DNA from: Cyanophora paradoxa CCMP329
Taxonomy: Eukaryota > Plantae > Glaucophyta
Assembly: GCA_004431415.1 (NCBI GenBank)
Contig: QPMI01000599.1
Coordinates: 124,001-188,000 of the forward strand
Length of the DNA: 64,000 nucleotides
Direction: 5' to 3'
Part shown: in pieces, positions 1 through 64,000 of the stretch
Position numbering within the stretch: position 1 is the first letter of the stretch
Layout of the letters: every line of letters starts with the position of its first letter
Made by a program: the position numbers and the translations under genes
Notes under the pieces: model-generated
The model's input: the letters and a program-made list of their open reading frames with translations, nothing else
Database searches by the model: none
What the model was told of the DNA's origin: nothing

Positions 1-3000
1 TCCGCCAGGCTCGCCCGCGTGGAGCTGCCGGCGCTGGGCACCGCCAAGGACAAGGGCACCTTCGACGGGCAGGTGCGGCGCGAGGGGCGGGCGGGGCCGC
101 GCGCGCAGCACCCGACCCCCGGGGGCGCCGCCAGTTCCGGCACCTGTGGGCGGACAACGGGGACGCGATCTCGAACGCGTACGCGGGGACGGGGGCGATG
201 AAGAGCAGCTACAACCGCACCGGCCAGGCCGGCATGAAGTCCCTCCTCGACGACGGCTTCAAGTCCATGACACGGTCCGCCCCGCCCGCCCCGCCCGCCC
301 CTGCCCTCGCGCAGCGGGCGGCGCCCGACGCCCCCTCCCCCGCCGCGCAGGGCGATCAAGGCGCACGCGGGGACGGACGGCATCGCCAAGTGAGCGGGCC
401 TCGCCGCTGGCCGGCCCCGCCCGCCCGCTCGCGGGGGGCGCTGACGCCCCCGCAGGGCGCTGATGGGGAGCGTGGGGGTGCTCTCGGACCAGGAGCGCCA
501 GGAAGCCATCGACCTCCTCCTCGGCAACGACCCCGACGCCCACAACGCGCGCCCCGCCCCGCCCCGCGGCGCGGCGCCTCGGCTCACGTGGAAACCGCAG
601 TCGCCGGTGGACGAGCGGCTGGCGCGGGTGGCCCGCCGCCTGCGCCGCCGCGAGGCCGAGTACGCCGCCTTCCACGACGTCCGCCTCCTCCCGCCCTGCC
701 GCCTCCCCGCCCCGCGCCCCGCGCCACTGAGGCCGCCCCGCCCGCGCCCGCCCGCAGATCCGCGTGCATTGCTGCACGTGGAACGCCAACGGCCTCAAGA
801 ACCCCGCCGGTGCGCCACTTGAGCCGGGAGCTGCGCGGCCGCCGAGCCCGCCGCGCAGGCGAGGACCTCGCCGGCTGGCTCGGGGTGAACGAGTACCCCC
901 CGCCGCACATCGTCGTCGCCTGCATCCAGGAGGTGCGCGGGGCGGCTCCGAGGCGCTCCAGGCCGCCGCCCCTGCCGACCCGCGCTGCGCGCCCGGCAGA
1001 TGGTGCAGCTGGACGACATGTCGTCGTACATCGCGGAGGACCCGTACACGCGCGAGCAGTGGCGCCTCGCCCTCAAGAAGTCCCTCCAGGCGCCCGCCGG
1101 CCCCCGCAGCGCCCCCGCGCCCCGAGGCGGCGAGAACCTGAGCGCCGCGCGCTCCCCCCGCGCGCAGGTGGTGCCCCCGGGCGGGGCCGCCCCGCTGCAG
1201 TACGAGCTGAAGTATGAGGACTGCCTGGTGCCCCCCTCCCGCCCGCCCCTCTCGCCGCCGCCCCCTCTGACCGCGCCTCCCCCGCGCCCGCAGGTGGGCC
1301 TGCTCTCGTTCGTGTACGTGCGCTCGGACGTGGCGAAGAGCGTCCGCGACTCGGACGTCAAGCCCGTCGTCGTCAAGGTGGGTGAGGGGCCCCGGCCGCA
1401 GCGAGGGGGATAGCCGGCGCCTCGTCGCTGAGCCGTCCAGCCCCCGCCCTCGCTCTCCGAGCGCGCCCCGCGCTTTCTGACGCCCTCGCGCGCCCCGGGC
1501 CGCGGCAGACGGGCCTGCGGGGCCTGGCGGGGAACAAGGGCGGCCTCTGCGTCCGCATCGCCCTCCTCGACACCACCCTGTCCGCCCCGCCCCGCCCCTC
1601 CGTCCTCCCGCCCGCCCGCCCGCCGGCTGAGCTTCTGGCCAGGTGCTTCGTGAACGCGCACCTGGCGGCCGGCCACTCGGACGTCGAGGGCCGCAACGCC
1701 AACTACCGGCCCGCCCCCGTCCCCCCGCCCGCCCGCCCGCTCTCCCGCTCGCCGGCTCTGAAGCGGGGGGCAGGGACATCCTGGCGGGGGCGCACTTCCG
1801 GGTGACGGGGGCGGGGAGCACGCGCGGCTTCGGCGACTCCATCCTCGACCAGGCCCGCCGCCCCCGGCCCCCGCCCCCTCCGCCCCCGCTCCTTCTCACC
1901 GGCCGGCCCCGCAGGACGTCGCCTTCTGGATCGGCGACCTGAACTACCGCATCGACATGGGTGCGCCCCGCCCCCTCTCCTTCCGCCCCCGCTCAGAGTT
2001 AGTTGGCGTCTCGTGCTGAAGCGCGGGGCCCTCCCACCCACCCTCCCCCGCCCGCGCGGGCAGAGGCGGAGGAGGTGAAGCAGCTGGCGGGACGGGGCGA
2101 CTGGGCGCGGCTGCTCGCCAAGGACCAGCTCACCGCCGAGCGCCGCGCCAAGCGCGCCTTCGCCGAGTGGCACGAGGGTCCGCCCCCGATCCCACCGGCG
2201 CTTGTGCATCGCAGCGCGCGGCGGGCTGAAGCTCGAGGGGCGGGCAGGGCGGATCGAGTTCGCGCCGACGTACAAGTACGACACGGGGACGGACACGTAC
2301 GACACCAGCGAGAAGCAGCGCATCCCCGCCTGGTCTGCCCCCGCCCCGCCCCGCCCTTTGCTCCGCGTCGCGGCGCCGAGCCGGCCCCGCGCGCCCCGCC
2401 GGCAGGTGCGACCGGGTGCTCTACCGGGCGGGCCCCGGGGGCGACATCGCCCGCGTCCGCCTCCTCGCCTACCGCCGCTTCGAGCTCCGGTGCCCCGCCC
2501 CGCCCCGCGCCGGGCTAGTCTCTGGGGCCGCCTGACGGGCCCTCGCGGCAGCTCGTCGGACCACCGGCCCGTCGCGGCGCACTTCGCCGTGGGCGTCCGC
2601 CAGATCGACCACGCCGCCCAGGCGCGCGCGCCGCCCCCGCTCCGCGCACCGCCCCGCAGCGCCGGCCGCGCTCACGGGCGGGGCGGCGGGGGCGCAGGAC
2701 CGGGTCCGCTCGGAGGTGATCAGGCAGGTGGACGAGGAGGGCGGCGAGGAGAGCGACGAGGAGGAGCGCCCCCCCTCCCTCCGCGCCACGGTCCGCGCAC
2801 GAACGCTAGCCCGAGGCCTTTCGAGGCGACAGCGCTGACGCGCGGGGCGAGCAGCCCTCGCCGGCTCCGGCGCCCTCGCCGGCGCCCATGCCGGCCCCGC
2901 CCAAGGCCCCGTCCCCCAACCTCATGTCCCCGTCCCCCGCCCTCCCGGGCCCTGCGCCCGCCCAGGGACCGTCTCCTGTACCCCCCGCCCCGGCCCGGAG

Positions 3001-4957
3001 CCTCATGGACGCCCCTCCCGCCCAGGTGCCCCGCAGCCCCTCCGCCTCGTACGTCCGTTCCGCTCACGTATCCCCCTTCCGCCCACTCAGATGAGCCTGC
3101 TCGACATGGACAACCCGATGCTGCCTTCCGTGGGGCCGGGTACGGCGTTCAACCCGTTCGCGAGCACGCCCCCGCCCCAGGCGGGCCCGGGCCCGTACCC
3201 CCTCGCCGTCCCCGCCGTGCGCCCGTCGCCGACGCCCGCGTACGGGCTGCCGGCCGGCCCGCCCGTGGGCGGCGTGCCGGGGGCGACGCCCCTCCACGCC
3301 TCCTCCGTGTTTGGGCCGGCCCCCACGCGGCCGCGTCGCCGGCCCCGCCGCAGCCCCCTGCCGCCCCCGCGGCGGCGGCGGCGGCGGCGGCGTGGAACCC
3401 CTTCGCGGACGACGAGCCCCCGGCGGCTCCCGCTGCGCCGTCTCCGGTCCCGCCGGCGGCGTCGGGCTCGCCCCCGCCGCTCTCCGCCGGCAGCGCGCCC
3501 CTCTCCGCGAGCAGCGCCCCGCTCTCCGGCGGCCTCCTCGCGGGCCCGGCGTCTGCCAGCAGCGCCCCGGCCCCGCCACGAGCCGCTCGCCCTCGCCCCC
3601 CGTCGCCCCCTCCCCGACGAAAGTGGCGTCTGCCCCGACGCCGCCGCCGCCCCTCGTCGAGAGCACCGAGAACCCCTTCGGGAGCGACAGCCCCGCCCCG
3701 GCCCCGGCCCCGCCGGTCGCCAGCGCCGGCAGCCCGGCCCAGGACCAGGCTGAGACGCCGGCGTCGGTCGAGGCGCCGCCCGCGGCTGCCCCCGCGGCCC
3801 CCGCGGCGCCGGCCCTGCCGCCCTTCCTGCGCGCCGTGCCGGCGGCGGCGGCCGCCGGCGCGGCGCCGGCGGGCGTGCACGCCCTGGAGGCGGCGGGCTG
3901 GCGTGCCATGTTCTCTAAGGCCGCCCCGCCGCCCGCGCCCGCGCCCGCTCCCGCCCCCTTCGCCATCCCGCCGCCCCGCGCTGCATTCCAGCTCCCTGCT
4001 CCCTCGGCAGCAGCGCCTGCCGCGCCCGCAGCGGCCCCGGCGCTGCCTCCCGCGCCGGCGCCGGTCCCAGCACCCGTGCCCTCGCCCCGCCTCGCGGCCC
4101 CAGTGGAGGTTGCTGTGCCCCCGCCCGCAGCGCCCTCCCCGGCCCCGAGGCCGCCGCTCCCGTCCAGCCCGCCCGCGGCCCGTCGCCGGTCCTTTCGTCG
4201 CCGGCTGCCTCGCCGCGTGCCGTCTCGCCCGCTCCGGCGGCGGTGGCTGCCCCGGAGGCGGCGCCCGTCCCGCCCGCCGAGGAACCCGCGGCTTCTGACA
4301 ATCCGTTCGCCGATTCGACGCCTGCTCCTCCGCCGGTGACCGTTCCTCCTCCGGCTGTCCCGGCGCCCGCCGTCGCGGCCCCCGCGCCGGCGCCCGTCGC
4401 GCCGCCCCTCCCGCAGCGCCCCGCGCCGCCGCCGCTGCCTCCCCGACCGGCCGCCCCTTCGTTCCCGTCCGCGACGCCGGCCCCGGCCACGGCCACGGCT
4501 CCAGCAGCGTCCGAATCGGTGCCTGCTCCGGTGCCCGCCCCCGCCCTTGCCCCATCGCCCCTCCCAGCTGCCGTCCCCGCGGCTGCCCCGGCCCCCGTCG
4601 AAGCGGCGCCGGCGGCGGCGGCGGCGGCTCCGCCCGCGCGCCCCGCGCCGAGCTTCCCTTCCCTGTGGCCGCCGGAGAGGCCCCAGCAGCGCCCGCCCCC
4701 GCCGCAGCGCCAGCGGCGGCCGCCCCTGCGGCGCGGCCGGCGGCGTTCACGTTCCCTTCCGTCGCCGCTGCCCGGCCCGCCGCGCCCTTCCAGTTCCCCC
4801 CGTGGCCTCCCAGCCGCCCGCGGCCGCCCCCGCCGCCGCGCCGGCCGCCCCCGCCGCGTTCAACATGGCCGCGCTGGCGGCCAGCCTGCCCGGCCTGCGC
4901 GCCGCCCCGGCCCCGCCCGCAGCCGCCCCGCAGCCGCCCCCCGCCCCCCCGTCGTAG
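1..4957 (+). CDS. Synaptojanin-like inositol polyphosphate 5-phosphatase (end of Sac1 domain + 5-phosphatase + Pro-rich NPF tail); multi-exon, 5' end outside window
   Basis: Spliced exons read LWADNGDAISNAYAGTGAMKS and RQEAIDLLLG (Sac1 C-terminus), CTWNANG, CIQE, GNKGG, FVNAHLAAG, FWIGDLNYRI, FAPTYKYD, RIPAWCDRVL and SDHRPV (5-phosphatase motifs). The long Pro/Ala tail has four NPF motifs. Stop TAG at 4955-4957. Confidence 0.9.
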
Positions 4958-5087
4958 CTGAAGCTGCCCGGAGCTAGCCGGAGCTTAGCAAGCCGAAGTG
5001 TGAAAATCGTACTTTACAGCATCATTCACAAGATCCTAAAGAAAGAAGAGCGAAGCCGAACTATCGCACAAGGATCTTATAAATTAA

Positions 5088-6158
5088 TCAGGAAGTCTTC
5101 TTCGAATTGGTCTTCTTCGCGGAGGAGCTCGAGGCGGCGGGGCCCGGGGCCGCTGCGGCGGCCGCGCCGGCGTTCCTCCTCTCGCGGCCGGCGACTCGGT
5201 ACAGGCCCGCGAAGGTCAGCAGCCCCGCGGTCAGCACGTAGCGCGCTGCGAAAGGGCTCAGATTTGAATTAAGCGGCGGCGGGGGAGGGGGCGAAATGTG
5301 GCGGGCGCGGGCGCACCGCCGAGCTTGCCGGCGGCGACAGCGCCGACCCACTCGGCCCAGAAGACGGCGTAGGCGGCCCAGTGCGTGGCGCGGGCGAGGG
5401 CGTCGGAGCGGTCGCGGCCGGCGAAGCGCAGGGCGGCGTGCGCGGCGAGGGCGGCCAGGGCGGCGCCCAGGGCGGCGACGAGCGCCGGGTCGGCGAGGAG
5501 GTGCCCGAAGGAGGAGTACGCCCACGCCACGCCGATCAGGCGGAAGAATTCCGACCCGAGGAGGGATAGCAGCTGGCGGCGGGGCAGGGACGCGCCGATC
5601 AGACCCGCGGAGCCGAGGGAAGCGGGATCAAATTAAGGGGCCCCGCGCACCGCGGTCTCCTCGTCGACGATGGTGAGGAGGCCGCGGCCGCTCTGGCAGG
5701 CGACCCAGAACGCGCAGATGACTCCCGAGCAGAACGAGGTCCAGCTGCACGCGCGCACGCGCGCGCGCCGACGTCAGCTCTCGGATCAAATTTGACCTCG
5801 AGCTTCAGCTTGCGCTCGGGCGCACTTCAGGAGGGAGCGGCAGGCCTCCTCGCCCTCGTACAGCGCTCCAGAGACCATGACCATCGTTCCAATGCCGCTG
5901 AGGATCAAGAACAGGTTCGGCATCTGCGCGTGCGCGTCAGATGATCATGATGACCCGATCATAAGCGCCGCGGCCGTGGCGCGCGCGCACCTGCCCGAAG
6001 TAGAATCCGGTCCACTCGGCGCCGCTGAGCGGCTTGGTATCCTCCGCGAGCGGCGACTTGGGCGTCTTCGCCTGCTCCGCTTTGACGGCGGCCTCGATGA
6101 AGCGGCCCGCCGACATGCCCACTCCGGCGTGCGCTGCTGTCTTGTGCATCGCCGACAT
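5088..6158 (-). CDS. Multi-pass membrane protein of unknown function (multi-exon)
   Basis: Hydrophobic exons (MPNLFLILSGIGTMVMVSGALY; SFCSGVICAFWVACQ; LLSLLGSEFFRLIGVAWAYSSFG; HWAAYAVFWAEWVG; YVLTAGLLTFAGLY) separated by short introns. Basic tail KKTNSKKTS*. Confidence 0.6.
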
Positions 6159-6398
6159 TCCGCGTATACGTGCGTGTAGAGCCTAGCTTGTGCGCGCCGG
6201 TGTGTGCCCGAACCACGGTCGAATCGTCGCTCTTATAACTGCCGCGCCAGGAAGCTACCGCGCGCGCCTTGCTGAAGAAGGTATTACAATGCTTGAAGCT
6301 TTACGATTCCGCGGAACGCGCTGATGTGCCGCTGCGAGTGCCGCGAGAAAGGCTTTGGGGGGGGGACGGGCTGCGACCGGGTACGAGTGCAGCAAGCC

Positions 6399-9398
6399 AT
6401 GCCAGCGGGCAAGCAGCGGCCCGCGAGCCCTGCAGCCGACGAGCGGGAGCCTCAGCGGGCTCGGACTGAGCCGCCGGCCCAAACAGGCAGCTCCGGGCCA
6501 GGCGCCCCTCCAGCGAGCGCGAGCTCCGACTCCATGGCGCCCGCGCCCGACCGAGATCCGGACGGTGCATGCGTCGCAGAGAAGACTCTAAAGTCGATCG
6601 TTCGCGATGACGCGCGCCGCGCCCGCTGACGACGCGCGGCCAGGCGGAACGCCCGAGGAGCCGCTCTTCTCCGTGCGCGCCCGGGGGCCCTTCCGACGCC
6701 AGATCGGCTCACTGGGTCTCGCAGAAGCGCGAATCTTCGGCGTCGGTGCTGGCGGCCGCGCGGGCGGACGGGCCCCGGTGGCGGCGCCTCTGCCTCTCCG
6801 GATCCGGAGCGGGCGCCGATGGCCTCTCGTACGCCGACGTCGAGCAGGTGGCCGCCGATCGAATCTTGCAAAGCCGGCCGCTGACGAGGCGGGCCGCCGG
6901 CCTGCGCAGGTTGTGCAGGCCTGCCCCGGCCTCTCCCACCTCTCCCTCGCCTTCTTCCGCCCCAGCGCCGGGGACGAGGCGCTGGCGGCGGCGCTCCGCG
7001 TGCCCGGCCTCGTGCACCTGAACCTCTCCGACACGCGCCTCTCCGGCGACGCCCTCCGCTCGCTCCTCGAGGTCCCCCCGACCCCCGCCCCGCCCCGCTC
7101 TCTGCCTCCAGCCCTCTCAGCCCGTACCCCGCAGTCCTGCGCCCCGACCCTCCAGCGCCTCTATCTCTGGTCCGTTTCCCCATGCCCTTCCCGAGCGCTG
7201 CGATCAACCGGCTATCAACTTGCTTACTCCCCCCCCCCCCCCCCCCCTCTTCCCACAGCGGCACCTGGGTACAGGACGTCGACGAGGGCGAGGCCCTGAC
7301 GCAGTGGCTGGACGACGAGGACGGCTCCCAGGAGGACAGGGCGTGCCCCTGCAGCCCCCTCGCCTCCCTCGAGGGACTCTCGTGCGCCCCAACCCCCCCT
7401 TCCCAATCGCCCCTCCCCCCGGCCCGGGGCACGACACGGTACCCCCCGCGCCCAGGTTCCCCGCGCTGACCTCGCTGGACCTCTCCTACTGCCTCGTGGG
7501 GCGCGCGCCGCTCCTCCGCGCCCTCGCCGCCGCCCCCGCCCTCCGCGAGCTCTTCCTGGTACCCCCCACTCGCCTTTTGGAGAAAAGGACGGTGCCCCGC
7601 TCGCTCACGGGAGGGGTGCGGGTGCAGGTCGGGGCGCTGCGGGAGGAGCGGGACGGCGAGCTGCTCGAGCGGGTGGCGGACGACTTCGGAGAGGCGGCGA
7701 AGGCGTACCCCGACCTCGCGTGGGGCGGAGGGGCGGGGGAGAGCGCCGCGGCGGTGGCCGAAGTGGAAGCGGCCCGCCCGGGGCTCGAACTCGTGCTCGG
7801 GGACTTCGTCGCTGAGGCGAATCCCGCCCCACTCGCCGAATCTGACCTCACCTGAGCGAGCCCGCCGCGCGCTCAGGTGAGCAAGCTCCTCAAGAGTGCG
7901 GGCGACGGCGACCCGTCGCCCGGGCCGGAGCTGCTCGCCCTCCTCCCCGCCGTCCTCCGCGCCGCGGGGCCCGACGTGCCCCTCGCCAGCGGGGGTACAC
8001 TCTTCCTGCGTGCGCTCCCCCGGGCCCCTTCCTCTCAGAGACGCTTCTCAGTACCCTCGTGAACGCGGGCCGCGCCAGATGCGCTGTCGCAAAGGAGTCT
8101 GTCCGCCGCGCGGGCGCTGGTCTCCAAGCTCGGCTGCGACCCGCTGGCCCCCGCCTTCCCCAGCTGGCTCCGCGGCCGCCGCCAGCCCCCCCCCTGGGTC
8201 CATACCCCCCCCCCCCCCCCCGGCTTCCTCTTTGTGAAAAACCGTTTACCCCCCGTCGTAGACCGCGCCGTACCCCATGCGCCCCGAGTTGATCGACGGC
8301 GCCGCGGGCCTGAAGGAGCTCCATCTGCCGGGGTACATCGTTCTCATTCGAGCGCGCGCCCCGCACGCGTACCCCCGCGACGCCCTCGCGCGCAGGCAGT
8401 ACCCGAGCAACCGCGTGTGCGACCAGGACCCCGAGGGGGCCCACGCGCTCCACGTCCTCGCCTCCCGCCTCTTCTACGACCGCTGCTGCGATTTCGCGCA
8501 GGCGCAGACGGTACCCCTTCCTCCTTTGCCGTCGTCCGCCCCGCTCGGTTTCCTGATGGGGTACTCCAGCTGATCGGGGACCTGGGGCTGGCGCGGCTCG
8601 CGGGGCGGGGGCCGGCGCCAGGCCCCGGGGGCCTCTCGCCCCTCACCTGCGCCCTCCACGCCCTCGCCCCCGAGCCCGACCTCGTCCAGGCGCGCCCCGC
8701 GGCCGCGTATCCCCCGCCCGCTCAATTCCCCTCATCGGGTCGAGCCGCGGCGCAGGAGCGCATGCCGTACCTCCTCTCGCTCGGCCTGCCCCTCGACCCC
8801 CCGGTGCCGTACCCCTGATACCCCCGACCCGGCCGCGCCCCCTGCCCCCACCTGAGTTGCTCTGCTCTCTCCAGGACAACATGCTGGAGTACACGCTGGC
8901 GCGGGGACAGGCGCACCTCACCCCCACGGTCCTCCGAGCCCTCGCGCACGACCCCGCGGCCCTCGCCCGCGCCCTCCGCTTCCGAGGCGTGCCCGTACCC
9001 CCCGCGCTTCCTCCTTTCCTCTGAGGGCCGCGGCGTCATTGAGACGGCGGCCTGCGCAGACGCCGCCGGGAATACTGTCCTCGCCCTCGCCGTGCATCGT
9101 ATGAGTGCGGCCGCTCTGCAGCTGAATCGGCCGTCGCTTTGATCGCGAGGGGGCGCAGGGGACCGCCGGGGGGAGTCCCCCGAGCTGGGGTACACGTGGC
9201 TGAACGTCGCGCGGGCGCTCCTCGAGGCGGGGGCGCCGCTGGAGGGGGCGCCGGCCCTCCTGCGGCGCGCCTGCGCCGAGCGCCCGGAGCTGCGGGTTCG
9301 AATTCGAGCCCCGCGCCGCGCATGTCTCCTTCGCCGACGCGAGCTCGCAGGACGACCTCGTCGCACTCTTTGCGCAGCACGGCGTGACCGCCGAATGA
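6399..9398 (+). CDS. Leucine-rich-repeat plus ankyrin-like repeat protein (multi-exon)
   Basis: LRR-type segments ACPGLSHLSL, PGLVHLNLSDTRL, FPALTSLDLSYC. Ankyrin-like segments DPEGAHALHVLA, GLSPLTCALH, AGNTVLALA, VARALLEAGA. Stop TGA at 9396-9398. Confidence 0.6.
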
Positions 9399-11382
9399 GG
9401 TCGTGCTGTTAGTATAACGGTATCTTTGGCTGCTCCTAGTACCCCACCCATGCACGTCTACGTTGAGAGACGCCGCAGTGCATCTTCTGCTTTACTCGCG
9501 TTCTGCTTAATTAAGCTTCGAAATTAATTCTGCTAGATCGATTTGCTCGCGTTCTGCCCACCGGTTCGCTGGGCGGCTGGGGGCACGGGCTAGGTCAGGC
9601 TGGCCCAGTGAGACAGATCGATACTAGTACTGTATCTAAATATGATATGGGCTTGTGAAGGTAACTCGCGATCGGCGAATCATTTGAATAGTATTTGGAT
9701 ACCAGCTGCATTAGGCAAACCGAATTTATCACGTGCATGCACAGCCTGGCAGATCGATTGCGAGGTCATCTGCCAGGCTGGATCTTATTCGTCGCGATCG
9801 TGCTCGTTCTTCTTATTCAAGTAGTATTTACTGCCTCGTTCTAGCCTGCTGTTGCGTCGACGCCCTTGAGCTCTTCTAGATCTGCTACTAGCTTCTCCCC
9901 GTGCTCGTTCTCCTCATCCTTTGCGTTCTTAGTAGTAACTTCTTACGATCGTGTCCCTTATCTTGATCCCTCTTGATAAAGTGTTTTTATCCCTCTTGAT
10001 AAAAAAAGTGTTTGTATTCGAATTCTGCGAATTAATTAATCTGGCTGCGAATTCCTGCGATCTTCCGACTCAGAAGTTCCGAGTTCCGAACTCAAATCGG
10101 CATGCGCAAATGAATCTGGATCCCCGACTAAGAATCGGCTAATGAGTCGGATAATGCATCGGCGAGATCACGAGATCTAGAATCACTGAGTCATGCCTTC
10201 TTAAAAAGATTTTCCCGCATGTGACGTACGCGTCACGTGACTCACGTCCCGACTCACGAGTCACGATTCACGAAACCGGCGTGACGGGGGCTATGATGAG
10301 AAATTGAGAATAATGGGATTCATGGATATGTATATCGCGAACTCGGGAATCCAGATTCGCATGCGCATGCGCAATCCCGGGCCCGGGACTTTATGACTCA
10401 GTGATCGCCGATCCGATGTCCGAACTTCGGAATCTCGTGCAGTGTGCAGTGTGCAGTGTGCACTGCCAGTGCCAGCACTGCCACGGGGCCAGCCTGGCAG
10501 GCTGACTCATCAGTGATCCCGGCCCGGGTCCCATCATGATTTCCATAATCGCTATACGTACTAGTATACTGTACTATGATACTACCAGTCACACTGAGTA
10601 TATATAGCTATACCAGTACTATGATAGCTTCTTGAGTCATGGCTCTCATCTACCGGTAGTCTGGGCCGTCTGGCGGTAGACCGCGAGTCCTGCTGTCACG
10701 AGACTCACAACTCCTGTGCTCGACCATTGACCTGTCAGTGTGAGGCTGTGAGCCTGTGACTACGCCGCACGGTTTCCTAATGTTAAACTCACTGACTCTG
10801 ACACAATGATGAGTCAGCGGCTGCTTACTACCGTACTACTCAGTACTACGGTACTACCGTAGTACCGCAGTACCGTACCGTGGTACGAAATTAGTAGTAC
10901 CGACTTACTAAGTTACTAGTAGTACCGGGCGAGTCGCAGCCCCGCCGCCGGGCCGGCCACAGACTGGCAGAGTCACTGAGTCGACGTCGCGATCGCAGCC
11001 TCGCGTATACGTACTGTAACGTACTGTGCGGCGTACAGTGCTGGCTCGCCGGTTCGCGGCCTCGCAGCTGCATGCTCGCATGCGCAGCCGCGCATTGCGA
11101 TTGTCATTCTCAAGTTCTACCGTTAGCTATAGCCACAGCTGCATGCGCAGCGGCAGTATACTGTTAACTTTCGCACGGGCATTCGAATTCCAGCTCCAGA
11201 TCTAGACCGGGAATGGGTTGTGGGAGATCGAGCCTACGAGTGCAGCCAGCTGCAGTTTCAGCAGCAAAAGCCTCACGCGTACGACAGGGAGAAGGTAATA
11301 CATATATATAGGCGCACAAATATAAACATGAGCTTATAATACTGACGTATACACGCATGCGCATGCATATGGTCATGATTCA

Positions 11383-11840
11383 TTGATCATGATCATATCT
11401 CCGATTCAGAAGCTGGAACACGCGCACGAGACACAGCGCGAACGACAACCCACAATCGCGATCAACGCGTGCAATCGCGATCGGTGTGCTTTGTTCGCGA
11501 TCAACGCATGCCATGATGCGATCGCGATCGGTGCAATCGGTTCTATCGAATTTACGCATGTGTCATGTATACAGGTCACTGGAACTGCAACGCTTACGCA
11601 TGCATCGACTGCGCATGCGCATGCCGGGGCCGCAGCTGCAGATGCAGGCGCCGCACATACAGCTGCAGGAGGCGCGCGCAGACATGTGCAGCCGCAGCCA
11701 GCAAGATTGAGGGATCAATCTGCACGCATTTTTGATGCGATCTCAAGATTGAAGGAAGCGGTCGTCAATTCTCATGCGCAGCTGCAGCTGCAGACGTCGA
11801 CGTCGGCGATATCCGTACCTTCAATACTTGCGGAGATCGA
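11383..11840 (+). pseudogene. 5' part of the host dynamin-like GTPase gene, cut off by the viral insertion
   Basis: The ORF reads ...DAISRLKEAVVNSHAQLQLQTSTSAISVPSILAEI and then runs into viral DNA. The same peptide resumes at 39134 and continues into the G1 motif. The true gene start is uncertain. Confidence 0.75.
11750..11840 (+). repeat. Left copy of 91-bp target-site duplication
   Basis: TGAAGGAAGCGG...GCGGAGATCGA, identical base for base to 39132-39222. Confidence 0.95.
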
Positions 11841-11893
11841 TATGCCAGATCCAAGCCCTCGGGCTTCGCCCTCTGGCTTGGATCTGGCATATC
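11839..11893. repeat. Left terminal hairpin
   Basis: 19-bp perfect stem GATATGCCAGATCCAAGCC / GGCTTGGATCTGGCATATC enclosing CTC-GGGC-TTC-GCCC-TCT (internal mismatch plus mini-stem). Confidence 0.95.
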
Positions 11894-11976
11894 CCTATGT
11901 GTGCGCGTTTTAGGCACTAGGGTAGTAAGCATCTATTTTAGGTCTTAGGGTAATAAATATGTCTTTTTGGCACCAG
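11890..11976 (+). repeat. Left terminal inverted repeat (87 bp)
   Basis: Reverse complement of 38984-39070 with 7 mismatches by manual alignment. Confidence 0.95.
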
Positions 11977-11980
11977 CAAG

Positions 11981-12093
11981 GGGTGTTGAGGGTGTTGAGG
12001 TGTTGAGGGTTGTTTGTAAACTTTCTTATGAAAATTCTCTCTCGCGGGAATTTTTACATATAACCCTCAACACCCTCAACACTCTCAACACCC
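11981..12093. repeat. Left subterminal iteron-like palindromic cassette
   Basis: Arms (GGTGTTGAG)x3 and (CTCAACACC)x3 surround a core GGGTTGTTTGTAAACTTTC...TTTTACATATAACCC. The core is similar to the reverse complement of the core in 38843-38935. Confidence 0.85.
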
Positions 12094-12097
12094 TCTC

Positions 12098-12495
12098 TTA
12101 AACCTCAAACCTCCTCTTCTCATGGTGTAATCTCTTTTTGATCACTGCCCCAAATCCAATAGCATATTTGTTTATCTCCTCCTCCAGCTCAAAAGCAATT
12201 AAACTTGTATTCCTTTCTGCCTGTTTTCCACAGCTGAATATATCTATTGCCAACATGCCTTGATCACTGTAGCAATGAGCAGAGCAATGGCTTTCATCTA
12301 ATAATAATACTTGGGCAAATCCAGGGGTGATTTGGTGCCATCAAAAATCTCAGCATGTTTGTGGACAACCTGTATTCCATATTTCTTGATGATGTCTTCA
12401 CTGACATTCATGAGCCATTTAGAGAGCCCCACATGGTCGCTAATTGGTTGGCTGAATTGGAAATCAAGCATCACATGGTAACCTTTGGCAAGCAT
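12098..12495 (-). CDS. speD: Prokaryotic-type S-adenosylmethionine decarboxylase proenzyme (SpeD family), one frameshift near 12325
   Basis: MLAKGYHVMLDF...FDGTKSP, then in the adjacent frame PGFAQVLLLDESHCSAHCYSDQGMLAIDIFSCG...RRFEV*. Contains the E|SH pyruvoyl cleavage motif and DIFxCG. One extra C in the CCCC run restores the frame. Confidence 0.85.
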
Positions 12496-12540
12496 TTTGA
12501 TTACCAATAGAATAGAAAAAACAATAAGACATCTGACGAT

Positions 12541-13384
12541 TTAAGGCAAAGGATCACTTCCACCAATGGGATTGTATAAATTGGTGGTTAGATACTGTCC
12601 ATATCGATTTCCTCTTGCGATTTCATCATTTCTTTCAGCATACATAATTACTGTGTAAGTCCCTTGTTGTGTGGCTCTTATAATATATTGGTCATCTTGT
12701 GTGTCAAGCAGGGCAATGAATGAAAAGCAAGACCGAAATTATCTACTGGACTACTTGGACTGTAATACGGGGTCTTGCTCCATCAGTTCGTCTACATAAT
12801 GAGTAAATATCAGCAGGCAATGTCTCAATATACCTATAATGATTTCCCAAAGGCTCTAATACATCCAGAACGGCTGTTTGAAGGTTTATAATAATCGTAT
12901 TGATTTTTATAATGTAGGGCTCATTCATACCTGGGACATATGTCCTGATTCTTGTATTTACATCATCAGGATTGGGTTGATCATTTACTAACAGGGGCGC
13001 TCCAATAATTCCACCAACCCTTAAACCATCTCCAATATAGGCGCCTCCTGATCTACATTTAATTGCTCCCCTTCTTGCCTCATAGGCAAAGTTTGTTACC
13101 TTGTTGTCATCATTGTAACTATCAGGATCTCCATGAAACGCATTGAAATTCGCATTTGTTACAAGAAGTTTTGTAGTTTTAACGACCCCATTATTTTTGT
13201 CACATCTCAATTCTCTTAGTCTTAGCATGTGAGTGTCGCCAAAAGTATTAAGAGTTGGTGCTATCTCTGTGGATTCAAGGCCATCAACATTATCAATAAT
13301 AGCATGTTGTAAAACGTGATTGGCTGGAGCAGCTAATGATAGTTGGGCTGTTAAAATGCGTTCAGGTGGAGCAGGAGCTGCCAT
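12541..13384 (-). CDS. Putative virion/fibre-associated protein, paralog 1 (frameshifted near 12745-12710)
   Basis: The 213-aa ORF continues in shifted frames to DDQYYIRATQQGTYTVIMYAERND...SDPLP*. It aligns along its length with 13404-14247. Confidence 0.6.
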
Positions 13385-13403
13385 TTAATGTATCAAAACA
13401 TAT

Positions 13404-14247
13404 TTATGGTGTGGGATCATTCGGGAATGGATCGTCGTAGAAGTTGTTTAAGTTATTATCTGGATTTAGACCACGCGAAGATGCCCATGCTGCTTGGTCT
13501 GTTCTCAATCCAATTATAAGAACATCGTAGTTTCCAGTTTCTGTTGCGTAAAAATCAAAAGATTCCGGTTGAGCAAGATTTTGGAATAGAACCCAACCCC
13601 TCCCACGACCCATACTCTGAACATAGAAAGTATAGGCTGGACCTAACAGACCATTTTGTGATCTACACATTGCGTGAAGGGATCTGGGGATTGGAATATT
13701 TGGATAATACCAATCACCAGCTATTCCATTTGGCTGAGTTGCTGTGACATTTGTTAGCTCAACACGAACCTGCGCCATTGCCAAGCTTCAGCACCACATG
13801 GATTATACATTCGAATTCGTTGTGGATTATCCTCATTTTCTGGTAAAGTGTCAGGAATGTCATTGACTGAAACAGATGAACTAAGCATTCCTGATACTCG
13901 ACAACCGCCACCAATAATTGCTCCTCCTGATCTCACAACAGCAGCAGCGCGTTCACCATCAAAATCAAACCCTCTAAGGTCCACACTATAGGAATCCGGC
14001 TGCCTATAACAGCATTGAAGTTCGCATTCGTTACAAGGAGCTGAGTTGTTTTTACCACACCCGAATTTTTATCCGCGCGTAGTTCTTTTACACGAATCAT
14101 GCTGTTTTTATCAAAAGCATTACCAGAATTGGCTCGTTCTGTGGATTCAAGTCCACGAATTTCATCAGACACTTCGTGTTGTCTAAAATGAATTGCTGGA
14201 CTCCCCAATGCGTAAACTGGTAATTGGACTCGATTATATTCGCCCAT
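13404..14247 (-). CDS. Putative virion/fibre-associated protein, paralog 2 (split into 3 ORFs by frameshifts)
   Basis: Shares GLESTE, ELRxDKNxGVVKTTxLLVTNANFNA, RSGGAxIGxGxRVxG, RIRxYxP and ATxxGxYxV..RxD with paralog 1. Confidence 0.6.
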
Positions 14248-14287
14248 TGCTTCTTTTACTAAGAAGGATAGAAAAATAAACGAATAT

Positions 14288-17200
14288 CTATGCTACCATC
14301 TTCCCTGTTGCAATATAAGTCATTTGATAGTGGAAAAGTCCAATGCTTTCATTGTATTCTCTATTTGCCGAAATTGTTGCATAAATAGTAAATGTTGTTG
14401 TTGTGGAACTTGTGACACCATATACCAATACATATGAACCACCATTATACCCATCTCTTAAATTGAGAACGACTGCTGGGGCTTCTGCAAACGCTTTTGG
14501 AATGTGACAACTTGTGGAAATCCCCAATGACCCGGACCTGTGATTGCTAAGGATTTTGAAAAACTCCCTGTCTGTATATACTGGTCTTTATTGACCCGTT
14601 GTTCTGAGACAAGTTTCGCAATCTTACCATTGTCTTTTTCATCCATCGCATAGTATGCTCTTGCGTAAGCATTGCCACGACATAATAGTGTTTTATCGTA
14701 TATGTTCGCGGAATTGTGGAAGAACCACTGTTCGTAGAATAAAGGAGAGTCTGGTTGGTAAATTTGACCGGATCCTACATACATGGTATTATTTGCTGTG
14801 ATCGTATTTGCTACAAATGGGTCTAAGGTTGGGAAATCTGTGATTTCCGATTTCGTGTGAGTATGGCGAAATCTGTTATATTTGCCTTTGTGTGAGTATG
14901 TGCAAAATCGGTGATATCTGATTTAGTGTGAGAGTGAGGTCCGACAGTTGTGGAAGCTGTTGGTTTCCCGTAAATGTTATCCCAATGCAAGAAGCCACTG
15001 TGTGATGATACAGCAGGATTTTTACTCCAACCAACAAGACCCACAAGGTAAATCCTTCCAATTCGCCCTTGAACACCAACTTTACTCAGCCCTTCACAAT
15101 TTACCCCGACATATTGCCTATACTCTACACTTGGGTCACTACCAGGAGAATAAGCATTTACTCTCGAAAGTGTATAAGAATTTGTTGATGGATAAACTCC
15201 CACAACATCAAAGTATCTACTATTGTATTGACACACATAGAAGATATAGCATGTCTTCATTCCCGCGGGACAGTCCATAACATCTTGTAGCCACTACAAT
15301 CTTCATCACCAGAAGCCCATGTGTTTGCTCCTGAGTAAGGAGATATGAATGTAAAAAATCTCCAATCACCTGTGCGGTCTGTGGAAATACCACTTGTAGC
15401 ATCGAAATTTGTGGGTGCTGTATATGTTGGTTTATTAATTAAATCATCATAATTTCCGCTTGTCGCAACTGCTGCTAAGGTGGGTCTATCCGTAATATGG
15501 CTCCATAAATGTGGATGTGGTGAAGGTGTGAATGTTACAGGCTTATCTGTTATACTATTCCATGTGTGTGTGTGGTCAAAATCTGAAATCTCATCTTTTG
15601 TGTGAACGTGTGCAAAATCGGGTATCTCTAATCGGGAATGTGTGTGGGCAAAATCTGTTATTTGTGATTTTGTGTGAGTGTGTGTGGGTATCTCCAAATT
15701 GCTAAGTGTTAATCTGTCTTTGCCGATAATATTCAGAATTTCCCGAGTTAAGATTGGTTGAGTATTGGGAATCCATACATTTGTTGGATGTAATACCTTA
15801 CTTGTTGTTTTTCTGCTGTGGTTAATGCTCTGTTGAATACAATAATCTCAGCAATGCTTCCCGCAAATATTGTTCCAAATCCAAAATCGTTTATAGTGGA
15901 ATCAGGTAAATAATTATCAATTCCTGTGAGAGTTCCCACATCGACACCATTTAGCCCAACTGTGTAGCTATCAGAAGTTATTGTTTGGTCTGAGTAATAC
16001 CATTTATTTACCAAAGAGGGAACTGTGACAGCAATTGGAGGTTGTGTTACACCATTTATAGCGAAAGTAGTTGTCCCTAATCTTGTTGAATTATTTGCTC
16101 CATAGTAGGCAAATCGCGTTGGTGATGTTGTTTTTAGCACTCTCAAATGTGTATGAGAAGCACCTGTTTGTGTTAAATGATATCTTCCAATATAGAAGAA
16201 TGTCAAACCTTGTGACCAATCAATTGTTCTTGTCATCGTTGAGTTTGCTGAGAAGTTCCCTGAATCGCTTGTTAAAGTCATCTGATTATTTATAGCAATA
16301 TTGGATGAGTAGTAGGGACTTCCTGTGGAACTGACAGTTATAGATGGAACGATTGAGGAGACCCTATTGTAAAGAATTGTTGATGCTGCATTTTGACCGT
16401 GAACCCCTGATGCCTTCCAAGCAAAAATACAATTGGGAATGTTAGAAGCTGGATCAAAATTGGAAGTGATTCGATAAAAATTTTCACTATAAGATTCTAA
16501 ATAGCTTCCGGTTCCCATTTGAATTTTCCCTCCAACTGTTAGGTTGCTTGTCACCACCAAGTTGCTGGTAATGGTTCCACCATTGAGTGGTAGATAATTA
16601 GATAATGCTACATTAAGTTCCTGTTCAGTCACATATTCTTCAAGAATTGCTGCAAGTTCTGTATCGTCTACATAATTTTTGCTTTCAAGGTAATCATCTG
16701 TGACAACACCTGAAAGGGTCTCATTGTGTAAATTTTTTGCCGCCATTCTCTGATTGACTTCTAAGGCGCCACCTGCTAATGTTTTGATCCACGCCATCTC
16801 ACATTTCCCGAAATCATCTTTTGGTTGTCCCACAAGTGGTGCGTAATTGAATTTCGAGCGACTAAATATTATTTTCGGTCTTGATCCATCGGTTGCGCTT
16901 ACATCTGTAACGTTTACTTGTAAGATGGCGTCTTTATCATCATAACTCACTGGATCTAATGGAAGTGGAGGTAAACCTGCTGTTAATGGGATATCTTCAT
17001 TATAATAACTTGTCAAAAACAGACCTGGTTTAGTATCTATAACTCCCACCCCACCTGCTGAAACCATTTGAGATCTTGAAGGTTGTTTAATGTATAATTC
17101 GCCATCCATTGTGGTGCCTGCATCTATTCCTTTTCGGTGCAAATAGTATTCACTTAATTGTAATCTTTCAGGAATGGTGTCACTCTGATAGAAACTAACC

Positions 17201-20200
17201 CCATAAAATCCGTCACCATTTACTAAATCACCTGTTGATGCAAAACGTGGTTTTTCATCTATTTCACTCCATGGGTGTTTGTGGTTAGAGTTTGTGATTT
17301 CGGAATAATCATGAGTGTGTGAATCTGGTGGAAAGGTTAACGGAGGATTTGTGATATGCTCCCATAAATGAGTATGGGCAAAATCTGTAATTTGCGCTTT
17401 GGTGTGTGTGTGGTTTTGTATCCAACCTTGAACCACATTCGATGTTGGATGATGAGGAAGATTAGCATTACTTGTTACAGTGAGATAATCGATCACTGTA
17501 TCGGGTGATGTGATCTTTAAACCTCTGTAAATGGTCAGAGGTTGAGTATTGGGGAATCCATACATTTGTTGGATGTAATACCTTACTTGTTGTTTTTCTG
17601 CTGTGGTTAATGCTCTGTTGAATACAATAATCTCAGCAATGCTTCCCGCAAATATTGTTCCAAATCCAAAATCGTTTATAGTGGAATCAGGTAAATAATT
17701 ATTAATTCCTGTGAGAGTTCCCGCATCGACACCATTTAGCCCAACTGTGTAGCTTGTAGAAGTTATTGTTTGGTCTGAGTAATACCATTTATTTACCAAA
17801 GAGGGAACTGTGACAGCAATTGGAGGTTGTGTTACACCATTTATAGCGAAAGTAGTTGTCCCTAATCTTGTTGAATTATTTGCTCCATAGTAGGCAAATC
17901 GCGTTGGTGATGTTGTTTTTAGCACTCTCAAATGTGTATGAGAAGCACCTGTTTGTGTTAAATGATATCTTCCAATATAGAAGAATGTCAAACCTTGTGA
18001 CCAATCAATTGTTCTTGTCATCGTTGAGTTTGCTGAGAAGTTCCCTGAATCGCTTGTTAAAGTCATCTGATTATTTATAGCAATATTGGATGAGTAGTAG
18101 GGACTTCCTGTGGGACTGACAGTTATAGATGGAACGATTGAGGAGACCCTATTGTAAAGAATTGTTGATGCTGCATTTTGACCGTGAATCCCTGATGCCT
18201 TCCAAGCAAAAATACAATTGGGAATGTTAGAAGCGGGATCATTACTGGCTGTAATAGAATACCATTCTCTGTAAAGTTGGTTCATGGTATTAAAGTTGCC
18301 TGAGCCAATCGTTAGAATTCCATTCACTTTTAGGTTGCTGGTCTCTATGTTGCTACTGTAAATATTACTATTTACTGTAAGGTTTCCTGTGATTGTCCCA
18401 CCAACAAGCGGGAGATATTTTGATAATTCCGCGGCAAGTTCAGGTTTTGTTACATAATTTCCAAGCATCGCAAGAGTTACGAAATTAACGAGAATTACAG
18501 CCGTTAGGTAATCTTCTGTTACCACTCTCGAAATATCTTCATTGTGTATATTTTTGGCGCTTGCTCTTTGATTGATTTCTAATAAACCTTCACCAACTCC
18601 GCCATTATAATTTGTTTTTATCCATGCTACCTCACATCTTCTATAATCATCTCGATTTCCTATAAAAGTATTTGGTAAAAGACGCTGCCGACTAAATACT
18701 AATTTCGGTCTCGATTGGTCAAAATCGCTTACATCTGTTACATTAATTTGGATTGCGGCATCTTTGTTATCATAACTATTTGGATCTAATGGAAGTGACG
18801 GTATCGGAGGTAATACATCTGTCATCGGGATATCCTCAGGGTAGAAGCTTGTTAAATAAATTCCGGGTTTCGTCTCATATAAACCAAAATTACCATTGAT
18901 TGGTAAAATCCCCTCTCTTCTGGGTGGTCTAATGTATAATTCGGCTTCCATTCCTGTGCCTGCTTCTATTCCCATGCGATTAAGGTAGTGGTCATTTAAT
19001 TGTAATCTTTCTTCGATTTCTATGTTTCGGTAGAGACTTACGCCATGTTGGAAATCTGTTAATATATTTCCTGCCGATGCGAAAGTAGGTTGCTCATCGA
19101 TTTCGTCCCAATTATGCCTATGATCTGCTGGTGGAAATTCAGTAGGTATGTTATCTAAATCTTCCCAATCGTGCCTATGCTCTGTCGGTGGGAATCTATC
19201 AGGTTTATTCTCGATTTCGTCCCAATCATGGCCATGGGGATCAGGTGGATATGTTTGTGGTTTATTTCGAATGTCCTCCCAATCCACTATGAAATCGAAT
19301 AGATCAGGTGCGAAACCATCAGGTAAAAGCTGCTCATCAAAAGGCTCGTAGCGATCATAAGTTACAAGATTTGGGTCGAAACCATCTGGTAAGACATTAT
19401 CCTCTTCAAATCGCCTATCTTCAAGAGGTATAACATTTACATCTGGTGATAAAAGCTCCTCAGCTGGTTGTTTGTAATCTGTAAATACTGGTTTGTTTCT
19501 GACTTTTTCCCAGCTAACTATGTGCTGCCCAAAGGCTACATTTTCCTCTGCTGTGTATTCCCTCCCAGGTTGCTTCTTTGGTGTAAGGTCAGGTGGATCC
19601 CACGGAAGCGGAAAGGGACAGGAACAGGACCGTAATGCTCAAAGATTTCCCTTATAGTTTTCTCACTGACAAGCTTCTCACCATTGGCATACACATTGCT
19701 TCCATGGATATTTCGCCACTGCCTCGTCCTGATTCCAAGGTCTTTTGTGTTTGTGACCAAAGGTAAAAGGTGCCTATCCATTTCGACAAGATCAGGATGT
19801 AAATGGATTGCTACTGGTTGAGTGGGGCTGCTGTTGATGGTAATTGATGGCTTTTTCTGGTGGACATCATTTGGAGTAAAAAACCCAAACGGCTCATTCC
19901 TCGCAAAGTCATATGTAATATCCTTGGGGTATACATCATTAGTTGAACAGACTTGATTCGTGTTCTGGAAATGGCCCACTTGTAATACTTGGGGAACCTC
20001 TGTTTTTGTGGTGCTGCCCTCATTATAAATTCTTAAACCTGTGTTCTGTTTGCCCTGCTCATCTTGTACATTGAAAATCAAACGGCCACTATCACACCTT
20101 GATGGTATGTCTGGATGGGTTCCACTTGGTTTGAGTTTTCTCGGTCTCCTTCTGGTTGCCTTGATCTCTGCTACTTGATTGGCTTTCACATTGCCCAAAC

Positions 20201-20408
20201 TAAAAGCTATACTGACATCCTCCTTGTCTGGATCGGTCTGATTTAAGGACAGGGCATGCTCCCTTGATTGAGTCTTTGAAGAACCGTCAGAGCTGTGGTC
20301 GATTGATATTGAACCTTTAACTTTTATATTATCAAAGTTCACATGCTTTGTGCTGCTGGAATTATCATCTTGAATTGTTTCCAGATTAGGGGGGTAATTA
20401 AAGCTCAT
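14288..20408 (-). CDS. Giant fibre/adhesin-like protein (about 2,000 aa if frameshifts are repaired)
   Basis: Six consecutive same-strand ORFs in shifted frames. They contain phage tail-fibre-type HxH repeats (HTHTKSQITDFA, HxHxWxxIxxKP), YLPLxGGTITGNL, two LamG/concanavalin-like domains (FAGSIAEIIVFNRALT) and a C-terminal fibre-tip-like domain (IQTG...VTF-PKAFAEAPAVV...TTTTFTI). Confidence 0.75.
15756..18241. repeat. Internal duplication in fibre gene: about 700 bp near-identical (15756-16456 vs 17540-18241) within a more diverged unit of about 1785 bp
   Basis: Identical antisense ORFs at 16071 and 17856 (offset 1785). The protein repeats the LamG-like domain almost verbatim. Confidence 0.9.
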
Positions 20409-20451
20409 GGCTTTTACTATATGGATTTATAAAATTCCTTATAAGTATTAG

Positions 20452-22008
20452 ATGCCTCACAAAATAGTCCTTAGTTTGTCAGGTGGCGGGGCAAGGGGCA
20501 TTATCATTACCAGACTTCTTAAAGAAATCGAAAATCGAACTGGCAGGCGTATAATAGATCTTGTGGATCTTGTTAGTGGAACTTCCACAGGTGGGATCAT
20601 TGCCATTGGGTTGAACATTAGGCATCCAGATAGGGCAGGCGAACCCAAACTCACAGCCAATGATTTACATAATATATACCTCACTCAGCTGCCCTTGATT
20701 TTCGCAAATCCTCGAAATATAATCGAAAATGCCCTTTTTAACACCAAGTATGATGTGGCTCCTTTAGAAAGCGCAATCAATTCTGTTACTGGCGAATCCC
20801 TCATTCAAGATTCCTTGAAGGACATTGTTATTACTTCGTTTGATACTCAGTACATGAAACCTATATTCATCACAAACGATAACAACTACAACTTTCTGCC
20901 CTGTAAAATAGCAGCAAGGGCTACCTCTGCTGCTCCCACCTACTTTTCACCTGTGAGTATAGTTGACTTCAATCATGGGATAACTGCTTGCCTTATTGAT
21001 GGTGCTATCTCAGGAAACAATAACCCCAGCGTGTGTGGCTATAGCCATGCGAGGAAGATTTACAGTGATGATGATGACATTATAGTTATAAGCATCTCTT
21101 GTGGTGAGGTAGACCCATATTTAGAGTCTGATTATTTCGGCTATGCTTATGAGACTGTGAACAGTTGGGGCATTCTCTCATGGATTGCCTCAACAGATGG
21201 AAGCCCATTGATTAACATGCTCATGGCAGCAAGTGAGCTGTCGGCTCTTGACAAGATGGAGGAGTTGCTACCTTATAACTACGATCAGGATTATGGAAGG
21301 TACTATAGGCTATCTGTTCCTCTTCCAAATCACATAGTCAGGTCCCTTGATGATACCTCTAAAATCCCTGACATGCTTTCGTTCACCGAGACATACATAG
21401 CAGCAAACAACAGCATGATTAATAAGCTTTGCGATTTGCTGGTAGCAAACTATGAATTAAAGAACCCATCAAAAGCATACATCTCTTCCACTCTCACCCT
21501 GTCACCACCTTTGGATGCTAATTGGTACAAACTTGCTGATGATGCCTTTACTGCCTCCTCCTCTGTGATAGGTAAAGAGCCCCACATGGCTCGACCTTCA
21601 TCATTTGGCTGGGAAGCTGGGGCATTTGCTCCAGAGCAGATATGGGAGACCCCCACTGAGTACCTTCAAGTTGCTTTCCCATACACTTTTGAACTCTCTT
21701 CAGTGGTTGCCTATGGGTCAGGGGACACCAATGCTTTTATAAAGACTTTCAGTGTGGCTACATCAACTAATGGGGTCAACTGGTCTTTTATTCGAGCAGA
21801 AGGGCAGAACAAAACATTTGTTTGTGAGAATATAAACAATGCTAATAATTCCGGCGATATAGCTTTATTAAATGGTTACCCTCTCACCATCAAGGATGCT
21901 TTCTACGTAGGGTTCTCTTTGAGAATCAAGTATGTTCGCATTTATCCCCTTGTCTATGTGAATGCTCCCACAATGAGAGTCGATTTTACAGGTGCGTTTA
22001 TTCGATAA
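20452..22008 (+). CDS. Patatin-like phospholipase fused to a C-terminal discoidin (F5/8 type C) domain
   Basis: LSLSGGGARG, SGTSTGG, ATSAAPTYF and IDGA motifs. C-terminus has FTASS, EYLQV, FSVATSTNGVNW, KYVRIYP and MRVDFTG. Confidence 0.9.
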   Translation: MPHKIVLSLSGGGARGIIITRLLKEIENRTGRRIIDLVDLVSGTSTGGIIAIGLNIRHPDRAGEPKLTANDLHNIYLTQLPLIFANPRNIIENALFNTKYDVAPLESAINSVTGESLIQDSLKDIVITSFDTQYMKPIFITNDNNYNFLPCKIAARATSAAPTYFSPVSIVDFNHGITACLIDGAISGNNNPSVCGYSHARKIYSDDDDIIVISISCGEVDPYLESDYFGYAYETVNSWGILSWIASTDGSPLINMLMAASELSALDKMEELLPYNYDQDYGRYYRLSVPLPNHIVRSLDDTSKIPDMLSFTETYIAANNSMINKLCDLLVANYELKNPSKAYISSTLTLSPPLDANWYKLADDAFTASSSVIGKEPHMARPSSFGWEAGAFAPEQIWETPTEYLQVAFPYTFELSSVVAYGSGDTNAFIKTFSVATSTNGVNWSFIRAEGQNKTFVCENINNANNSGDIALLNGYPLTIKDAFYVGFSLRIKYVRIYPLVYVNAPTMRVDFTGAFIR

Positions 22009-22931
22009 ACTCGAGCTGAAAAGAATTGTCAATTCCGTTCATGTCAATGATTTCCCCAAAGTAGTCTCTAAACTCAACTGTTAATTCCCTTACCACCAGA
22101 TGTCGGTCGTTAATTCGAATAAATTCCCCATGCTCACCATTATAGTAAACATAGCCTCCTATATCCTTGCTTAATTGGAGTCTCAGTATGGCGCCTTGGT
22201 TTTGTGGCTGTGATTTTGGGACTATATTATGTCTGCTGGCAAAGGGAGCAAGTTCTTTGACATGTAAATAAAGGTACTGCTCAGCGTTCATGTCTGCCAT
22301 CTTATTGCTGTAATAAACATATCTAAGAGGTGTGGATGAAAGTCTGGATCCCGAAAAGGTAGTTCCCACAAGGGTGATTGAGTGTGATAGGTTTGCCATC
22401 ATACTTTAGAAAATTCTCAGGGCGATATGGAGATTGAGAGGGCGAATTGTCATCCATAAATGAAGACTGGAACTCAGTTGAGCTTAACCCCAGAAGCTTA
22501 CCAATACGCTTATTGCTTGCTCTTATACGGAAAAATCTGTTACTGTAGAACTCCACTTTATAAGTGGTCGGATTGTAAAATAATTTGAATTCGAAAGCAA
22601 CTGTTTTTCCTGCTATAGTTTCCTCATAGAACACATAGTTCAATCCATAGTTGTATGGTTGGGTGACCCCAAAATGTCCCTGATTGATATAACCGGTTGG
22701 CAGGGGGGAGATGTTGTAAGTTACTGTTTCAGTGACAGAACTATCCTGATAGGTGAATTCCACTATTAAATGATCTGTTCCCACACTATTGTAAATGCTG
22801 TTTGGAATTTCTGCGTAAATAACCCTACACTCTCGAGGTCTCTCTACTGGTGTTGTGAGGGCAACCCTGTAAGAGTTTTCGGTTTCACCTTGGCTGCGAT
22901 CCCTGCTATCAACATTGACAAGCCGGTTCAT
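21998..22931 (-). CDS. Minor capsid (penton)-like protein 1, one frameshift near 22330-22400
   Basis: N-terminal VNVDSRDR...YRVAL...AEIPNSIYN and C-terminal YLYLHVKEL...LTVEFRDYFGEIIDMNGIDNSFQLEF match the penton-type pattern of PLV/NCLDV proteins. Confidence 0.75.
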
Positions 22932-22939
22932 TTTAATAT

Positions 22940-23970
22940 ATGAATATAGATAAAAGGAGAATGCCCGTGGATTACATTGAGGTGAGTTCTTTTAATACAA
23001 TCTCTGGTGACGGTCCTACTTCAAGCTTTGTAGCTCGACTTCCAAACATATATGAGAATGTGAGGGCTGTCAGGCTGGTCTCGGCCGAATTTTATAATAG
23101 TATCCCTATGGTGAGTGGTGAAACGCAACCAGGGGATATTACAATTGATAATTCATTCAGCATTTTTTGGAGTGAAGAATTCGATGGTGCTGGCATTGAT
23201 GGCATTCCAACTACTCGACCAGCGGCCGGCTTTGAACCTTGGAAGCAATTAATCATAAGTCGCAAAAAACCCATTCAAAGCCACCAGCAATTGGTAAATG
23301 TAATTAATGCGAAATTCGATGATAGAGAGCCGGAACCATCTATTCGCTGTAAATGGGATGAGTCACTAAAACGAATTATATTCCACTCAGAGAAACCTTT
23401 CTATTTAGCCTTCTCTAACGCTGGAAATCCAAACCAGAAAACGATCCAAAAGTTGCTGAGCGCTGCCCGATTGCTTGGTCTTGATCCCGGAAGATATGGA
23501 AATTCCCCAATCCAATCACAGGTTTATAATGCTCTTACTGATGGCATCTTTACTGGTGAACGGGTGAATGGTATTATATCTTCGTTTGAGCCTGAAAAGA
23601 CAAGGGACAGTGTTTTATTTGTCAGAGTAAAAGAGTTGGGTGATCTGGTTCAGTGTGGGGATGGTCTCCTGACTGGTTACTTCCACAAAATCGTGGTTCC
23701 TGACAAGGACTATGGTGAGCATGTGGTTTACAATTCAACAGAATCTCACCCACTTTACAAGTACTATAACAAAAAATGGGTTTGTCTACATTCTCTGTGG
23801 ATATAGTAAATGCTATAAACGAACCAATCGATTTTGAGGGTCAACCTGTCCACCTCACATTTGAAATTCGATATGGGGAGGAGCCAGCAGGCGACCCTGT
23901 CTATGAATACTTTAAGATGCGGATGTCACAAAGTCATCCAACATATCCAATCATTGCGAGTTTTGGGTAA
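22940..23970 (+). CDS. Minor capsid (penton)-like protein 2, one frameshift near 23775
   Basis: FVARLPNIYENVRAVRLVSAEFYNS...LFVRVKEL...LSTFSVDIVNAINEPIDFEGQPVHLTFEI shows the same pattern as penton 1. Confidence 0.7.
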
Positions 23971-24024
23971 ACACTAGGTTCATTCGTAATTTTTTTATGT
24001 TACAGTATAATAAAAGAGAAAATC

Positions 24025-25395
24025 ATGGATATTACGTCGACCCTCCAGCGCCTTTCGTTGAAAGAAGCCCTAACAACCCCAGAGGAGGCCAAGGCCTTCT
24101 TTCTGGATAACTCCCTAATGCTTGGTCTTGAATCCAAGTCTAAGCCCGTTCTTGTTGTTGTGAACCCGAGCAATACTTTTGAAAATAGTGTTGGAAATCG
24201 CATTTCATTCAAACTCCCTCGCTACAATTTCTGTGGCAAACTTGAACTTGCCTTCGACCTTCCAGCTATCACTTTTGGTGATGCTGATCTTGTTCGAAAT
24301 GGGTATACTCGCCCAGTTGGTGCTTTGGTTCAGCGACTTGAAATTACCTATGGGTCATACACCTACCATATCCCTTCTGATTTCCTTGCTCATTTCCCTC
24401 TTGTCTATTATAGTGAGGATCAGCTTGCCAAAAAGAAGCGGTCAATGGGCATGCTTCACGGCATCCCCGCCCATGGAACCAACCGACTTGGTGGCTCATT
24501 CTTTGTTGAAATTCCTGTGCCTTGGCTAAACCACTACCTACCTCTTGGTGCTCTGTCTGGTGAAATGGTAGTAACTGTTTGGTTCAAGGATGTAGGGAAG
24601 GGTTATGTTGAGACTTCTTATGGTGGTCGTACTCTTCCTAAGGCTGGGGACACAGCCATTGATGGGGACAAGGACGATGGGCTTGGCGTCGCACCTGCTG
24701 AATCTGTGCTGGCACATGTTGGCCAAAACATCACCACTTTCAATCTTGGTGCGCCAAACGTTGAAATTAAAATTACTTCTCCTCGCCTTTATATGTATGC
24801 TGTTAATGTGTCTGATGAGCTTTTCGCTACTGTTATTGAGAAGGTAAAGACAACTGGCATGGCTATCCCTGCTCTGGATATTGGATTTGTGGATGTCAGT
24901 GATATGAAAGCCAAGGGTCTTGCCCAACCCAATCGAGTTAACCTCTCCCAAATCTCAGGTCTCGTTTATGCTCTGCTTGTTTCAGTTCGTGATAACGCTA
25001 CTGTTGACAAAGCTAATGGTTCCCACAGTGTACTTAAGACCTATTCCAACTCCAAAGAGATCACATTCACAATTGAGATAAACGGCCAGCGACTTTTTGC
25101 CACTGAGCCAATTTCGCTCCTGAAAGGTGCTGAGCTAATTGCTGATGTCTTCAAATGCTCTAATATGGATAAGGTTGCTGATCGCTATGTTCTTTCGGGT
25201 ATGAGTTTCTGTCTTGACGGTGAGAAGGCGATTCGCAATATTGCCCAGTCTGGCTATGTTGACCTGACCAATTCTTCATCTTCATTCCTCACTCTCTACA
25301 TGCCCACTGACAAGGCAATTGATGTCAATGTTCGCGCTCTCATGCACACGTTCCTCATTTTGGACAAGGACGGGCTCCGAAAAATTAATCTGTAG
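24025..25395 (+). CDS. Probable double-jelly-roll major capsid protein
   Basis: Intact 456-aa beta-rich ORF next to the pentons and ATPase. GNRISFKLPR...LELAFDLPAI...VGALVQRLEITYG, FFVEIPVPW, YLPLGAL, FTIEINGQRLF and QSGYVDLT resemble DJR-MCP segments. Confidence 0.75.
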   Translation: MDITSTLQRLSLKEALTTPEEAKAFFLDNSLMLGLESKSKPVLVVVNPSNTFENSVGNRISFKLPRYNFCGKLELAFDLPAITFGDADLVRNGYTRPVGALVQRLEITYGSYTYHIPSDFLAHFPLVYYSEDQLAKKKRSMGMLHGIPAHGTNRLGGSFFVEIPVPWLNHYLPLGALSGEMVVTVWFKDVGKGYVETSYGGRTLPKAGDTAIDGDKDDGLGVAPAESVLAHVGQNITTFNLGAPNVEIKITSPRLYMYAVNVSDELFATVIEKVKTTGMAIPALDIGFVDVSDMKAKGLAQPNRVNLSQISGLVYALLVSVRDNATVDKANGSHSVLKTYSNSKEITFTIEINGQRLFATEPISLLKGAELIADVFKCSNMDKVADRYVLSGMSFCLDGEKAIRNIAQSGYVDLTNSSSSFLTLYMPTDKAIDVNVRALMHTFLILDKDGLRKINL

Positions 25396-25501
25396 TCTAA
25401 CCATTTCTCGTAAGGGATTTCACAGACAAAATGAGTACTTTTTGCTAATGGAAAACTACTTAAAGGTTTGCTATACATAGATTGTAAGAAAGTCGTAACC
25501 A

Positions 25502-26449
25502 ATGCCGCTAAAACTGAATTCTATTGAAAAGTTTATTGAAAAAAGTGTAAGCATCCATGGTGATAAATTCGGTTATGATTGTGCCAAGTATAATGGTTAC
25601 AAATCAAACATCACACTGCTATGTAAGTTCTGTAACGAATACTTTGAGGTCATTTGTGGAAATCATCTAAATCCCAAGAGTCATGGAGGATGTAAAAACT
25701 GTAAGAGGATTTTCTATCAAGCTCGTTTCCAAAAGAAAGTCGATGTATTCATTGAAGAAGCAAAAGCGAAACATGGGGACAAATATGATTACACGGGTGT
25801 GAAATATGTAAACGCTCGAACAAAAGTTGAGATCAAATGTAATACTTGTGGTACGTTCTTTTCCCAAATACCTGACTCCCATGTGAAAGGTCGAGGTTGT
25901 GAAAAATGTTCTTATAAAAAACGTGGTGAAGTAAGGAAAAGAACTCACTCAAAATTCGTTCAAGACAGTCAAGCTGTACATGGAAACAAATATGATTATT
26001 CTAAAGTGATTTACACAAACAAATTTGGTAAAGTATTGCTTGGTTGTAAGGCATGTGGAAAGGATTTTGAGCAGCAGGCTGATTCGCATCTTCGAGGATG
26101 TGGTTGTCCAAACTGTAAAATGTCAAAAGGTGAGAGCAAAATTGAAACTGTGTTAGACCTGATAGGTATTGAGTTCAAGAAACAAGCGAAGTTTAAAGGC
26201 TGCCGAAACGTTAAGGAGCTTCGATTTGATTTCTTCATACCATCATTGAAAATTGCGATTGAATACGATGGCATTCAGCATTTCAAACCTATAGAACAAT
26301 TTGGAGGTCAACAAGCATTTGAAGATACAAAACTGCGTGATGCTATAAAAAATCGCTACTGTGAAGCCAACAATATTAAACTTTTGCGAATCCCATACAC
26401 TGAAACTGACATAGAGGGGTGTATCAATCGATTCTTATCAAGTCTTTGA
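25502..26449 (+). CDS. Putative homing endonuclease: three HGxKYDY-Zn-ribbon repeats plus a PD-(D/E)xK/Vsr-like nuclease
   Basis: Repeats of HGDKYDY...CxxC...SHxxGxGCxxC. C-terminus SKGE...LRFDFFI...IAIEYDGIQHF...D..KNRYC...LLRIPY. Confidence 0.85.
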   Translation: MPLKLNSIEKFIEKSVSIHGDKFGYDCAKYNGYKSNITLLCKFCNEYFEVICGNHLNPKSHGGCKNCKRIFYQARFQKKVDVFIEEAKAKHGDKYDYTGVKYVNARTKVEIKCNTCGTFFSQIPDSHVKGRGCEKCSYKKRGEVRKRTHSKFVQDSQAVHGNKYDYSKVIYTNKFGKVLLGCKACGKDFEQQADSHLRGCGCPNCKMSKGESKIETVLDLIGIEFKKQAKFKGCRNVKELRFDFFIPSLKIAIEYDGIQHFKPIEQFGGQQAFEDTKLRDAIKNRYCEANNIKLLRIPYTETDIEGCINRFLSSL

Positions 26450-26509
26450 TCTATAAACCATATTCAGTCACATCGTATTATTTTTATCTGGTTCTTTATA
26501 GAAGGAAGC

Positions 26510-27292
26510 ATGGGCGACTTGGACGAATTTAATGCTGGTGAGATGATAAACCCCCCTTTCCGCGTTTTGGCAATTGGCAAATCTGCTACTGGTAAATCAG
26601 AGGCTGTCAAGTACTGGCTCAAGCAGCTTCATGATGCCAAAAAGATTGATGTCGTCCTTGTAATCAGTGGAACGGCTTTTAACAACTTTTGGAACAATGT
26701 AGCAAGTGTTCAGCTTGGCAAATGGGATGCTCCTTACATTGAAAAGGTTCTGGAAGATCGACAACAGAAAATAGAAAAAGGAGAGCCGATTAATCAACTC
26801 TTAGTTGTACTGGACGATCTAATTGATAATGACTTGGTCGATCTCACTCGCGATAAAATAATCAACAAATTGTACTCTATGGGATGACATTTGAAAATAT
26901 CTATTATCTGTATCACACAAAAGCTAAGGAAAGTCTCATCGACCATTCGCGTCAACTCAGATTATGCTATGTTCCTAAGCGCTGCCAATAGAAAGGAGCT
27001 TGAAGCCATTGAGGAAGAATATAATATAATGCGGGACAAAGATGTTTTCTATAAAATGTTTGAAGAGTACGTTCATTCCTATCAGTTTCTAATTTGGTCA
27101 TCCGCCGATTATTCTGTGAAATATTTCGTAGATAAAGCGGATTTGGTCAAAGATTTCCCATTTCCACGGTTCCACAGGAAGCCAAAGAAGAAAGAAGATG
27201 AGCTTAAACCACCAGAGAAAGAAGAGGGGCGCAAAGAAGTGAAAAGCCAAGTTCATAGTAATAAGTTAATGCGATATAAACGCGGTCTATAA
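26510..27292 (+). pseudogene. A32/FtsK-HerA-type DNA packaging ATPase with an in-frame TGA at 26885-26887
   Basis: Walker A GKSATGKS, Walker B LVVLDDL, then MG*HLKISIICITQ...IRVNSDY. The two ORFs are in the same frame and the stop replaces the R of the conserved GRH motif. Confidence 0.9.
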
Positions 27293-27320
27293 AAATATCT
27301 CTCACTTTAATAAAGACACA

Positions 27321-28055
27321 ATGCCCCCCAAACGGAAAATAGGCATCCCTGCTGGGGCTGTTGGTTATTCAGGTGGTGGTAACAATGGCTCCATTAACAC
27401 AGACCCGCTTAAATTCAATGGAATGAATGAGATAAAGCCCTCACAACAGCAAGAGGATCCCCTTAATGCCGCCTATGAGGAATCCTTTGATGACAAAGCC
27501 CCACAGACGTCCACCAGTGATCAGCTCAACATCTCCCCTGAAGCTTCTAAAATGAAGGCTGTGGGTGAGGGTGCCAGGCGAATTATAGGTGCTGCTGATG
27601 ATAAAGGTCTTGGGCTCCAAGATCTATCACTCACTCGCAAAGGTGAGGGTCTCAGTAAAGAATCCGACAAGGTTATCCAGTCTATGGCGGGTGAAGTCAC
27701 ATACAAGACTGCTCCCACCCAGAATATTCATAGAGTTCCCAAGGCTCAATGGGACGAAATGACTGCCAAGCTTAAAGATCTGGAAGCCAAGTCCAGTGCC
27801 TTGGAGCAATATGTAACTGAGAAGAGAGAGAGATCCAAACTCAAGGAGATGCTAAGAAAGGAGGTGTTCAAAATGGGGATCACTGGAATTCCAGATAAAC
27901 AGTTTATTGCCAAGAAAGAGACCCAAATTGATGAGCAAGCAGTTGATGAAATGAAAACAAAGACCCAAAAGGGGACTATTGAGCCAGGTGCTACAAAGGC
28001 AGAGGTGGACAAAGGCGTAGCCCCCACAGTGTATAAACGACGGGTTTGGCTTTGA
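27321..28055 (+). CDS. Hypothetical viral protein (charged, partly coiled-coil)
   Basis: Intact 244-aa ORF with an AT-rich leader. No recognised motif. Confidence 0.7.
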   Translation: MPPKRKIGIPAGAVGYSGGGNNGSINTDPLKFNGMNEIKPSQQQEDPLNAAYEESFDDKAPQTSTSDQLNISPEASKMKAVGEGARRIIGAADDKGLGLQDLSLTRKGEGLSKESDKVIQSMAGEVTYKTAPTQNIHRVPKAQWDEMTAKLKDLEAKSSALEQYVTEKRERSKLKEMLRKEVFKMGITGIPDKQFIAKKETQIDEQAVDEMKTKTQKGTIEPGATKAEVDKGVAPTVYKRRVWL

Positions 28056-28083
28056 GAAAAAATAAACGTTTTTTCTATTATAA

Positions 28084-28314
28084 ATGGATGATACCATCAG
28101 TCTGGTTGAGTTCACCGTTGATAGTCCTGTAAGTGAGAGTTATATTAAGAGCGCTTTAGCAAACCAAAAAAGATACAGGGAAGACCCAGCATATAGAGAG
28201 GTTAAGAAACAACAAGCCTTGGCATCATATTATCGCCGAAGGGCACAAAAAGAAGTGGTGAGGCCAATGGGGAGGCCGGCTAAATACTTTTTAACCACTG
28301 AGAGCAGCAACTGA
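28084..28314 (+). CDS. Small basic hypothetical protein with AT-hook-like GRP
   Basis: 76 aa; KRYREDPAYREVKK...GRPAK resembles the 33131-33322 protein. Confidence 0.55.
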   Translation: MDDTISLVEFTVDSPVSESYIKSALANQKRYREDPAYREVKKQQALASYYRRRAQKEVVRPMGRPAKYFLTTESSN

Positions 28315-28339
28315 GTTATTTTGTCCTGTTACTTGTAAG

Positions 28340-28615
28340 ATGTGGCAATGGCTCCAACAATTGCTGGATATGTTTCATATACATGTGACCAGCAATTATA
28401 AATGTAGCTGTTGTGATACTACTATTGACGTCAGCATTGGATCTTCCTCCCCAAGTGGATCCAGGAGTGGGTCTCCCTATGATGTGGTGCTGAGGACAGG
28501 GTCAACTGAGGGGCAAAGGGTAAGCTTGGAGAGTATTGAAGAGGTGACAGGGGAGCAATTTGCTCAGGCTGTAAGCAGCGCTTGGGATGAGTACCAAGGA
28601 AACCGTCTACATTGA
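28340..28615 (+). CDS. Hypothetical viral protein
   Basis: 91-aa ORF packed tightly after the previous gene; contains CSCC. Confidence 0.5.
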   Translation: MWQWLQQLLDMFHIHVTSNYKCSCCDTTIDVSIGSSSPSGSRSGSPYDVVLRTGSTEGQRVSLESIEEVTGEQFAQAVSSAWDEYQGNRLH

Positions 28616-28620
28616 GCACA

Positions 28621-28857
28621 TTATCTGCCATCAGGGAGGGTATTTATCTCGTTTCCAAGCATTAGAAGGTCGTTTGATATTTTTTGTAAAGCTGCTTTGA
28701 TATGTGGAGACAGGGGGGCTATTCGATGACCAAGGTTGTACAGTTCTATAGAGAGGCGATGTATGGAGTCACTCAATTCAGGGCTTGGAGACGTCAGTGC
28801 CAGATGTGAGAGTTCAAAGGAGACCTCTACAAGGCGAGTATGGATTGGGGTTGTCAT
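28621..28857 (-). CDS. Hypothetical helical viral protein
   Basis: 78-aa ORF converging on 28340-28615. Confidence 0.45.
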   Translation of the reverse strand: MTTPIHTRLVEVSFELSHLALTSPSPELSDSIHRLSIELYNLGHRIAPLSPHIKAALQKISNDLLMLGNEINTLPDGR

Positions 28858-29191
28858 AATAATCTACTTTTAGGTAGCATAAAAATGCGAAAGAGGCGGC
28901 TCTGCGTAGAGCTTGATGAGAGCTTCACAGGAAAAAAAAGAGCGCTCAAAACGGCCAATCTGGTGCCGAGATATTCACGTTTGAAGTTCCTTAAGTGGCT
29001 CTAATTGAAAGTTTTAGAAACATTCTTATAGAGCTCTATAAGGAAAAAACCGCCTACTGCTGTACGGTAGGCGCGAGGGCTCTACCGGTAGGCGAGTAGG
29101 CAGGGCCCTACTGTCCTACCGCCGGCGGACTGTGCCTACCGGTCTGCTGTAGACACACGGGCTCGCCTACCACTGCGGTAGGCTGGCTCAT

Positions 29192-29838
29192 ATATGTATA
29201 TGATATATATGAAAAAAACAAGTTTCGGTAAAAACTATAGCGCCGTGATCGCCATGACGCGGCGAGTCCGGAAAGCTATGATATATATATATGTCATGTG
29301 ACATAATGATATATCATATACATATATAATTATGGTATATACAAGTCGCTCAAATTTAAGTCTTATAAGGTCTTATAAGAGTTGTCTTATAGAATTCTTT
29401 TCTAAAATCTTATATGGTCTTATAAGATTTAATGTGCGTACCGTAGCGCAGTACGCAAGCCACTTTGCGTACCGTAGCGCAGTACGCAAGCCACTGTGCG
29501 TACCGTAGCGCAGTACGCAAGCCACTGTGCGTACCGTAGCGCAGTACGCAAGCCACTGTGCGTACCGTAGCGCAGTACGCAAGCCACTGTGCGTACCGTA
29601 GCGCAGTACGCAGGCCCCTGTGCGTACCGTAGCGCAGTACGCAGGCCCCTGTGCGTACCGTGGCTCAGTACGCGCGAACGTACATATGTATATGATATAT
29701 ATGAAAAAAAAAACAAGTTTTGGTAAAAACTATAGCGCCGTGATCGCCATGACGCGGCGAGTCCGGAAAGCTATGTTATATATATATGTCATGTGACATC
29801 ATAATATATCATATACATATATCATTATGGTATATACA
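29192..29838. repeat. Two direct repeats of about 150 bp (29192-29343, 29684-29838) flanking a tandem array
   Basis: Near-identical copies. Each carries inverted arms ATATGTATATGATATAT / ATATATCATATACATAT and internal palindromes. Confidence 0.9.
29433..29673. repeat. Tandem array of 31-bp hairpin-forming units (about 7.8 copies)
   Basis: Unit TGTGCGTACCGTAGCGCAGTACGCAAGCCAC contains the stem TGCGTAC/GTACGCA. There are no unique spacers. Confidence 0.95.
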
Positions 29839-29995
29839 TTTGGTATATGCGAAACTGAAAATATTCGTAGCTCGTCACCAGATCATCGTAAGGCTATGAT
29901 GTTGGAGTCTATAAATATCTACTTTGTACGAGGAATCCAACGGTGATAGCGGCAAGGAGTGAATCGGTGATTTTAAGATGGGGTACTTACAATTT

Positions 29996-30231
29996 TCATG
30001 ACTTTCTCCAGCTAAAATTTGCTTTGTGGAGTAGGGCATACCCCTCCATGCCATAGTTATCACATATGATGTTCTCATATGCCTCCATCAATCTGCGCAA
30101 TTCTTTACTTTTCTGGGGGTTGATGTCTTGGGGGGACTTCCTATACTCATCATAATACTGCTGCCTGACTGCCTCCCACAGTTCAACCATGTCCTCAAGG
30201 GGATGTCATCATAGCTGCTATCTGAGTCCAT
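29996..30231 (-). CDS. Small hypothetical viral protein (frameshift near 30200)
   Basis: MDSDSSYDDIP joins LEDMVELWEAVRQQ... if one C is added to a C run. AAAATTGA lies about 52 nt upstream. Confidence 0.45.
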
Positions 30232-30380
30232 GGTGGTACTGGTGGGCTTATGTAAGACTGTTTGGGGGTTGGGGTGTCAAGAATCAATTTTTGGTGGGCA
30301 CTTGGGGGCTTGGGCTCTTCACCATGCTATATGAAGATGTCCTTAAGTGCTGGTGGCCTACAAGCAAGTGGGGTGGATTT

Positions 30381-30740
30381 TGGGGGGTTAGGGGACTCAA
30401 GGAGAAGTTAGGGGGGTTTCTGCCAACTGACGTCTTGTTGTTTAGGTTACCATTCTCAGTCTGGAAGGTGGGGTTTAGGGGGGATTAGGGGTTGTGGAGT
30501 GGGTAGGGGGTATTCTCTCACAACTCTATATATTTCTGGCTTGTTGCTTAAAAATGAAAAGATTTGGAGGCTATAGGAGTTATATATCCCCCCCTAACCC
30601 CCCTAACCCCCCCACATGTATACATTATTACCATTTCTGGTCATAAAACAACCAGAAAGTAAAAAACGATCCCCCCCCAGATCCCCCCCCAAACTTCTGG
30701 AAACCCCCCCAAACCCTCCCAAACCCCCCCAAACCCCCCC
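30381..30740. repeat. G/C-run iteron-like repeats downstream of the primase-helicase
   Basis: GGGGGTTAGGGG-type runs (30381-30492) face CCCCCCCTAA / AAACCCCCCC runs (30587-30740). Confidence 0.75.
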
Positions 30741-30758
30741 AGGCCTATCATGAGCCCC

Positions 30759-33032
30759 CTAATCCTCCTCCTCTTCCAAAAATTCCACCAACAGCCCACA
30801 GCTCTTGAAGTAAGCCATCATCTCATCCCACTTGAAGACATAACACTCCCTTCCACAATACTTGGTAGGCCTCACATATTCCAGTCCAGCCATCTCAATG
30901 TAGAACTTCCTTGAGCTGAATTCATTCTTGAATTTATTAATTGTAATGAACTGCTGGAACCACTCCCACACCTGTTGCCTGTTCTCAGTCCTTGGTGTAT
31001 CCTTGGTAATCTTTTGGGTGTCTACCAAATCCTTGGTGAACAAGGCAGTGACAGGAACACTTGCTTGTTGGGCAAGGTAGTAGCTGTTGGTCATTGGCCT
31101 GTCAGCATACCAGTTCACATCTGTGACATCCACCTTGTTTTTCAAGTAAAGGAATACCATGTGCTGGTTTCTTGGCTCCTTCAGCCAATTACCCAGTGAC
31201 TTGAAATATTTCATGTCACCCTTTTTCTTGTCACTCACCTCCACAATCACAAACCTTCTATCTCCAGCCTCCACTTTGATTGGTAGGGTGTTGTTGGTAG
31301 TAAATATGATCCTGGCAAAATTCCTCACCTCATGAGAATTGACATACTTAGCCTCAATTACAATTTTCTCAGCAGTGATCATGTCCTTGAGGGCATCACT
31401 GTTTGTGAAGGTGTCTTTGCCACTTGCCTCATTCACAGTGATAAGTAGTTTGTGCTTTCGCTGGTGGGCAAAGTTTCCAAATAAGTCCTTCAGTGGGTTG
31501 GCTGTGCTGAAAGCCAAGTCCCCACCCAGTATTTCATTTTGAAACCAATCCAATATGATGTTCTTCCCCACTCCTTGCTTTCCCTTGAAGATGATTGAAA
31601 TCCCATTCAACTCCCCAGGTCTCTGAATAATGTGGGCAAAGTACTTCAGTATGTAATTGAATGTAGAAGCATCTTCACCACTGAGAATCATCATGTGGTC
31701 AAGGAATGGGCTAACATCTTCCTCAGTTACATCAGGAGGAATATCCATTTTACTCACATCCATAAGCTCACCTTTCATACCAGCATAGGCATTAAACACC
31801 TTGGCAGTGGTGGAAGCAGATTTTACAGGAGGTGGGAGGAAGTCCAAGTAATCATACCTTGTGGCAGTCTCATCTTTCGCCCACTTTTTGATGAAGTTAT
31901 GAGGCTCCATCTTCATAGACATTAGGTCAAACTCTGTGTACTGAATGTGAGGGTATACATCCTCAGCCAAGCTTTTGAAGCTGGTTGTGTCATACTTCTT
32001 GGTATGATCATTCCAAGACAAGACAAACCCAGGCTTCATAATGTGAGCAAGTCTGGCATCCATGTAGGGCTTGATCTCCATGTAATCACAGTTGGTAGGA
32101 ATTGGAGCAGTCTTGTAATCAATGTTGGAAAGGGAAGCTTGACATTCAGGTACATCAAACCCACTGGCCATAGGTTTTTCCACAAAAGTCACCCTGTAGC
32201 CAGTTTTTCCCTCCACATAATCACTAACCTCTTCCAAAGCACTCAATACTTTGGGGTCTTTCCTGATCATACATCCATCAAAGACCAAGACATCCACATG
32301 GAGCTTAAGAGCACTGAAGTACTCACAAGCAGCCATTAACACCTGATTCTCAAGGTCACATAGTACCATATTCATGGTGGAACCAAGTACATTGCTTTCT
32401 TTCTTGCGCTTAGCAATAGCATAGAAGCGCTGCTTCTCAATCCCACCAATGAATTGATGGACTTTGGCCATTTCCTCTTTGAGATCACTGAAGTACTTGT
32501 GATTGATAAGTAGGCTAGAGAGGTCAGCCCCTTGCCCACCATTGATGACTGCCAGAATGCTGCGCTTGACATCAGCCTTGGATTTCTGGGTGACCTCACA
32601 GAGATCATCAAGAATTTCATCCCTGCTCTGAACATATTTGTTCAGCTGAGGAGTGGCAATTGAATGTTTCTCACAATACTGAACAAGCAGGACAGGGTGG
32701 CAGTTCACAATGTCAATGTCATAGTAGTAGTCCTTGGAAATGGTGTGGCGAATTTCCCTACAGATGCTTTGAAGGCTGGGGGTTTTTCCATCCACAAAGT
32801 ACCTACCAGTGTTGTGCTTCACCTGCTTATATTTACAGGTGTGGTAGCCCTCATGATCGACGATAGAAAGTAATTTCTGGATGATGGCTCTCATTTGGGT
32901 CTTGTCAGTTTCAGGGCGAAACTGGAGATTATCAAAGTTCTCCACCACCCATTTGAGGTTACCTCTGTGGATGCGCTCAGTGAGAATGAAGGTGTTGCCA
33001 TTGGGGTTGATTGAGCTGAATGAGGGAGCCAT
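30759..33032 (-). CDS. PolA-like (TV-Pol) primase/polymerase fused to a D5-like superfamily 3 helicase
   Basis: N-terminal GRYF...SLQSICREIRH...DIDIVNCHP...LVFDG. C-terminal Walker A GKQGVGKN, Walker B ITVNE, IIFTTNN and DRRF. Intact, 757 aa. Confidence 0.85.
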   Translation of the reverse strand: MAPSFSSINPNGNTFILTERIHRGNLKWVVENFDNLQFRPETDKTQMRAIIQKLLSIVDHEGYHTCKYKQVKHNTGRYFVDGKTPSLQSICREIRHTISKDYYYDIDIVNCHPVLLVQYCEKHSIATPQLNKYVQSRDEILDDLCEVTQKSKADVKRSILAVINGGQGADLSSLLINHKYFSDLKEEMAKVHQFIGGIEKQRFYAIAKRKKESNVLGSTMNMVLCDLENQVLMAACEYFSALKLHVDVLVFDGCMIRKDPKVLSALEEVSDYVEGKTGYRVTFVEKPMASGFDVPECQASLSNIDYKTAPIPTNCDYMEIKPYMDARLAHIMKPGFVLSWNDHTKKYDTTSFKSLAEDVYPHIQYTEFDLMSMKMEPHNFIKKWAKDETATRYDYLDFLPPPVKSASTTAKVFNAYAGMKGELMDVSKMDIPPDVTEEDVSPFLDHMMILSGEDASTFNYILKYFAHIIQRPGELNGISIIFKGKQGVGKNIILDWFQNEILGGDLAFSTANPLKDLFGNFAHQRKHKLLITVNEASGKDTFTNSDALKDMITAEKIVIEAKYVNSHEVRNFARIIFTTNNTLPIKVEAGDRRFVIVEVSDKKKGDMKYFKSLGNWLKEPRNQHMVFLYLKNKVDVTDVNWYADRPMTNSYYLAQQASVPVTALFTKDLVDTQKITKDTPRTENRQQVWEWFQQFITINKFKNEFSSRKFYIEMAGLEYVRPTKYCGRECYVFKWDEMMAYFKSCGLLVEFLEEEED

Positions 33033-33130
33033 TCTATAATAGGGTGAGATAATTATTTCAGTGAACTATACCCTTAAGTACTTTTCAGAAAAAGGAGTAA
33101 CTCCAATCAATTTTTTCGGACCCCCCACCC

Positions 33131-33322
33131 TCATACATAGGGATTTCGCTTCCTTGGCCGCCCCCTCCGGTCAGGAACAGCCTCTTCAAACAAATACCTG
33201 ATACACAATAAAGCGCCTGCTCTGTACGTACTAACCCTTACATATTTCTTGTGAAGCTCTCGAAACTCTGGGTCATTTTGAATCCTGCGTTGGATGTATC
33301 TCATTTGCTTTGTGTATGCCAT
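33131..33322 (-). CDS. Small basic protein with AT-hook (RRGRPRK)
   Basis: 63-aa ORF with an upstream ACTTAAAA motif. Confidence 0.55.
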   Translation of the reverse strand: MAYTKQMRYIQRRIQNDPEFRELHKKYVRVSTYRAGALLCIRYLFEEAVPDRRGRPRKRNPYV

Positions 33323-33375
33323 TGCTTGATGCGTTTCCTCTTATAGTATAGTTGAGATTTCTTTTTAAGTAGATT

Positions 33376-33876
33376 TCACTCTTCAAAACGTTGGAGGGAT
33401 AGCTTACATGCGCGTACTATTTTTTGGGTGGGCACCCAGTTACTCAGCCTCTTCTCAATCTTGCCACATTGAGTAATCATCTGATTAATCCAATGAACCT
33501 CCCCCAAATCACAGAAATTTATGTCCCCAGAAGCATGTTTAAATAATGAGTTTCTGAGCTCTTTGCTCTTTTGAACAAAGATATTCTTGACATCACTCCA
33601 CAAGAGTTTGATAATTGGATTTGACCCTTCACCATACTGCCATGTAGAGGAGTTACCAACCCGAAAATACCATAGTCCTTGTTTTTTACCTTCAGGGATT
33701 CTGTAAAGCACCTTGTGACTAAGAGCCAGACGGGCAACTTCAGCTATTGACTGGTCAGTGCCCTCCATGATACATCGTGAGACAGCTTGTTTAATAGCCT
33801 CCTCATTCTTGGATTGGACAGCAGCCACTTCAGTGGTGTCAATCGTGAGAATTCGAGCATCCATTGTGACAATCAT
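33376..33876 (-). CDS. Hypothetical protein, possibly a stand-alone D5 N-terminal-like domain
   Basis: TDQSIAEV...LWYF...TW...L pattern recalls the domain upstream of NCLDV D5 helicases. Upstream ACTTAAAG motif. Confidence 0.5.
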   Translation of the reverse strand: MIVTMDARILTIDTTEVAAVQSKNEEAIKQAVSRCIMEGTDQSIAEVARLALSHKVLYRIPEGKKQGLWYFRVGNSSTWQYGEGSNPIIKLLWSDVKNIFVQKSKELRNSLFKHASGDINFCDLGEVHWINQMITQCGKIEKRLSNWVPTQKIVRACKLSLQRFEE

Positions 33877-33981
33877 CTTGATCTCCTTTGAATATAGTAG
33901 AGAAAATAATCTTTAAGTAGTAACTATACCAGCACTTAAAGAAATAAAATGTTCCCTATATAGAATACAGCCCCCACAACC

Positions 33982-36900
33982 ATGCCCCGCCCCAGCCACT
34001 ACCAAATTAAGGAGCTCCAGGACAAGATTCTCGGGAATCTGGCGTTCTTACTGGCCAATCACTCCATCAGTGAAAGTGAATATGAATCTTATATTAAACA
34101 GACCAACAAGAAGCTCAAGGGGCTTCAAGCTCTCAATCGAGAGCTATTAGGGAAAATCGAGACCCTTGATGAGACTGATCGCCTTGGCCAAATCCAAGTC
34201 GAACAAACTACCACAACTCAAGTCAGAGGAGATGAATACACTACCTTAATAAATGAACATCGTGCTCTTAATAATAAATACATTGATTTTACCATCAGGG
34301 CTCACCACCAGATCCTGACCACTCAAGAGTTTATAGACACCTACTCTGAGGAACTCCACACAAGGCTCCAAGATGCCATCAATTCACAGATGTCGATTAA
34401 AACTCGCTTTACGTTTGTCTGTCGCTTTTCAAAAGCAAACAATTCGAGAGACTTTATTACCAAGCACATTTACAGCACCTATGCTATCATGACAAGATCT
34501 CGAACCCTCACTAAAGAAACTGCGAAATTGGCTAAGGAATGCCAGTCGCAAATTAATGTCACAGACAGCTATAAACTCCAAAGCATTGAGGCTTTGAGAG
34601 TGATTGTTCTGTCCTTTAAACCCATCTCAGGAGGTGCTTTTATCCCACTCCCAGAGTGGCTCAAAAATAAACGAGCCATTGTCAATGTTAATAACAAGGA
34701 CAATAGATGCTTTGAGTATGCTATCCTTTCTTATATTCACAAGGACGAAGTAAATAGCCACAAGCGCAATGAGACTTCCCAATACAGGAGGTGGTTCAAA
34801 AAAGAACTAAATTTCGAGGGCATTGAGTTTCCTGTAAAGGCAGATGCTGATACTATTGATCTCTTTGAAAATCTCAATCCAGCAATCTCTGTTAATATTT
34901 ACGACCCCTCTAACTCTACAGAAGAAATTAATCTACTCCACAACAGCTCCTCAAGGAACAGGAAACACCAAGTGGATCTGCTGCTAATTACAGACGAAAA
35001 TGGTAACAGTCATTATACCACAATATTCAGCATGTCCAGAGTCTTAGCTAAAAATGATAAGCAGCGACTCCATTTCTGTAAAACCTGTTCCAACCACTTC
35101 AAGACTGAGGAGAAGCTTCAATCCCACATTCAAAGCAAACGTTGTGTGGATTGGAAGACAAGTGCTGGAGAGACCCCAAAACAACCCACATTCATTGAAT
35201 TTGGTCTTAAACATCTCTCAAAGACTGTATTCCTCCCCGTGATTGCCTATTGCTATTTCGATTATGAAACAGATATTTCTGGTATGTTCAAGATCAAATC
35301 AATCTCACTGACAGCTCTTCATAATAATAGAGTAGTACTCACTAAAACCCACTCCAACATCTTTGAGCTCCTGAGTACCCTCGACAGCACAGCCCAGAGC
35401 TATTCAAAGCCCTATTTACCAACATCCCAATGTCACTGACCAAAGAGCAGAAACGTACCCATTACCTTGCTAAAACCTGCTACATCTGTGAGGGTACGTT
35501 TTCCCAAGACAACTATAAAGTGAGGGATCACGACCACCAAACTGGCGATTTTGTAGGCACAGCATGTCGCAAATGTAATCTCCACAGACGCACCAGCAAT
35601 CTCACCAAGATTCCCATAGTGACCAATGATCTGTCCCTATCTGGAACGCAGATATTCAAGGCAGTCGCCTTAAATCCCGAAAAAAGGGTGGAAGTCCTCG
35701 CAAAATCGTTTGACAGCTACATGTCGATCACCTGGGGCTGTTTCAAATTCATTGACATCAAAAACTTTATTGATTATGGCGTCCAGAACGTGGAAGGATT
35801 AATGGAAAAGTTCCAGCTTTTCCGCCAGAAATCACACAAAACTTTTGGGATGGATGCTGCCCACTATGTCTCAAGTCCGGGGCTTTCGTGGGACAGCATG
35901 CTATCTATTACCAAGCCTAAAATCGAGCTTCTTTCCAACCTTGATATGTACAACATGGTTGAAGGCATGATCAGGGGAGGCCTTTCGATTATGAATCATA
36001 AATATGCCAAAAAGGAAAGGGACAGACACATTATATATTTGGATGCCAATAACCTATATGGATATGCCCTGTCCCAAACGCTACCCCTCTCGAATTTCCA
36101 ATGGCACCCAGAACCCTCAAATTACGACCTGTCATCAGCAGAGGGGGCCATCTTAGAAGTTGACATCCATTATCCCCAGCACCTCCATCAACTCCACAAA
36201 GAGCTACCTCTTGTCATCAAGAGAGCAGAGGATGGACTTCAAGCAGCCTGCGAAGACATTTGTAATTATGTGGTGTCGAAACCTTTGCTCCAATTCATGG
36301 TAGCGCAAGGCTTAAAGGTCACCAAAATCCACAGGGTGCTAACATTTACTCAGGCTGCCTTTATGAAGCCTTACGTCGAATCCAATGCCCAAAACCGCAA
36401 AGCAGCCCCTTCCAAACCCGAAAAGGACTTCTTTAAGATCATGAACAATAGCCTTTTTGGCAAAACCATTGAGAAAGTGAGAGGAAGGTCTAATGTCAAG
36501 ATTGCCACCAACGAAAAGCAATTTATGAAATACGCCAGATCGCCCTACTCAAAGCAGAAACAAGACTAAGCGATTCAGCAGTAGCCTTCGAAATGCTACA
36601 AAAAGATGTCAAGTTAGATAAGCCCATAGCAATTGGGGCAGTTGTTTTAGATCTTGCCAAGCTGCGCCTATTTGATTATTATTATAACACCATCAAGCGG
36701 AAATGGCCAGACTGTAAACTGCTTTTTACTGATACAGATTCGCTTTGCCTTCAAATAAATTCGAAAACTATAGCAAAAGACCTACAAGACATTGACACAC
36801 ACCCCACAGAGCTTGGAAAGTTCAAAAATGAGTTTGAGGGCAGAACCATTATTGAATATGCTGGGGTAAGGCCGAAATGCTACAGCATTAAAACAGATGA

Positions 36901-37075
36901 TGAGGAAATAAAAAAGCTGGCAGGTGTTTGTAAGGAGACCATTCAAGCAGATCTGTCTTTCCAAGATTATAAAGACCATGTGCTCCACCAAAAACCCAAG
37001 CAAATCGAGATGACTGTTCAAAAGAAGCTTGATAATGAGACGTTTAATGTGAAGATGTCCAAGATTGCTTTCTAA
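33982..37075 (+). CDS. polB: Maverick/Polinton-type family B DNA polymerase polyprotein (vOTU-like, C2H2 finger, EndoVII-like insert, PolB); frameshifts near 35420 and 36548
   Basis: FIPLPEWLKNKRAIVNVNNKDNRCF...SHY; CKTCSNHF...H; CYIC...VRDHDHQTG...CRKCNL; IRGG; YLDANNLYG; KIMNNSLFGK; FTDTDS; GKFKNE; RPKCYS. Confidence 0.92.
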
Positions 37076-37086
37076 TCCCAATATAG

Positions 37087-38454
37087 ATGTCATCAAAGAT
37101 CACACGCAGACAAACAGAGTACGATGTGAGTATATTGCCAATCCCAATCCCTCAAGAGGAGAGAGGGGGTCGCATTCAGAAAAAGAGTGACCTCAAAGCT
37201 TTAGTTCCTGCGGATATCCCAACTGCCATTGCTGTGCCTCACTTGGATCCCTTAGCAAGGACATTCTATGACACCAAGGTAGGATTTAAAGGCCTTGCTT
37301 CATTGGCCAAAGAGCTTCCAGATGTGCCAAGAAAGACAATCCGTAGATTCTATGATGCCCAAGAAATCAACCAGATAAATAAACCCCTCCCATCTGCCAA
37401 GAAGACTGCCTATATCCCAATAAGACAGCCACTCGACTGCTATGCCATAGACCTAATCTTTTATCCTTCGTACAGCAAACAGAATCAAGGCTACAACACG
37501 TTCCTCACAGCTGTAGAAAATACCACCAGACTGGGCTTTATAATTCCCATGAGGGGAAAGACAGCAGAAAGCACATTGAACGCATTTAAGGAGCTTGAGC
37601 AACAAGTCCCTCGTCCAATTGTGAAGATACAAAGTGATGCTGGGAGCGAATTCCTGAACAAGGTATTTAAAGACCATTTAGAAACCCAGATGATTGAGCA
37701 CCAAGTTTCGCAGGTTGGAGATCACAATAGCCAAGGCCGAATAGAAGCCTTTAATCGCACAATAAAGAAGCTAATTAACTCGTATTGTATAGCGAATAAT
37801 ACTGTAAAGTTTTTCGACAAGCTCCAAGATTTTGCCTACAACTACAATAATACCATCCACTCAGCAACGGGGATGAAACCAGCAGAGACCACAGAGGTAC
37901 ATGTTCCTCTAATACTCGGAAAAGAAAACGAGAAATTCATGAAGTCAATTGAATATCTAAAAGACTATCCAGCAGGGAGCCACGTGAGAACTAAAATAGA
38001 GAAGAGCCCATTTGCCAAACAAGGGAATAATTGGAGCCGCGAAATATTCACAATAGAAGGAGTGGAGGGGTTCAAATTTAAACTAAGGGACATTTCTGGC
38101 AAACTAATAGATCGACTTTATGCCCACTACGAATTACAGAAAGTGGAAACCGTGGAGTTCTTGGAGGCGCCATCAATAAATGTCATTGAAGAGGCAAAGA
38201 AAGAGGCCAGAACAGAGCGACTTTTGGCCAGAGAGGGGATTGAGAGGGCGCCAAACGTGCCAGATAAACCATTATTGGAGGACAGAGCAGGGAAGAAGAA
38301 GAAACAAGGGAGAGAGTTGGAGAGATTGAGGGTGGCGGGAACAGAGAGATTAGCAGGGGGAGCAGAGGCAGTAAGGTGGTATAGAGATTTCTCGAATTCA
38401 AAGGAGACCTATGAAGCTCCAGCAATTTCCACGAGATCAAGGAGGAGGATTTGA
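37087..38454 (+). CDS. Retroviral-like (rve, DDE) integrase of Polinton type
   Basis: YAIDL (D), IQSDAGSEF (D), IEAFNRTIK (E), YNNTIHSATGMKP and FAKQGNNWSREIF. Intact, 455 aa. Confidence 0.93.
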   Translation: MSSKITRRQTEYDVSILPIPIPQEERGGRIQKKSDLKALVPADIPTAIAVPHLDPLARTFYDTKVGFKGLASLAKELPDVPRKTIRRFYDAQEINQINKPLPSAKKTAYIPIRQPLDCYAIDLIFYPSYSKQNQGYNTFLTAVENTTRLGFIIPMRGKTAESTLNAFKELEQQVPRPIVKIQSDAGSEFLNKVFKDHLETQMIEHQVSQVGDHNSQGRIEAFNRTIKKLINSYCIANNTVKFFDKLQDFAYNYNNTIHSATGMKPAETTEVHVPLILGKENEKFMKSIEYLKDYPAGSHVRTKIEKSPFAKQGNNWSREIFTIEGVEGFKFKLRDISGKLIDRLYAHYELQKVETVEFLEAPSINVIEEAKKEARTERLLAREGIERAPNVPDKPLLEDRAGKKKKQGRELERLRVAGTERLAGGAEAVRWYRDFSNSKETYEAPAISTRSRRRI

Positions 38455-38464
38455 GCAGAGAGGA

Positions 38465-38768
38465 GGATGGGGGGATGAGGGGATGGGAAACCCATCCCCT
38501 TGTACTCGAATAGAAAATTTCAAAAAACAAAAACAAAATTTGTTTTCTGAGAAAAGTCCCATCCCCCTGACTGAGTCCCATCCCCCTCCCATCCCCCTGA
38601 CCAGATATCGTCACAAATCAACCAAATTTCATACATTTTCCCATCCCCCTGCCATCCCCTCTGCCATCCCTCCCATCCCCTGCCATCCCCTCCGCCATCC
38701 ATCCCATCCCCCTGCCATCCCCTCAAACCACCCTTTTACCAGACACTCCCATTCCCCTTCCATCCCCT
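38465..38768. repeat. GGGGATG / CATCCCC iteron-like repeat cluster
   Basis: Three GGATG-type units followed by more than 10 CATCCC(C) units directly after the integrase stop. Confidence 0.8.
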
Positions 38769-38842
38769 GACTATTCAAGATATCTCTTTAAGAGAAAACG
38801 TAAAGAAATGAAGAGATGGTTGGCAGTCTTAATTATGGATAG

Positions 38843-38935
38843 AGGCAGGAGAGGCAGGAGGGTTATATGTAAAATCCCACACAAGAGGGGAATCCATAGG
38901 AAAGTTTACAAATAACCCTCCTGCCTCTCCTGCCT
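38843..38935. repeat. Right subterminal iteron-like palindromic cassette
   Basis: Perfect 24-bp arms AGGCAGGAGAGGCAGGAGGGTTAT / ATAACCCTCCTGCCTCTCCTGCCT. The core is homologous to that of the left cassette. Confidence 0.88.
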
Positions 38936-38983
38936 AATTGGTGCCGAATCCAAGCTTCTAATACCCCAGAGGCGGCCAACATA

Positions 38984-39070
38984 CTGGTGCCAAAAAGACA
39001 TGATTAATACCCTAAGACCTGAAATAAATGCTTACTACCCTAGTACCTGAAACGCGCACACATAGGGATA
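38984..39070 (-). repeat. Right terminal inverted repeat (87 bp)
   Basis: Reverse complement of 11890-11976, 80/87 identical. Confidence 0.95.
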
Positions 39071-39133
39071 CCCCTGATCCAAGCCTGTAGGCCGAAGGCC
39101 GGAGGGCTTGGATCAGGGGTATCCCTATGTGTG
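39057..39133. repeat. Right terminal hairpin
   Basis: 29-bp perfect stem CACACATAGGGATACCCCTGATCCAAGCC / GGCTTGGATCAGGGGTATCCCTATGTGTG enclosing TGTA-GGCC-GAA-GGCC-GGAG. Confidence 0.95.
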
Positions 39134-39222
39134 AAGGAAGCGGTCGTCAATTCTCATGCGCAGCTGCAGCTGCAGACGTCGACGTCGGCGATATCCGTAC
39201 CTTCAATACTTGCGGAGATCGA
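39132..39222 (+). repeat. Right copy of 91-bp target-site duplication
   Basis: Identical to 11750-11840. Confidence 0.95.
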
Positions 39223-42200
39223 AAGAGCGGCCGCAGAAACCGAGCGTATTACGGCGTCTCTTCGGGATGATATTTTTACTGTCGTTTGCTTTGGGCGCTT
39301 CAAGTCTGGAAAGTCGACCTTGCTCGATGCGCTCGTCGGCTGGGACGTGCTTCCATGGTACGGGCTAGCAAGCTCAATCGAATGTTATAATTTACACGGT
39401 TGTAATGCGTTTTCGTAGGGGAACTGAGGCAGAAACAGCAGTGCCAGTTTGCTTGCAACACGATCCTGATGCTCGCGATCATGATCAGAACCCCACTTGC
39501 ATCCTCGACTCGCTTTCCGTCGACGTCGAAGTAAGAGCGGTCGCGGGTGGCCCAATGGTGCAAGTGGCGGCAAATAGTTCCTCGAAGGGCATGGACAGCG
39601 TTCGCGAGCGGCTTCATGCGGCAAACGTCCTTGCTCGTGAGGACGCCGCGAGTGCCCAACAGCTGGGTTCTCATGGTGAGATCCATTGATACAGAACCTC
39701 ACCTTTCTATTATATATATATTCATGTTGTTCCATATGAACGTTACTGATACAGAATATTAATTTGAATGCAGATGGCGCTGTCGTCCGCGCCCCTCTCA
39801 GTCTTCTTTGTACCGGCAGACCGGCCGCGGATTCTGCTGCAGCAGCGATCGGATTGAAGTTCCGCTTTCTGGATCTGCCTGGTATGTATATACGTAGCAG
39901 TATTGATGATTCCGAAATACTTCGATCATATATCATGAAATATTAAGACGGAATTATCTGTAGGAATGGGAGAAGTAAATGGTGATCATCTTGAGGAAGC
40001 AGCGAAACGTGCCGTGAGCTCGGCGAATTTCTTGATCTTCGTTGTGGACTTCACGCGGATGGCTGAGCGAGAAGACTTCGATTCGCTCAAAAAGTTGGCT
40101 GGCCTCGTCCGCGGGAGTCTAGAGGAACAAGCACGTGAACACGGGCGACCCGATCTTTTCTCGACTGTCCCTCCTCGCGTTTTGTTCGTTATTAATAAGG
40201 TAAAGGTCTAGAGATCTTTGATCTAAGCTTAGAGTTTGCGTGCGCGCGGTTTCATTTGCATATACCCATGTATACGGTGCAGATTGACGAGTATCAGAGG
40301 GACTCGCGTGGAGTTTCTCCAAGCGAAGCCCCAGCTTACTTAGTGGGCAAGATGGAAGATACGGTAATCGAGCGATTCTCGTTTTGATTTGTTTAATTTC
40401 GAGCGCCCTCGTCAACGAGCGAGCGAGTGCGCTTTTTTAATTCCGCGAATTCGAACAGCTGCAGGTCAATCTGCCCACGTCGTGCTTTGTCCGTGTGAGC
40501 GCACGCGAAGGGCTCCGCGCACGTCTGGCCTTGCTTGGACGCGCTCGGAGGGAGGTGCTCGAAGCGCTTCAGCCTGGACTCGCTTCAGCGCCACAAGCGC
40601 TCCAGCGAGAAGTTGCAGAAACAGCGCTAAAGGAGGTGTCTATGTATTTTTTATTACATATATACGCGAACTGAACTGACCATATTATATACGCGTGCGA
40701 TCAGAGTAACATTGAGGAGATTGAGCTCCGCATCCGCAAGCTCTATGAATCTGCAGGGCCCGAGCTTTACCTGTCCAACAGGAACCGTCTCGATCAGACT
40801 TTCAGCACTCTGGATGGCGCAATGAACAGCATCCATGCTGCTCTTGAGCGCGAGAGGGTTTCGATGGTCCAGCAGCTTGCGAAATGCTCTTCTGATCACG
40901 AGCGTTGGCAGAAGCTTCTTCAAGGTTCGCGATCATTGATTTCTATAAGGTTGGAATATTCATCTCCAGATGTGAAACACAAGCTCAGATGCAAATCAGG
41001 GGGCTTCTCTGTTCGACTGGAGAGCAACGGAAGCGACAACTAGATGGTGGCAGGAGCAAGGCATGTCCATCGTCGACCAGAAAATAACGGGAGTACAGCA
41101 GGCTCTCTATGCTATGCTCTCAGGAATTCCTGCAGAGCGCACACCTGCTTGTTATGCGCTCGTGACCCAAGAGGCCGTGAAGCGATTTAACGAGGCTGTC
41201 GAACGAGTCGATGCTCACACCGCCCGCCCAGCTTCAACAGAATCCGCGGCTGCAGCCGAGCGAGATGCTGTCCTGCACGAAGCGTTCCAATACTGCAAGC
41301 AGGAGATGCACCACATTATGGAAGCCACACTGCAGTGGCTGACATTGCGATTGATGGGTCCAGTAAAAGACGAGATTGTCCGAAAATTGGACGAAGCACT
41401 TCGAATTTTGTTTCGCGGTCTGTTTCTTGATCTTCATACTACCGATTATATATAAATTATTCAAATGAGATCTATACATGGCAGATCTCCGCGGCGTTGA
41501 CCATGGAGGGAGCTCCAGCTCATCGTCGACTAACCAGCTGCACGGAACCGATCGCGATGCAAGCTTGAGCTTAAATGATCGTCGTCTGATGCCTCGAGCT
41601 GGCCATGCATATGGGCCGGCGCATGCGCAGTCGGAGACTGAGGATGCGGCCTCGCGTTCAGACTCGAGCTCGGAGCTGAGCGCGCCGTATTCAGGCGCCT
41701 CGAATTCAAATGCAGCACGAGCGATCACCACGTATGCGGAACCAGCGCCAGCACTGGAACTTCCGGGTCCCAATCTTGACATCGTTATCGACCTTGCACC
41801 TTCCACCTGCATTCTGAGGGTCGAGCGCCAAGAGCCACGAACGGAAATGCGCGATGAAACCGAGACGTACACATACTACGTTGATGTGCCTTACGAGGAA
41901 ATGGTTCCTTACAAGGAAACTGCCAACGACGATGTGCGTTCATTTTTCGTATCGTCGACATAGATCATGATCAGCTGCAGGGCATCTTATTTATTCTAAT
42001 CAATGTTTGCTTCAGGACAAAATCATGTTCTTGATGATGGCAGGAGTCCCTCCGTTCTTTATTATGATGAACCCCCCTACGAAGACGGTGCCCGATTGCA
42101 AAATTGATCATGAAAATTCCATACATGTCCATATTTGATTATGCTAAACCAAAACAGGTCACCAAAACAAGGCGGGAGACTCGAACACGCCGAGAGCTGC

Positions 42201-42562
42201 GACAGGACACGCGACCGACGAGACGCGAGGTGGTCGTTCACGACAAGATAACTGCTTTCAGCGTGGACTGTCCCGGGCTCGCTGCTCATATAAAAAGCAT
42301 TCAGGATGTCGCCAAAGCCTTCCAGGGCGCGCGCAGCGACATCGCAGAGGCACTACGCACGGAACAGTTCGTCGCCGAGATCCACCGGCTGGTCGCGAAC
42401 GCCATCCGCATCCAGCCTGCGCTGGAACACGGACTGCGTGACATTGAAGAGAATCGGCGTACAGTGCAGACACGCCACACACAGATTCTTACGAAGCTGC
42501 GGGATGTACAGAGATGCATTCATGAAGTGCGGCAGGCATTTGCGGCTCTGGATCCTCTGTAG
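39134..42562 (+). CDS. Dynamin-like GTPase (bacterial DLP/mitofusin-like Dynamin_N), 3' part of the interrupted host gene, multi-exon
   Basis: G1 VVCFGRFKSGKSTLLDALVG..VLP, G2 AETAVP, G3 FLDLPG, ANFLIFVVD, G4 LFVINKV, followed by helical/coiled-coil exons. Stop TAG at 42560-42562. Confidence 0.85.
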
Positions 42563-42790
42563 CAGTTGCAGTTGAAAAGCTCGAATTCGAATTCGAACTT
42601 CAGATCTATTCAGATCTTTCTTCCTCTATATGTATATATACGCAGACTTTTGAAATTGTTGATTGCAATTGGTCTCCATGATCACGTCCATCGCGATCGA
42701 GATCTGGCTATCGATAGTCACAACTGATATCCCAGTTCACCAGTTCGAATTCCGGGATTCAGTTCCGGAACCTGTACATACGTAGCTTAA

Positions 42791-44290
42791 CTAGTGGCCC
42801 GGCCGCGTTTTGGCGCGCCGGGGGTGCAAGGGGGGAATCTGGATCTAATGAAAGAGTAGTAGTGGCACGAACATGCACGGGGCAGATGTAGATCGACCCC
42901 GGCCCAGCGCGCGCGGCAGGTTGAAGTAGTAAAGATAGAGACAGATTATATATGATTGTAAAGAGTAGAAAAGGGCTGTTAAGCAGACGCTGCGATCTAA
43001 CCGAATAAAGAAAAGCCTGAATGAACGGCCAGATTGAGCGCACTGTATATGAAAGATTGTTCTGGAGCGAAAAAACGTTGCGCATCATTTGTGTGCGCGC
43101 GGCCTACCGCTAACCCTGAACAGCTGGCTAAAAGATGATGGTGCTGTCTGCAGAGGGCTCGCCGTAAACATAGGCGATCCAGGCCTTCTGCAGGGGGTCG
43201 GGGCGGAAGTCGACCATGGGGGTGAGCGGCAGCCAGCGGCGCCGGTCATGAAGAGGGCCGTCTTGCGAGAGCATGGTGAGGCGGCCCGCCGCCTCGAGCG
43301 CCCGCAGAGCCACGCGGCTGGCGCGCTGCTCGAAGCTCAGTTCACGCCCCGATTCTCCCGCACGCAATGATCTCGCTTGCTCGCTGTTCAGGCGCTGCAG
43401 CTGCGGACGCGCCCCTCTTTGTTATTCGCAATTCGAGCGCTCGGTTTGCCGCTGATGCGCTCGCAAGAGCTGGTCAGCTTGCAAGACCGGCGGAGGCGGT
43501 TACGCGCGGGGCCGAGGCGACACTCGAGGGTGCGGACCGCCCGGCGCGAAGGGACAGCCGCCGGCCGCGGGGCGCCAACAACGTCCGCAGCGCTAGCGGT
43601 GCGGCTGCGAGCAGAGGCTGGATCGCGAGCAAAAGCTACGCGGTACGTATACGGGACACTCCGGCCCACGGGCCCGGGGCTGCGCGGGCGTCGATACACG
43701 TGCTGCGGTGCAAGCTTGATGCAGTGAAAAGTAGTCTAGGCGGCACGGATACCGTGCGGCGTACGCGGCGCAGTGCGAAGAAGTGAAAATCTAGGGCTAG
43801 AGGAGATCGAGCAAGACAGCTAGGGAGAAGTGGTTCCGTGCGGCGTACGCGGCGCAGTGCGACGAAGTGGAAATCTAGAGGAGATCGAGCATGACAGCTA
43901 GGGAGAACTCCAACGAGTCCATACAGAACCGCGCAACGAGCTAGCCGAAATCTAGAGGAGACAGCTAGCTATAGGGAGAACTGGTTCCATGCAGAATCGC
44001 GCAAGGAATTCGAAGACCGGAATGAGAGAGAAGTTGCCAAGTTGGTTTCCAGGCGTCAAGTCGAGGAAAACTGGTCTTCGCCCTCGAAAACCTCTCAGAG
44101 TCTTCTTGCATGGACGGCCGCAGCGACAAACACGTGTCGCTGCAACCGAATTTCGGCCCTTTTTTTCCCGCGTTGCAAACTGGACCTCGAAAACGGCCTC
44201 ATAGAAGAATTTTGGCTGAAGCAAGGGAACGGGTAGCAAGGGGGGGAAGACCTTCGGTCTTCTTTTCCCCCCTTGCAAAAAAGCTTTAGA
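42791..44290 (-). mobile_element. Probable non-autonomous Helitron-like element (1500 bp)
   Basis: The minus strand starts A|TCTAAAG and ends with GC hairpin CCCGGCGCG-CCAAAA-CGCGGCCGGG followed by CCACTAG|T. Subterminal inverted TGCAAGGGGG(G)AA motifs and internal tandem repeats at about 43752-44005. Confidence 0.6.
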
Positions 44291-44569
44291 TATTCATACT
44301 AGTACGTATACTGCGCATGCATATGCGCAAGATCTAGATCTAGTCTCTGAGATTCATTCTTATTTGTATCTTCCATTGCAATATTTAATCAATTGAGCTC
44401 TGCTGACGCTGGCTTGAGCTTTGTGAACCGTTGAATCGAATTCGAATGTGAACAACCCGCGCCGGGCTATAGCTGAGCTCACGTCGCGATCGGCCTATAT
44501 ATTCCCGACGGGCGCCAGTGTGCACGTGGGGCGCGCGGCTCGCTAAAGGATACTCTAATTATATAATGT

Positions 44570-44762
44570 CTAATTCTCGGATGGGTGGAGAAGGGCGGCC
44601 GGGGCGGCCGCGGGCGCTATGAGACTGGCGGGCGGCTCCGGCGGCGCGGGCGGGCGCTGCACGTGCCCGACGAGCGGGGGGAGGGAGGCTGGGGCGCGGC
44701 GCGGCCCCCTCTCGTCCACTCCCCCGTGGACAGCGACGGGGAGGCCCGCGGGCGACCGCGGC

Positions 44763-44801
<39 letters not shown>

Positions 44802-47800
44802 GGCCCCGCGTCGATATCGATGCTAGCGCTGGCCTGCACCGCGGCCGCTGGAGCTGCCGGTCGGACAAGAGCTGCTGACGCCGGCGGCGCCTGGGGATCC
44901 CCCTCGCCGAGACCGGTGCCAGCTGGGGAGTTCGAGGCGCCGTCGACATGGCGGCTCGCGATCGGCTCAGCAGCCTCAGCTGGCTGGGCGGGGTCCCCCC
45001 GCGTAGTCTCCGGCGCCGCGGCCTCTGCGGTGGTGCCCTCATCACGCGCCGAGCCGTCGCCGCCGGCGTTGGCGTCCGCGCCCGCATCCACGTTCAGGCG
45101 GACCGCCGCGAGGAAGGCGCGCTGCGCGCCGGGCGCTTGGGTCAGAAGAGCGAGGGGGCCCGGCCGCGGCCCGTGGGCAAGATCTAGAGGGCCGGGAATG
45201 CCGGGGAAATGTCGACGCCCACGGACCTGCTGCCCGAGCTGCAGGCGCCCGCGCTTCCAGTTGTACACCGCCCGGCGGCCTTCCCTGCGCGGCGGCCGTC
45301 AGCGGGAGCGGCGCCCCGCCGGGGCCGCGGGGCGGACTCGAGGTGGGGGAAGGCCTCGGCGAGCTCCGCGGCGCCGAGGCTCCGGAGGAAGCGGTTGACC
45401 GCCCTGCCGGCCGCCCCCGTGAGGCGCGGGCAGCTGCAGGGCGGCGAGGCCGGGGCCGGGGAGGAGCGGGGCGGGGCGGGCGGGGCGGGGCGGACGGGAG
45501 GGGCAGGCGGAGGACGCGGGCGTCGGAGGCGGCGAGCAGCGCGAAGTGGTTCCAGGGGGCCCGCCCCGCCGGCCCGCCCTCCCCCTGCGCATGCGGCCGC
45601 GGCCGTCGCCCAGGGGTCGGACGCGCGAGGGCGCAGGCGCCGCTCGGCGCGGGCCGGGCGGCGGGGAGCCGGGGCACGGGTACCGCGAGGCGGGCGGAGG
45701 CGGGCGCCAGCAGGACGTTCGAGGCGTCGGTGAGCTCCCCCTGCAGCGCCGCCGCGTCATGATCAGAGGCCGGCGAACTCGAACGAGCGTCGAAGTCGGG
45801 GAGGGCCGGCGGCAGGGACCTGCTTGAGGGCGCCGAGGGGGTGCGGCCTGCGCGCCGGCGGCGTCGCGCGTGTGCGGTCGCGCGAGGCTCGAGGGGCGCG
45901 CGGGGGGCCGGCCGGGGTGCGCGCACTTCCCTTCGAGGCCCGTGCGCTCCTTCGCCAGCGCGCCGGAGAGGACGAGGTTCAGGTGCGTCGCCGGCGTGTC
46001 CTGCTCGCGGGATCGGGCCGGAGCGGCCGCCGGGGCGGCCGCCGACCGCAAGCTTAATTCATAGGGGGCGCACCTGCCCGCAGAGCGTGTCGCCCTTCCT
46101 GTACTCCTCAACCGTCGCTGCGCATGCGCGCCGGTGAGCCTTCCGAAGGGGGCGCGGGTGAGCAGGCCGGGGCGGCCGCGGGGGCGCGGGCACCGGCGGC
46201 GGCGAGGGCGAGGAGGGCGGCGTCGGGGCCGGCGCGGAAGCCCTCGAAGCGGCGGAGGAGGGCGGCGATCTCGGCCGGCGTCCGCGCTGGGCCCAGCGGC
46301 GCCCCCGCCTCCCCCGCCTGGCCCGCCCCCGACTTAGAGGGCGACGGCGATCCGAGTGCGAGCGCAGAGGCGAGGCGGGGGCGCGGTTGCCTGGTTGAGG
46401 AGGTGGCTGAACGCGCCGCCCGCCTTGGCCAGCTCCTGGAACGGGCCTTTGGACCCGTCAGGCGGGGGCGGCTGCCCTGGAGGGGAGGCGCACCGCGCTC
46501 GACGACGTGTCCCTTGTCGAGGACGATGATCTCGTCGCACTTCTCCGCCGCCGCCAGCCTTTTATTCACCCAGGGCGCAATCACGAATTTTCGCAGAGCT
46601 TCCGCGACACGCGACGATCGCGAGCTGCGGTGGCGGACCTGTGGGTGACCTGGATGACGGTCATTCGCCTGGAGGCCTCCTCCAGCATGGCGTTGATGCG
46701 CCGCTCCGACTCGGCGTCCAGCGCCGACGTGCACTGCCCCCGCCTCGAGCTCGGCGAGGGCGCGCGCGCGAAGAGCTCTGGTGGAGGGCGCACCTCGTCG
46801 AGGACGAGGATCTTGGGCTCGCCGATGAGGGCCCGCGCGATGCAGATCCGCTGCTTCTGGCCCCCCGACAGCGACTTCATGCTGCGCGCGCGCGGCGCTG
46901 GGCGGTGAGCTCGGTCCGCCCGGCGCGCGTCGGCGGGAGGAGGCCTAGGAGGGCCGGGGCGCACTTGATGGCGGTGTTGTATCCCTCGGGCAGCTCCGAG
47001 ATCACGTCGTGGATCTGCAAGCGTATACGTATATATGAGGGGAAGGGCGGAGGAATTCGAAGTCGGTTCGAGGAGGGGCACGTGAGCGAGCACGTATGCG
47101 TCTGCTGGCCACGGCGGACCTGGGCGAGCGTGGCGGCGGCGACGACCTCGTCGTCCGTGGCGCCGGGCTTGCCGATCGCGATGTTCTGCCGCGCCGTGTC
47201 GCTGAAGATGAAGGCGCTCTGCGAGGGCCTCAGAGTCGAGGGCGTCAGGGCGGGGCCCGCGGCCGGCGGGGCGGCGTCGAGCAAGCCGAAGCGGGCGGGC
47301 CTGCTGGACGACGCGGACGTGGTGCTTCCAGACGGCCCGCGGGATCTTGTGCAGCTTCACGCCCCCGTACGTGATCTGCCCTCGAAGTGAGCGCCGCTTC
47401 ATGATCACACCGCTGCAATTGTTTCACGCGATGCGACGGGGGCGGACCGTCCCCCGCGTCGGGCGGTAGTTGCGCATGAGGATACCGAGAAGGGTCGACT
47501 TGCCGCAGCCCGAGCCGCCCACGATGCAGACCGAGGTGCGGGGCTGGATTGTCAGGGACACCGAGTTCAGGACCTGACCGCGATCGCGATCGCGCGCCGC
47601 CCAAATATTAATGAGCAATAACCGAAAGCACAATTGCAAGCTCAAGAGCGAGAAGAAATCCAAATTAAAGGACCATGCGGGTGTCGAAGGAGCGGTAGGC
47701 GAAGGAGACGTGCGCGCAGCTGATGGGCTCCACCGCCCGCCCCTCGCTCATCGGCCCCGCCCCGCCGCCCTCCGCCACGTGCTCCCCACGCCCCTGGCGT

Positions 47801-50800
47801 CGGAAAGAAGGCGGCTCGACGAGGAGGCGAAGGAGCAACAATCGGAGTTGTCGTTTGGGCGAAGCAGACGAAGCACCTTGCGCTTGGGTCCTCGCACGCG
47901 CAGCGCCGCCTTGGCCGTTTGCGGGGCGACGTGGTCAGCGCCCTCGTCGTCCTGAGAGCGGGCAATGATCATTGAATTTGAACCCCGACCCGCTCTGCCC
48001 GGGCGCCAATCGCAAGTAAATCCGCGCACCAGGTCTACTATGCTGGTAGTGCCTACAGGGGCCTCCGGATCCGACTCCGGAACCGAGGCCGTGGCTTTCT
48101 TCGTTGCGCTTTTGGAACCGGTGCTCTTGCTCTGCAGCCGGAATGTGCTCGTGAGACGCTATCGATGGCCATGGCGTTGGCGGAAGAATGCCGCACCTGC
48201 TCGGCCGAGGCCTCGGCGAGGATTTCCTCGTCCTCGGGAATGAGGAGGAAGGCGCAGATGCGCTGCGAGGCGGCAGGCCGGCATGAGCAGGCCGCCCACG
48301 CACGCACTCAGGCGGGTGAGCTCGAGGCGGCGGGGCCGCGGGGACCTGGAGGGGGCCGGAGCCCTTGGTCACCTCCGGCAGCATCGTCACTGCCGCGCAT
48401 TCACGTGCGCGAATATTTGATGGACGGCCGAATTAAACGTCGATCGCGAATTCGAACCGATAGTTGCGGATGCGGATCCCACTGCGCGCTCTCGCTCAGC
48501 CGAATCCGGGGCGGGGCGAGGATGCGGGCCCGGGGGCCGGGGCGCGCACGGGTGGTGACGTTGAAGTAGATGGCCGCCAGCTGCCCCTTGCTGATCGCCC
48601 CCTGCAGAGTCAGAGTCAGAGTCAGAGTCCGAGCGCGCGCGCGAGGGCGAGGCGGCCCCAGGCCCGGGGCGCGCACGCGGAGGGCGAGGTAGCCCATGAC
48701 GGAGAGGGTGGCCCCCTGCAGGAACTGGTTGAAGCAGATGATCGCCATCACTGCGCGCCGGCGCCTCAGACGAGGCGAGGCGGGGGGCGGCCGGCGCGGT
48801 GCGTCGGGAGTGTCGGCGAGGCGGGCCGGACGCGCCGAAGATCATGGAGTGCATGCGGAGGCGGAAGAGCGCGTCCGTCGTCACCGCCAGCGAGGCCCGG
48901 AACTGCCCCAGCTGCCGATCCGGACCCGGGAGCGGGTCAGGATCGCAAGCAATGCGTGTAGGACTCCCGCGGGACTCGATCACCGTCTTCTCGCTCAAGC
49001 CGTAATCGCGGATGACCGTGGCCCCCATGACGACCTGCCCGAACGAACGCGGGGCGGGAATAAATTTTAAGAGAGACGCCATCGATATCGATACACTCAG
49101 AGATGGCAATGACCTCCTTCACGACGGAGAGCACGCCCGTCATCGCCTTCTGCTTGTCCGACGACGCCTGCGGCCGCCCGGGCCGGAGGCCGGCGGGTCG
49201 GCGCTGGCCGTGAAGAAGCCCGAAGGCGCAAGGCGGGCTCGCTCGCACTCGGGCAACGGCGGTGTTGTGCGTCCGTTGCGAGAGGACGATTGCGAGTTGA
49301 ATGACGATGACCACAGGGGCGATCTGGCGGCAGATTAGACGGGGCACCCAGGACTCTGACAGGAACTGTACATGCATGTACAGTTATCGATAGCTATATA
49401 GATATTAATGATCTTAGCTTGCTGCAATTAATTGCTTCGGGAGTACTATTACACAGAAAAGCGCGCGCCCTGTAGTCGAGGGAGACCATAAGCGCGACCT
49501 GATCACGAGGCGTGCAACGTGCACGGTCAGTGCGGCCACAGAATGACGAGAGGCGCGTTCCAACGGGGGCGGGCCTGGAGGGAGAAGGTGGCGACGGCCT
49601 GGATCATGCGGAACACGGACGCCAGCGTCGGCTCCAGCGCCCACACGTCTGCCGATACACATCAGGGGGGGGGGGGGGGGGGGGAGGGGGGGGGGGAGGG
49701 GGAGGGGGAGCCGGGGGCACCGCTGGCGAAGTAGGATAGGAGGGAGCCCTCGTCGGCGTCCCGCAGGTACGAGTCCGGCATCGAGAGGAGGTGCCGCATC
49801 AGCTCCACCTGCCGGGGCGAGGGGAGGGGAGGGGAGGGGCGGGAGGGGGAGGGGAGGGAGGGGAGGGGAGGGGAGGGGAGGGGGAGGGGCGCGGGGCGTC
49901 GTCAGCCGATGTGTTTGGTGTGCAGCTCCAGCTCTAGATCGGGACCGGCAAGCAGCGGCGCCACCTGCAGGTCCTCCAGGGTCTTGGCGATGACGAAGCT
50001 CTGTATGTACGCTGCGCACGTTCGTCTTAGAAGGAAGCGCGCGCGCTTGAAAGAGCTCGGGATCCGGGGGGGCGCGAGGGTGCGGACAGAAGGCGTGGGT
50101 GCCGACGATAGAGGCGGCGCCGAAGGAGGCGAGGAGGACGACGTACTTGCGCAGCTCCGCCTCGTCCCCTGCGCGCCCGAGCCGCGAGCGCGGGGGCGCC
50201 GGCTCCGGATCAGCGGCGGGCAGAGGGCCGGCAGCGGGGGCGGGGGCGACGCGCCCTTCTCCGCCGCTTCGATGACGCGCTCGAAGGAGAGGATGAGGAG
50301 GGCCTGCGGAGGGGCGCGTGAGGCACGCCAAAGGGACTCGAGGCATTGCGCATGCGGGAGCGGTCGCCTGCATGGCCAGGTGGCAGACGAGCCCGAGAAT
50401 GGAGAGCTGTCGAGCGCACGAGCTCAGCGCGCGCGGTGCCCTGCGCGACCGGCGAGGGGTCTGGGTCCGGGCGGGGGGGCGGACGGCGATGCGGGCCGGG
50501 TAGGCGCCCATGAGGCGGAAGGCGTTGGTGAAGACCCAGAGGAGGCCGCGCCGCCGCCCGTCCACCCGCCCCTCCACCCACCCCCGCCACGCCCTGCCCC
50601 CGCCCCCGCCCACCGCCTCAAAGGAGGGCACGTGCACGGCTCTAGATCTAGATCTGGCGACGCCGCGGCGACGGCGACGGCGCGCACCGCTCCAGGTGCT
50701 GGACGCGGAAGGCGCTGCGCCCCGGCAGGAGGGCCCCGCTCTCTTCCCACAGCACCGGCTCGCGATCGTGCTCCAGGGCCTGCCGGGGGGCGCCTCAGCT

Positions 50801-52385
50801 GCAGGGGCGCCCGGCCTGGGCGGGAGCGAGGGGGCCAGGGGGCGCGCGGGGGCCGCGCCTCGGAGGGGCCGATCTGCTGCCGCGCGTGTCGCAGTAGCTC
50901 CCCCGAGAATGTCTTCGGGTGCCTGCGGACTCGAAGCCCTCGCGCTTGGCCGCGTGCACGAATTTGAAGCGAGGCGTGGAGAGGCTGCGTGGGCGCACGC
51001 GGCGGCGAGAAAGGAGACGAAGGAGGTGGCGAGGAGGCGGTAGCAGCCGGTGTTCCGCGCAGTCGGGCCCGAGAGGATCGAGAGGAGCGAGTTGGGGGCC
51101 GCCCCGCCCGGCCCCTTCGATTCGGGCTGCGCCGCGCCGGGGCGGCCGGGTAAGCTAATTATATAAGTAGTTCGGGCGCGTCGGTGGCCGGAGCGGCGGA
51201 CCGCGTCGTCCTTCCCGCCGCTTTTCCCCTTTTCTGCATCCGTGGCGGCCCGCTGCCCCGCGGCCGGCGCCCCGCCCAGGCCGCCGCCCCCCGCGTCGGC
51301 CGCGCCCGCCCCGCGCGACGCCGACGCCGACTCCCGCAGCGCGTTCAGAGCGGCGGTGTTCATGTGGAATTGCTCCGCCTGCAAATAATAAAATTAGAGG
51401 AAGCGGAACGCGGGCGGGCCGCGCGCGCCTTGGCCATGCTCTCGAGGTGGAGGCAGCCGAGGGTCCCGTCGACGAGCCAGGCCCACTGCGGCGGCGGCGC
51501 GCTCGTCCCCAGCAGGAACTGGCTCACCACCGCTGCGCGCGCTCCAGTTACAATTTTGCAATTGCAAGCCCCAGCTGGGCCCGGCGGCCAGCGGGCAGGA
51601 TGCAGATCTGAAGGGCGCCGGCGCGCCTCGGTCGATGAGCTCGTAGTCGCGATCGAAGTCGAAGCCGCTCGAGTAGGCCCGCGCGTACGCGGCCGCCGCC
51701 CCGCCCTGCGCGGGTGGAAGCTGTAAAAAAAATGGGGCGGCAGCAGGCCTAAGGGGCGGGCCCCCGCGGGCCCTATAGCTAGCTAGACCTGTCCGGCGCC
51801 GCACCTTCGGGGGGTTGAGCGGAGGCCGGGCCCCGGGGGGCGAGATGTGGAGGACGAGGGGGAAGGAGCAGGCGGGCTTGAGGCCGAGCCGGGCGAGCCC
51901 GCCGCGCAGCTTCGGCAGGCGGCGCCCCAGGCGCGCCACGACCTCGCTCGGGAGCGGCCCCTCCTCGCTCACCAGCCTGCGCGCCGCGCGCGAGCGCGCA
52001 AGTGCGTCTTCATGCCAGAGGGATGGGCCGGGGCATTTCCCGGCAGGCGGCGGGGCGCGCGGGGCACCTGAACTCCCCATGATCGCCCAGCTCGACGGTT
52101 TCCGGCGGCGCGCTTGTACCGGCGCCGGCGCCCCCCGTCTCCGGATCCAAAGACGAGGCGGCCGGGGCCTCGCCATGGCCAGGCGCCGGCACGTCGCCCG
52201 CGGCCGCAGCCCCCGAGCGCACGGAGAACTGCGGAGGGAGGGCGTCAGCGCGGCAGGCTTAGGCGTCGCGCAAGGAAATGTGCGCATGCTGCGGGTCCGG
52301 GGCGCGCGCGTGCCTTGAGCTGCGCATGTTCGAGCTCGTGGACGAGGACAGTGGTTCCTGCATGCGCAGCCGCGTCGGAAGCCAT
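44570..52385 (-). CDS. ABC half-transporter (TMD + NBD) with C-terminal cNMP-binding-like domain; multi-exon, start approximate
   Basis: Walker [12 protein letters not shown] (~47500), LPEGYNT, signature [36 protein letters not shown] and [13 protein letters not shown]. Hydrophobic TMD exons at 48550-50550. Downstream [25 protein letters not shown]...GEL. Confidence 0.85.
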
Positions 52386-52853
52386 GGCGCAGCTGCAGCT
52401 GGCTCCGGCGCTCTGGATCTAGTAATTGAAGGCCGCGGCGGCGGCGCGGCCGCGGGGTCGACGTCCGACGGTCGCCCTGCCCCTCGCAATCACTGGGCAA
52501 TTCAATGCAATAGCTACAGCTAGCGAGCGCTGCCGCCGCTGTGCAAGGCACTGCAAGCTGCCGCGCAACTAGTACTGCTTTGCGCGCGCAGCCTGCCGCG
52601 CCGCAGCTGCAGCTGCAGTGCTCTCAAGGCTGCATGCAATACCGCTGCAGCACCGTATACGTAGTACCCCCCGAAGTTCCCCAAACAGCGCAGGGGGGTA
52701 CTGCAAACCGTCGTTTGATCCGGAAGGTTGGCGCGCGGCCGTTACATGATTACAAATTTAAATCTATGATTATCCGATCATCATCGCGATTGTGCACGTG
52801 GAAATGATGGCTGCGCATGCAAGCGCTAGTTTTCTTGAACCGGCACTGCGGCT

Positions 52854-55666
52854 CTACCCCTGCTCGGCGTCGCTGCCGCTGCCGGCGGCGGGGCGGGCGG
52901 GGCGGGGGCAGCGGCGGGAGCGGCAGCGGTGGGGGCAGCCGGCGGGGAGGTCGGCGAGGGCGCGGGCGAGCTCGAGGACGAGCCGCGGGCAGCCGCGCGC
53001 CTCGGGGCCCTCCAGGGGGCCCAGCAGCGCCCGGAAGTCCGCGCTCCGCACCGCCGCCTTGCGCGTCTCCACGGCGCGCCGCAGCGCCAGCGCCCGCAGC
53101 CGCCGGTCCCCCAGCTGCTCCGCCACCGCCAGCGCCTCCACCGCCACCCCGCCCTTCGCGCACCCGCGTGAGCGGGCGGGCACGGGCGGAGGGGGGGCGG
53201 GCGGCGGGCGGGGCGTGCGGCGAGGGCGGGGCAGCGGGCGAGGCCCTTGAGGGCGCGGCGGACGAGGCGGGGCGAGTCGAAGTAGTGCGCCGCCCGCGCC
53301 AGGTCGAGGTGCGCCCGCGCCCGCGCCTCCTCCGCTGTCACCCCGGGCGCTGCCGCCCCGCCTCGCCGGCGCGCGGGGGTGGCGCGGAGGGGACCGCGGC
53401 CGGCCGTGGGGGCGCGCACGCAAGTTCTCGGGCTTGATCTCCGAGTGGGGCACACGAAGCTCGCCCGTGTAGCAGAAGCGGACGAAGGTTCGGACGGTGT
53501 CCGCGTCGAACTCGTTCACCTGCGGGGGTGCAGGGGTTCAGGGGTACAGCGCCGGGCGGGGCAGGGTCGGCGCGCGTTGACGATGCCGCTCTGGGCCTCG
53601 GTCATCCCCGCGGCGAGCATGGCGCGGAAGTAGTTGCTGTGGAGCTGCGGGGGCCGGGGTCGGCTCGAGGGGGGTACGGCGTCGCTCTACCGCGCGGGTA
53701 CGGCGCGCGCGCCTGGAGGAAGAACGCGTGCGCCCTGAATTCGATCGGCGCCGGCGCCGCTTCGGAGGGCTGGGGTTCACTAGCGCTCTGGCCGGGGGTA
53801 CCGCCTGGCGCAGCGGGTACGTGAGAGGGGATGGGGGCAGGCCAGAGGCCGGGGTACGGCGCGGGAGCCGCGGACCGGGCCGGGGGTGGACGCGCAGGGT
53901 CACGTCGGGGGGTAGGAGGCCGCGGGCGCTCGAAGGGGCGCCCCCCGAGAGCACCTCCTCGAGAAGGGCGACCTGGAAAGGGAAGGGGGGTACCGTGAGA
54001 AGAGCGGATGGCCGGGTGCGGGCTGGGGGCGGCTCGCCTGGGCGGAGAGGGCCGGGTTCGCGCCGCCCTCCTGCGTCTCCTGCAGCGGGTGCCGCGGCCC
54101 CTGCCGCCCCCTCGTCGGCCTCGGCCCCTCGCGCGCCGGCGGCGAGCGGCGAGCCCGGGGCGCACCACGGCGGGGGGTACGCTGAGCTGCAGCGGGCTCT
54201 CCTCCTCCCCTCCGTCGACGTTCTGCAGGGGATGGGTACGGATCGGCGGAGCGGGGCCGGGGCCGGGAGCCGGGGGCCTGGGTCCGGGGGGCGAGGCTCG
54301 GGGGCGCACGGTGTTGTCGAGGCGGGTGAAGCCGGGGCCGCGCCCCTGGATCCGCAGCCGCTCCCTGCAGGCCGCGAAGCTGCGCCACGCGTCGGGCTCG
54401 CCCGCTCGAGCGCCTGCCCGGCCGGCCCGGTCGGTCCTGGACCGGAGCTGGCGCACGTGGTGTTGCGGACGCAGCCGGCCTCGATGACGTCGCCCCGGGG
54501 GCCCGTGAAGGCGACGCCCACCGCGCAGCCCCGCACCACGCTCTCCGCCACCTGCCCGCCCCCCCACCCACGTCGGCCCCGGCGGGGGCGGGGGCGGGGG
54601 CGGGGGCGGGGGCGGGCCTGGACGAGGCAGGTGCGGTGCCTGAAGCTGACGCCGTGGTTGCAGGCGGAGATCTCGCTCCGCCTCACCTCCACGATCGTGC
54701 ACGGCAGGTCGCACACCACCCCGTGCTGCGCCCCCGCCCCGCGCCCCTTCAGCGCCCCGCGGGGCTCCGGTGGGCGGCCGGCGGCGCGCCTGGGGCCGGC
54801 AGCCGGCGATGCGGCACGCCTCGAACGAGAGGGCCGACTGGAGGGGCGCGGCGGGCGCGGCGGGGGCGCGCCCGCCCTCCGACGAGGCGGCGAGCACGCC
54901 CACGGAGCCCTGCCCGTCCACCACGCAGTTCTCGAAGCGCCTGCGTGCGCCCCTCGTCGGCCTCCGGCGCGCGCGCATAGAGGGGGCGGCGCCTGCAGCA
55001 GCGCCCGCGGTCACCAGGTGCAGCCTTCGCCCATGAGCAGCGTGCTGCCGCACAGCTCCAGGTTCTTGAACGTGACCACCGCCTGCGCTGGGATCAGGGC
55101 CGAGGAAGGCGGCTGGGGCGGCGGCTGCGCTCACGGAGTTGCCGCGGACGAGGAAGAGGGCGCGGGTCGGCGTCAGGGACTGCAGGATGGTCGCGTTGTC
55201 GGGGTCCCCGACCACCACGACGGTGCAGTTGGACGCCTGCGCCCCGCGCGTTCGGGGCGGGCGCTCGTCGCTCGGGTGCGCGGCGCCAGCGTCGCACCTG
55301 CAGCGTCGTGCGGCCGGGGAAGACGTGCGTCCCCGCCGAGACGCGGATCTCGATGCTCCCGCGCAGCCGGCGCGGGTGGTCGCGCTTTGCCTTCTCCCAC
55401 GCCTGACGGCCCGCGGGCGGCGTCATTGCATCCGCTCACGCGCTCCAGTAGCCCGCAGCCTAGCCGCGCACCGCCGCTACGGTCGGGAAAGCGTTCTTGC
55501 CGTCGCCTCCAGCTCGAACCCAGTACGTCGCGATCTGCACGGGGACCCGCTCAGCGACAGCTGCGACGCGTGCAGCTTCTATGCGCTCGGCTGCTGGCGC
55601 AGCGGCGCGCACCGATCCGTTCGGCGAGTCGTGCCGCGGGGCCTTTGGGCCGCGCCGCCGCGGCAT
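52854..55666 (-). CDS. Right-handed beta-helix (pectin-lyase-like) plus BTB/POZ domain protein, multi-exon
   Basis: BTB: DVTLRV, EFRAHAFFLQ-LHSNYFRAMLAAGMTEA, DADTVRTFVRFCYTGEL, LARAAHYF. N-terminal beta-helix-like repeats FENCVVDG, FEACRIAGC, VRRSEISACNHGV, VAESVVRGCAVGV. Confidence 0.8.
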
Positions 55667-56786
55667 CTTGGGGCACCGAGCCTCCGACGGTCGGCTCTCA
55701 GAGTCTTGCGAATCAAGTTGCGATTGCTGCCTACAAGCTATACCTACAGACAGCTATGTAGCTAAGCCCGATATGCAACGCGCGCGGCCGACGGCCGTTG
55801 GCGCTGGCTGCACAAATAGCTATAGCCTACGCGATGCTAAGCTGCCGGTAGCCGGCGGTACCGGTAGGCCGATGGCCCGACCAAGACAGCGCGTCGCTGT
55901 TGCCCTCGTAGCTCAAAGGTTAGAGCTCCTCGAATTGAAAAAAAGCGGTGTGAAGTCCTTACTGCCCGGAGGGTGGGGGACCGCTGCCTCCCGCACGCAA
56001 GTGCGAGGGTGATGCCCTACGGGGTAGCCCGGGCGGCCGACCGTCAGCCAGACAAAGTGCGGCGGCGTTCGAGATGATCCAGGTTCGACTCCTGGCGAGG
56101 GTAGCGCTTTTCCCTTGGGCCTCAGCAGTCGGAGCCGCTGAGCCTCTCTCTCCTCTGGCGCCGGCGAGCTTGCAACTGCGGTTGCAGCAGCGAGGCAGAC
56201 GGCTTTCTGCTGGCTCGCAATCGTTCACAGCGGGCGCGCTCGTTTTCGGCCGGGATCCTCGCCAAATCCTCGAGCTCCGGATCCTAGGCTTCGGCCAGCT
56301 CCGCCAGCTCAGCTGCAGACTCTGTGCTCGGTTCAACCCAATAGAATCGACTAGCTTCAGGCCATGCCGGTCGCAAACGCTTCCGTGAAGGCTTACGCCT
56401 GTGCGCTGGCGCCCGGCCATGGCCAGCGCCCGCGGCCGCGGCCGACCCGCGGCCGCCCGCGGCCGGCCTGCCCTGACCGCTGTGCGCCGGCGCATTGCAG
56501 GCGAGAAATGCGCGAATACATGCGACATCCTGGGTGCTCCGTGCCTTTCCGCCCCGCCCGGCGCTAGACGGCGCCTCCGGCCGGGCCTCGCCGGGCGCCA
56601 TGGCCAACATTAACATTGCCCCAACACATCCTGATCAGATGCGAGCTCCTATGTAACTTTGGACCAGTACAACAAGCCATCAAGCTACCCTGCAAAAGCC
56701 GCGAAGCTTGGTCCGCACCTGTACATGTGCTCCTTCATTTCTTGAGCTGCAGCTGTTCGGCTCTTGCGAAATTGGTCGCCAATCCG

Positions 56787-57756
56787 ATGACCCTCACGCA
56801 TACGGCCGCAGGCGCGAAGTCGATCTATCAGACGTACACCGTCGGTGGCACCGTGAGCCAGCGCGAGCGATTTTGCCCTCCTCCGTGCTGGATCATGCTA
56901 GTGAAAGGCTTACCCGCGGCGCGCAGACCACCAACGTCTGCTTCAACGTCCGTGCCGGGCCCCGCCCTCCACCCGAGCCGCCCACCGCGCCGCGGGCCGC
57001 GACCGTCCGTCCTCCGACGCCGGCGCGCGCTCGCCCCGCAGCTGTCGGCCACCTGGGGCACAAAGGCAGCGACCGCCTCCAACGTTCCTAACGTGCGCTT
57101 CTGGGGGCCAGCGCTCGCCATGGCGGCTGCGTTCTGATCGCGACTGCGGTGGTCGGCAGCCGACGGAGGCGGCGGGCTACGGGGAGTGCTGGAGCGGGGC
57201 GGACTGCAAGGGCCTCGTCATCTCGACCACCCCGCGGCACAACAACGACGCCGTGAGACCCGTCACGCCGCGGGCCGCAGCTCGGCGCCGATCCCGCGGC
57301 CGGCGCCCGGGCCCCTCGCGCGCAGGCGGCGTACGGGAAGATCTGCGACCTCCAGCTGGGCGGCGACTCGGTGGCGCTGGTGGAGACGAAGAACGGGACG
57401 ACCGCCAAGAACTGCTACAACGTCGCCCTCTCCACCGCGCTGACGCAGACGACCGTGGGCAGCAGCGCCCTCGACGAGGCGACGAACCCCGTCGACGTCG
57501 GCGAGCTCGAGCTCGAGCTCGAGGGCGCGCTCGAAGAGGCCCCGCCGCCCCTGCCCCCGCCCCCGCCCCCGCAGCCGCGGCCGTGACGCCGGGGACCGGG
57601 GGCCCGGGGCAGAGCTGCGCCTCCGAGGCCGAGGGCGAGGGGGAGACGGACGGGGAGCTCGAGGCCGAGGAGGCCTGCGAGCTCCTTGCCGCCGAGCTGG
57701 CGGCCGGGCTCGGGCTCGAGGCGGCCACGGCCGGCTTAGAGGCCGAGGCCTGCTGA
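56787..57756 (+). CDS. Small Thr/Cys-rich protein of unknown function with acidic tail, multi-exon
   Basis: Short exons bounded by GT...AG (MTLTHTAAGAKSIYQTYTVGGT; TTNVCFN; LSATWGTK; GECWSGADCKG; YGKICDLQLGG...). Confidence 0.5.
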
Positions 57757-58172
57757 GTCCGCTTCGGTCGCTGGGTGCTCTAGCTAGGTACCCCCCTCTC
57801 GCGCCCGCGCCCCTCCCTTATTTATATTAAGCTGCAGCGGCTGGGGGGCTAGCTATAGGTACCCCTCCCGCCGCTGCCTCTCTACCCCCTCCACCCATTC
57901 GCACGCGGCGTATTGTAAATGTAACGAAGGGAGCTGCGTGCTATTAATATTGTCAGCGATTCGCTGCTATCCGGTGACCCCATCCAGCGCCCCGGCCCGG
58001 CCCCGCGGGCTTCTGCAGCTGATCATGACCCGCGAAATTCGCGCCGTGCTCTACTATATATCGAGTTCATGATCTGCCGGCCTCGCGTCGGCGCCGGCGC
58101 CGGACGGATTCGAAGCGGTCGACTAGTGCTGGTGCTAACCAAGGCATCTGCCCTAGGGGTACAGGGGTACAG

Positions 58173-59090
58173 CTAGCGCCTGCGGTCCCGGTCCCGATCC
58201 CGGTCCCGGTCGCGGTCCCGGTCCCGGTCGCGGTCCCGATCCCGGTCCTTGTCGCGGTCCCGCCGGTCTGCCGTGCCCGGCGGTCAGCGGGCAGCCCCGA
58301 GGGGTACAGCGCGGCGGGCCCGCGGACGGCGTACCCCGATCCCGGTCGCGGTCCCTGTCCCGGTCCCTGTCGCGCTCCTGCGGGGGCTCAGCACAGGGGG
58401 GGGGGGAGGGAGGGATGAGGGGTGCAGGCGAACCTTGTCCTTCTCCCGCTCGCGCTCCTTGCTGCGCGCCCTGCGGTCGTCCCGGTCCCGGCTGCGGTGA
58501 GCGGACGCGAGTCAGCACACTCGCGGAAGCCCAGGCGCTCGAGCAGGGAGAGCCGTGCGAGGGAGCGCACCTCTTCTCGGGGCTCCGGCTGCGCCGCCGC
58601 TTCGCATCGGGCTCCTGCGCAGAGGAAGAGCGCTCTCAAGCCCTGTACAAAAGGGGTGGCGGGGCGGCGGGGACTTCGAGGGGCGCACCTTGTCCTCCTT
58701 CTTCTCCTTCTCCTCCTTGGGGTCCTTCGAGGAGGAGCGTTCGTCCCTGGAGGAGCGTTCGTTCCTGGAGGAGCGTTCGTCCCGCCGGTCCCGCTCGCGG
58801 TCGCGGTCCCGCCGCTCCTCCCGCCGGTCCTCCCGCCCCTCCCGCCCCGGGGGCGGCGGGCCAGGGGGCATGAAGGGCGGGCCCCGGAAGGGCGGCCCGG
58901 GGGGGAACGGGCCCGGCATGGGCCGCCCCGGGAAGTACGGGACGGGTACCCCCGGCATGCCCATCATCGGGGGCACGCCCATGGGCGGCCGCATGCCGTA
59001 GGGCCCCATCATGGGCGGGGGCACGAAAGGCGGGAAGGGCGCGCCGGGCGGCGGGGCCCCCCTCCGGCCCCGCTCCTCCTCCCGCTCGCT

Positions 59091-59124
<34 letters not shown>

Positions 59125-60813
59125 GAGCCGCCCTCGGCGCCCGGGGCGTGCCGGGGGTGGCCGGCCGCCGGGGCTCGCCCTCGGCGCCCTCGCGGTCGCC
59201 CTCCGCCTTGGGCGCCCCCTCGCCCTCCGCCTTCGCCGCCGCCGCCGCCGCCGCCCCGTCGCCCTCCGCGGGGGCTGCGCGTCGCGCGGCGGGCCCGAGG
59301 GCGGGCGCCCCGGCGGGGGCGGGCCCTCCCGCCACCCGGGCGGCGGCGGGCCCTCCCTCCACCCCATCGGCGGCCCGCCGAACGGCGGCATGCCGAACGG
59401 CGGCGGCGGGCCGTGCATGTGGTGCGGCGGTCCCATCCACGGCTCCCACGGGCCGTCGTGGGGGTACCCCCCCTCGCCGCCGCCGCCGCCGCCGTTCTCC
59501 CCCCCGTCGTCGTCTCCTCCGGCGAGCACTGTCATGACGCTGTCGTCCTGCGGGGCGGAGGAGGTCGGAGGGGGCACGCGGCGGCCGCACGGGGGCACGG
59601 CGCCGCACCTGCTCGCGCCACTTGCGCTTCTGGGCGTTGGCGTTGGGCCCCGGGCCCATCGAGAAATCGTCCATCGCCTGGAGCGGCCGCGGCTCGAAGG
59701 GGCCCATCGGCGGCATCGGCGGGCCCATGGGCGGGCCCATCGGGCGCCCGGGGGCCCGGGGCCGAACGGCGGGCCCGGAGGCGGCGGCGGGCCGCGCGGC
59801 GGGCCCGAGCCGGGGGGGCCCATGGGGAACCCGCGCCCAGCCGCCGCCATGCGGAGCTCCGGCGGCATGTGGGGGTCCATGGGGGGTACCATGATGCCGC
59901 CCTGCGAGGGGCCGCCGGGGGGGCCCATCGGGGGAGGCCCGCCGGGGCCCGCGCCGCCATCGAACACGCGGATGCGCGACTGCATCGCGTTCATCTTGCG
60001 CAATTCGATCTGCTTCTGGCAGTACGCGTTCCACGTGTCTTCCTGCGCGGCCGGCTCGAACAAGGCGTGGGAAGGCAGGGCCGGGCGGAGCGCGGCGCGC
60101 ACGGTGAATCCGTAGTTGAAGTAGTCCGTGATGTCCGTGCCGGGCCGGTTCCACGGCTTGTTGGGGTCTCCCGAGCCCTCGATGGGCCGGTACAGGTCCT
60201 CGAAGCCCGGCTGCCCCGGCGGGCCCTGGCCCGGGCCGCCCGGTCCGCGCCCGCCGCGCTGCTCTTGGCCCGGCGTCGAGAGGGAGAAGGCGGGCGGGAG
60301 TGGGCCCGACGGAGTCGGCGGGGCGCCCGCGCCGCCCGCTCCGCCCGCACCGGGCGTCTTCGCCGGGGTGATCTGGTAGCCCGGCCGCACGTATTTGTGC
60401 GACGTCCAGCTCTGTCGGAAGGGCGCTCCGCCGCTCGGCCTGCCCGCCGCGTCGGTCCCACTGGTCGTGAGCTGGATCTGCGCATTCGCGCGGGATCGTC
60501 GGATGGTCCCGTCAGGGGCCAGGGAGGCGGAGGAGCGCGACGAATCGCGAGCGCGTCGCGCGCGAACCTGGACATTGTCGTCGTCGTCATCGTCCGGAGC
60601 GACTTCCTCGTACTCGGACCCGCCCGCGCGATTGCCGCCCTGGCCCGGCGTTTGTTGAACGGGAACGGCGTCTCCGTACAGGTCTAGCTCCTCCTCGCGC
60701 TGCTGGCCGGGCGCCTCGCGCTTCGCGGGTGTCGCGGCTGGCGCGGGCCCCGCATCTCCGTAAAGCTGCGAGTAGAGATCGTCCTCCTCTTCTCCTGCGC
60801 GCCCCGCTCCCAT
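58173..60813 (-). CDS. FIP1: Pre-mRNA 3'-end processing factor Fip1
   Basis: Fip1 motif [30 protein letters not shown]. Acidic N-terminus, Pro/Gly-rich middle and RD/RE-repeat tail. Confidence 0.92.
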
Positions 60814-60894
60814 CGTGCCCGCGAAGCCGCACGGCTCGCAAGCTTTCGCCGCAGCCGCCGGGTACGCGATCTTGAGGGAGAGCTCGCCGCAACG

Positions 60895-61623
60895 ATGTCG
60901 GGGTCCGGGGACGAAGCTTCCAAAGCCGCCGAAAAGGAGAAGTATGAGAACACGCTGGTCCAGTACATATGCGTCCGCGGCGATTTGCAGAAGAGCATGA
61001 ACTGGCCGACGGGCAGCGTGATCGCCCAGGCGGCGCACGGTGCGTATGCCTCCCGCCGCGCTAGCTAGCGCCGCTGCCGCCCGCCGCCGCCCTCCCGCGC
61101 GACTCGCGCGGGCCACCGACGCGCCGCAGCGGCCGTGGGCATCATCTTCGAGACAGCGGAGGACCCAGCGGTGCGGGATTACTGCAGCGGCGGCGTCGGC
61201 GACAGCGTTGCGCGGAACATGCACAAGGCGCGCCCGGGGTTCTGCTTCCCACTGCGCCGCCGGCCGCAGAGCGCTGACCGCCTCCGCCGCGCCCGCGCAG
61301 GTCGTCGTTGAGGCGAAGGACGAGAAGGTCGGTCCTGCCCGCTCCGCCGCGACGCGGATCAAATCGCGCCCACTGACCGACCGCGGCCCTCGCGCAGGAC
61401 CTGACGAAGCTGGCACTCTCCTTGTCAGAGGAGAAGGTGCTTCACAAAGTCTGGGTGCGCTCACACTCGGCCGCAGGCATCGACATGCGCGGCCGAGCCG
61501 AGAATCTAAGCGAGGCGGCCGCAGATCGAGCAGCCCGAGAACATCCCGACGTGCCTCGCGACGAAGCCGTACCCTAGGAAGGACATCGCTCGGTTCTTCA
61601 AGAAGTTCAGGTTGTACAAGTAG
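60895..61623 (+). CDS. PTRHD1: PTH2-family peptidyl-tRNA hydrolase (PTRHD1-like), 5 exons
   Basis: LVQYICVRGDL...WPTGSVIAQAAH-AAV...MHK-VVVE...[36 protein letters not shown]. Confidence 0.92.
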
Positions 61624-61714
61624 GCTCTGTACAGGACCCAGTGCATTTCGAATCGTTCCTAGGGAGGAGCTAGGAGGGGGGAGGCTGAAAGGGCTAGCTA
61701 GCGCTCACGCGGGG

Positions 61715-64000
61715 TCAGGGCTTCTTCCCGGGGAGCGGAGGGTGGTGGTGGTGGTGGTGGTGGGAGTGGGACCCGCCCTTCGGGCCGCAGGCCGCGCACC
61801 GGTGGCCCAGCGAAGAGAAGGCCGGCGGGCCGCCCTTCGCCGGCGGCGCGCTGCCCGGCGGCGCCGGGCCGGCCCCGCCCCGGGCGGAGGGGGGTACCGT
61901 GGATGTGCCGGGGGCGGAGGCTGGGAGGGCCCGGATGGCGGGGGTGGAGGGGTTGGAGGGGTACACGTTGTCGAAGTTCAGGGCGGCGGGGCGCGGGGGG
62001 GAGGAGCCGCTGACGCTGCCCTGGTACCGCTGGCGCATCGTTTGAATGTTCTGCAGACGAGTCAGCGAGAGATACAGACGCGCTCCTGCGGGGTACAGAG
62101 AAGCGCGCCTGGAACTCGCTCCGCGTGTCCATGTAGTCAATCACGAGCTTTTCGAGGCGCGTGCGGCTCTCCTCCGCGCGCCGCCGCGCCGACACGTTCG
62201 CCTGCGCGCCCGCCCGCCTCGGAAACGGGGAGGGGCGGGCGCAGGACCGAGTCGTCGCTCACCTGAACCCGCCACGAGGTGAATATCTCGCGCAGGTCGG
62301 CGGCCGGCGTGGCGGGGCCGGCCCCGGGCCGCCCGGCCGAGGCGGGGCGCGGGGCCTGGAGGCCTCGCGGGCCGCCCGCCGCGCCCGCACGCCGGCGCGC
62401 CAGCCCTCGAAGGCCGCCCGCGCCCTCCGCCGCTCGCTCCTCGCCGCCATCGCCTCCACCCGCTGCCTGCGCCCCCGACTCAGGCCCCAGCCCGCCAGCC
62501 CTAGAAGCGGGCCCGCTCGGATCGAACCGGATCCTCCGGAGCGCGTCCAGCGGGCGGGTCCGGCGCGGGAGCGGGGAGGTGGAGGGGCGGGGGGCGGGGG
62601 CCGCCTCTCCCGGGAGCGGGCGCGGCAAGAACCCAGCGCGCCGTCACCGGCCCGGCGGGGCTCGCGGCGGGCGACTTCCGCCGCCCCGCCGTCCCTGCGC
62701 GCCGCGCGCCGCACACTCAGCCTGGGCCCCGTGCTTTCAAGCGCGAAGTTCGCGTACCCGGTGCCGGGCGCGTGATGACGACATCCCCGTCATCGTCGTC
62801 GTCCCCTTGTACTCCGTCGTCGCTTTCGGGGTCTGAAAGGACGGGTACAGGCGTCATCAGGAACGAGCGGCGAGGGGGCGGAAGGGGCGCGGGCGGACCG
62901 GTGAGGGCGGCGTACGGGTCGGCCCTCGCCCGGGCGTTCCCCTCGGCGCCCTCCTCGTCGGTGGAGTCCAGCGCGGGGCGGCGGGCGGGGGCCGGGAGGG
63001 GGGCGCCGGGGCGGGGGAGCGGGCCTCGCGGGCCACGAGGGCGACGTTCGCCCACGCGAAGAACGCCTGCGCGAGCGGCGCGGTCGGGGCCGGAGCGCGG
63101 GGCGGGGGCCGGGAGAGGCGGGGCCGGGGCGGACGCGTGCGAGGACGCGGCGCTGGATCTTGAGGACGGCGATCGCGAGGCGCCGCCGCTCCCGCACCCA
63201 CCCCCGCCACTGCCGGCCCCGTCAGGCCGCCCCGGGGCCTTGGGTGCGGCTTCCACGGGGCGCGCGCCTGCTTGAAGAGGGTCTGCCGGCGGAAGGCGTC
63301 CGCCTCCTCCGCCGCCCCCCGCGCCTGCCGGGGGCGGATGAGCGGGGGCGCGGGGAGGGCGGGGGCGGGGAAGGGGGGGTACCTGCTGGACGACGGCGAG
63401 CCACGCGACGAAGCAGCGCGCCGTGCTCCGCCGCGCCCCCTGCGCCCCCCCGTCAGGCGCGGCGGGGGAGGGGAGGCGGGCGGGCCGCGGGCGGGCCTTG
63501 TCGACGATGGAGAGGAAGCCGCGCTGCCGGCGGCGCGCCTCGCGCGCCGCCAGCCGCCACGCTCCCAGCGCCAGCCGAAGGCGGGGCCCCCGCCCCGCCC
63601 GGTCCGCCGCCATCTGAGGTCAGAGGTCGGAGGAGGAAGGGAAGGGGAGGGGCGGGGTTCGCTCTTCGGCGCGCGCGCACGTCGACGGCCGCCTCGCGCG
63701 TCGACTGGTGCCGGCCCCACTGCGCCCCCTTGCGCGCCTCTGCGAACTCCGCGCTGAGCTTCTTGCTTGGGGGGAAGGGGGCGAAAGGAAGGGGGTACCG
63801 GCGGCGAGCCGCTCGTACTCGAGCTGCGCCCTCGCGCGGATCGCCTCCTGCTCCGCGTCCCCTGCGCCGAAAGACGGGAGGGGGTACACGTTAGGAAGGG
63901 GCTCCCCGTCCCCCTTCCCCCCGGCGGGGTACGACGCACTCCGGAGGGCGCGCAGGCGCTCGACGGTCGAGTGGAGGGCGGCCGCCCGCCTCCCGCACGC
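61715..64000 (-). CDS. Helical protein with Sfi1-like (centrin-binding-type) F/LxxW repeats; 5' end outside window
   Basis: Repeated LALGAWR, RCFVAWL, AFFAWAN, AAFEGWR and EIFTSWR, followed by a coiled coil and a His-rich C-terminus. Confidence 0.5.

Follow-up and report, generated by a model that had tools for sequence, protein, structure and literature searches.

The window (the whole stretch of 64,000 nucleotides analysed here) contains a 27 kb element integrated in what is probably an algal genome, an endogenous member of a multi-copy, polinton-type family. Its genes, its ends with their terminal inverted repeats (TIRs), and the flanking host DNA are as follows:

11750-11840, plus strand: host duplication, copy 1; exact direct repeat of 39132-39222, dynamin-like coding DNA
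11839-11902, no strand assigned: left terminal palindrome; this copy lacks 9 nt of the outer arm
11903-11976, plus strand: left TIR beyond the palindrome, identical at 67 of 74 positions to the reverse complement of 38984-39057
11981-12093, no strand assigned: left subterminal palindrome with repeated arms, just inside the TIR (z -11.8)
12098-12540, minus strand: S-adenosylmethionine decarboxylase-like gene, two frames in the window (PF02675, E 3.5e-9; phrog_3125, E 1e-10)
15748-19638, minus strand: long repeat-containing fibre-like ORF with a LamG domain (PF13385, E 1.7e-6) and an internal 300-nt duplication
20452-22008, plus strand: patatin phospholipase fused to an F5/8 (discoidin) domain (PF01734, E 1.5e-19; PF00754, E 1.4e-6)
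21998-23806: putative minor capsid (penton) genes, 21998-22931 on the minus strand (split) and 22940-23806 on the plus strand
24025-25395, plus strand: putative major capsid protein; sole homolog P0001 (EukProt Cyanophora paradoxa), 57%
25502-26449, plus strand: zinc-finger/nuclease, homing-endonuclease-like (phrog_559, E 1.4e-73; PF14311, PF10881)
26510-27292, plus strand: A32-like packaging ATPase (PF04665, E 4.5e-4, below the curated cut-off)
30759-33032, minus strand: second replicase with a superfamily 3 (S3H, D5-like) helicase (PF19263, E 7e-20; phrog primase matches)
33982-37075, plus strand: pPolB, three frames in the window (PF03175, PF02945)
34561-34572, plus strand: terminal-protein (TP) loop of pPolB, helix 2 to strand 4 (residues 194-197, T-D-S-Y)
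37087-38454, plus strand: RVE integrase (PF00665, E 1.3e-5)
38843-38935, no strand assigned: right subterminal palindrome, 31-bp arms (97%), just inside the TIR (z -12.0)
38984-39057, minus strand: right TIR beyond the palindrome, common to several different interiors in contigs (loose ends 38982-38984)
39058-39132, no strand assigned: right terminal palindrome with a complete 28-bp stem; the element ends at about 39132
39132-39222, plus strand: second copy of the host duplication, which runs on into the P-loop of a dynamin-like GTPase

The sequence-only reading had classed the element as a polinton-like virus. Its pPolB, RVE integrase and TIRs agree with this, but the 5-6-bp target site duplication was not found in this copy, which is flanked by an 88-91-bp duplication. 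Integrase residues D122, D184 and E220 are invariant across 21 aligned sequences and, judging from sequence, the integrase and pPolB of the family are probably intact. The second replicase falls into unnamed viral clusters in Atlas (0.93), and we take its N-terminal domain, by motifs, to be PolA/TVpol-like. The products of 21998-22931 and 22940-23806 presumably resemble minor capsid (penton) proteins; these ORFs had no match in the profile libraries searched. The putative major capsid protein had no sequence match in Pfam, PHROGs, NCBIfam or PDB, and its fold model (pLDDT 31.6) was too poor for a meaningful fold search. In this copy, the ATPase gene carries an in-frame stop at 26885-26887. Nuclease candidates are an EndoVII insert in pPolB and a separate HNH-like nuclease, many ORFs being unannotated. 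No RuvC-like resolvase or protelomerase was found by Pfam in 25 of the 29 element ORFs of at least 90 aa, or in the subsets searched in other libraries. The ORFs scanned had no match to the HUH nickase-helicase (Rep/NS1) family, the S3H being D5-like.

Both tips carry the fold-back hairpin that had been described, with its stem, bubble, mini-stem and loop. The left one (11839-11893) consists of a 19-bp perfect stem, a 3x3 internal loop, a 4-bp mini-stem and a 3-nt loop. The right stem (39057-39133) measures 29 bp, or 28 bp without the last G, which is part of the host duplication. An incompletely paired terminal hairpin is present, as sequence potential, at both ends. Six perfect stems of at least 11 bp (loop up to 40) occur in the 64-kb window, and the two terminal ones are the only ones longer than 13 bp; in 100 local shuffles of the element, the best stems reached 8-14 bp, against 28 observed. 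Folding z-scores of the terminal hairpins ranged from -8.9 to -11.9, with no equally stable shuffle among 200 per strand. The stems are GC-balanced, not AT-rich. As had been claimed, the differences between the two ends are mirrored: the inner arms differ at 3 of 28 positions, each change recurs on the outer arm, and the mini-stem difference is likewise mirrored within each end.

The centre of the palindromes is asymmetric. The ultra-stable C-GAA-G loop lies on the minus strand at the left and on the plus strand at the right, which is the 3'-terminal strand at both tips. The element contains the heptamer GCGAAGC a single time, on the 3'-terminal strand of the left loop; the loop at the right has the CC-GG variant. 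On the 3'-terminal strand, all seven internal mismatches are G·A or G·T, although the nearest-neighbour energies of the two strands differ by only 0.6-0.7 kcal/mol. Mini-hairpins of this type are described as formed solely by GNA loops (PMC13037366).

The inverted repeat itself was recovered (a 140-nt inverted match at 87%, palindromes included); the earlier length of 87 bp takes in part of the inner arm. Beyond the palindromes, 74 positions can be compared end to end, and 7 differ. The subterminal palindromes are longer than the terminal ones. The core of the left one, a candidate origin for the helicase, recurs in inverted orientation at 38858-38920; the arms of the right one are unlike those of the left, and internal mirroring is found there too. 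Since these palindromes are mirrored and differ between the ends, yet are never tips, mirroring alone does not require hairpin priming.

The ends of other copies were compared in assembled short-read contigs of runs X1, X2, X5, X18 and X19, which hold integrated copies. Several copies, and runs dating from 2012, 2019 and 2024, have the same hairpins with fixed loops. Because they recur in contigs of a multi-copy family, the hairpins are real and not assembly artefacts. The depth of pPolB contigs relative to the flank was 16.1x (X1), 12.3x (X2), 13.5x (X5) and 6.7x (X18), rough values of depth rather than copy number. A full left hairpin, with 9 extra outer bases and hence a 28-bp stem, was present in X5 (record 16, depth 555) and X19 (record 8, depth 185), as one unbranched contig at about 4-5x flank depth. 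Thus, in the family, both tips are 28-bp perfect palindromes. The right-type hairpin of other copies was joined to different flanks at 39132 (X18) and 39135 (X5), and in three copies the outer arm stopped exactly at the integration tip. The left host junction of the present copy was seen in X18 only (record 3), with 28-30 host bases, fewer than the 31 required by the bridging rule, and was absent from X5 and X19. The window differs from the contigs by indels at 35392, about 36542, 38676 and 38763. Flip/flop loop isoforms were also sought: of the TIR ends, roughly 20 in number, about 6-7 could be read, all in one orientation, which may reflect shared ancestry of the copies. No flop-type loose end or strand-changing joint was present among the contig rows listed (24 of 49 and 16 of 22).

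The flanking host duplication is exact over 91 bp, or 88 bp without the junction microhomologies, and its two copies lie in the same reading frame of a dynamin-like gene (PF00350, E 2.6e-5, below the curated cut-off). The left hairpin here lacks 9 outer nucleotides of the family form. The insertion therefore resembles a single-ended integrase event completed by host repair. Aberrant one-ended integration by retroviral integrase likewise leaves one clean and one truncated end, together with short homology and a large duplication of host DNA (PMC5041404); here, in contrast, a DNA virus-like element would have inserted naturally.

The pPolB comprises a TP-like domain, a vOTU, the EndoVII insert (PF02945, E 1e-5), a degenerate exonuclease and the polymerase. 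Both of its frame breaks correspond to one-base indels relative to the contigs. Polymerase motifs A, B and C are kept, the exonuclease motifs are lost, and the vOTU catalytic pair Cys243/His344 is kept and invariant in homologs. The 19 homologs collected are polinton-type with the EndoVII insert, which is also present in those with a canonical TP loop. An AlphaFold model retains the TP-like fold, resembling a Y-family little finger (weak Foldseek matches, E 0.017-0.06), and has residues 194-196 in the loop joining helix 2 to strand 4. In PRD1 and adenovirus, the linking residues are reported to sit between these same elements, with Gly or Pro nearby (10.1101/2024.03.18.585575); by this analogy, the conserved loop Ser would be the linking residue. 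It is found in 18 of 18 distant homologs, several of which are close paralogs, and, by eye, in 10 of 10 IMG/VR loci. The window protein has Asp in this column and lacks the Gly; its loop has no Gly or Pro and contains Thr194, Ser196 and Tyr197. Asp occupies the column in 2 of 2 members of this clade (the window protein and its closest homolog, P0002, which also retains the loop Ser and Tyr), versus 0 of 28 others. The single-column change would predict loss of protein priming. However, as the TP fold, the vOTU Cys/His pair and the loop Thr, Ser and Tyr are kept, protein priming may persist.

The usual primer of such elements is a protein. We consider the chances about even that the terminal palindromes of this family instead fold back on the 3'-terminal strand, priming synthesis and transiently closing the DNA without a protein primer. 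Their family-wide occurrence, their strand asymmetry and the altered TP loop support the view that the element keeps the hairpins and that these, when single-stranded, probably fold and thereby prime or close the ends. These same features speak for the hairpin self-priming that had been proposed, whereas the HUH Rep of a rolling-hairpin mode was not found in the scanned ORFs. Strand displacement by the helicase, perhaps from the subterminal palindromes, would release a strand whose 3' palindrome snaps back, and extension by pPolB would yield a duplex closed at that end. A nick at the stem base, most simply the 3'-processing cut of the integrase, could then liberate a 3'-OH at the tip of the element. 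The full palindrome would be rebuilt by strand transfer together with fill-in by the host across the hairpin, always in one orientation, as seen. In this copy, the right end alone would have joined cleanly, the left being joined by host repair with loss of 9 nt, a 2-nt microhomology and the 88-91-bp duplication. Against self-priming, the second replicase, with its possible primase function, could make tip priming unnecessary, and imperfect TIRs (87%) also occur in an element with a canonical TP (L095). More tentatively, a polinton lineage may have given up protein priming in favour of hairpin self-priming, with a disarmed TP on its pPolB, a hairpin-closed, linear, single-isoform free genome and an integrase acting as hairpin-opening nickase. 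Such a lineage would be a living link from protein-primed polintons to large DNA viruses with hairpin ends.

It is possible, if somewhat doubtful, that the genome is open-ended and still primed by the protein or by PolA-S3H. The palindromes would then be dyad or cruciform signals for recognition and end protection, used by integrase, helicase or packaging, their symmetry kept by selection or template-switch correction as in the subterminal palindromes. The retained TP fold, vOTU pair and loop Ser, Thr and Tyr agree with this, as does the mirroring of palindromes that are not tips, and phage origins and N4 promoters reportedly carry GNA mini-hairpins as markers too (PMC13037366). It leaves aside, however, that each tip shows the same strand-specific asymmetry of the palindrome centre and that three copies have an outer arm terminating precisely at the integration tip, and it makes the clade-specific loop change a coincidence. 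Moreover, two canonical-TP elements with TIRs at least partly captured (L090 and L095) have no tip stem of at least 12 bp.

A genome with both ends covalently closed, as in poxviruses and asfarviruses, with concatemer junctions cut as cruciforms (for instance by the EndoVII domain) and flip and flop telomeres, is improbable. Incomplete pairing and the two nucleases would suit it, and a closed end makes mirrored stems automatic, but cruciform resolution is described as yielding both isoforms (PMC8956199), and one alone was seen in the 6-7 or so readable ends. In addition, EndoVII is shared with canonical-loop homologs, neither resolvase nor protelomerase was found in the ORFs scanned, and the stems are not AT-rich. 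The analogy drawn by the sequence-only reading is weakened to that extent. Least probable of all is that the palindromes are functionless and arose by chance fold-back as the element was excised, repaired or integrated, or by assembly error. The indel errors of the window, the aberrant left end and its junction seen in a single run fit this idea, and accidental annealing is named as an alternative in a Halocafeteria preprint (10.64898/2026.07.28.741278). Accidents in each copy would, however, leave a different palindrome at each insertion, whereas identical hairpins recur across copies and years, in two distinct types with a common architecture and mirrored changes.

That preprint (bioRxiv, July 2026) describes terminal palindromes and proposes priming by hairpins, from sequence only, for Halocafeteria virophages and PLVs, mostly without pPolB. 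The earlier view that this mode was undescribed for the group does not stand, and the idea is not first proposed here; what is new are the clues that the polymerase and the strands of the hairpins give. Endogenous virophages of Halocafeteria seosinensis (subtypes 1, 2, 5 and 6) and PLV subtype 4 likewise combine an RVE integrase with TIR-tip palindromes adjoining the target junction. Their host lineage differs, and their palindromes go preferentially with non-pPolB replicases, whereas here an altered-loop, TP-bearing pPolB and a PolA-like-S3H occur together; the passages searched mention neither a terminal protein nor flip/flop. Polintons/Mavericks, as described by Krupovic et al. 2024, share the TP-vOTU-PolB, the RVE integrase with its DDE triad, the A32-like ATPase and the TIRs. 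Unlike them, the present element has terminal palindromes, lost exonuclease motifs, a replaced Ser column, an extra S3H replicase, no match to a capsid-maturation protease in the ORFs scanned and, in this copy, no 5-6-bp duplication.

Mavirus-type virophages also have a pPolB without working exonuclease, a separate S3H helicase, an RVE integrase and a lipase, and a trade-off between exonuclease and helicase has been described (10.1101/2024.03.18.585575). The present element differs by its polinton-type pPolB homologs with EndoVII insert, its hairpin tips and the lack of a match to virophage capsid or protease in the ORFs scanned. Parvoviruses with rolling-hairpin replication likewise have imperfect terminal hairpins with bubble and mini-stem, some termini reportedly existing in a single form (PMC8242256); the present element is 27 kb of dsDNA with its own polymerase and integrase and no HUH nickase found in the ORFs scanned. 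The telomeres of poxviruses and asfarviruses share incomplete base pairing, but differ by their flop form, of which none was seen here among the readable ends, by their resolvase, of which no known type was found in the ORFs scanned, and by the integrated state and short, GC-balanced stems of the present element.

Altogether, these results bring a second host lineage and an element that encodes pPolB under the 2026 proposal, and argue against a flip/flop mechanism for the family. They bear on the excision and replication of polintons in general, and on the relation of small protein-primed viruses to hairpin-ended large DNA viruses, two subjects with almost no experimental data. This family offers a compact test case: it has several copies, its pPolB and integrase are probably intact, and its hairpins are short and defined, with a strand-specific loop.

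The polinton-like virus forms a 27.3-kb island of about 40% GC in host DNA of 68-83% GC. The sequence-only reading had placed a fold-back hairpin at each end, and both were present as described, at 11839-11893 (19-bp stem) and 39057-39133 (29-bp stem). Six stems of at least 11 bp occur in the window, and the terminal hairpins alone exceed 13 bp. Their folding z-scores range from -8.9 to -11.9, with none of 200 shuffles equally stable, and the longest stem in 100 local shuffles of the element measured 8-14 bp. The inner arms of the two hairpins differ at 3 of 28 positions, and all three differences are mirrored, as had been proposed. Inward of the palindromes, the TIRs of the two ends are identical at 67 of 74 positions.

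The ends of other copies, known only from short contigs, were also compared, and the same hairpin types recur in contigs of several sequencing runs. The left-type hairpin is a single unbranched contig of 114 nt at 4-5 times flank depth. It begins 9 nt further out than the window copy, indicating that the family tips are 28-bp perfect palindromes and that the window copy is truncated. The right-type hairpin continues into two further flanks, one at 39132 and one at 39135, which fixes the tip position. The right part of the element was found in 20 of the 22 listed runs. Over pPolB the contigs are 7-16 times as deep as over the flank; this depth does not equal copy number, but indicates a multi-copy family. 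Contigs branch at 33972 (just before pPolB) and at 38448 and 38764 (just after the integrase), and their depth falls about tenfold over 38455-38789. In run X18 the loose end at 34571 was considered as a third hairpin type, but it lies inside pPolB and reads in frame as a divergent copy of that gene, in which the loop is the same, so this reading was dropped.

Among the genes of the element are those for pPolB, for an RVE integrase whose acidic triad is intact and for a superfamily 3 helicase of D5-like type, with an N-terminal domain that appears PolA/TVpol-like from its motifs. The element also codes for a nuclease, an A32-like ATPase (with an in-frame stop at 26885-26887 in the window copy), an AdoMet decarboxylase and a fusion of patatin and discoidin domains, and it has fibre-like ORFs. 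For the putative capsid gene the one homolog is a protein of Cyanophora paradoxa (57%), which makes a glaucophyte host likely; the capsid fold model was too poor for use. The pPolB-integrase module is common to elements with different neighbours, which form a mosaic family. All contigs over 35392 differ by one base from the window at a pPolB frame break, as do all contigs in X1, X2 and X5 at a second break near 36542. Both breaks are thus more likely assembly errors than decay by frameshift, and across the family pPolB is probably intact. Over 36947-37075 the window departs from the family majority, and the pPolB frame stops about 20-25 residues before its homologs. The features next to the TIRs are:

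11981-12093: subterminal palindrome just inward of the left TIR
12098-12540, minus strand: AdoMet decarboxylase-like gene adjoining the left TIR, in two frames in the window
38843-38935: subterminal palindrome just inward of the right TIR

The subterminal palindromes share a common core, and their arms are unlike but internally mirrored. Other copies have different arms at this position (contig loose ends at 38982-38984). Together with C-rich repeat tracts at 30588-30750 and 38576-38767, these palindromes resemble helicase-associated origins. A non-coding block at 29190-29838, in which a 31-bp tandem array lies between 132-bp direct repeats containing AT-rich palindromes, is possibly a nested miniature element or an origin.

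The C-GAA-G loop is carried by the 3'-ending strand at either tip, and all seven internal mismatches on that strand are G·A or G·T. GCGAAGC, the known ultra-stable mini-hairpin, which only GNA loops can form (PMC13037366), occurs once in the element, in the left loop. Standard energy models favour the 3'-ending strand by just 0.6-0.7 kcal/mol. This strand bias and the altered terminal-protein (TP) loop of pPolB lend partial support to the proposed self-priming by 3' fold-back of the tips, known here from contigs, which we regard as about an even chance. A poxvirus-like genome with flip and flop loops, an analogy drawn in the sequence-only reading, is unlikely. Cruciform resolution yields both forms (PMC8956199), whereas no strand-changing joint or flop-type end appeared among the loose ends listed (24 of 49 and 16 of 22), where orientation was readable for about 6-7 of some 20 ends. 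Unlike poxvirus-type telomeres, these readable ends have one orientation, like certain parvoviral termini (PMC8242256). In X5, right-type TIR depth is 1064 versus 243 for the loop piece, most of it leading to hairpins outside the loose ends listed. The ORF scans, which covered 25 of 29 ORFs in the main one and subsets in the others, named neither a nickase nor a resolvase, so we infer the hairpin-opening step.

The palindromes may instead be recognition signals of an open-ended genome, a possible though less probable reading. The subterminal palindromes are mirrored without being tips, so mirrored change is not peculiar to tips, which counts against self-priming. So do the TIRs of L095, an element with a canonical TP, which are likewise imperfect (87%). 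The predicted pPolB model shows the topology of a TP, in which residues 194-196 connect helix 2 to strand 4, and it gives weak fold matches (best E 0.017) to Y-family polymerases, the little-finger domain among them; such a fold is reported for PRD1-like TPs. The TP-loop Ser is present in 18/18 distant homologs, some of them close paralogs, and, judged by eye, in 10/10 IMG/VR loci. In the window pPolB and its closest homolog, P0002, this column holds Asp and the Gly is absent. Ser and Tyr directly follow the Asp, so protein priming may have moved rather than vanished, and the vOTU Cys and His are retained. Both clade members have also lost the exonuclease motifs, which fits the trade-off between exonuclease and helicase described for mavirus. 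That the palindromes are a mere by-product appears very improbable.

When viral_contigs was searched one protein at a time, neither the integrase nor the putative MCP returned a relative, and the hairpin patterns had no match in viral_contigs or genome_contigs. The 88 loci with distant integrase relatives are mostly fragments without element ends and are uninformative on tip hairpins. They hold 13 stems of at least 14 bp, two of them near contig ends (L036 and L044); their ORFs mark these two as parts of an IS-like bacterial region and of a retroelement. In the two canonical-TP elements, L090 and L095, no tip hairpins were found, one L090 tip lying outside the locus; two controls are too small a sample to weigh. 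In L003, an IMG/VR contig, a 69-bp inverted repeat (1-68 versus 1959-2027) brackets the integrase, beside an imperfect long palindrome at 1961-2155.

The sequence-only reading had missed a direct repeat on either side of the element, exact over 91 bp (11750-11840 and 39132-39222) and measuring 88 bp without the junction microhomologies; the left end beside it is 9 nt short. The repeat consists of coding DNA of the host, with both flanks in one frame that runs into a dynamin-like P-loop; the interrupted gene is an intron-containing dynamin-like GTPase in a 51% GC stretch of the GC-rich genome. Backing for the right junction comes from X19, which has a loose end at 11750, and from X1, X2 and X5, whose contigs break at 39132; the left junction is backed by X18 only, where the 28-30 host bases fall short of the 31 that count as bridging. 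Given this support an assembly artefact was set aside, and the duplication is probably real. As RVE integrases of PLVs produce duplications of about 6 bp (PMC12220804), the window insertion is aberrant. Since it has a clean end opposite a truncated one, microhomology at the truncated end and a long duplication, it may be likened to single-ended retroviral integration completed by host repair (PMC5041404).

The hairpin mode had been thought undescribed in this group; this does not hold, and the concept of hairpin priming is not new. A preprint of July 2026 describes terminal palindromes in Halocafeteria virophages and in one PLV subtype and puts forward a hairpin-priming model for them. There the model is a proposal and the palindromes occur mainly with non-pPolB replicases, whereas the window element pairs them with a TP-bearing pPolB. 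Glaucophyte PLVs are present in published catalogues. Literature outside subscription journals and bioRxiv supplements gave no further account of hairpin tips in polintons or PLVs, and the accessible portions of PMC11296320, 10.1101/2022.07.28.501842, PMC10120064, 10.1101/2023.08.22.554363, PMC12220804 (main text and two supplementary files), 10.64898/2026.10.13.758929, PMC11788076, PMC12747079 and PMC11161782 do not mention them. New in this element are the combination of tip hairpins with a TP-bearing pPolB of altered loop, the bias towards the 3' strand, the one orientation of the readable ends and the aberrant way in which the copy is inserted.

Follow-up and report, generated by a model that had tools for sequence, protein, structure and literature searches.

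A 91-bp Host Duplication Around a Polinton-Like Virus in Cyanophora paradoxa as a Possible Scar of One-Ended Integration

The window analyzed here, a 64,000-nucleotide stretch of the Cyanophora paradoxa CCMP329 genome, contains a virus-like insert that interrupts a coding exon of a dynamin-like host gene and is flanked by two identical copies of 91 bp (Table 1), which raises the question of how an element with an rve integrase came to sit between such long duplications. The repeat is a maximal exact direct repeat, the letters on either side being different, and it is not a product of chance, because the longest other exact repeat shared by the flanks (9000–11749 versus 39223–44500) is only 14 bp; the reading frame of the dynamin-like gene is unbroken across the empty site. 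Target-site duplications (TSDs) given in passages of the relevant papers are 4–6 bp for concerted retroviral integration (PMC5041404), 3–5 bp and at most 9 bp for EMALEs, with an overall range of 1–9 bp (PMC8547959), and about 4–6 bp, or 4–7 bp at the widest, for cryptophyte Polinton-like viruses (PLVs) with rve integrases (PMC12220804). An earlier note on this DNA had set the duplication apart from concerted rve integration and had proposed a repair-mediated entry as one option; the first point agrees with these published values of a few base pairs (4–6 bp, at most 9 bp), and host repair must indeed have acted. On balance, our analysis favors one-ended integration as the source of the duplication: the integrase would have joined the right end of the element, and host repair would have attached the left.

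The insert is a Polinton-like virus with a double jelly-roll capsid protein, an A32 ATPase, a protein-primed family B polymerase (pPolB), a PolA-like/SF3 helicase, and an rve integrase. Its GC content is mostly 38–48% per kb, in a neighborhood of 51–62% and a wider host region of 65–83%. The integrase retains D122, D184, and E220, the latter two 36 residues apart, in agreement with the earlier description of an intact DDE enzyme. The SF3 helicase assignment is firm, and the PolA/TV-Pol label of its N-terminal domain is derived from motifs, with RxxxK unconfirmed. The capsid assignment is structural: a Foldseek comparison of the low-confidence predicted model with PDB (an earlier model with pLDDT 31.6 was left out) gave 47 matches at E ≤ 0.001 with TM about 0.25, each of the 28 PDB rows listed is a double jelly-roll capsid or scaffold protein, and the best of them are a mixture of mavirus and giant-virus capsids. 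The capsid sequence had no profile match, its search against sequences of solved structures was empty, and it has only two clear relatives, P0006 and P0007. Two candidate minor capsid ORFs (22323–22931 and 22940–23806) had no Pfam or PHROG match, and no Pfam match to a maturation protease was obtained in the 19 element ORFs scanned, a set that leaves out several ORFs of ~90–150 aa.

Table 1. Features of the insertion locus (positions are those of the window)
Feature	Position	Strand	Remarks
Dynamin-like host gene, coding part upstream of duplication	11680..11749	+	In frame with right flank
Left copy of duplication	11750..11840	+	Coding exon of dynamin-like host gene; final GA overlaps trimmed left element end
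Polinton-like virus	11841..39132	.	About 27.3 kb
Left terminal hairpin	11839..11893	+	19-bp perfect stem; 17-nt loop with 4-bp mini-stem
Terminal inverted repeat, left arm	11868..11976	+	109 nt, 88% complementary to 38984–39092
Left sub-terminal branched hairpin	11995..12080	+	
Major capsid protein, double jelly-roll	24025..25395	+	Foldseek on predicted model, pLDDT 40
A32-like packaging ATPase	26510..27292	+	PF04665 E 4.5e-4 on first half; one in-frame TGA (26885–26887) in assembly
SF3 (D5-like) helicase with N-terminal PolA/TV-Pol-like domain	30759..33032	-	Motifs R77, D105, D252
Protein-primed family B polymerase with endonuclease VII domain	33982..37075	+	PF03175 E 1.1e-13; PF02945; three reading frames in assembly
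rve integrase	37087..38454	+	455 aa; PF00665 E 1.3e-5, under curated cut-off
Right sub-terminal branched hairpin	38843..38935	+	31-nt arms, 97%; homologous to left counterpart
Terminal inverted repeat, right arm	38984..39092	+	
Right terminal hairpin	39058..39132	+	Complete relative to family form; stem of 28 bp, or 29 bp if host G39133 is counted; loop of 19 nt; end ...ATGTGT
Right copy of duplication	39132..39222	+	T39132 doubles as inferred last element base
Dynamin-like host gene, remainder of interrupted exon	39223..39358	+	P-loop GRFKSGKS; PF00350 E 1.6e-5

The 91-bp repeat, both terminal hairpins, and the positions of the short motifs named in the earlier note were all confirmed in the sequence. 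The hairpin arms are perfect, 19 bp on the left (11839–11857/11875–11893) and 29 bp on the right (39057–39085/39105–39133); GA (11839–11840) and TG (39132–39133) are common to the repeat and the stems, and TGTGTG and CACACA lie at 11898–11903 and 39057–39062. The two stems differ from each other at three paired positions, with full pairing kept in both. The interpretation of these inner motifs as the normal integrase-processed end disagrees with contigs from public sequencing runs, which indicate an element family of roughly 12–14 copies, an estimate to be read with the caution that contig depth does not measure copy number. For the right type, loop and outer arm share a contig (depth 2382) ending at 39132, and the contig of the left-type hairpin, at depth 555, carries a loose end of 45 letters, consisting of a 17-nt loop and 28 arm letters, with the same stop; the first 30 of these 45 letters are printed and the remainder follows from the length. 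Because the depth of the single-copy flanks is 105–123, nearly all copies keep the hairpin. Half of the summed loop depth (1469) is close to the interior depth (1502). These readings of the element end draw on 8 of the 37 contig pieces and on 6 of the 9 loose ends.

Taken together, the depths and break points of the contigs suggest that the family ends take in the hairpins, with the form 5'-ACACAT...ATGTGT-3', and that normal integration proceeds with the hairpins unfolded. The end motif (AC)2A//T(GT)2, which comes from contig break points and is directly visible only at the right end of the inserted copy, appears to fit the Maverick type 5'-(AC)3A//T(GT)3-3', as given in a passage on Maverick ends (PMC8097293), minus one unit, and the last 10 bases appear to be identical in both hairpin types. 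By depth bookkeeping, which assumes conserved depth and no record ending before 39132, at most 20–38% of right-type ends continue with G after ...ATGTGT, and random flanks predict 25%; covalently closed or head-to-head ends are unlikely as the majority form, since at most about a third of the ends continue in this way. Loop inversion of the AAV flip/flop type found no support: among the contigs listed none begins between 39058 and 39072, and the bins 39057–39064 and 39065–39072 are equal. The terminal hairpins are a family trait that would probably serve self-primed replication; the duplication is explicable without any role for them.

Measured against these family ends, the inserted copy appears to have a full-length right end and a left end that is 9–11 bases short and shares a 2-bp overlap with the host at the junction. 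The left outer arm would thus be 9–11 nt short of the 28-nt family form, as estimated from the length of the loose contig end, and the loss of these bases explains the unequal hairpin arms; hairpin opening as the entry step, proposed in the earlier note, is not supported. That note had also described 2-bp microhomologies at both junctions; both overlaps exist as written, but the right-hand TG is probably no microhomology, T39132 being the likely element end and G39133 the first host base. With this assignment the true duplication is 88–91 bp, in place of the canonical 5–6 bp of Mavericks/Polintons. Under equal base frequencies, a 2-bp overlap is expected by chance at ~16% of junctions.

Confirmation of both junctions, which the earlier note had called for, was obtained for the right one, which occurs in the run contigs as a record covering 39106–39161 at depth 92, with at least 28 letters on each side, a length that falls below the 31-letter bridging bar. 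The left junction (11840/11841) is in no listed contig of any of the four runs, nor do the depth bins accommodate one. In 4/4 runs the left flank contig ends at 11779, as expected of a 31-mer graph where a second path enters the repeat, and the right flank contig crosses the whole repeat with no break at 39222. Depths of 105 and 92 flow into the repeat and only 123 exits via the right flank, therefore about 75–90 must exit by a path that the contig assembler dropped; the pruning of a 58-letter link between nodes of 200x and 555x would be in keeping with usual assembler behavior. The support for the left junction consists of the window sequence itself and this depth balance. The insertion is present in runs dated 2012, 2019, and 2024, and a right-junction depth of 92 versus flanks of 105–123 suggests that most chromosomes carry it. 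The window and the run contigs differ by single-base indels, for instance an extra G after 12323 that has full depth in 4/4 runs.

Since the right end coincides with the inferred family terminus, signs of repair are confined to the left end, as if the integrase had joined one end. In the proposed series of events, the integrase would join the right tip by its 3' end (T39132) to the top strand of the host immediately before G11751, and transfer of the left end would fail; the free left 3' end would lose about 9 bases, and its last two bases would pair with host GA ~90 bases downstream, from where a host polymerase would extend the left end back over ~90 bases and the new strand would join the left flank by homology. 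The product would have the order host-repeat-element-repeat-host, the right element end being exact and the left one trimmed. Passages on one-ended retroviral insertion (PMC5041404) describe a second end that is often truncated, usually with short homology, and host duplications that mostly far exceed 5 bp and can reach hundreds or thousands. In this published signature an exact end goes together with a large host duplication and with trimming and short homology at the other end, which is what argues for one-ended integration here: the right end is exact at 39132, the inferred terminus, and the large flanking duplication is present, while the left end in the window has 9–11 nt missing and a 2-bp overlap, to be read against the 16% chance background and with the junction absent from the run contigs. 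Counting against it, retroviral events of this kind occur only where an end is crippled, a drug is present, or the integrase is weak, fidelity being otherwise high according to a passage in PMC2857682, so that one such copy in about 12–14 exceeds what is expected of a healthy retroviral integrase.

Among the alternatives, the one that survives best, although unlikely, is a normal insertion with a short TSD whose left hairpin broke later, by cruciform cutting or fork stalling, after which repair copied ~85 additional host bases from the right flank or from an empty allele and rejoined at GA. Such a course yields the identical end product, which counts against the one-ended reading; perfect palindromes are fragile, and the trimming is confined to the left tip. 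It requires two events and a template, whereas a single step of one-ended integration accounts for the structure; with the right flank as template, priming would depend on 5–6 bp of homology, and the presence of the insert on most chromosomes, suggested by the junction depth, makes the empty-allele template putative.

Long duplications might instead be regular in this family. It is decidedly unlikely that one-ended integration is the routine of a hairpin-tipped family with dissimilar ends, host repair completing each insertion and long duplications and trimmed tips being the normal footprint; if this were true, surveys that read 50 bp of flank would score such copies as TSD-less. We also regard as improbable that the ends differ and the integrase handles one of them poorly, or that it habitually attacks distant sites, so that many copies have duplications of 30–100 bp. 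The two ends of the copy do differ (88%, two hairpin types), and among the contigs listed the left-type hairpin occurs only with the left repeat, few long flank contigs are among those listed, and a PLV survey that, in its passage on TSDs, covered only 50 bp of flank (PMC12220804) would miss such repeats. Against this, the single other junction among the contigs listed (n = 1) continues for 69 letters without the break at +30 expected from a duplication of at least 31 bp, the terminal 10 bases seem to be the same in both hairpin types, and the left-type contig is unbroken to arm position 28, which implies that the other left-type ends (about 4–5) lack the trimming of this copy.

Just as improbable is the mechanism of the earlier note, in which an opened hairpin genome is captured, independently of the integrase, at a widely staggered double-strand break with 2-bp microhomologies at both ends. 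It draws on the two overlaps as written and on the fact that concerted integrase action does not yield a long duplication; capture of both ends is contradicted by the right end, which lies exactly at the inferred family terminus, and with that terminus the TG overlap vanishes. Moreover, a 90-base stagger requires two nicks and melting between them, and the integrase triad is intact. We give even less credence to an assembly artefact at the left junction, in which the long-read assembly misjoined a family copy and doubled the 91 bases. The left-junction contig missing from 4/4 runs, the right flank contig running unbroken past 39222, and the indels would agree with a misjoin, but the right junction is present in run contigs, the right flank would be expected at ~200 rather than the observed 123 if there were no left junction, and Logan contigs, which come from simplified graphs, are described as losing more than unitigs do (10.1101/2024.07.30.605881). 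Very improbable is the insertion of two copies 90 bases apart on different chromosome copies that recombined inside the element and doubled the intervening DNA: recombination of neighboring insertions is a known route to host duplication and the element ends differ in sequence, but two insertions within 90 bp among ~14 copies need a strong target preference, of which there is no sign, the trimmed left tip is left unexplained, and unequal ends are normal, given about 5 ends in which the left-type hairpin accompanies the left repeat.

The inserted copy is probably a one-off accident, as the earlier note had allowed, within a new hairpin-ended family, and most likely an accident of the kind known from retroviruses and not a new mode of integration; a single repair scar does not amount to a new mechanism. 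If the one-ended reading is true, the locus would be a natural example, in a Polinton-like virus, of an event known from retroviral laboratory work, and a warning that TSD-less copies in surveys may conceal long duplications; no natural one-ended integration in a Polinton-like virus was found in the openly accessible literature. In searches for relatives, IMG/VR scans gave 7 pattern matches with the integrase and 8 with the capsid, and a JGI metagenome scan with an integrase alignment gave 297, none of which was confirmed; DNA patterns for the hairpin and for the repeat gave 0 matches. The sole match to the terminal DNA pattern (L001) was discarded as a chance hit, since it falls within a coding region of bacterial type and has neither hairpin nor repeat.

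Comparison with known systems relates the element to four groups, which we consider as far as passages of the respective papers describe them. Aberrant ASLV/HIV-1 proviruses (PMC5041404) share with it an exact end, an apparently truncated end with short homology, a host duplication well beyond 4–6 bp, and an rve-type integrase; they are laboratory products of end mutation, an inhibitor, or a weak integrase, whereas the element is a natural 27-kb DNA virus insertion whose putative integration route is read from the end product. EMALE virophages of Cafeteria burkhardae (PMC8547959) and cryptophyte PLVs with rve integrases (PMC12220804) are likewise low-GC elements of 20–30 kb that rve integrases inserted into protist genomes; the words palindrome and hairpin have 0 occurrences in the main texts of both papers, and the element has both structures. 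Mavericks/Polintons (PMC8097293) have in common with it pPolB, an rve integrase, an A32 ATPase, a double jelly-roll capsid, probably the (AC)nA//T(GT)n motif, and terminal inverted repeats (here 109 nt, 88%), and the element differs by the lack of a 6-bp TSD in this copy and of a protease in the 19 ORFs scanned, by its terminal hairpins, and by the extra PolA-like/SF3 helicase. Endogenous virophages (subtypes 1, 2, 5, and 6) and PLV subtype 4 of Halocafeteria seosinensis (bioRxiv 10.64898/2026.07.28.741278) carry palindromes inside their terminal repeats, adjoining the target duplication, as well as an rve integrase and a non-pPolB replicase, and their PLVs have no protease; a long duplication is unmentioned in these passages, which propose hairpin-primed replication. 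Relative to this type, whose terminal palindromes the whole Cyanophora family shares by its hairpin depths (2382 and 555 versus 105–123), the element adds pPolB, two hairpin types, and short (~110 bp) terminal repeats of 88%. The more durable result is a family of ~12–14 copies with self-complementary hairpins at its ends, a probable Maverick-type end motif, and two replicases, which would extend the hairpin-primed replication model recently proposed for Halocafeteria elements to a second lineage of hosts and offer a place to test it.

The stretches 11750-11840 and 39132-39222 are identical, and in an exact-repeat comparison these 91 bp form the longest exact repeat between the flanks, the second-longest being only 14 bp. 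It belongs to the coding region of a dynamin-like gene of the host (PF00350 match on the right piece). Codon position 2 falls at both 11750 and 39132, and there is no break in the reading frame between the peptide to the left of the insert and the P-loop exon at the right; the 91-bp host stretch was therefore present once before the insertion. The host is an intron-rich eukaryote with very high GC; the surroundings of the dynamin-like gene (9400-11750 and 39223-44500) have ~52% GC and dense short palindromes, and are embedded in host sequence of 65-83% GC.

The block between the repeats comprises 27.3 kb, mostly of 38-48% GC, and its features are collected in the table. At E<=0.001 the double jelly-roll capsid model matches 47 PDB entries; the best 28 of them are all double jelly-roll capsid or scaffold proteins. 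We found 109 relatives of the protein with the PolA/TV-Pol-like domain and SF3 helicase; the integrase and capsid have few, namely five integrases (best 54%) and two clear capsid relatives. No protease match was obtained among the 19 scanned element ORFs; the element works like a Polinton-like virus and is not classed as a canonical Maverick. Two replicases occur in this one element, namely the PolA/TV-Pol-like domain fused to the SF3 helicase, and pPolB. Single-base indels at full depth separate the window from contigs assembled from public sequencing runs (Logan; 12323, 4/4 runs), and therefore the pPolB frame breaks and the ATPase stop may reflect either mistakes in the assembly or departures of this copy from most of the family.

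Features of the inserted element and its ends
Feature	Coordinates	Remark
Left hairpin	arms 11839-11857/11875-11893	19-bp
Right hairpin	arms 39057-39085/39105-39133	29-bp
Branched second hairpins	11995-12080 / 38843-38935	100-200 bases inward of each end; mutually homologous
Fibre-like genes	12743-19287, minus strand	series with HTHTK-type repeats, LamG domain
Internal repeat in fibre-like region	15767-16066 / 17552-17851	300-nt, 98%
Cargo gene	20452-22008	fusion of patatin-like phospholipase and F5/8 type C (discoidin) domain
ORF carrying repeats of a treble-clef zinc finger	25502-26449	nuclease-like C-terminal domain (DUF4379, weak DUF2726)
A32-like ATPase		one in-frame stop at 26885-26887
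Non-coding block	29180-29840	rich in short palindromes resembling host intergenic DNA
Direct repeats in non-coding block	29212-29343 / 29707-29838	132-nt each, 96% alike
Tandem array	29433-29673	31-bp unit, 7.8 copies, flanked by the 132-nt direct repeats
SF3 helicase with fused PolA/TV-Pol-like domain	30759-33032	PolA/TV-Pol part: motifs only
pPolB	33982-37075	split over three frames
rve integrase	in element	D122-D184-E220 found
Double jelly-roll capsid protein		structural model pLDDT 40

The non-coding block may be an origin or a mobile element nested in this one. The run contigs include several divergent versions of 12500-13000, which suggests exchangeable fibre modules. The zinc-finger ORF sits between the capsid and ATPase genes in the manner of a homing endonuclease. 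A capsid relative with 57% identity in a eukaryote proteome set (P0006) may represent another subfamily, from this host or a related one. Three paired positions differ between the terminal hairpins (11839-11893 and 39057-39133) and are fully compensated; the arms of the branched hairpins likewise vary between the ends yet stay paired.

The family ends were studied by comparing 11000-13000 with contigs of four runs (334 pieces and 123 loose ends, of which 32 and 24 are listed) and 39025-39264 with contigs of one run (37 pieces and 9 loose ends, of which 8 and 6 are listed); the left region is present in 20 of the 21 listed public runs. In one run, X1, depth is ~1500 in the element interior against 105 and 123 in the single-copy flanks, which gives the family about 12-14 copies, contig depth being a rough guide and not equal to copy number. 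The right-type loop and outer arm lie in one contig of depth 2382 that ends at 39132. The left-type hairpin lies in one contig of depth 555 whose 45-letter loose end (30 of the 45 letters printed) has the length of the 17-nt loop plus 28 arm letters, and thus would reach the same stop as the right type. The half-sum of these depths, (2382 + 555)/2 = 1469, is close to that of the interior; therefore the hairpin is present unfolded in nearly every family copy, and the normal end is not the inner TG...CA, which the earlier note had offered as a possible processed end. G follows ...ATGTGT in at most 20-38% of ends, a limit from depth-bin bookkeeping that rests on assumptions and is near the chance level for random flanks; we infer a family terminus of 5'-ACACAT...ATGTGT-3'. 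Of the ends in the run contigs, about 20 are right-type and about 5 left-type; in one contig (record 4) a variant repeat is joined to the right-type hairpin.

Sequence inspection bears out the statement of the same note that GA and TG are common to the repeat and the stems. By the family terminus the right end of this copy is complete, T39132 being the last element base and G39133 host, and T39132 matches host T11750 by chance. The left end appears short by 9 bases, or by 11 if GA is assigned to the host. The duplication measures 88-91 bp, and a single real 2-bp overlap remains (chance background 16%). This copy resembles the one-ended proviruses described in PMC5041404, which pair an exact end with a truncated end showing short homology and carry a large duplication of host DNA. 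In those proviruses the unjoined 3' end loses bases, primes on host DNA close by, is lengthened by a host polymerase and is joined through homology, with duplication on one side or deletion on the other as the outcome. The best explanation, whose steps are read back from the end product, is that the integrase probably joined only one end of this element and that host repair of this kind would have attached the other. The feature is real, and most likely a one-off repair scar of one-ended integration, in contrast to the earlier proposal of repair-mediated capture at a staggered break.

Retroviral integration is normally faithful (PMC2857682), so that a single aberrant copy among about 13 represents a high rate; on this account we retain two alternatives. 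Later breakage at the hairpin is unlikely. Many long duplications among the family copies are very unlikely, since the one other junction among the pieces listed continues for 69 letters without the break expected from a long duplication (n = 1). The bolder reading that one-ended integration is the family routine is likewise unlikely. Counting against the best explanation, the left junction is absent among the contigs listed for four runs, and no left-junction contig fits within the depth of bin 11804-11870 in 4/4 runs (3/4 by scaling from X1). Mis-assembly of the left junction, to which these absences and the unbroken crossing of the whole repeat by the right flank contig would point, is nevertheless very unlikely, because the right junction is present in the run contigs (record 7, depth 92), the left flank contig stops at 11779 in all four runs (dated 2012, 2019 and 2024), and contig depths of 105 + 92 enter the repeat whereas 123 leaves via the right flank, so that a further way out, of about 75-90, is lacking. 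Logan contigs are simplified graphs from which sequence is lost (10.1101/2024.07.30.605881), and we infer that the short left-junction link was pruned from them.

The element family is new, Polinton-like and hairpin-ended. TV-Pol/SF3 fusions and two-replicase elements are already known (PMC3671162, PMC2579912, 10.64898/2026.10.13.758929). A 2026 study of Halocafeteria describes terminal palindromes adjoining target-site duplications (TSDs) in virophages and in a single PLV subtype, where they go together with replicases other than pPolB and with particular rve integrases (10.64898/2026.07.28.741278). The open literature searched gave no case in which a Polinton or virophage had integrated by one end or with a long duplication. 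The putative terminus 5'-ACACAT...ATGTGT-3' is similar to the end motif of Mavericks, 5'-(AC)3A//T(GT)3-3' (PMC8097293). The duplication of 88-91 bp differs from the TSDs of EMALEs, usually 3-5 bp and 9 at most (PMC8547959), and from those of rve-bearing cryptophyte PLVs, about 4-7 bp in a study that examined only 50 bp of flank (PMC12220804).
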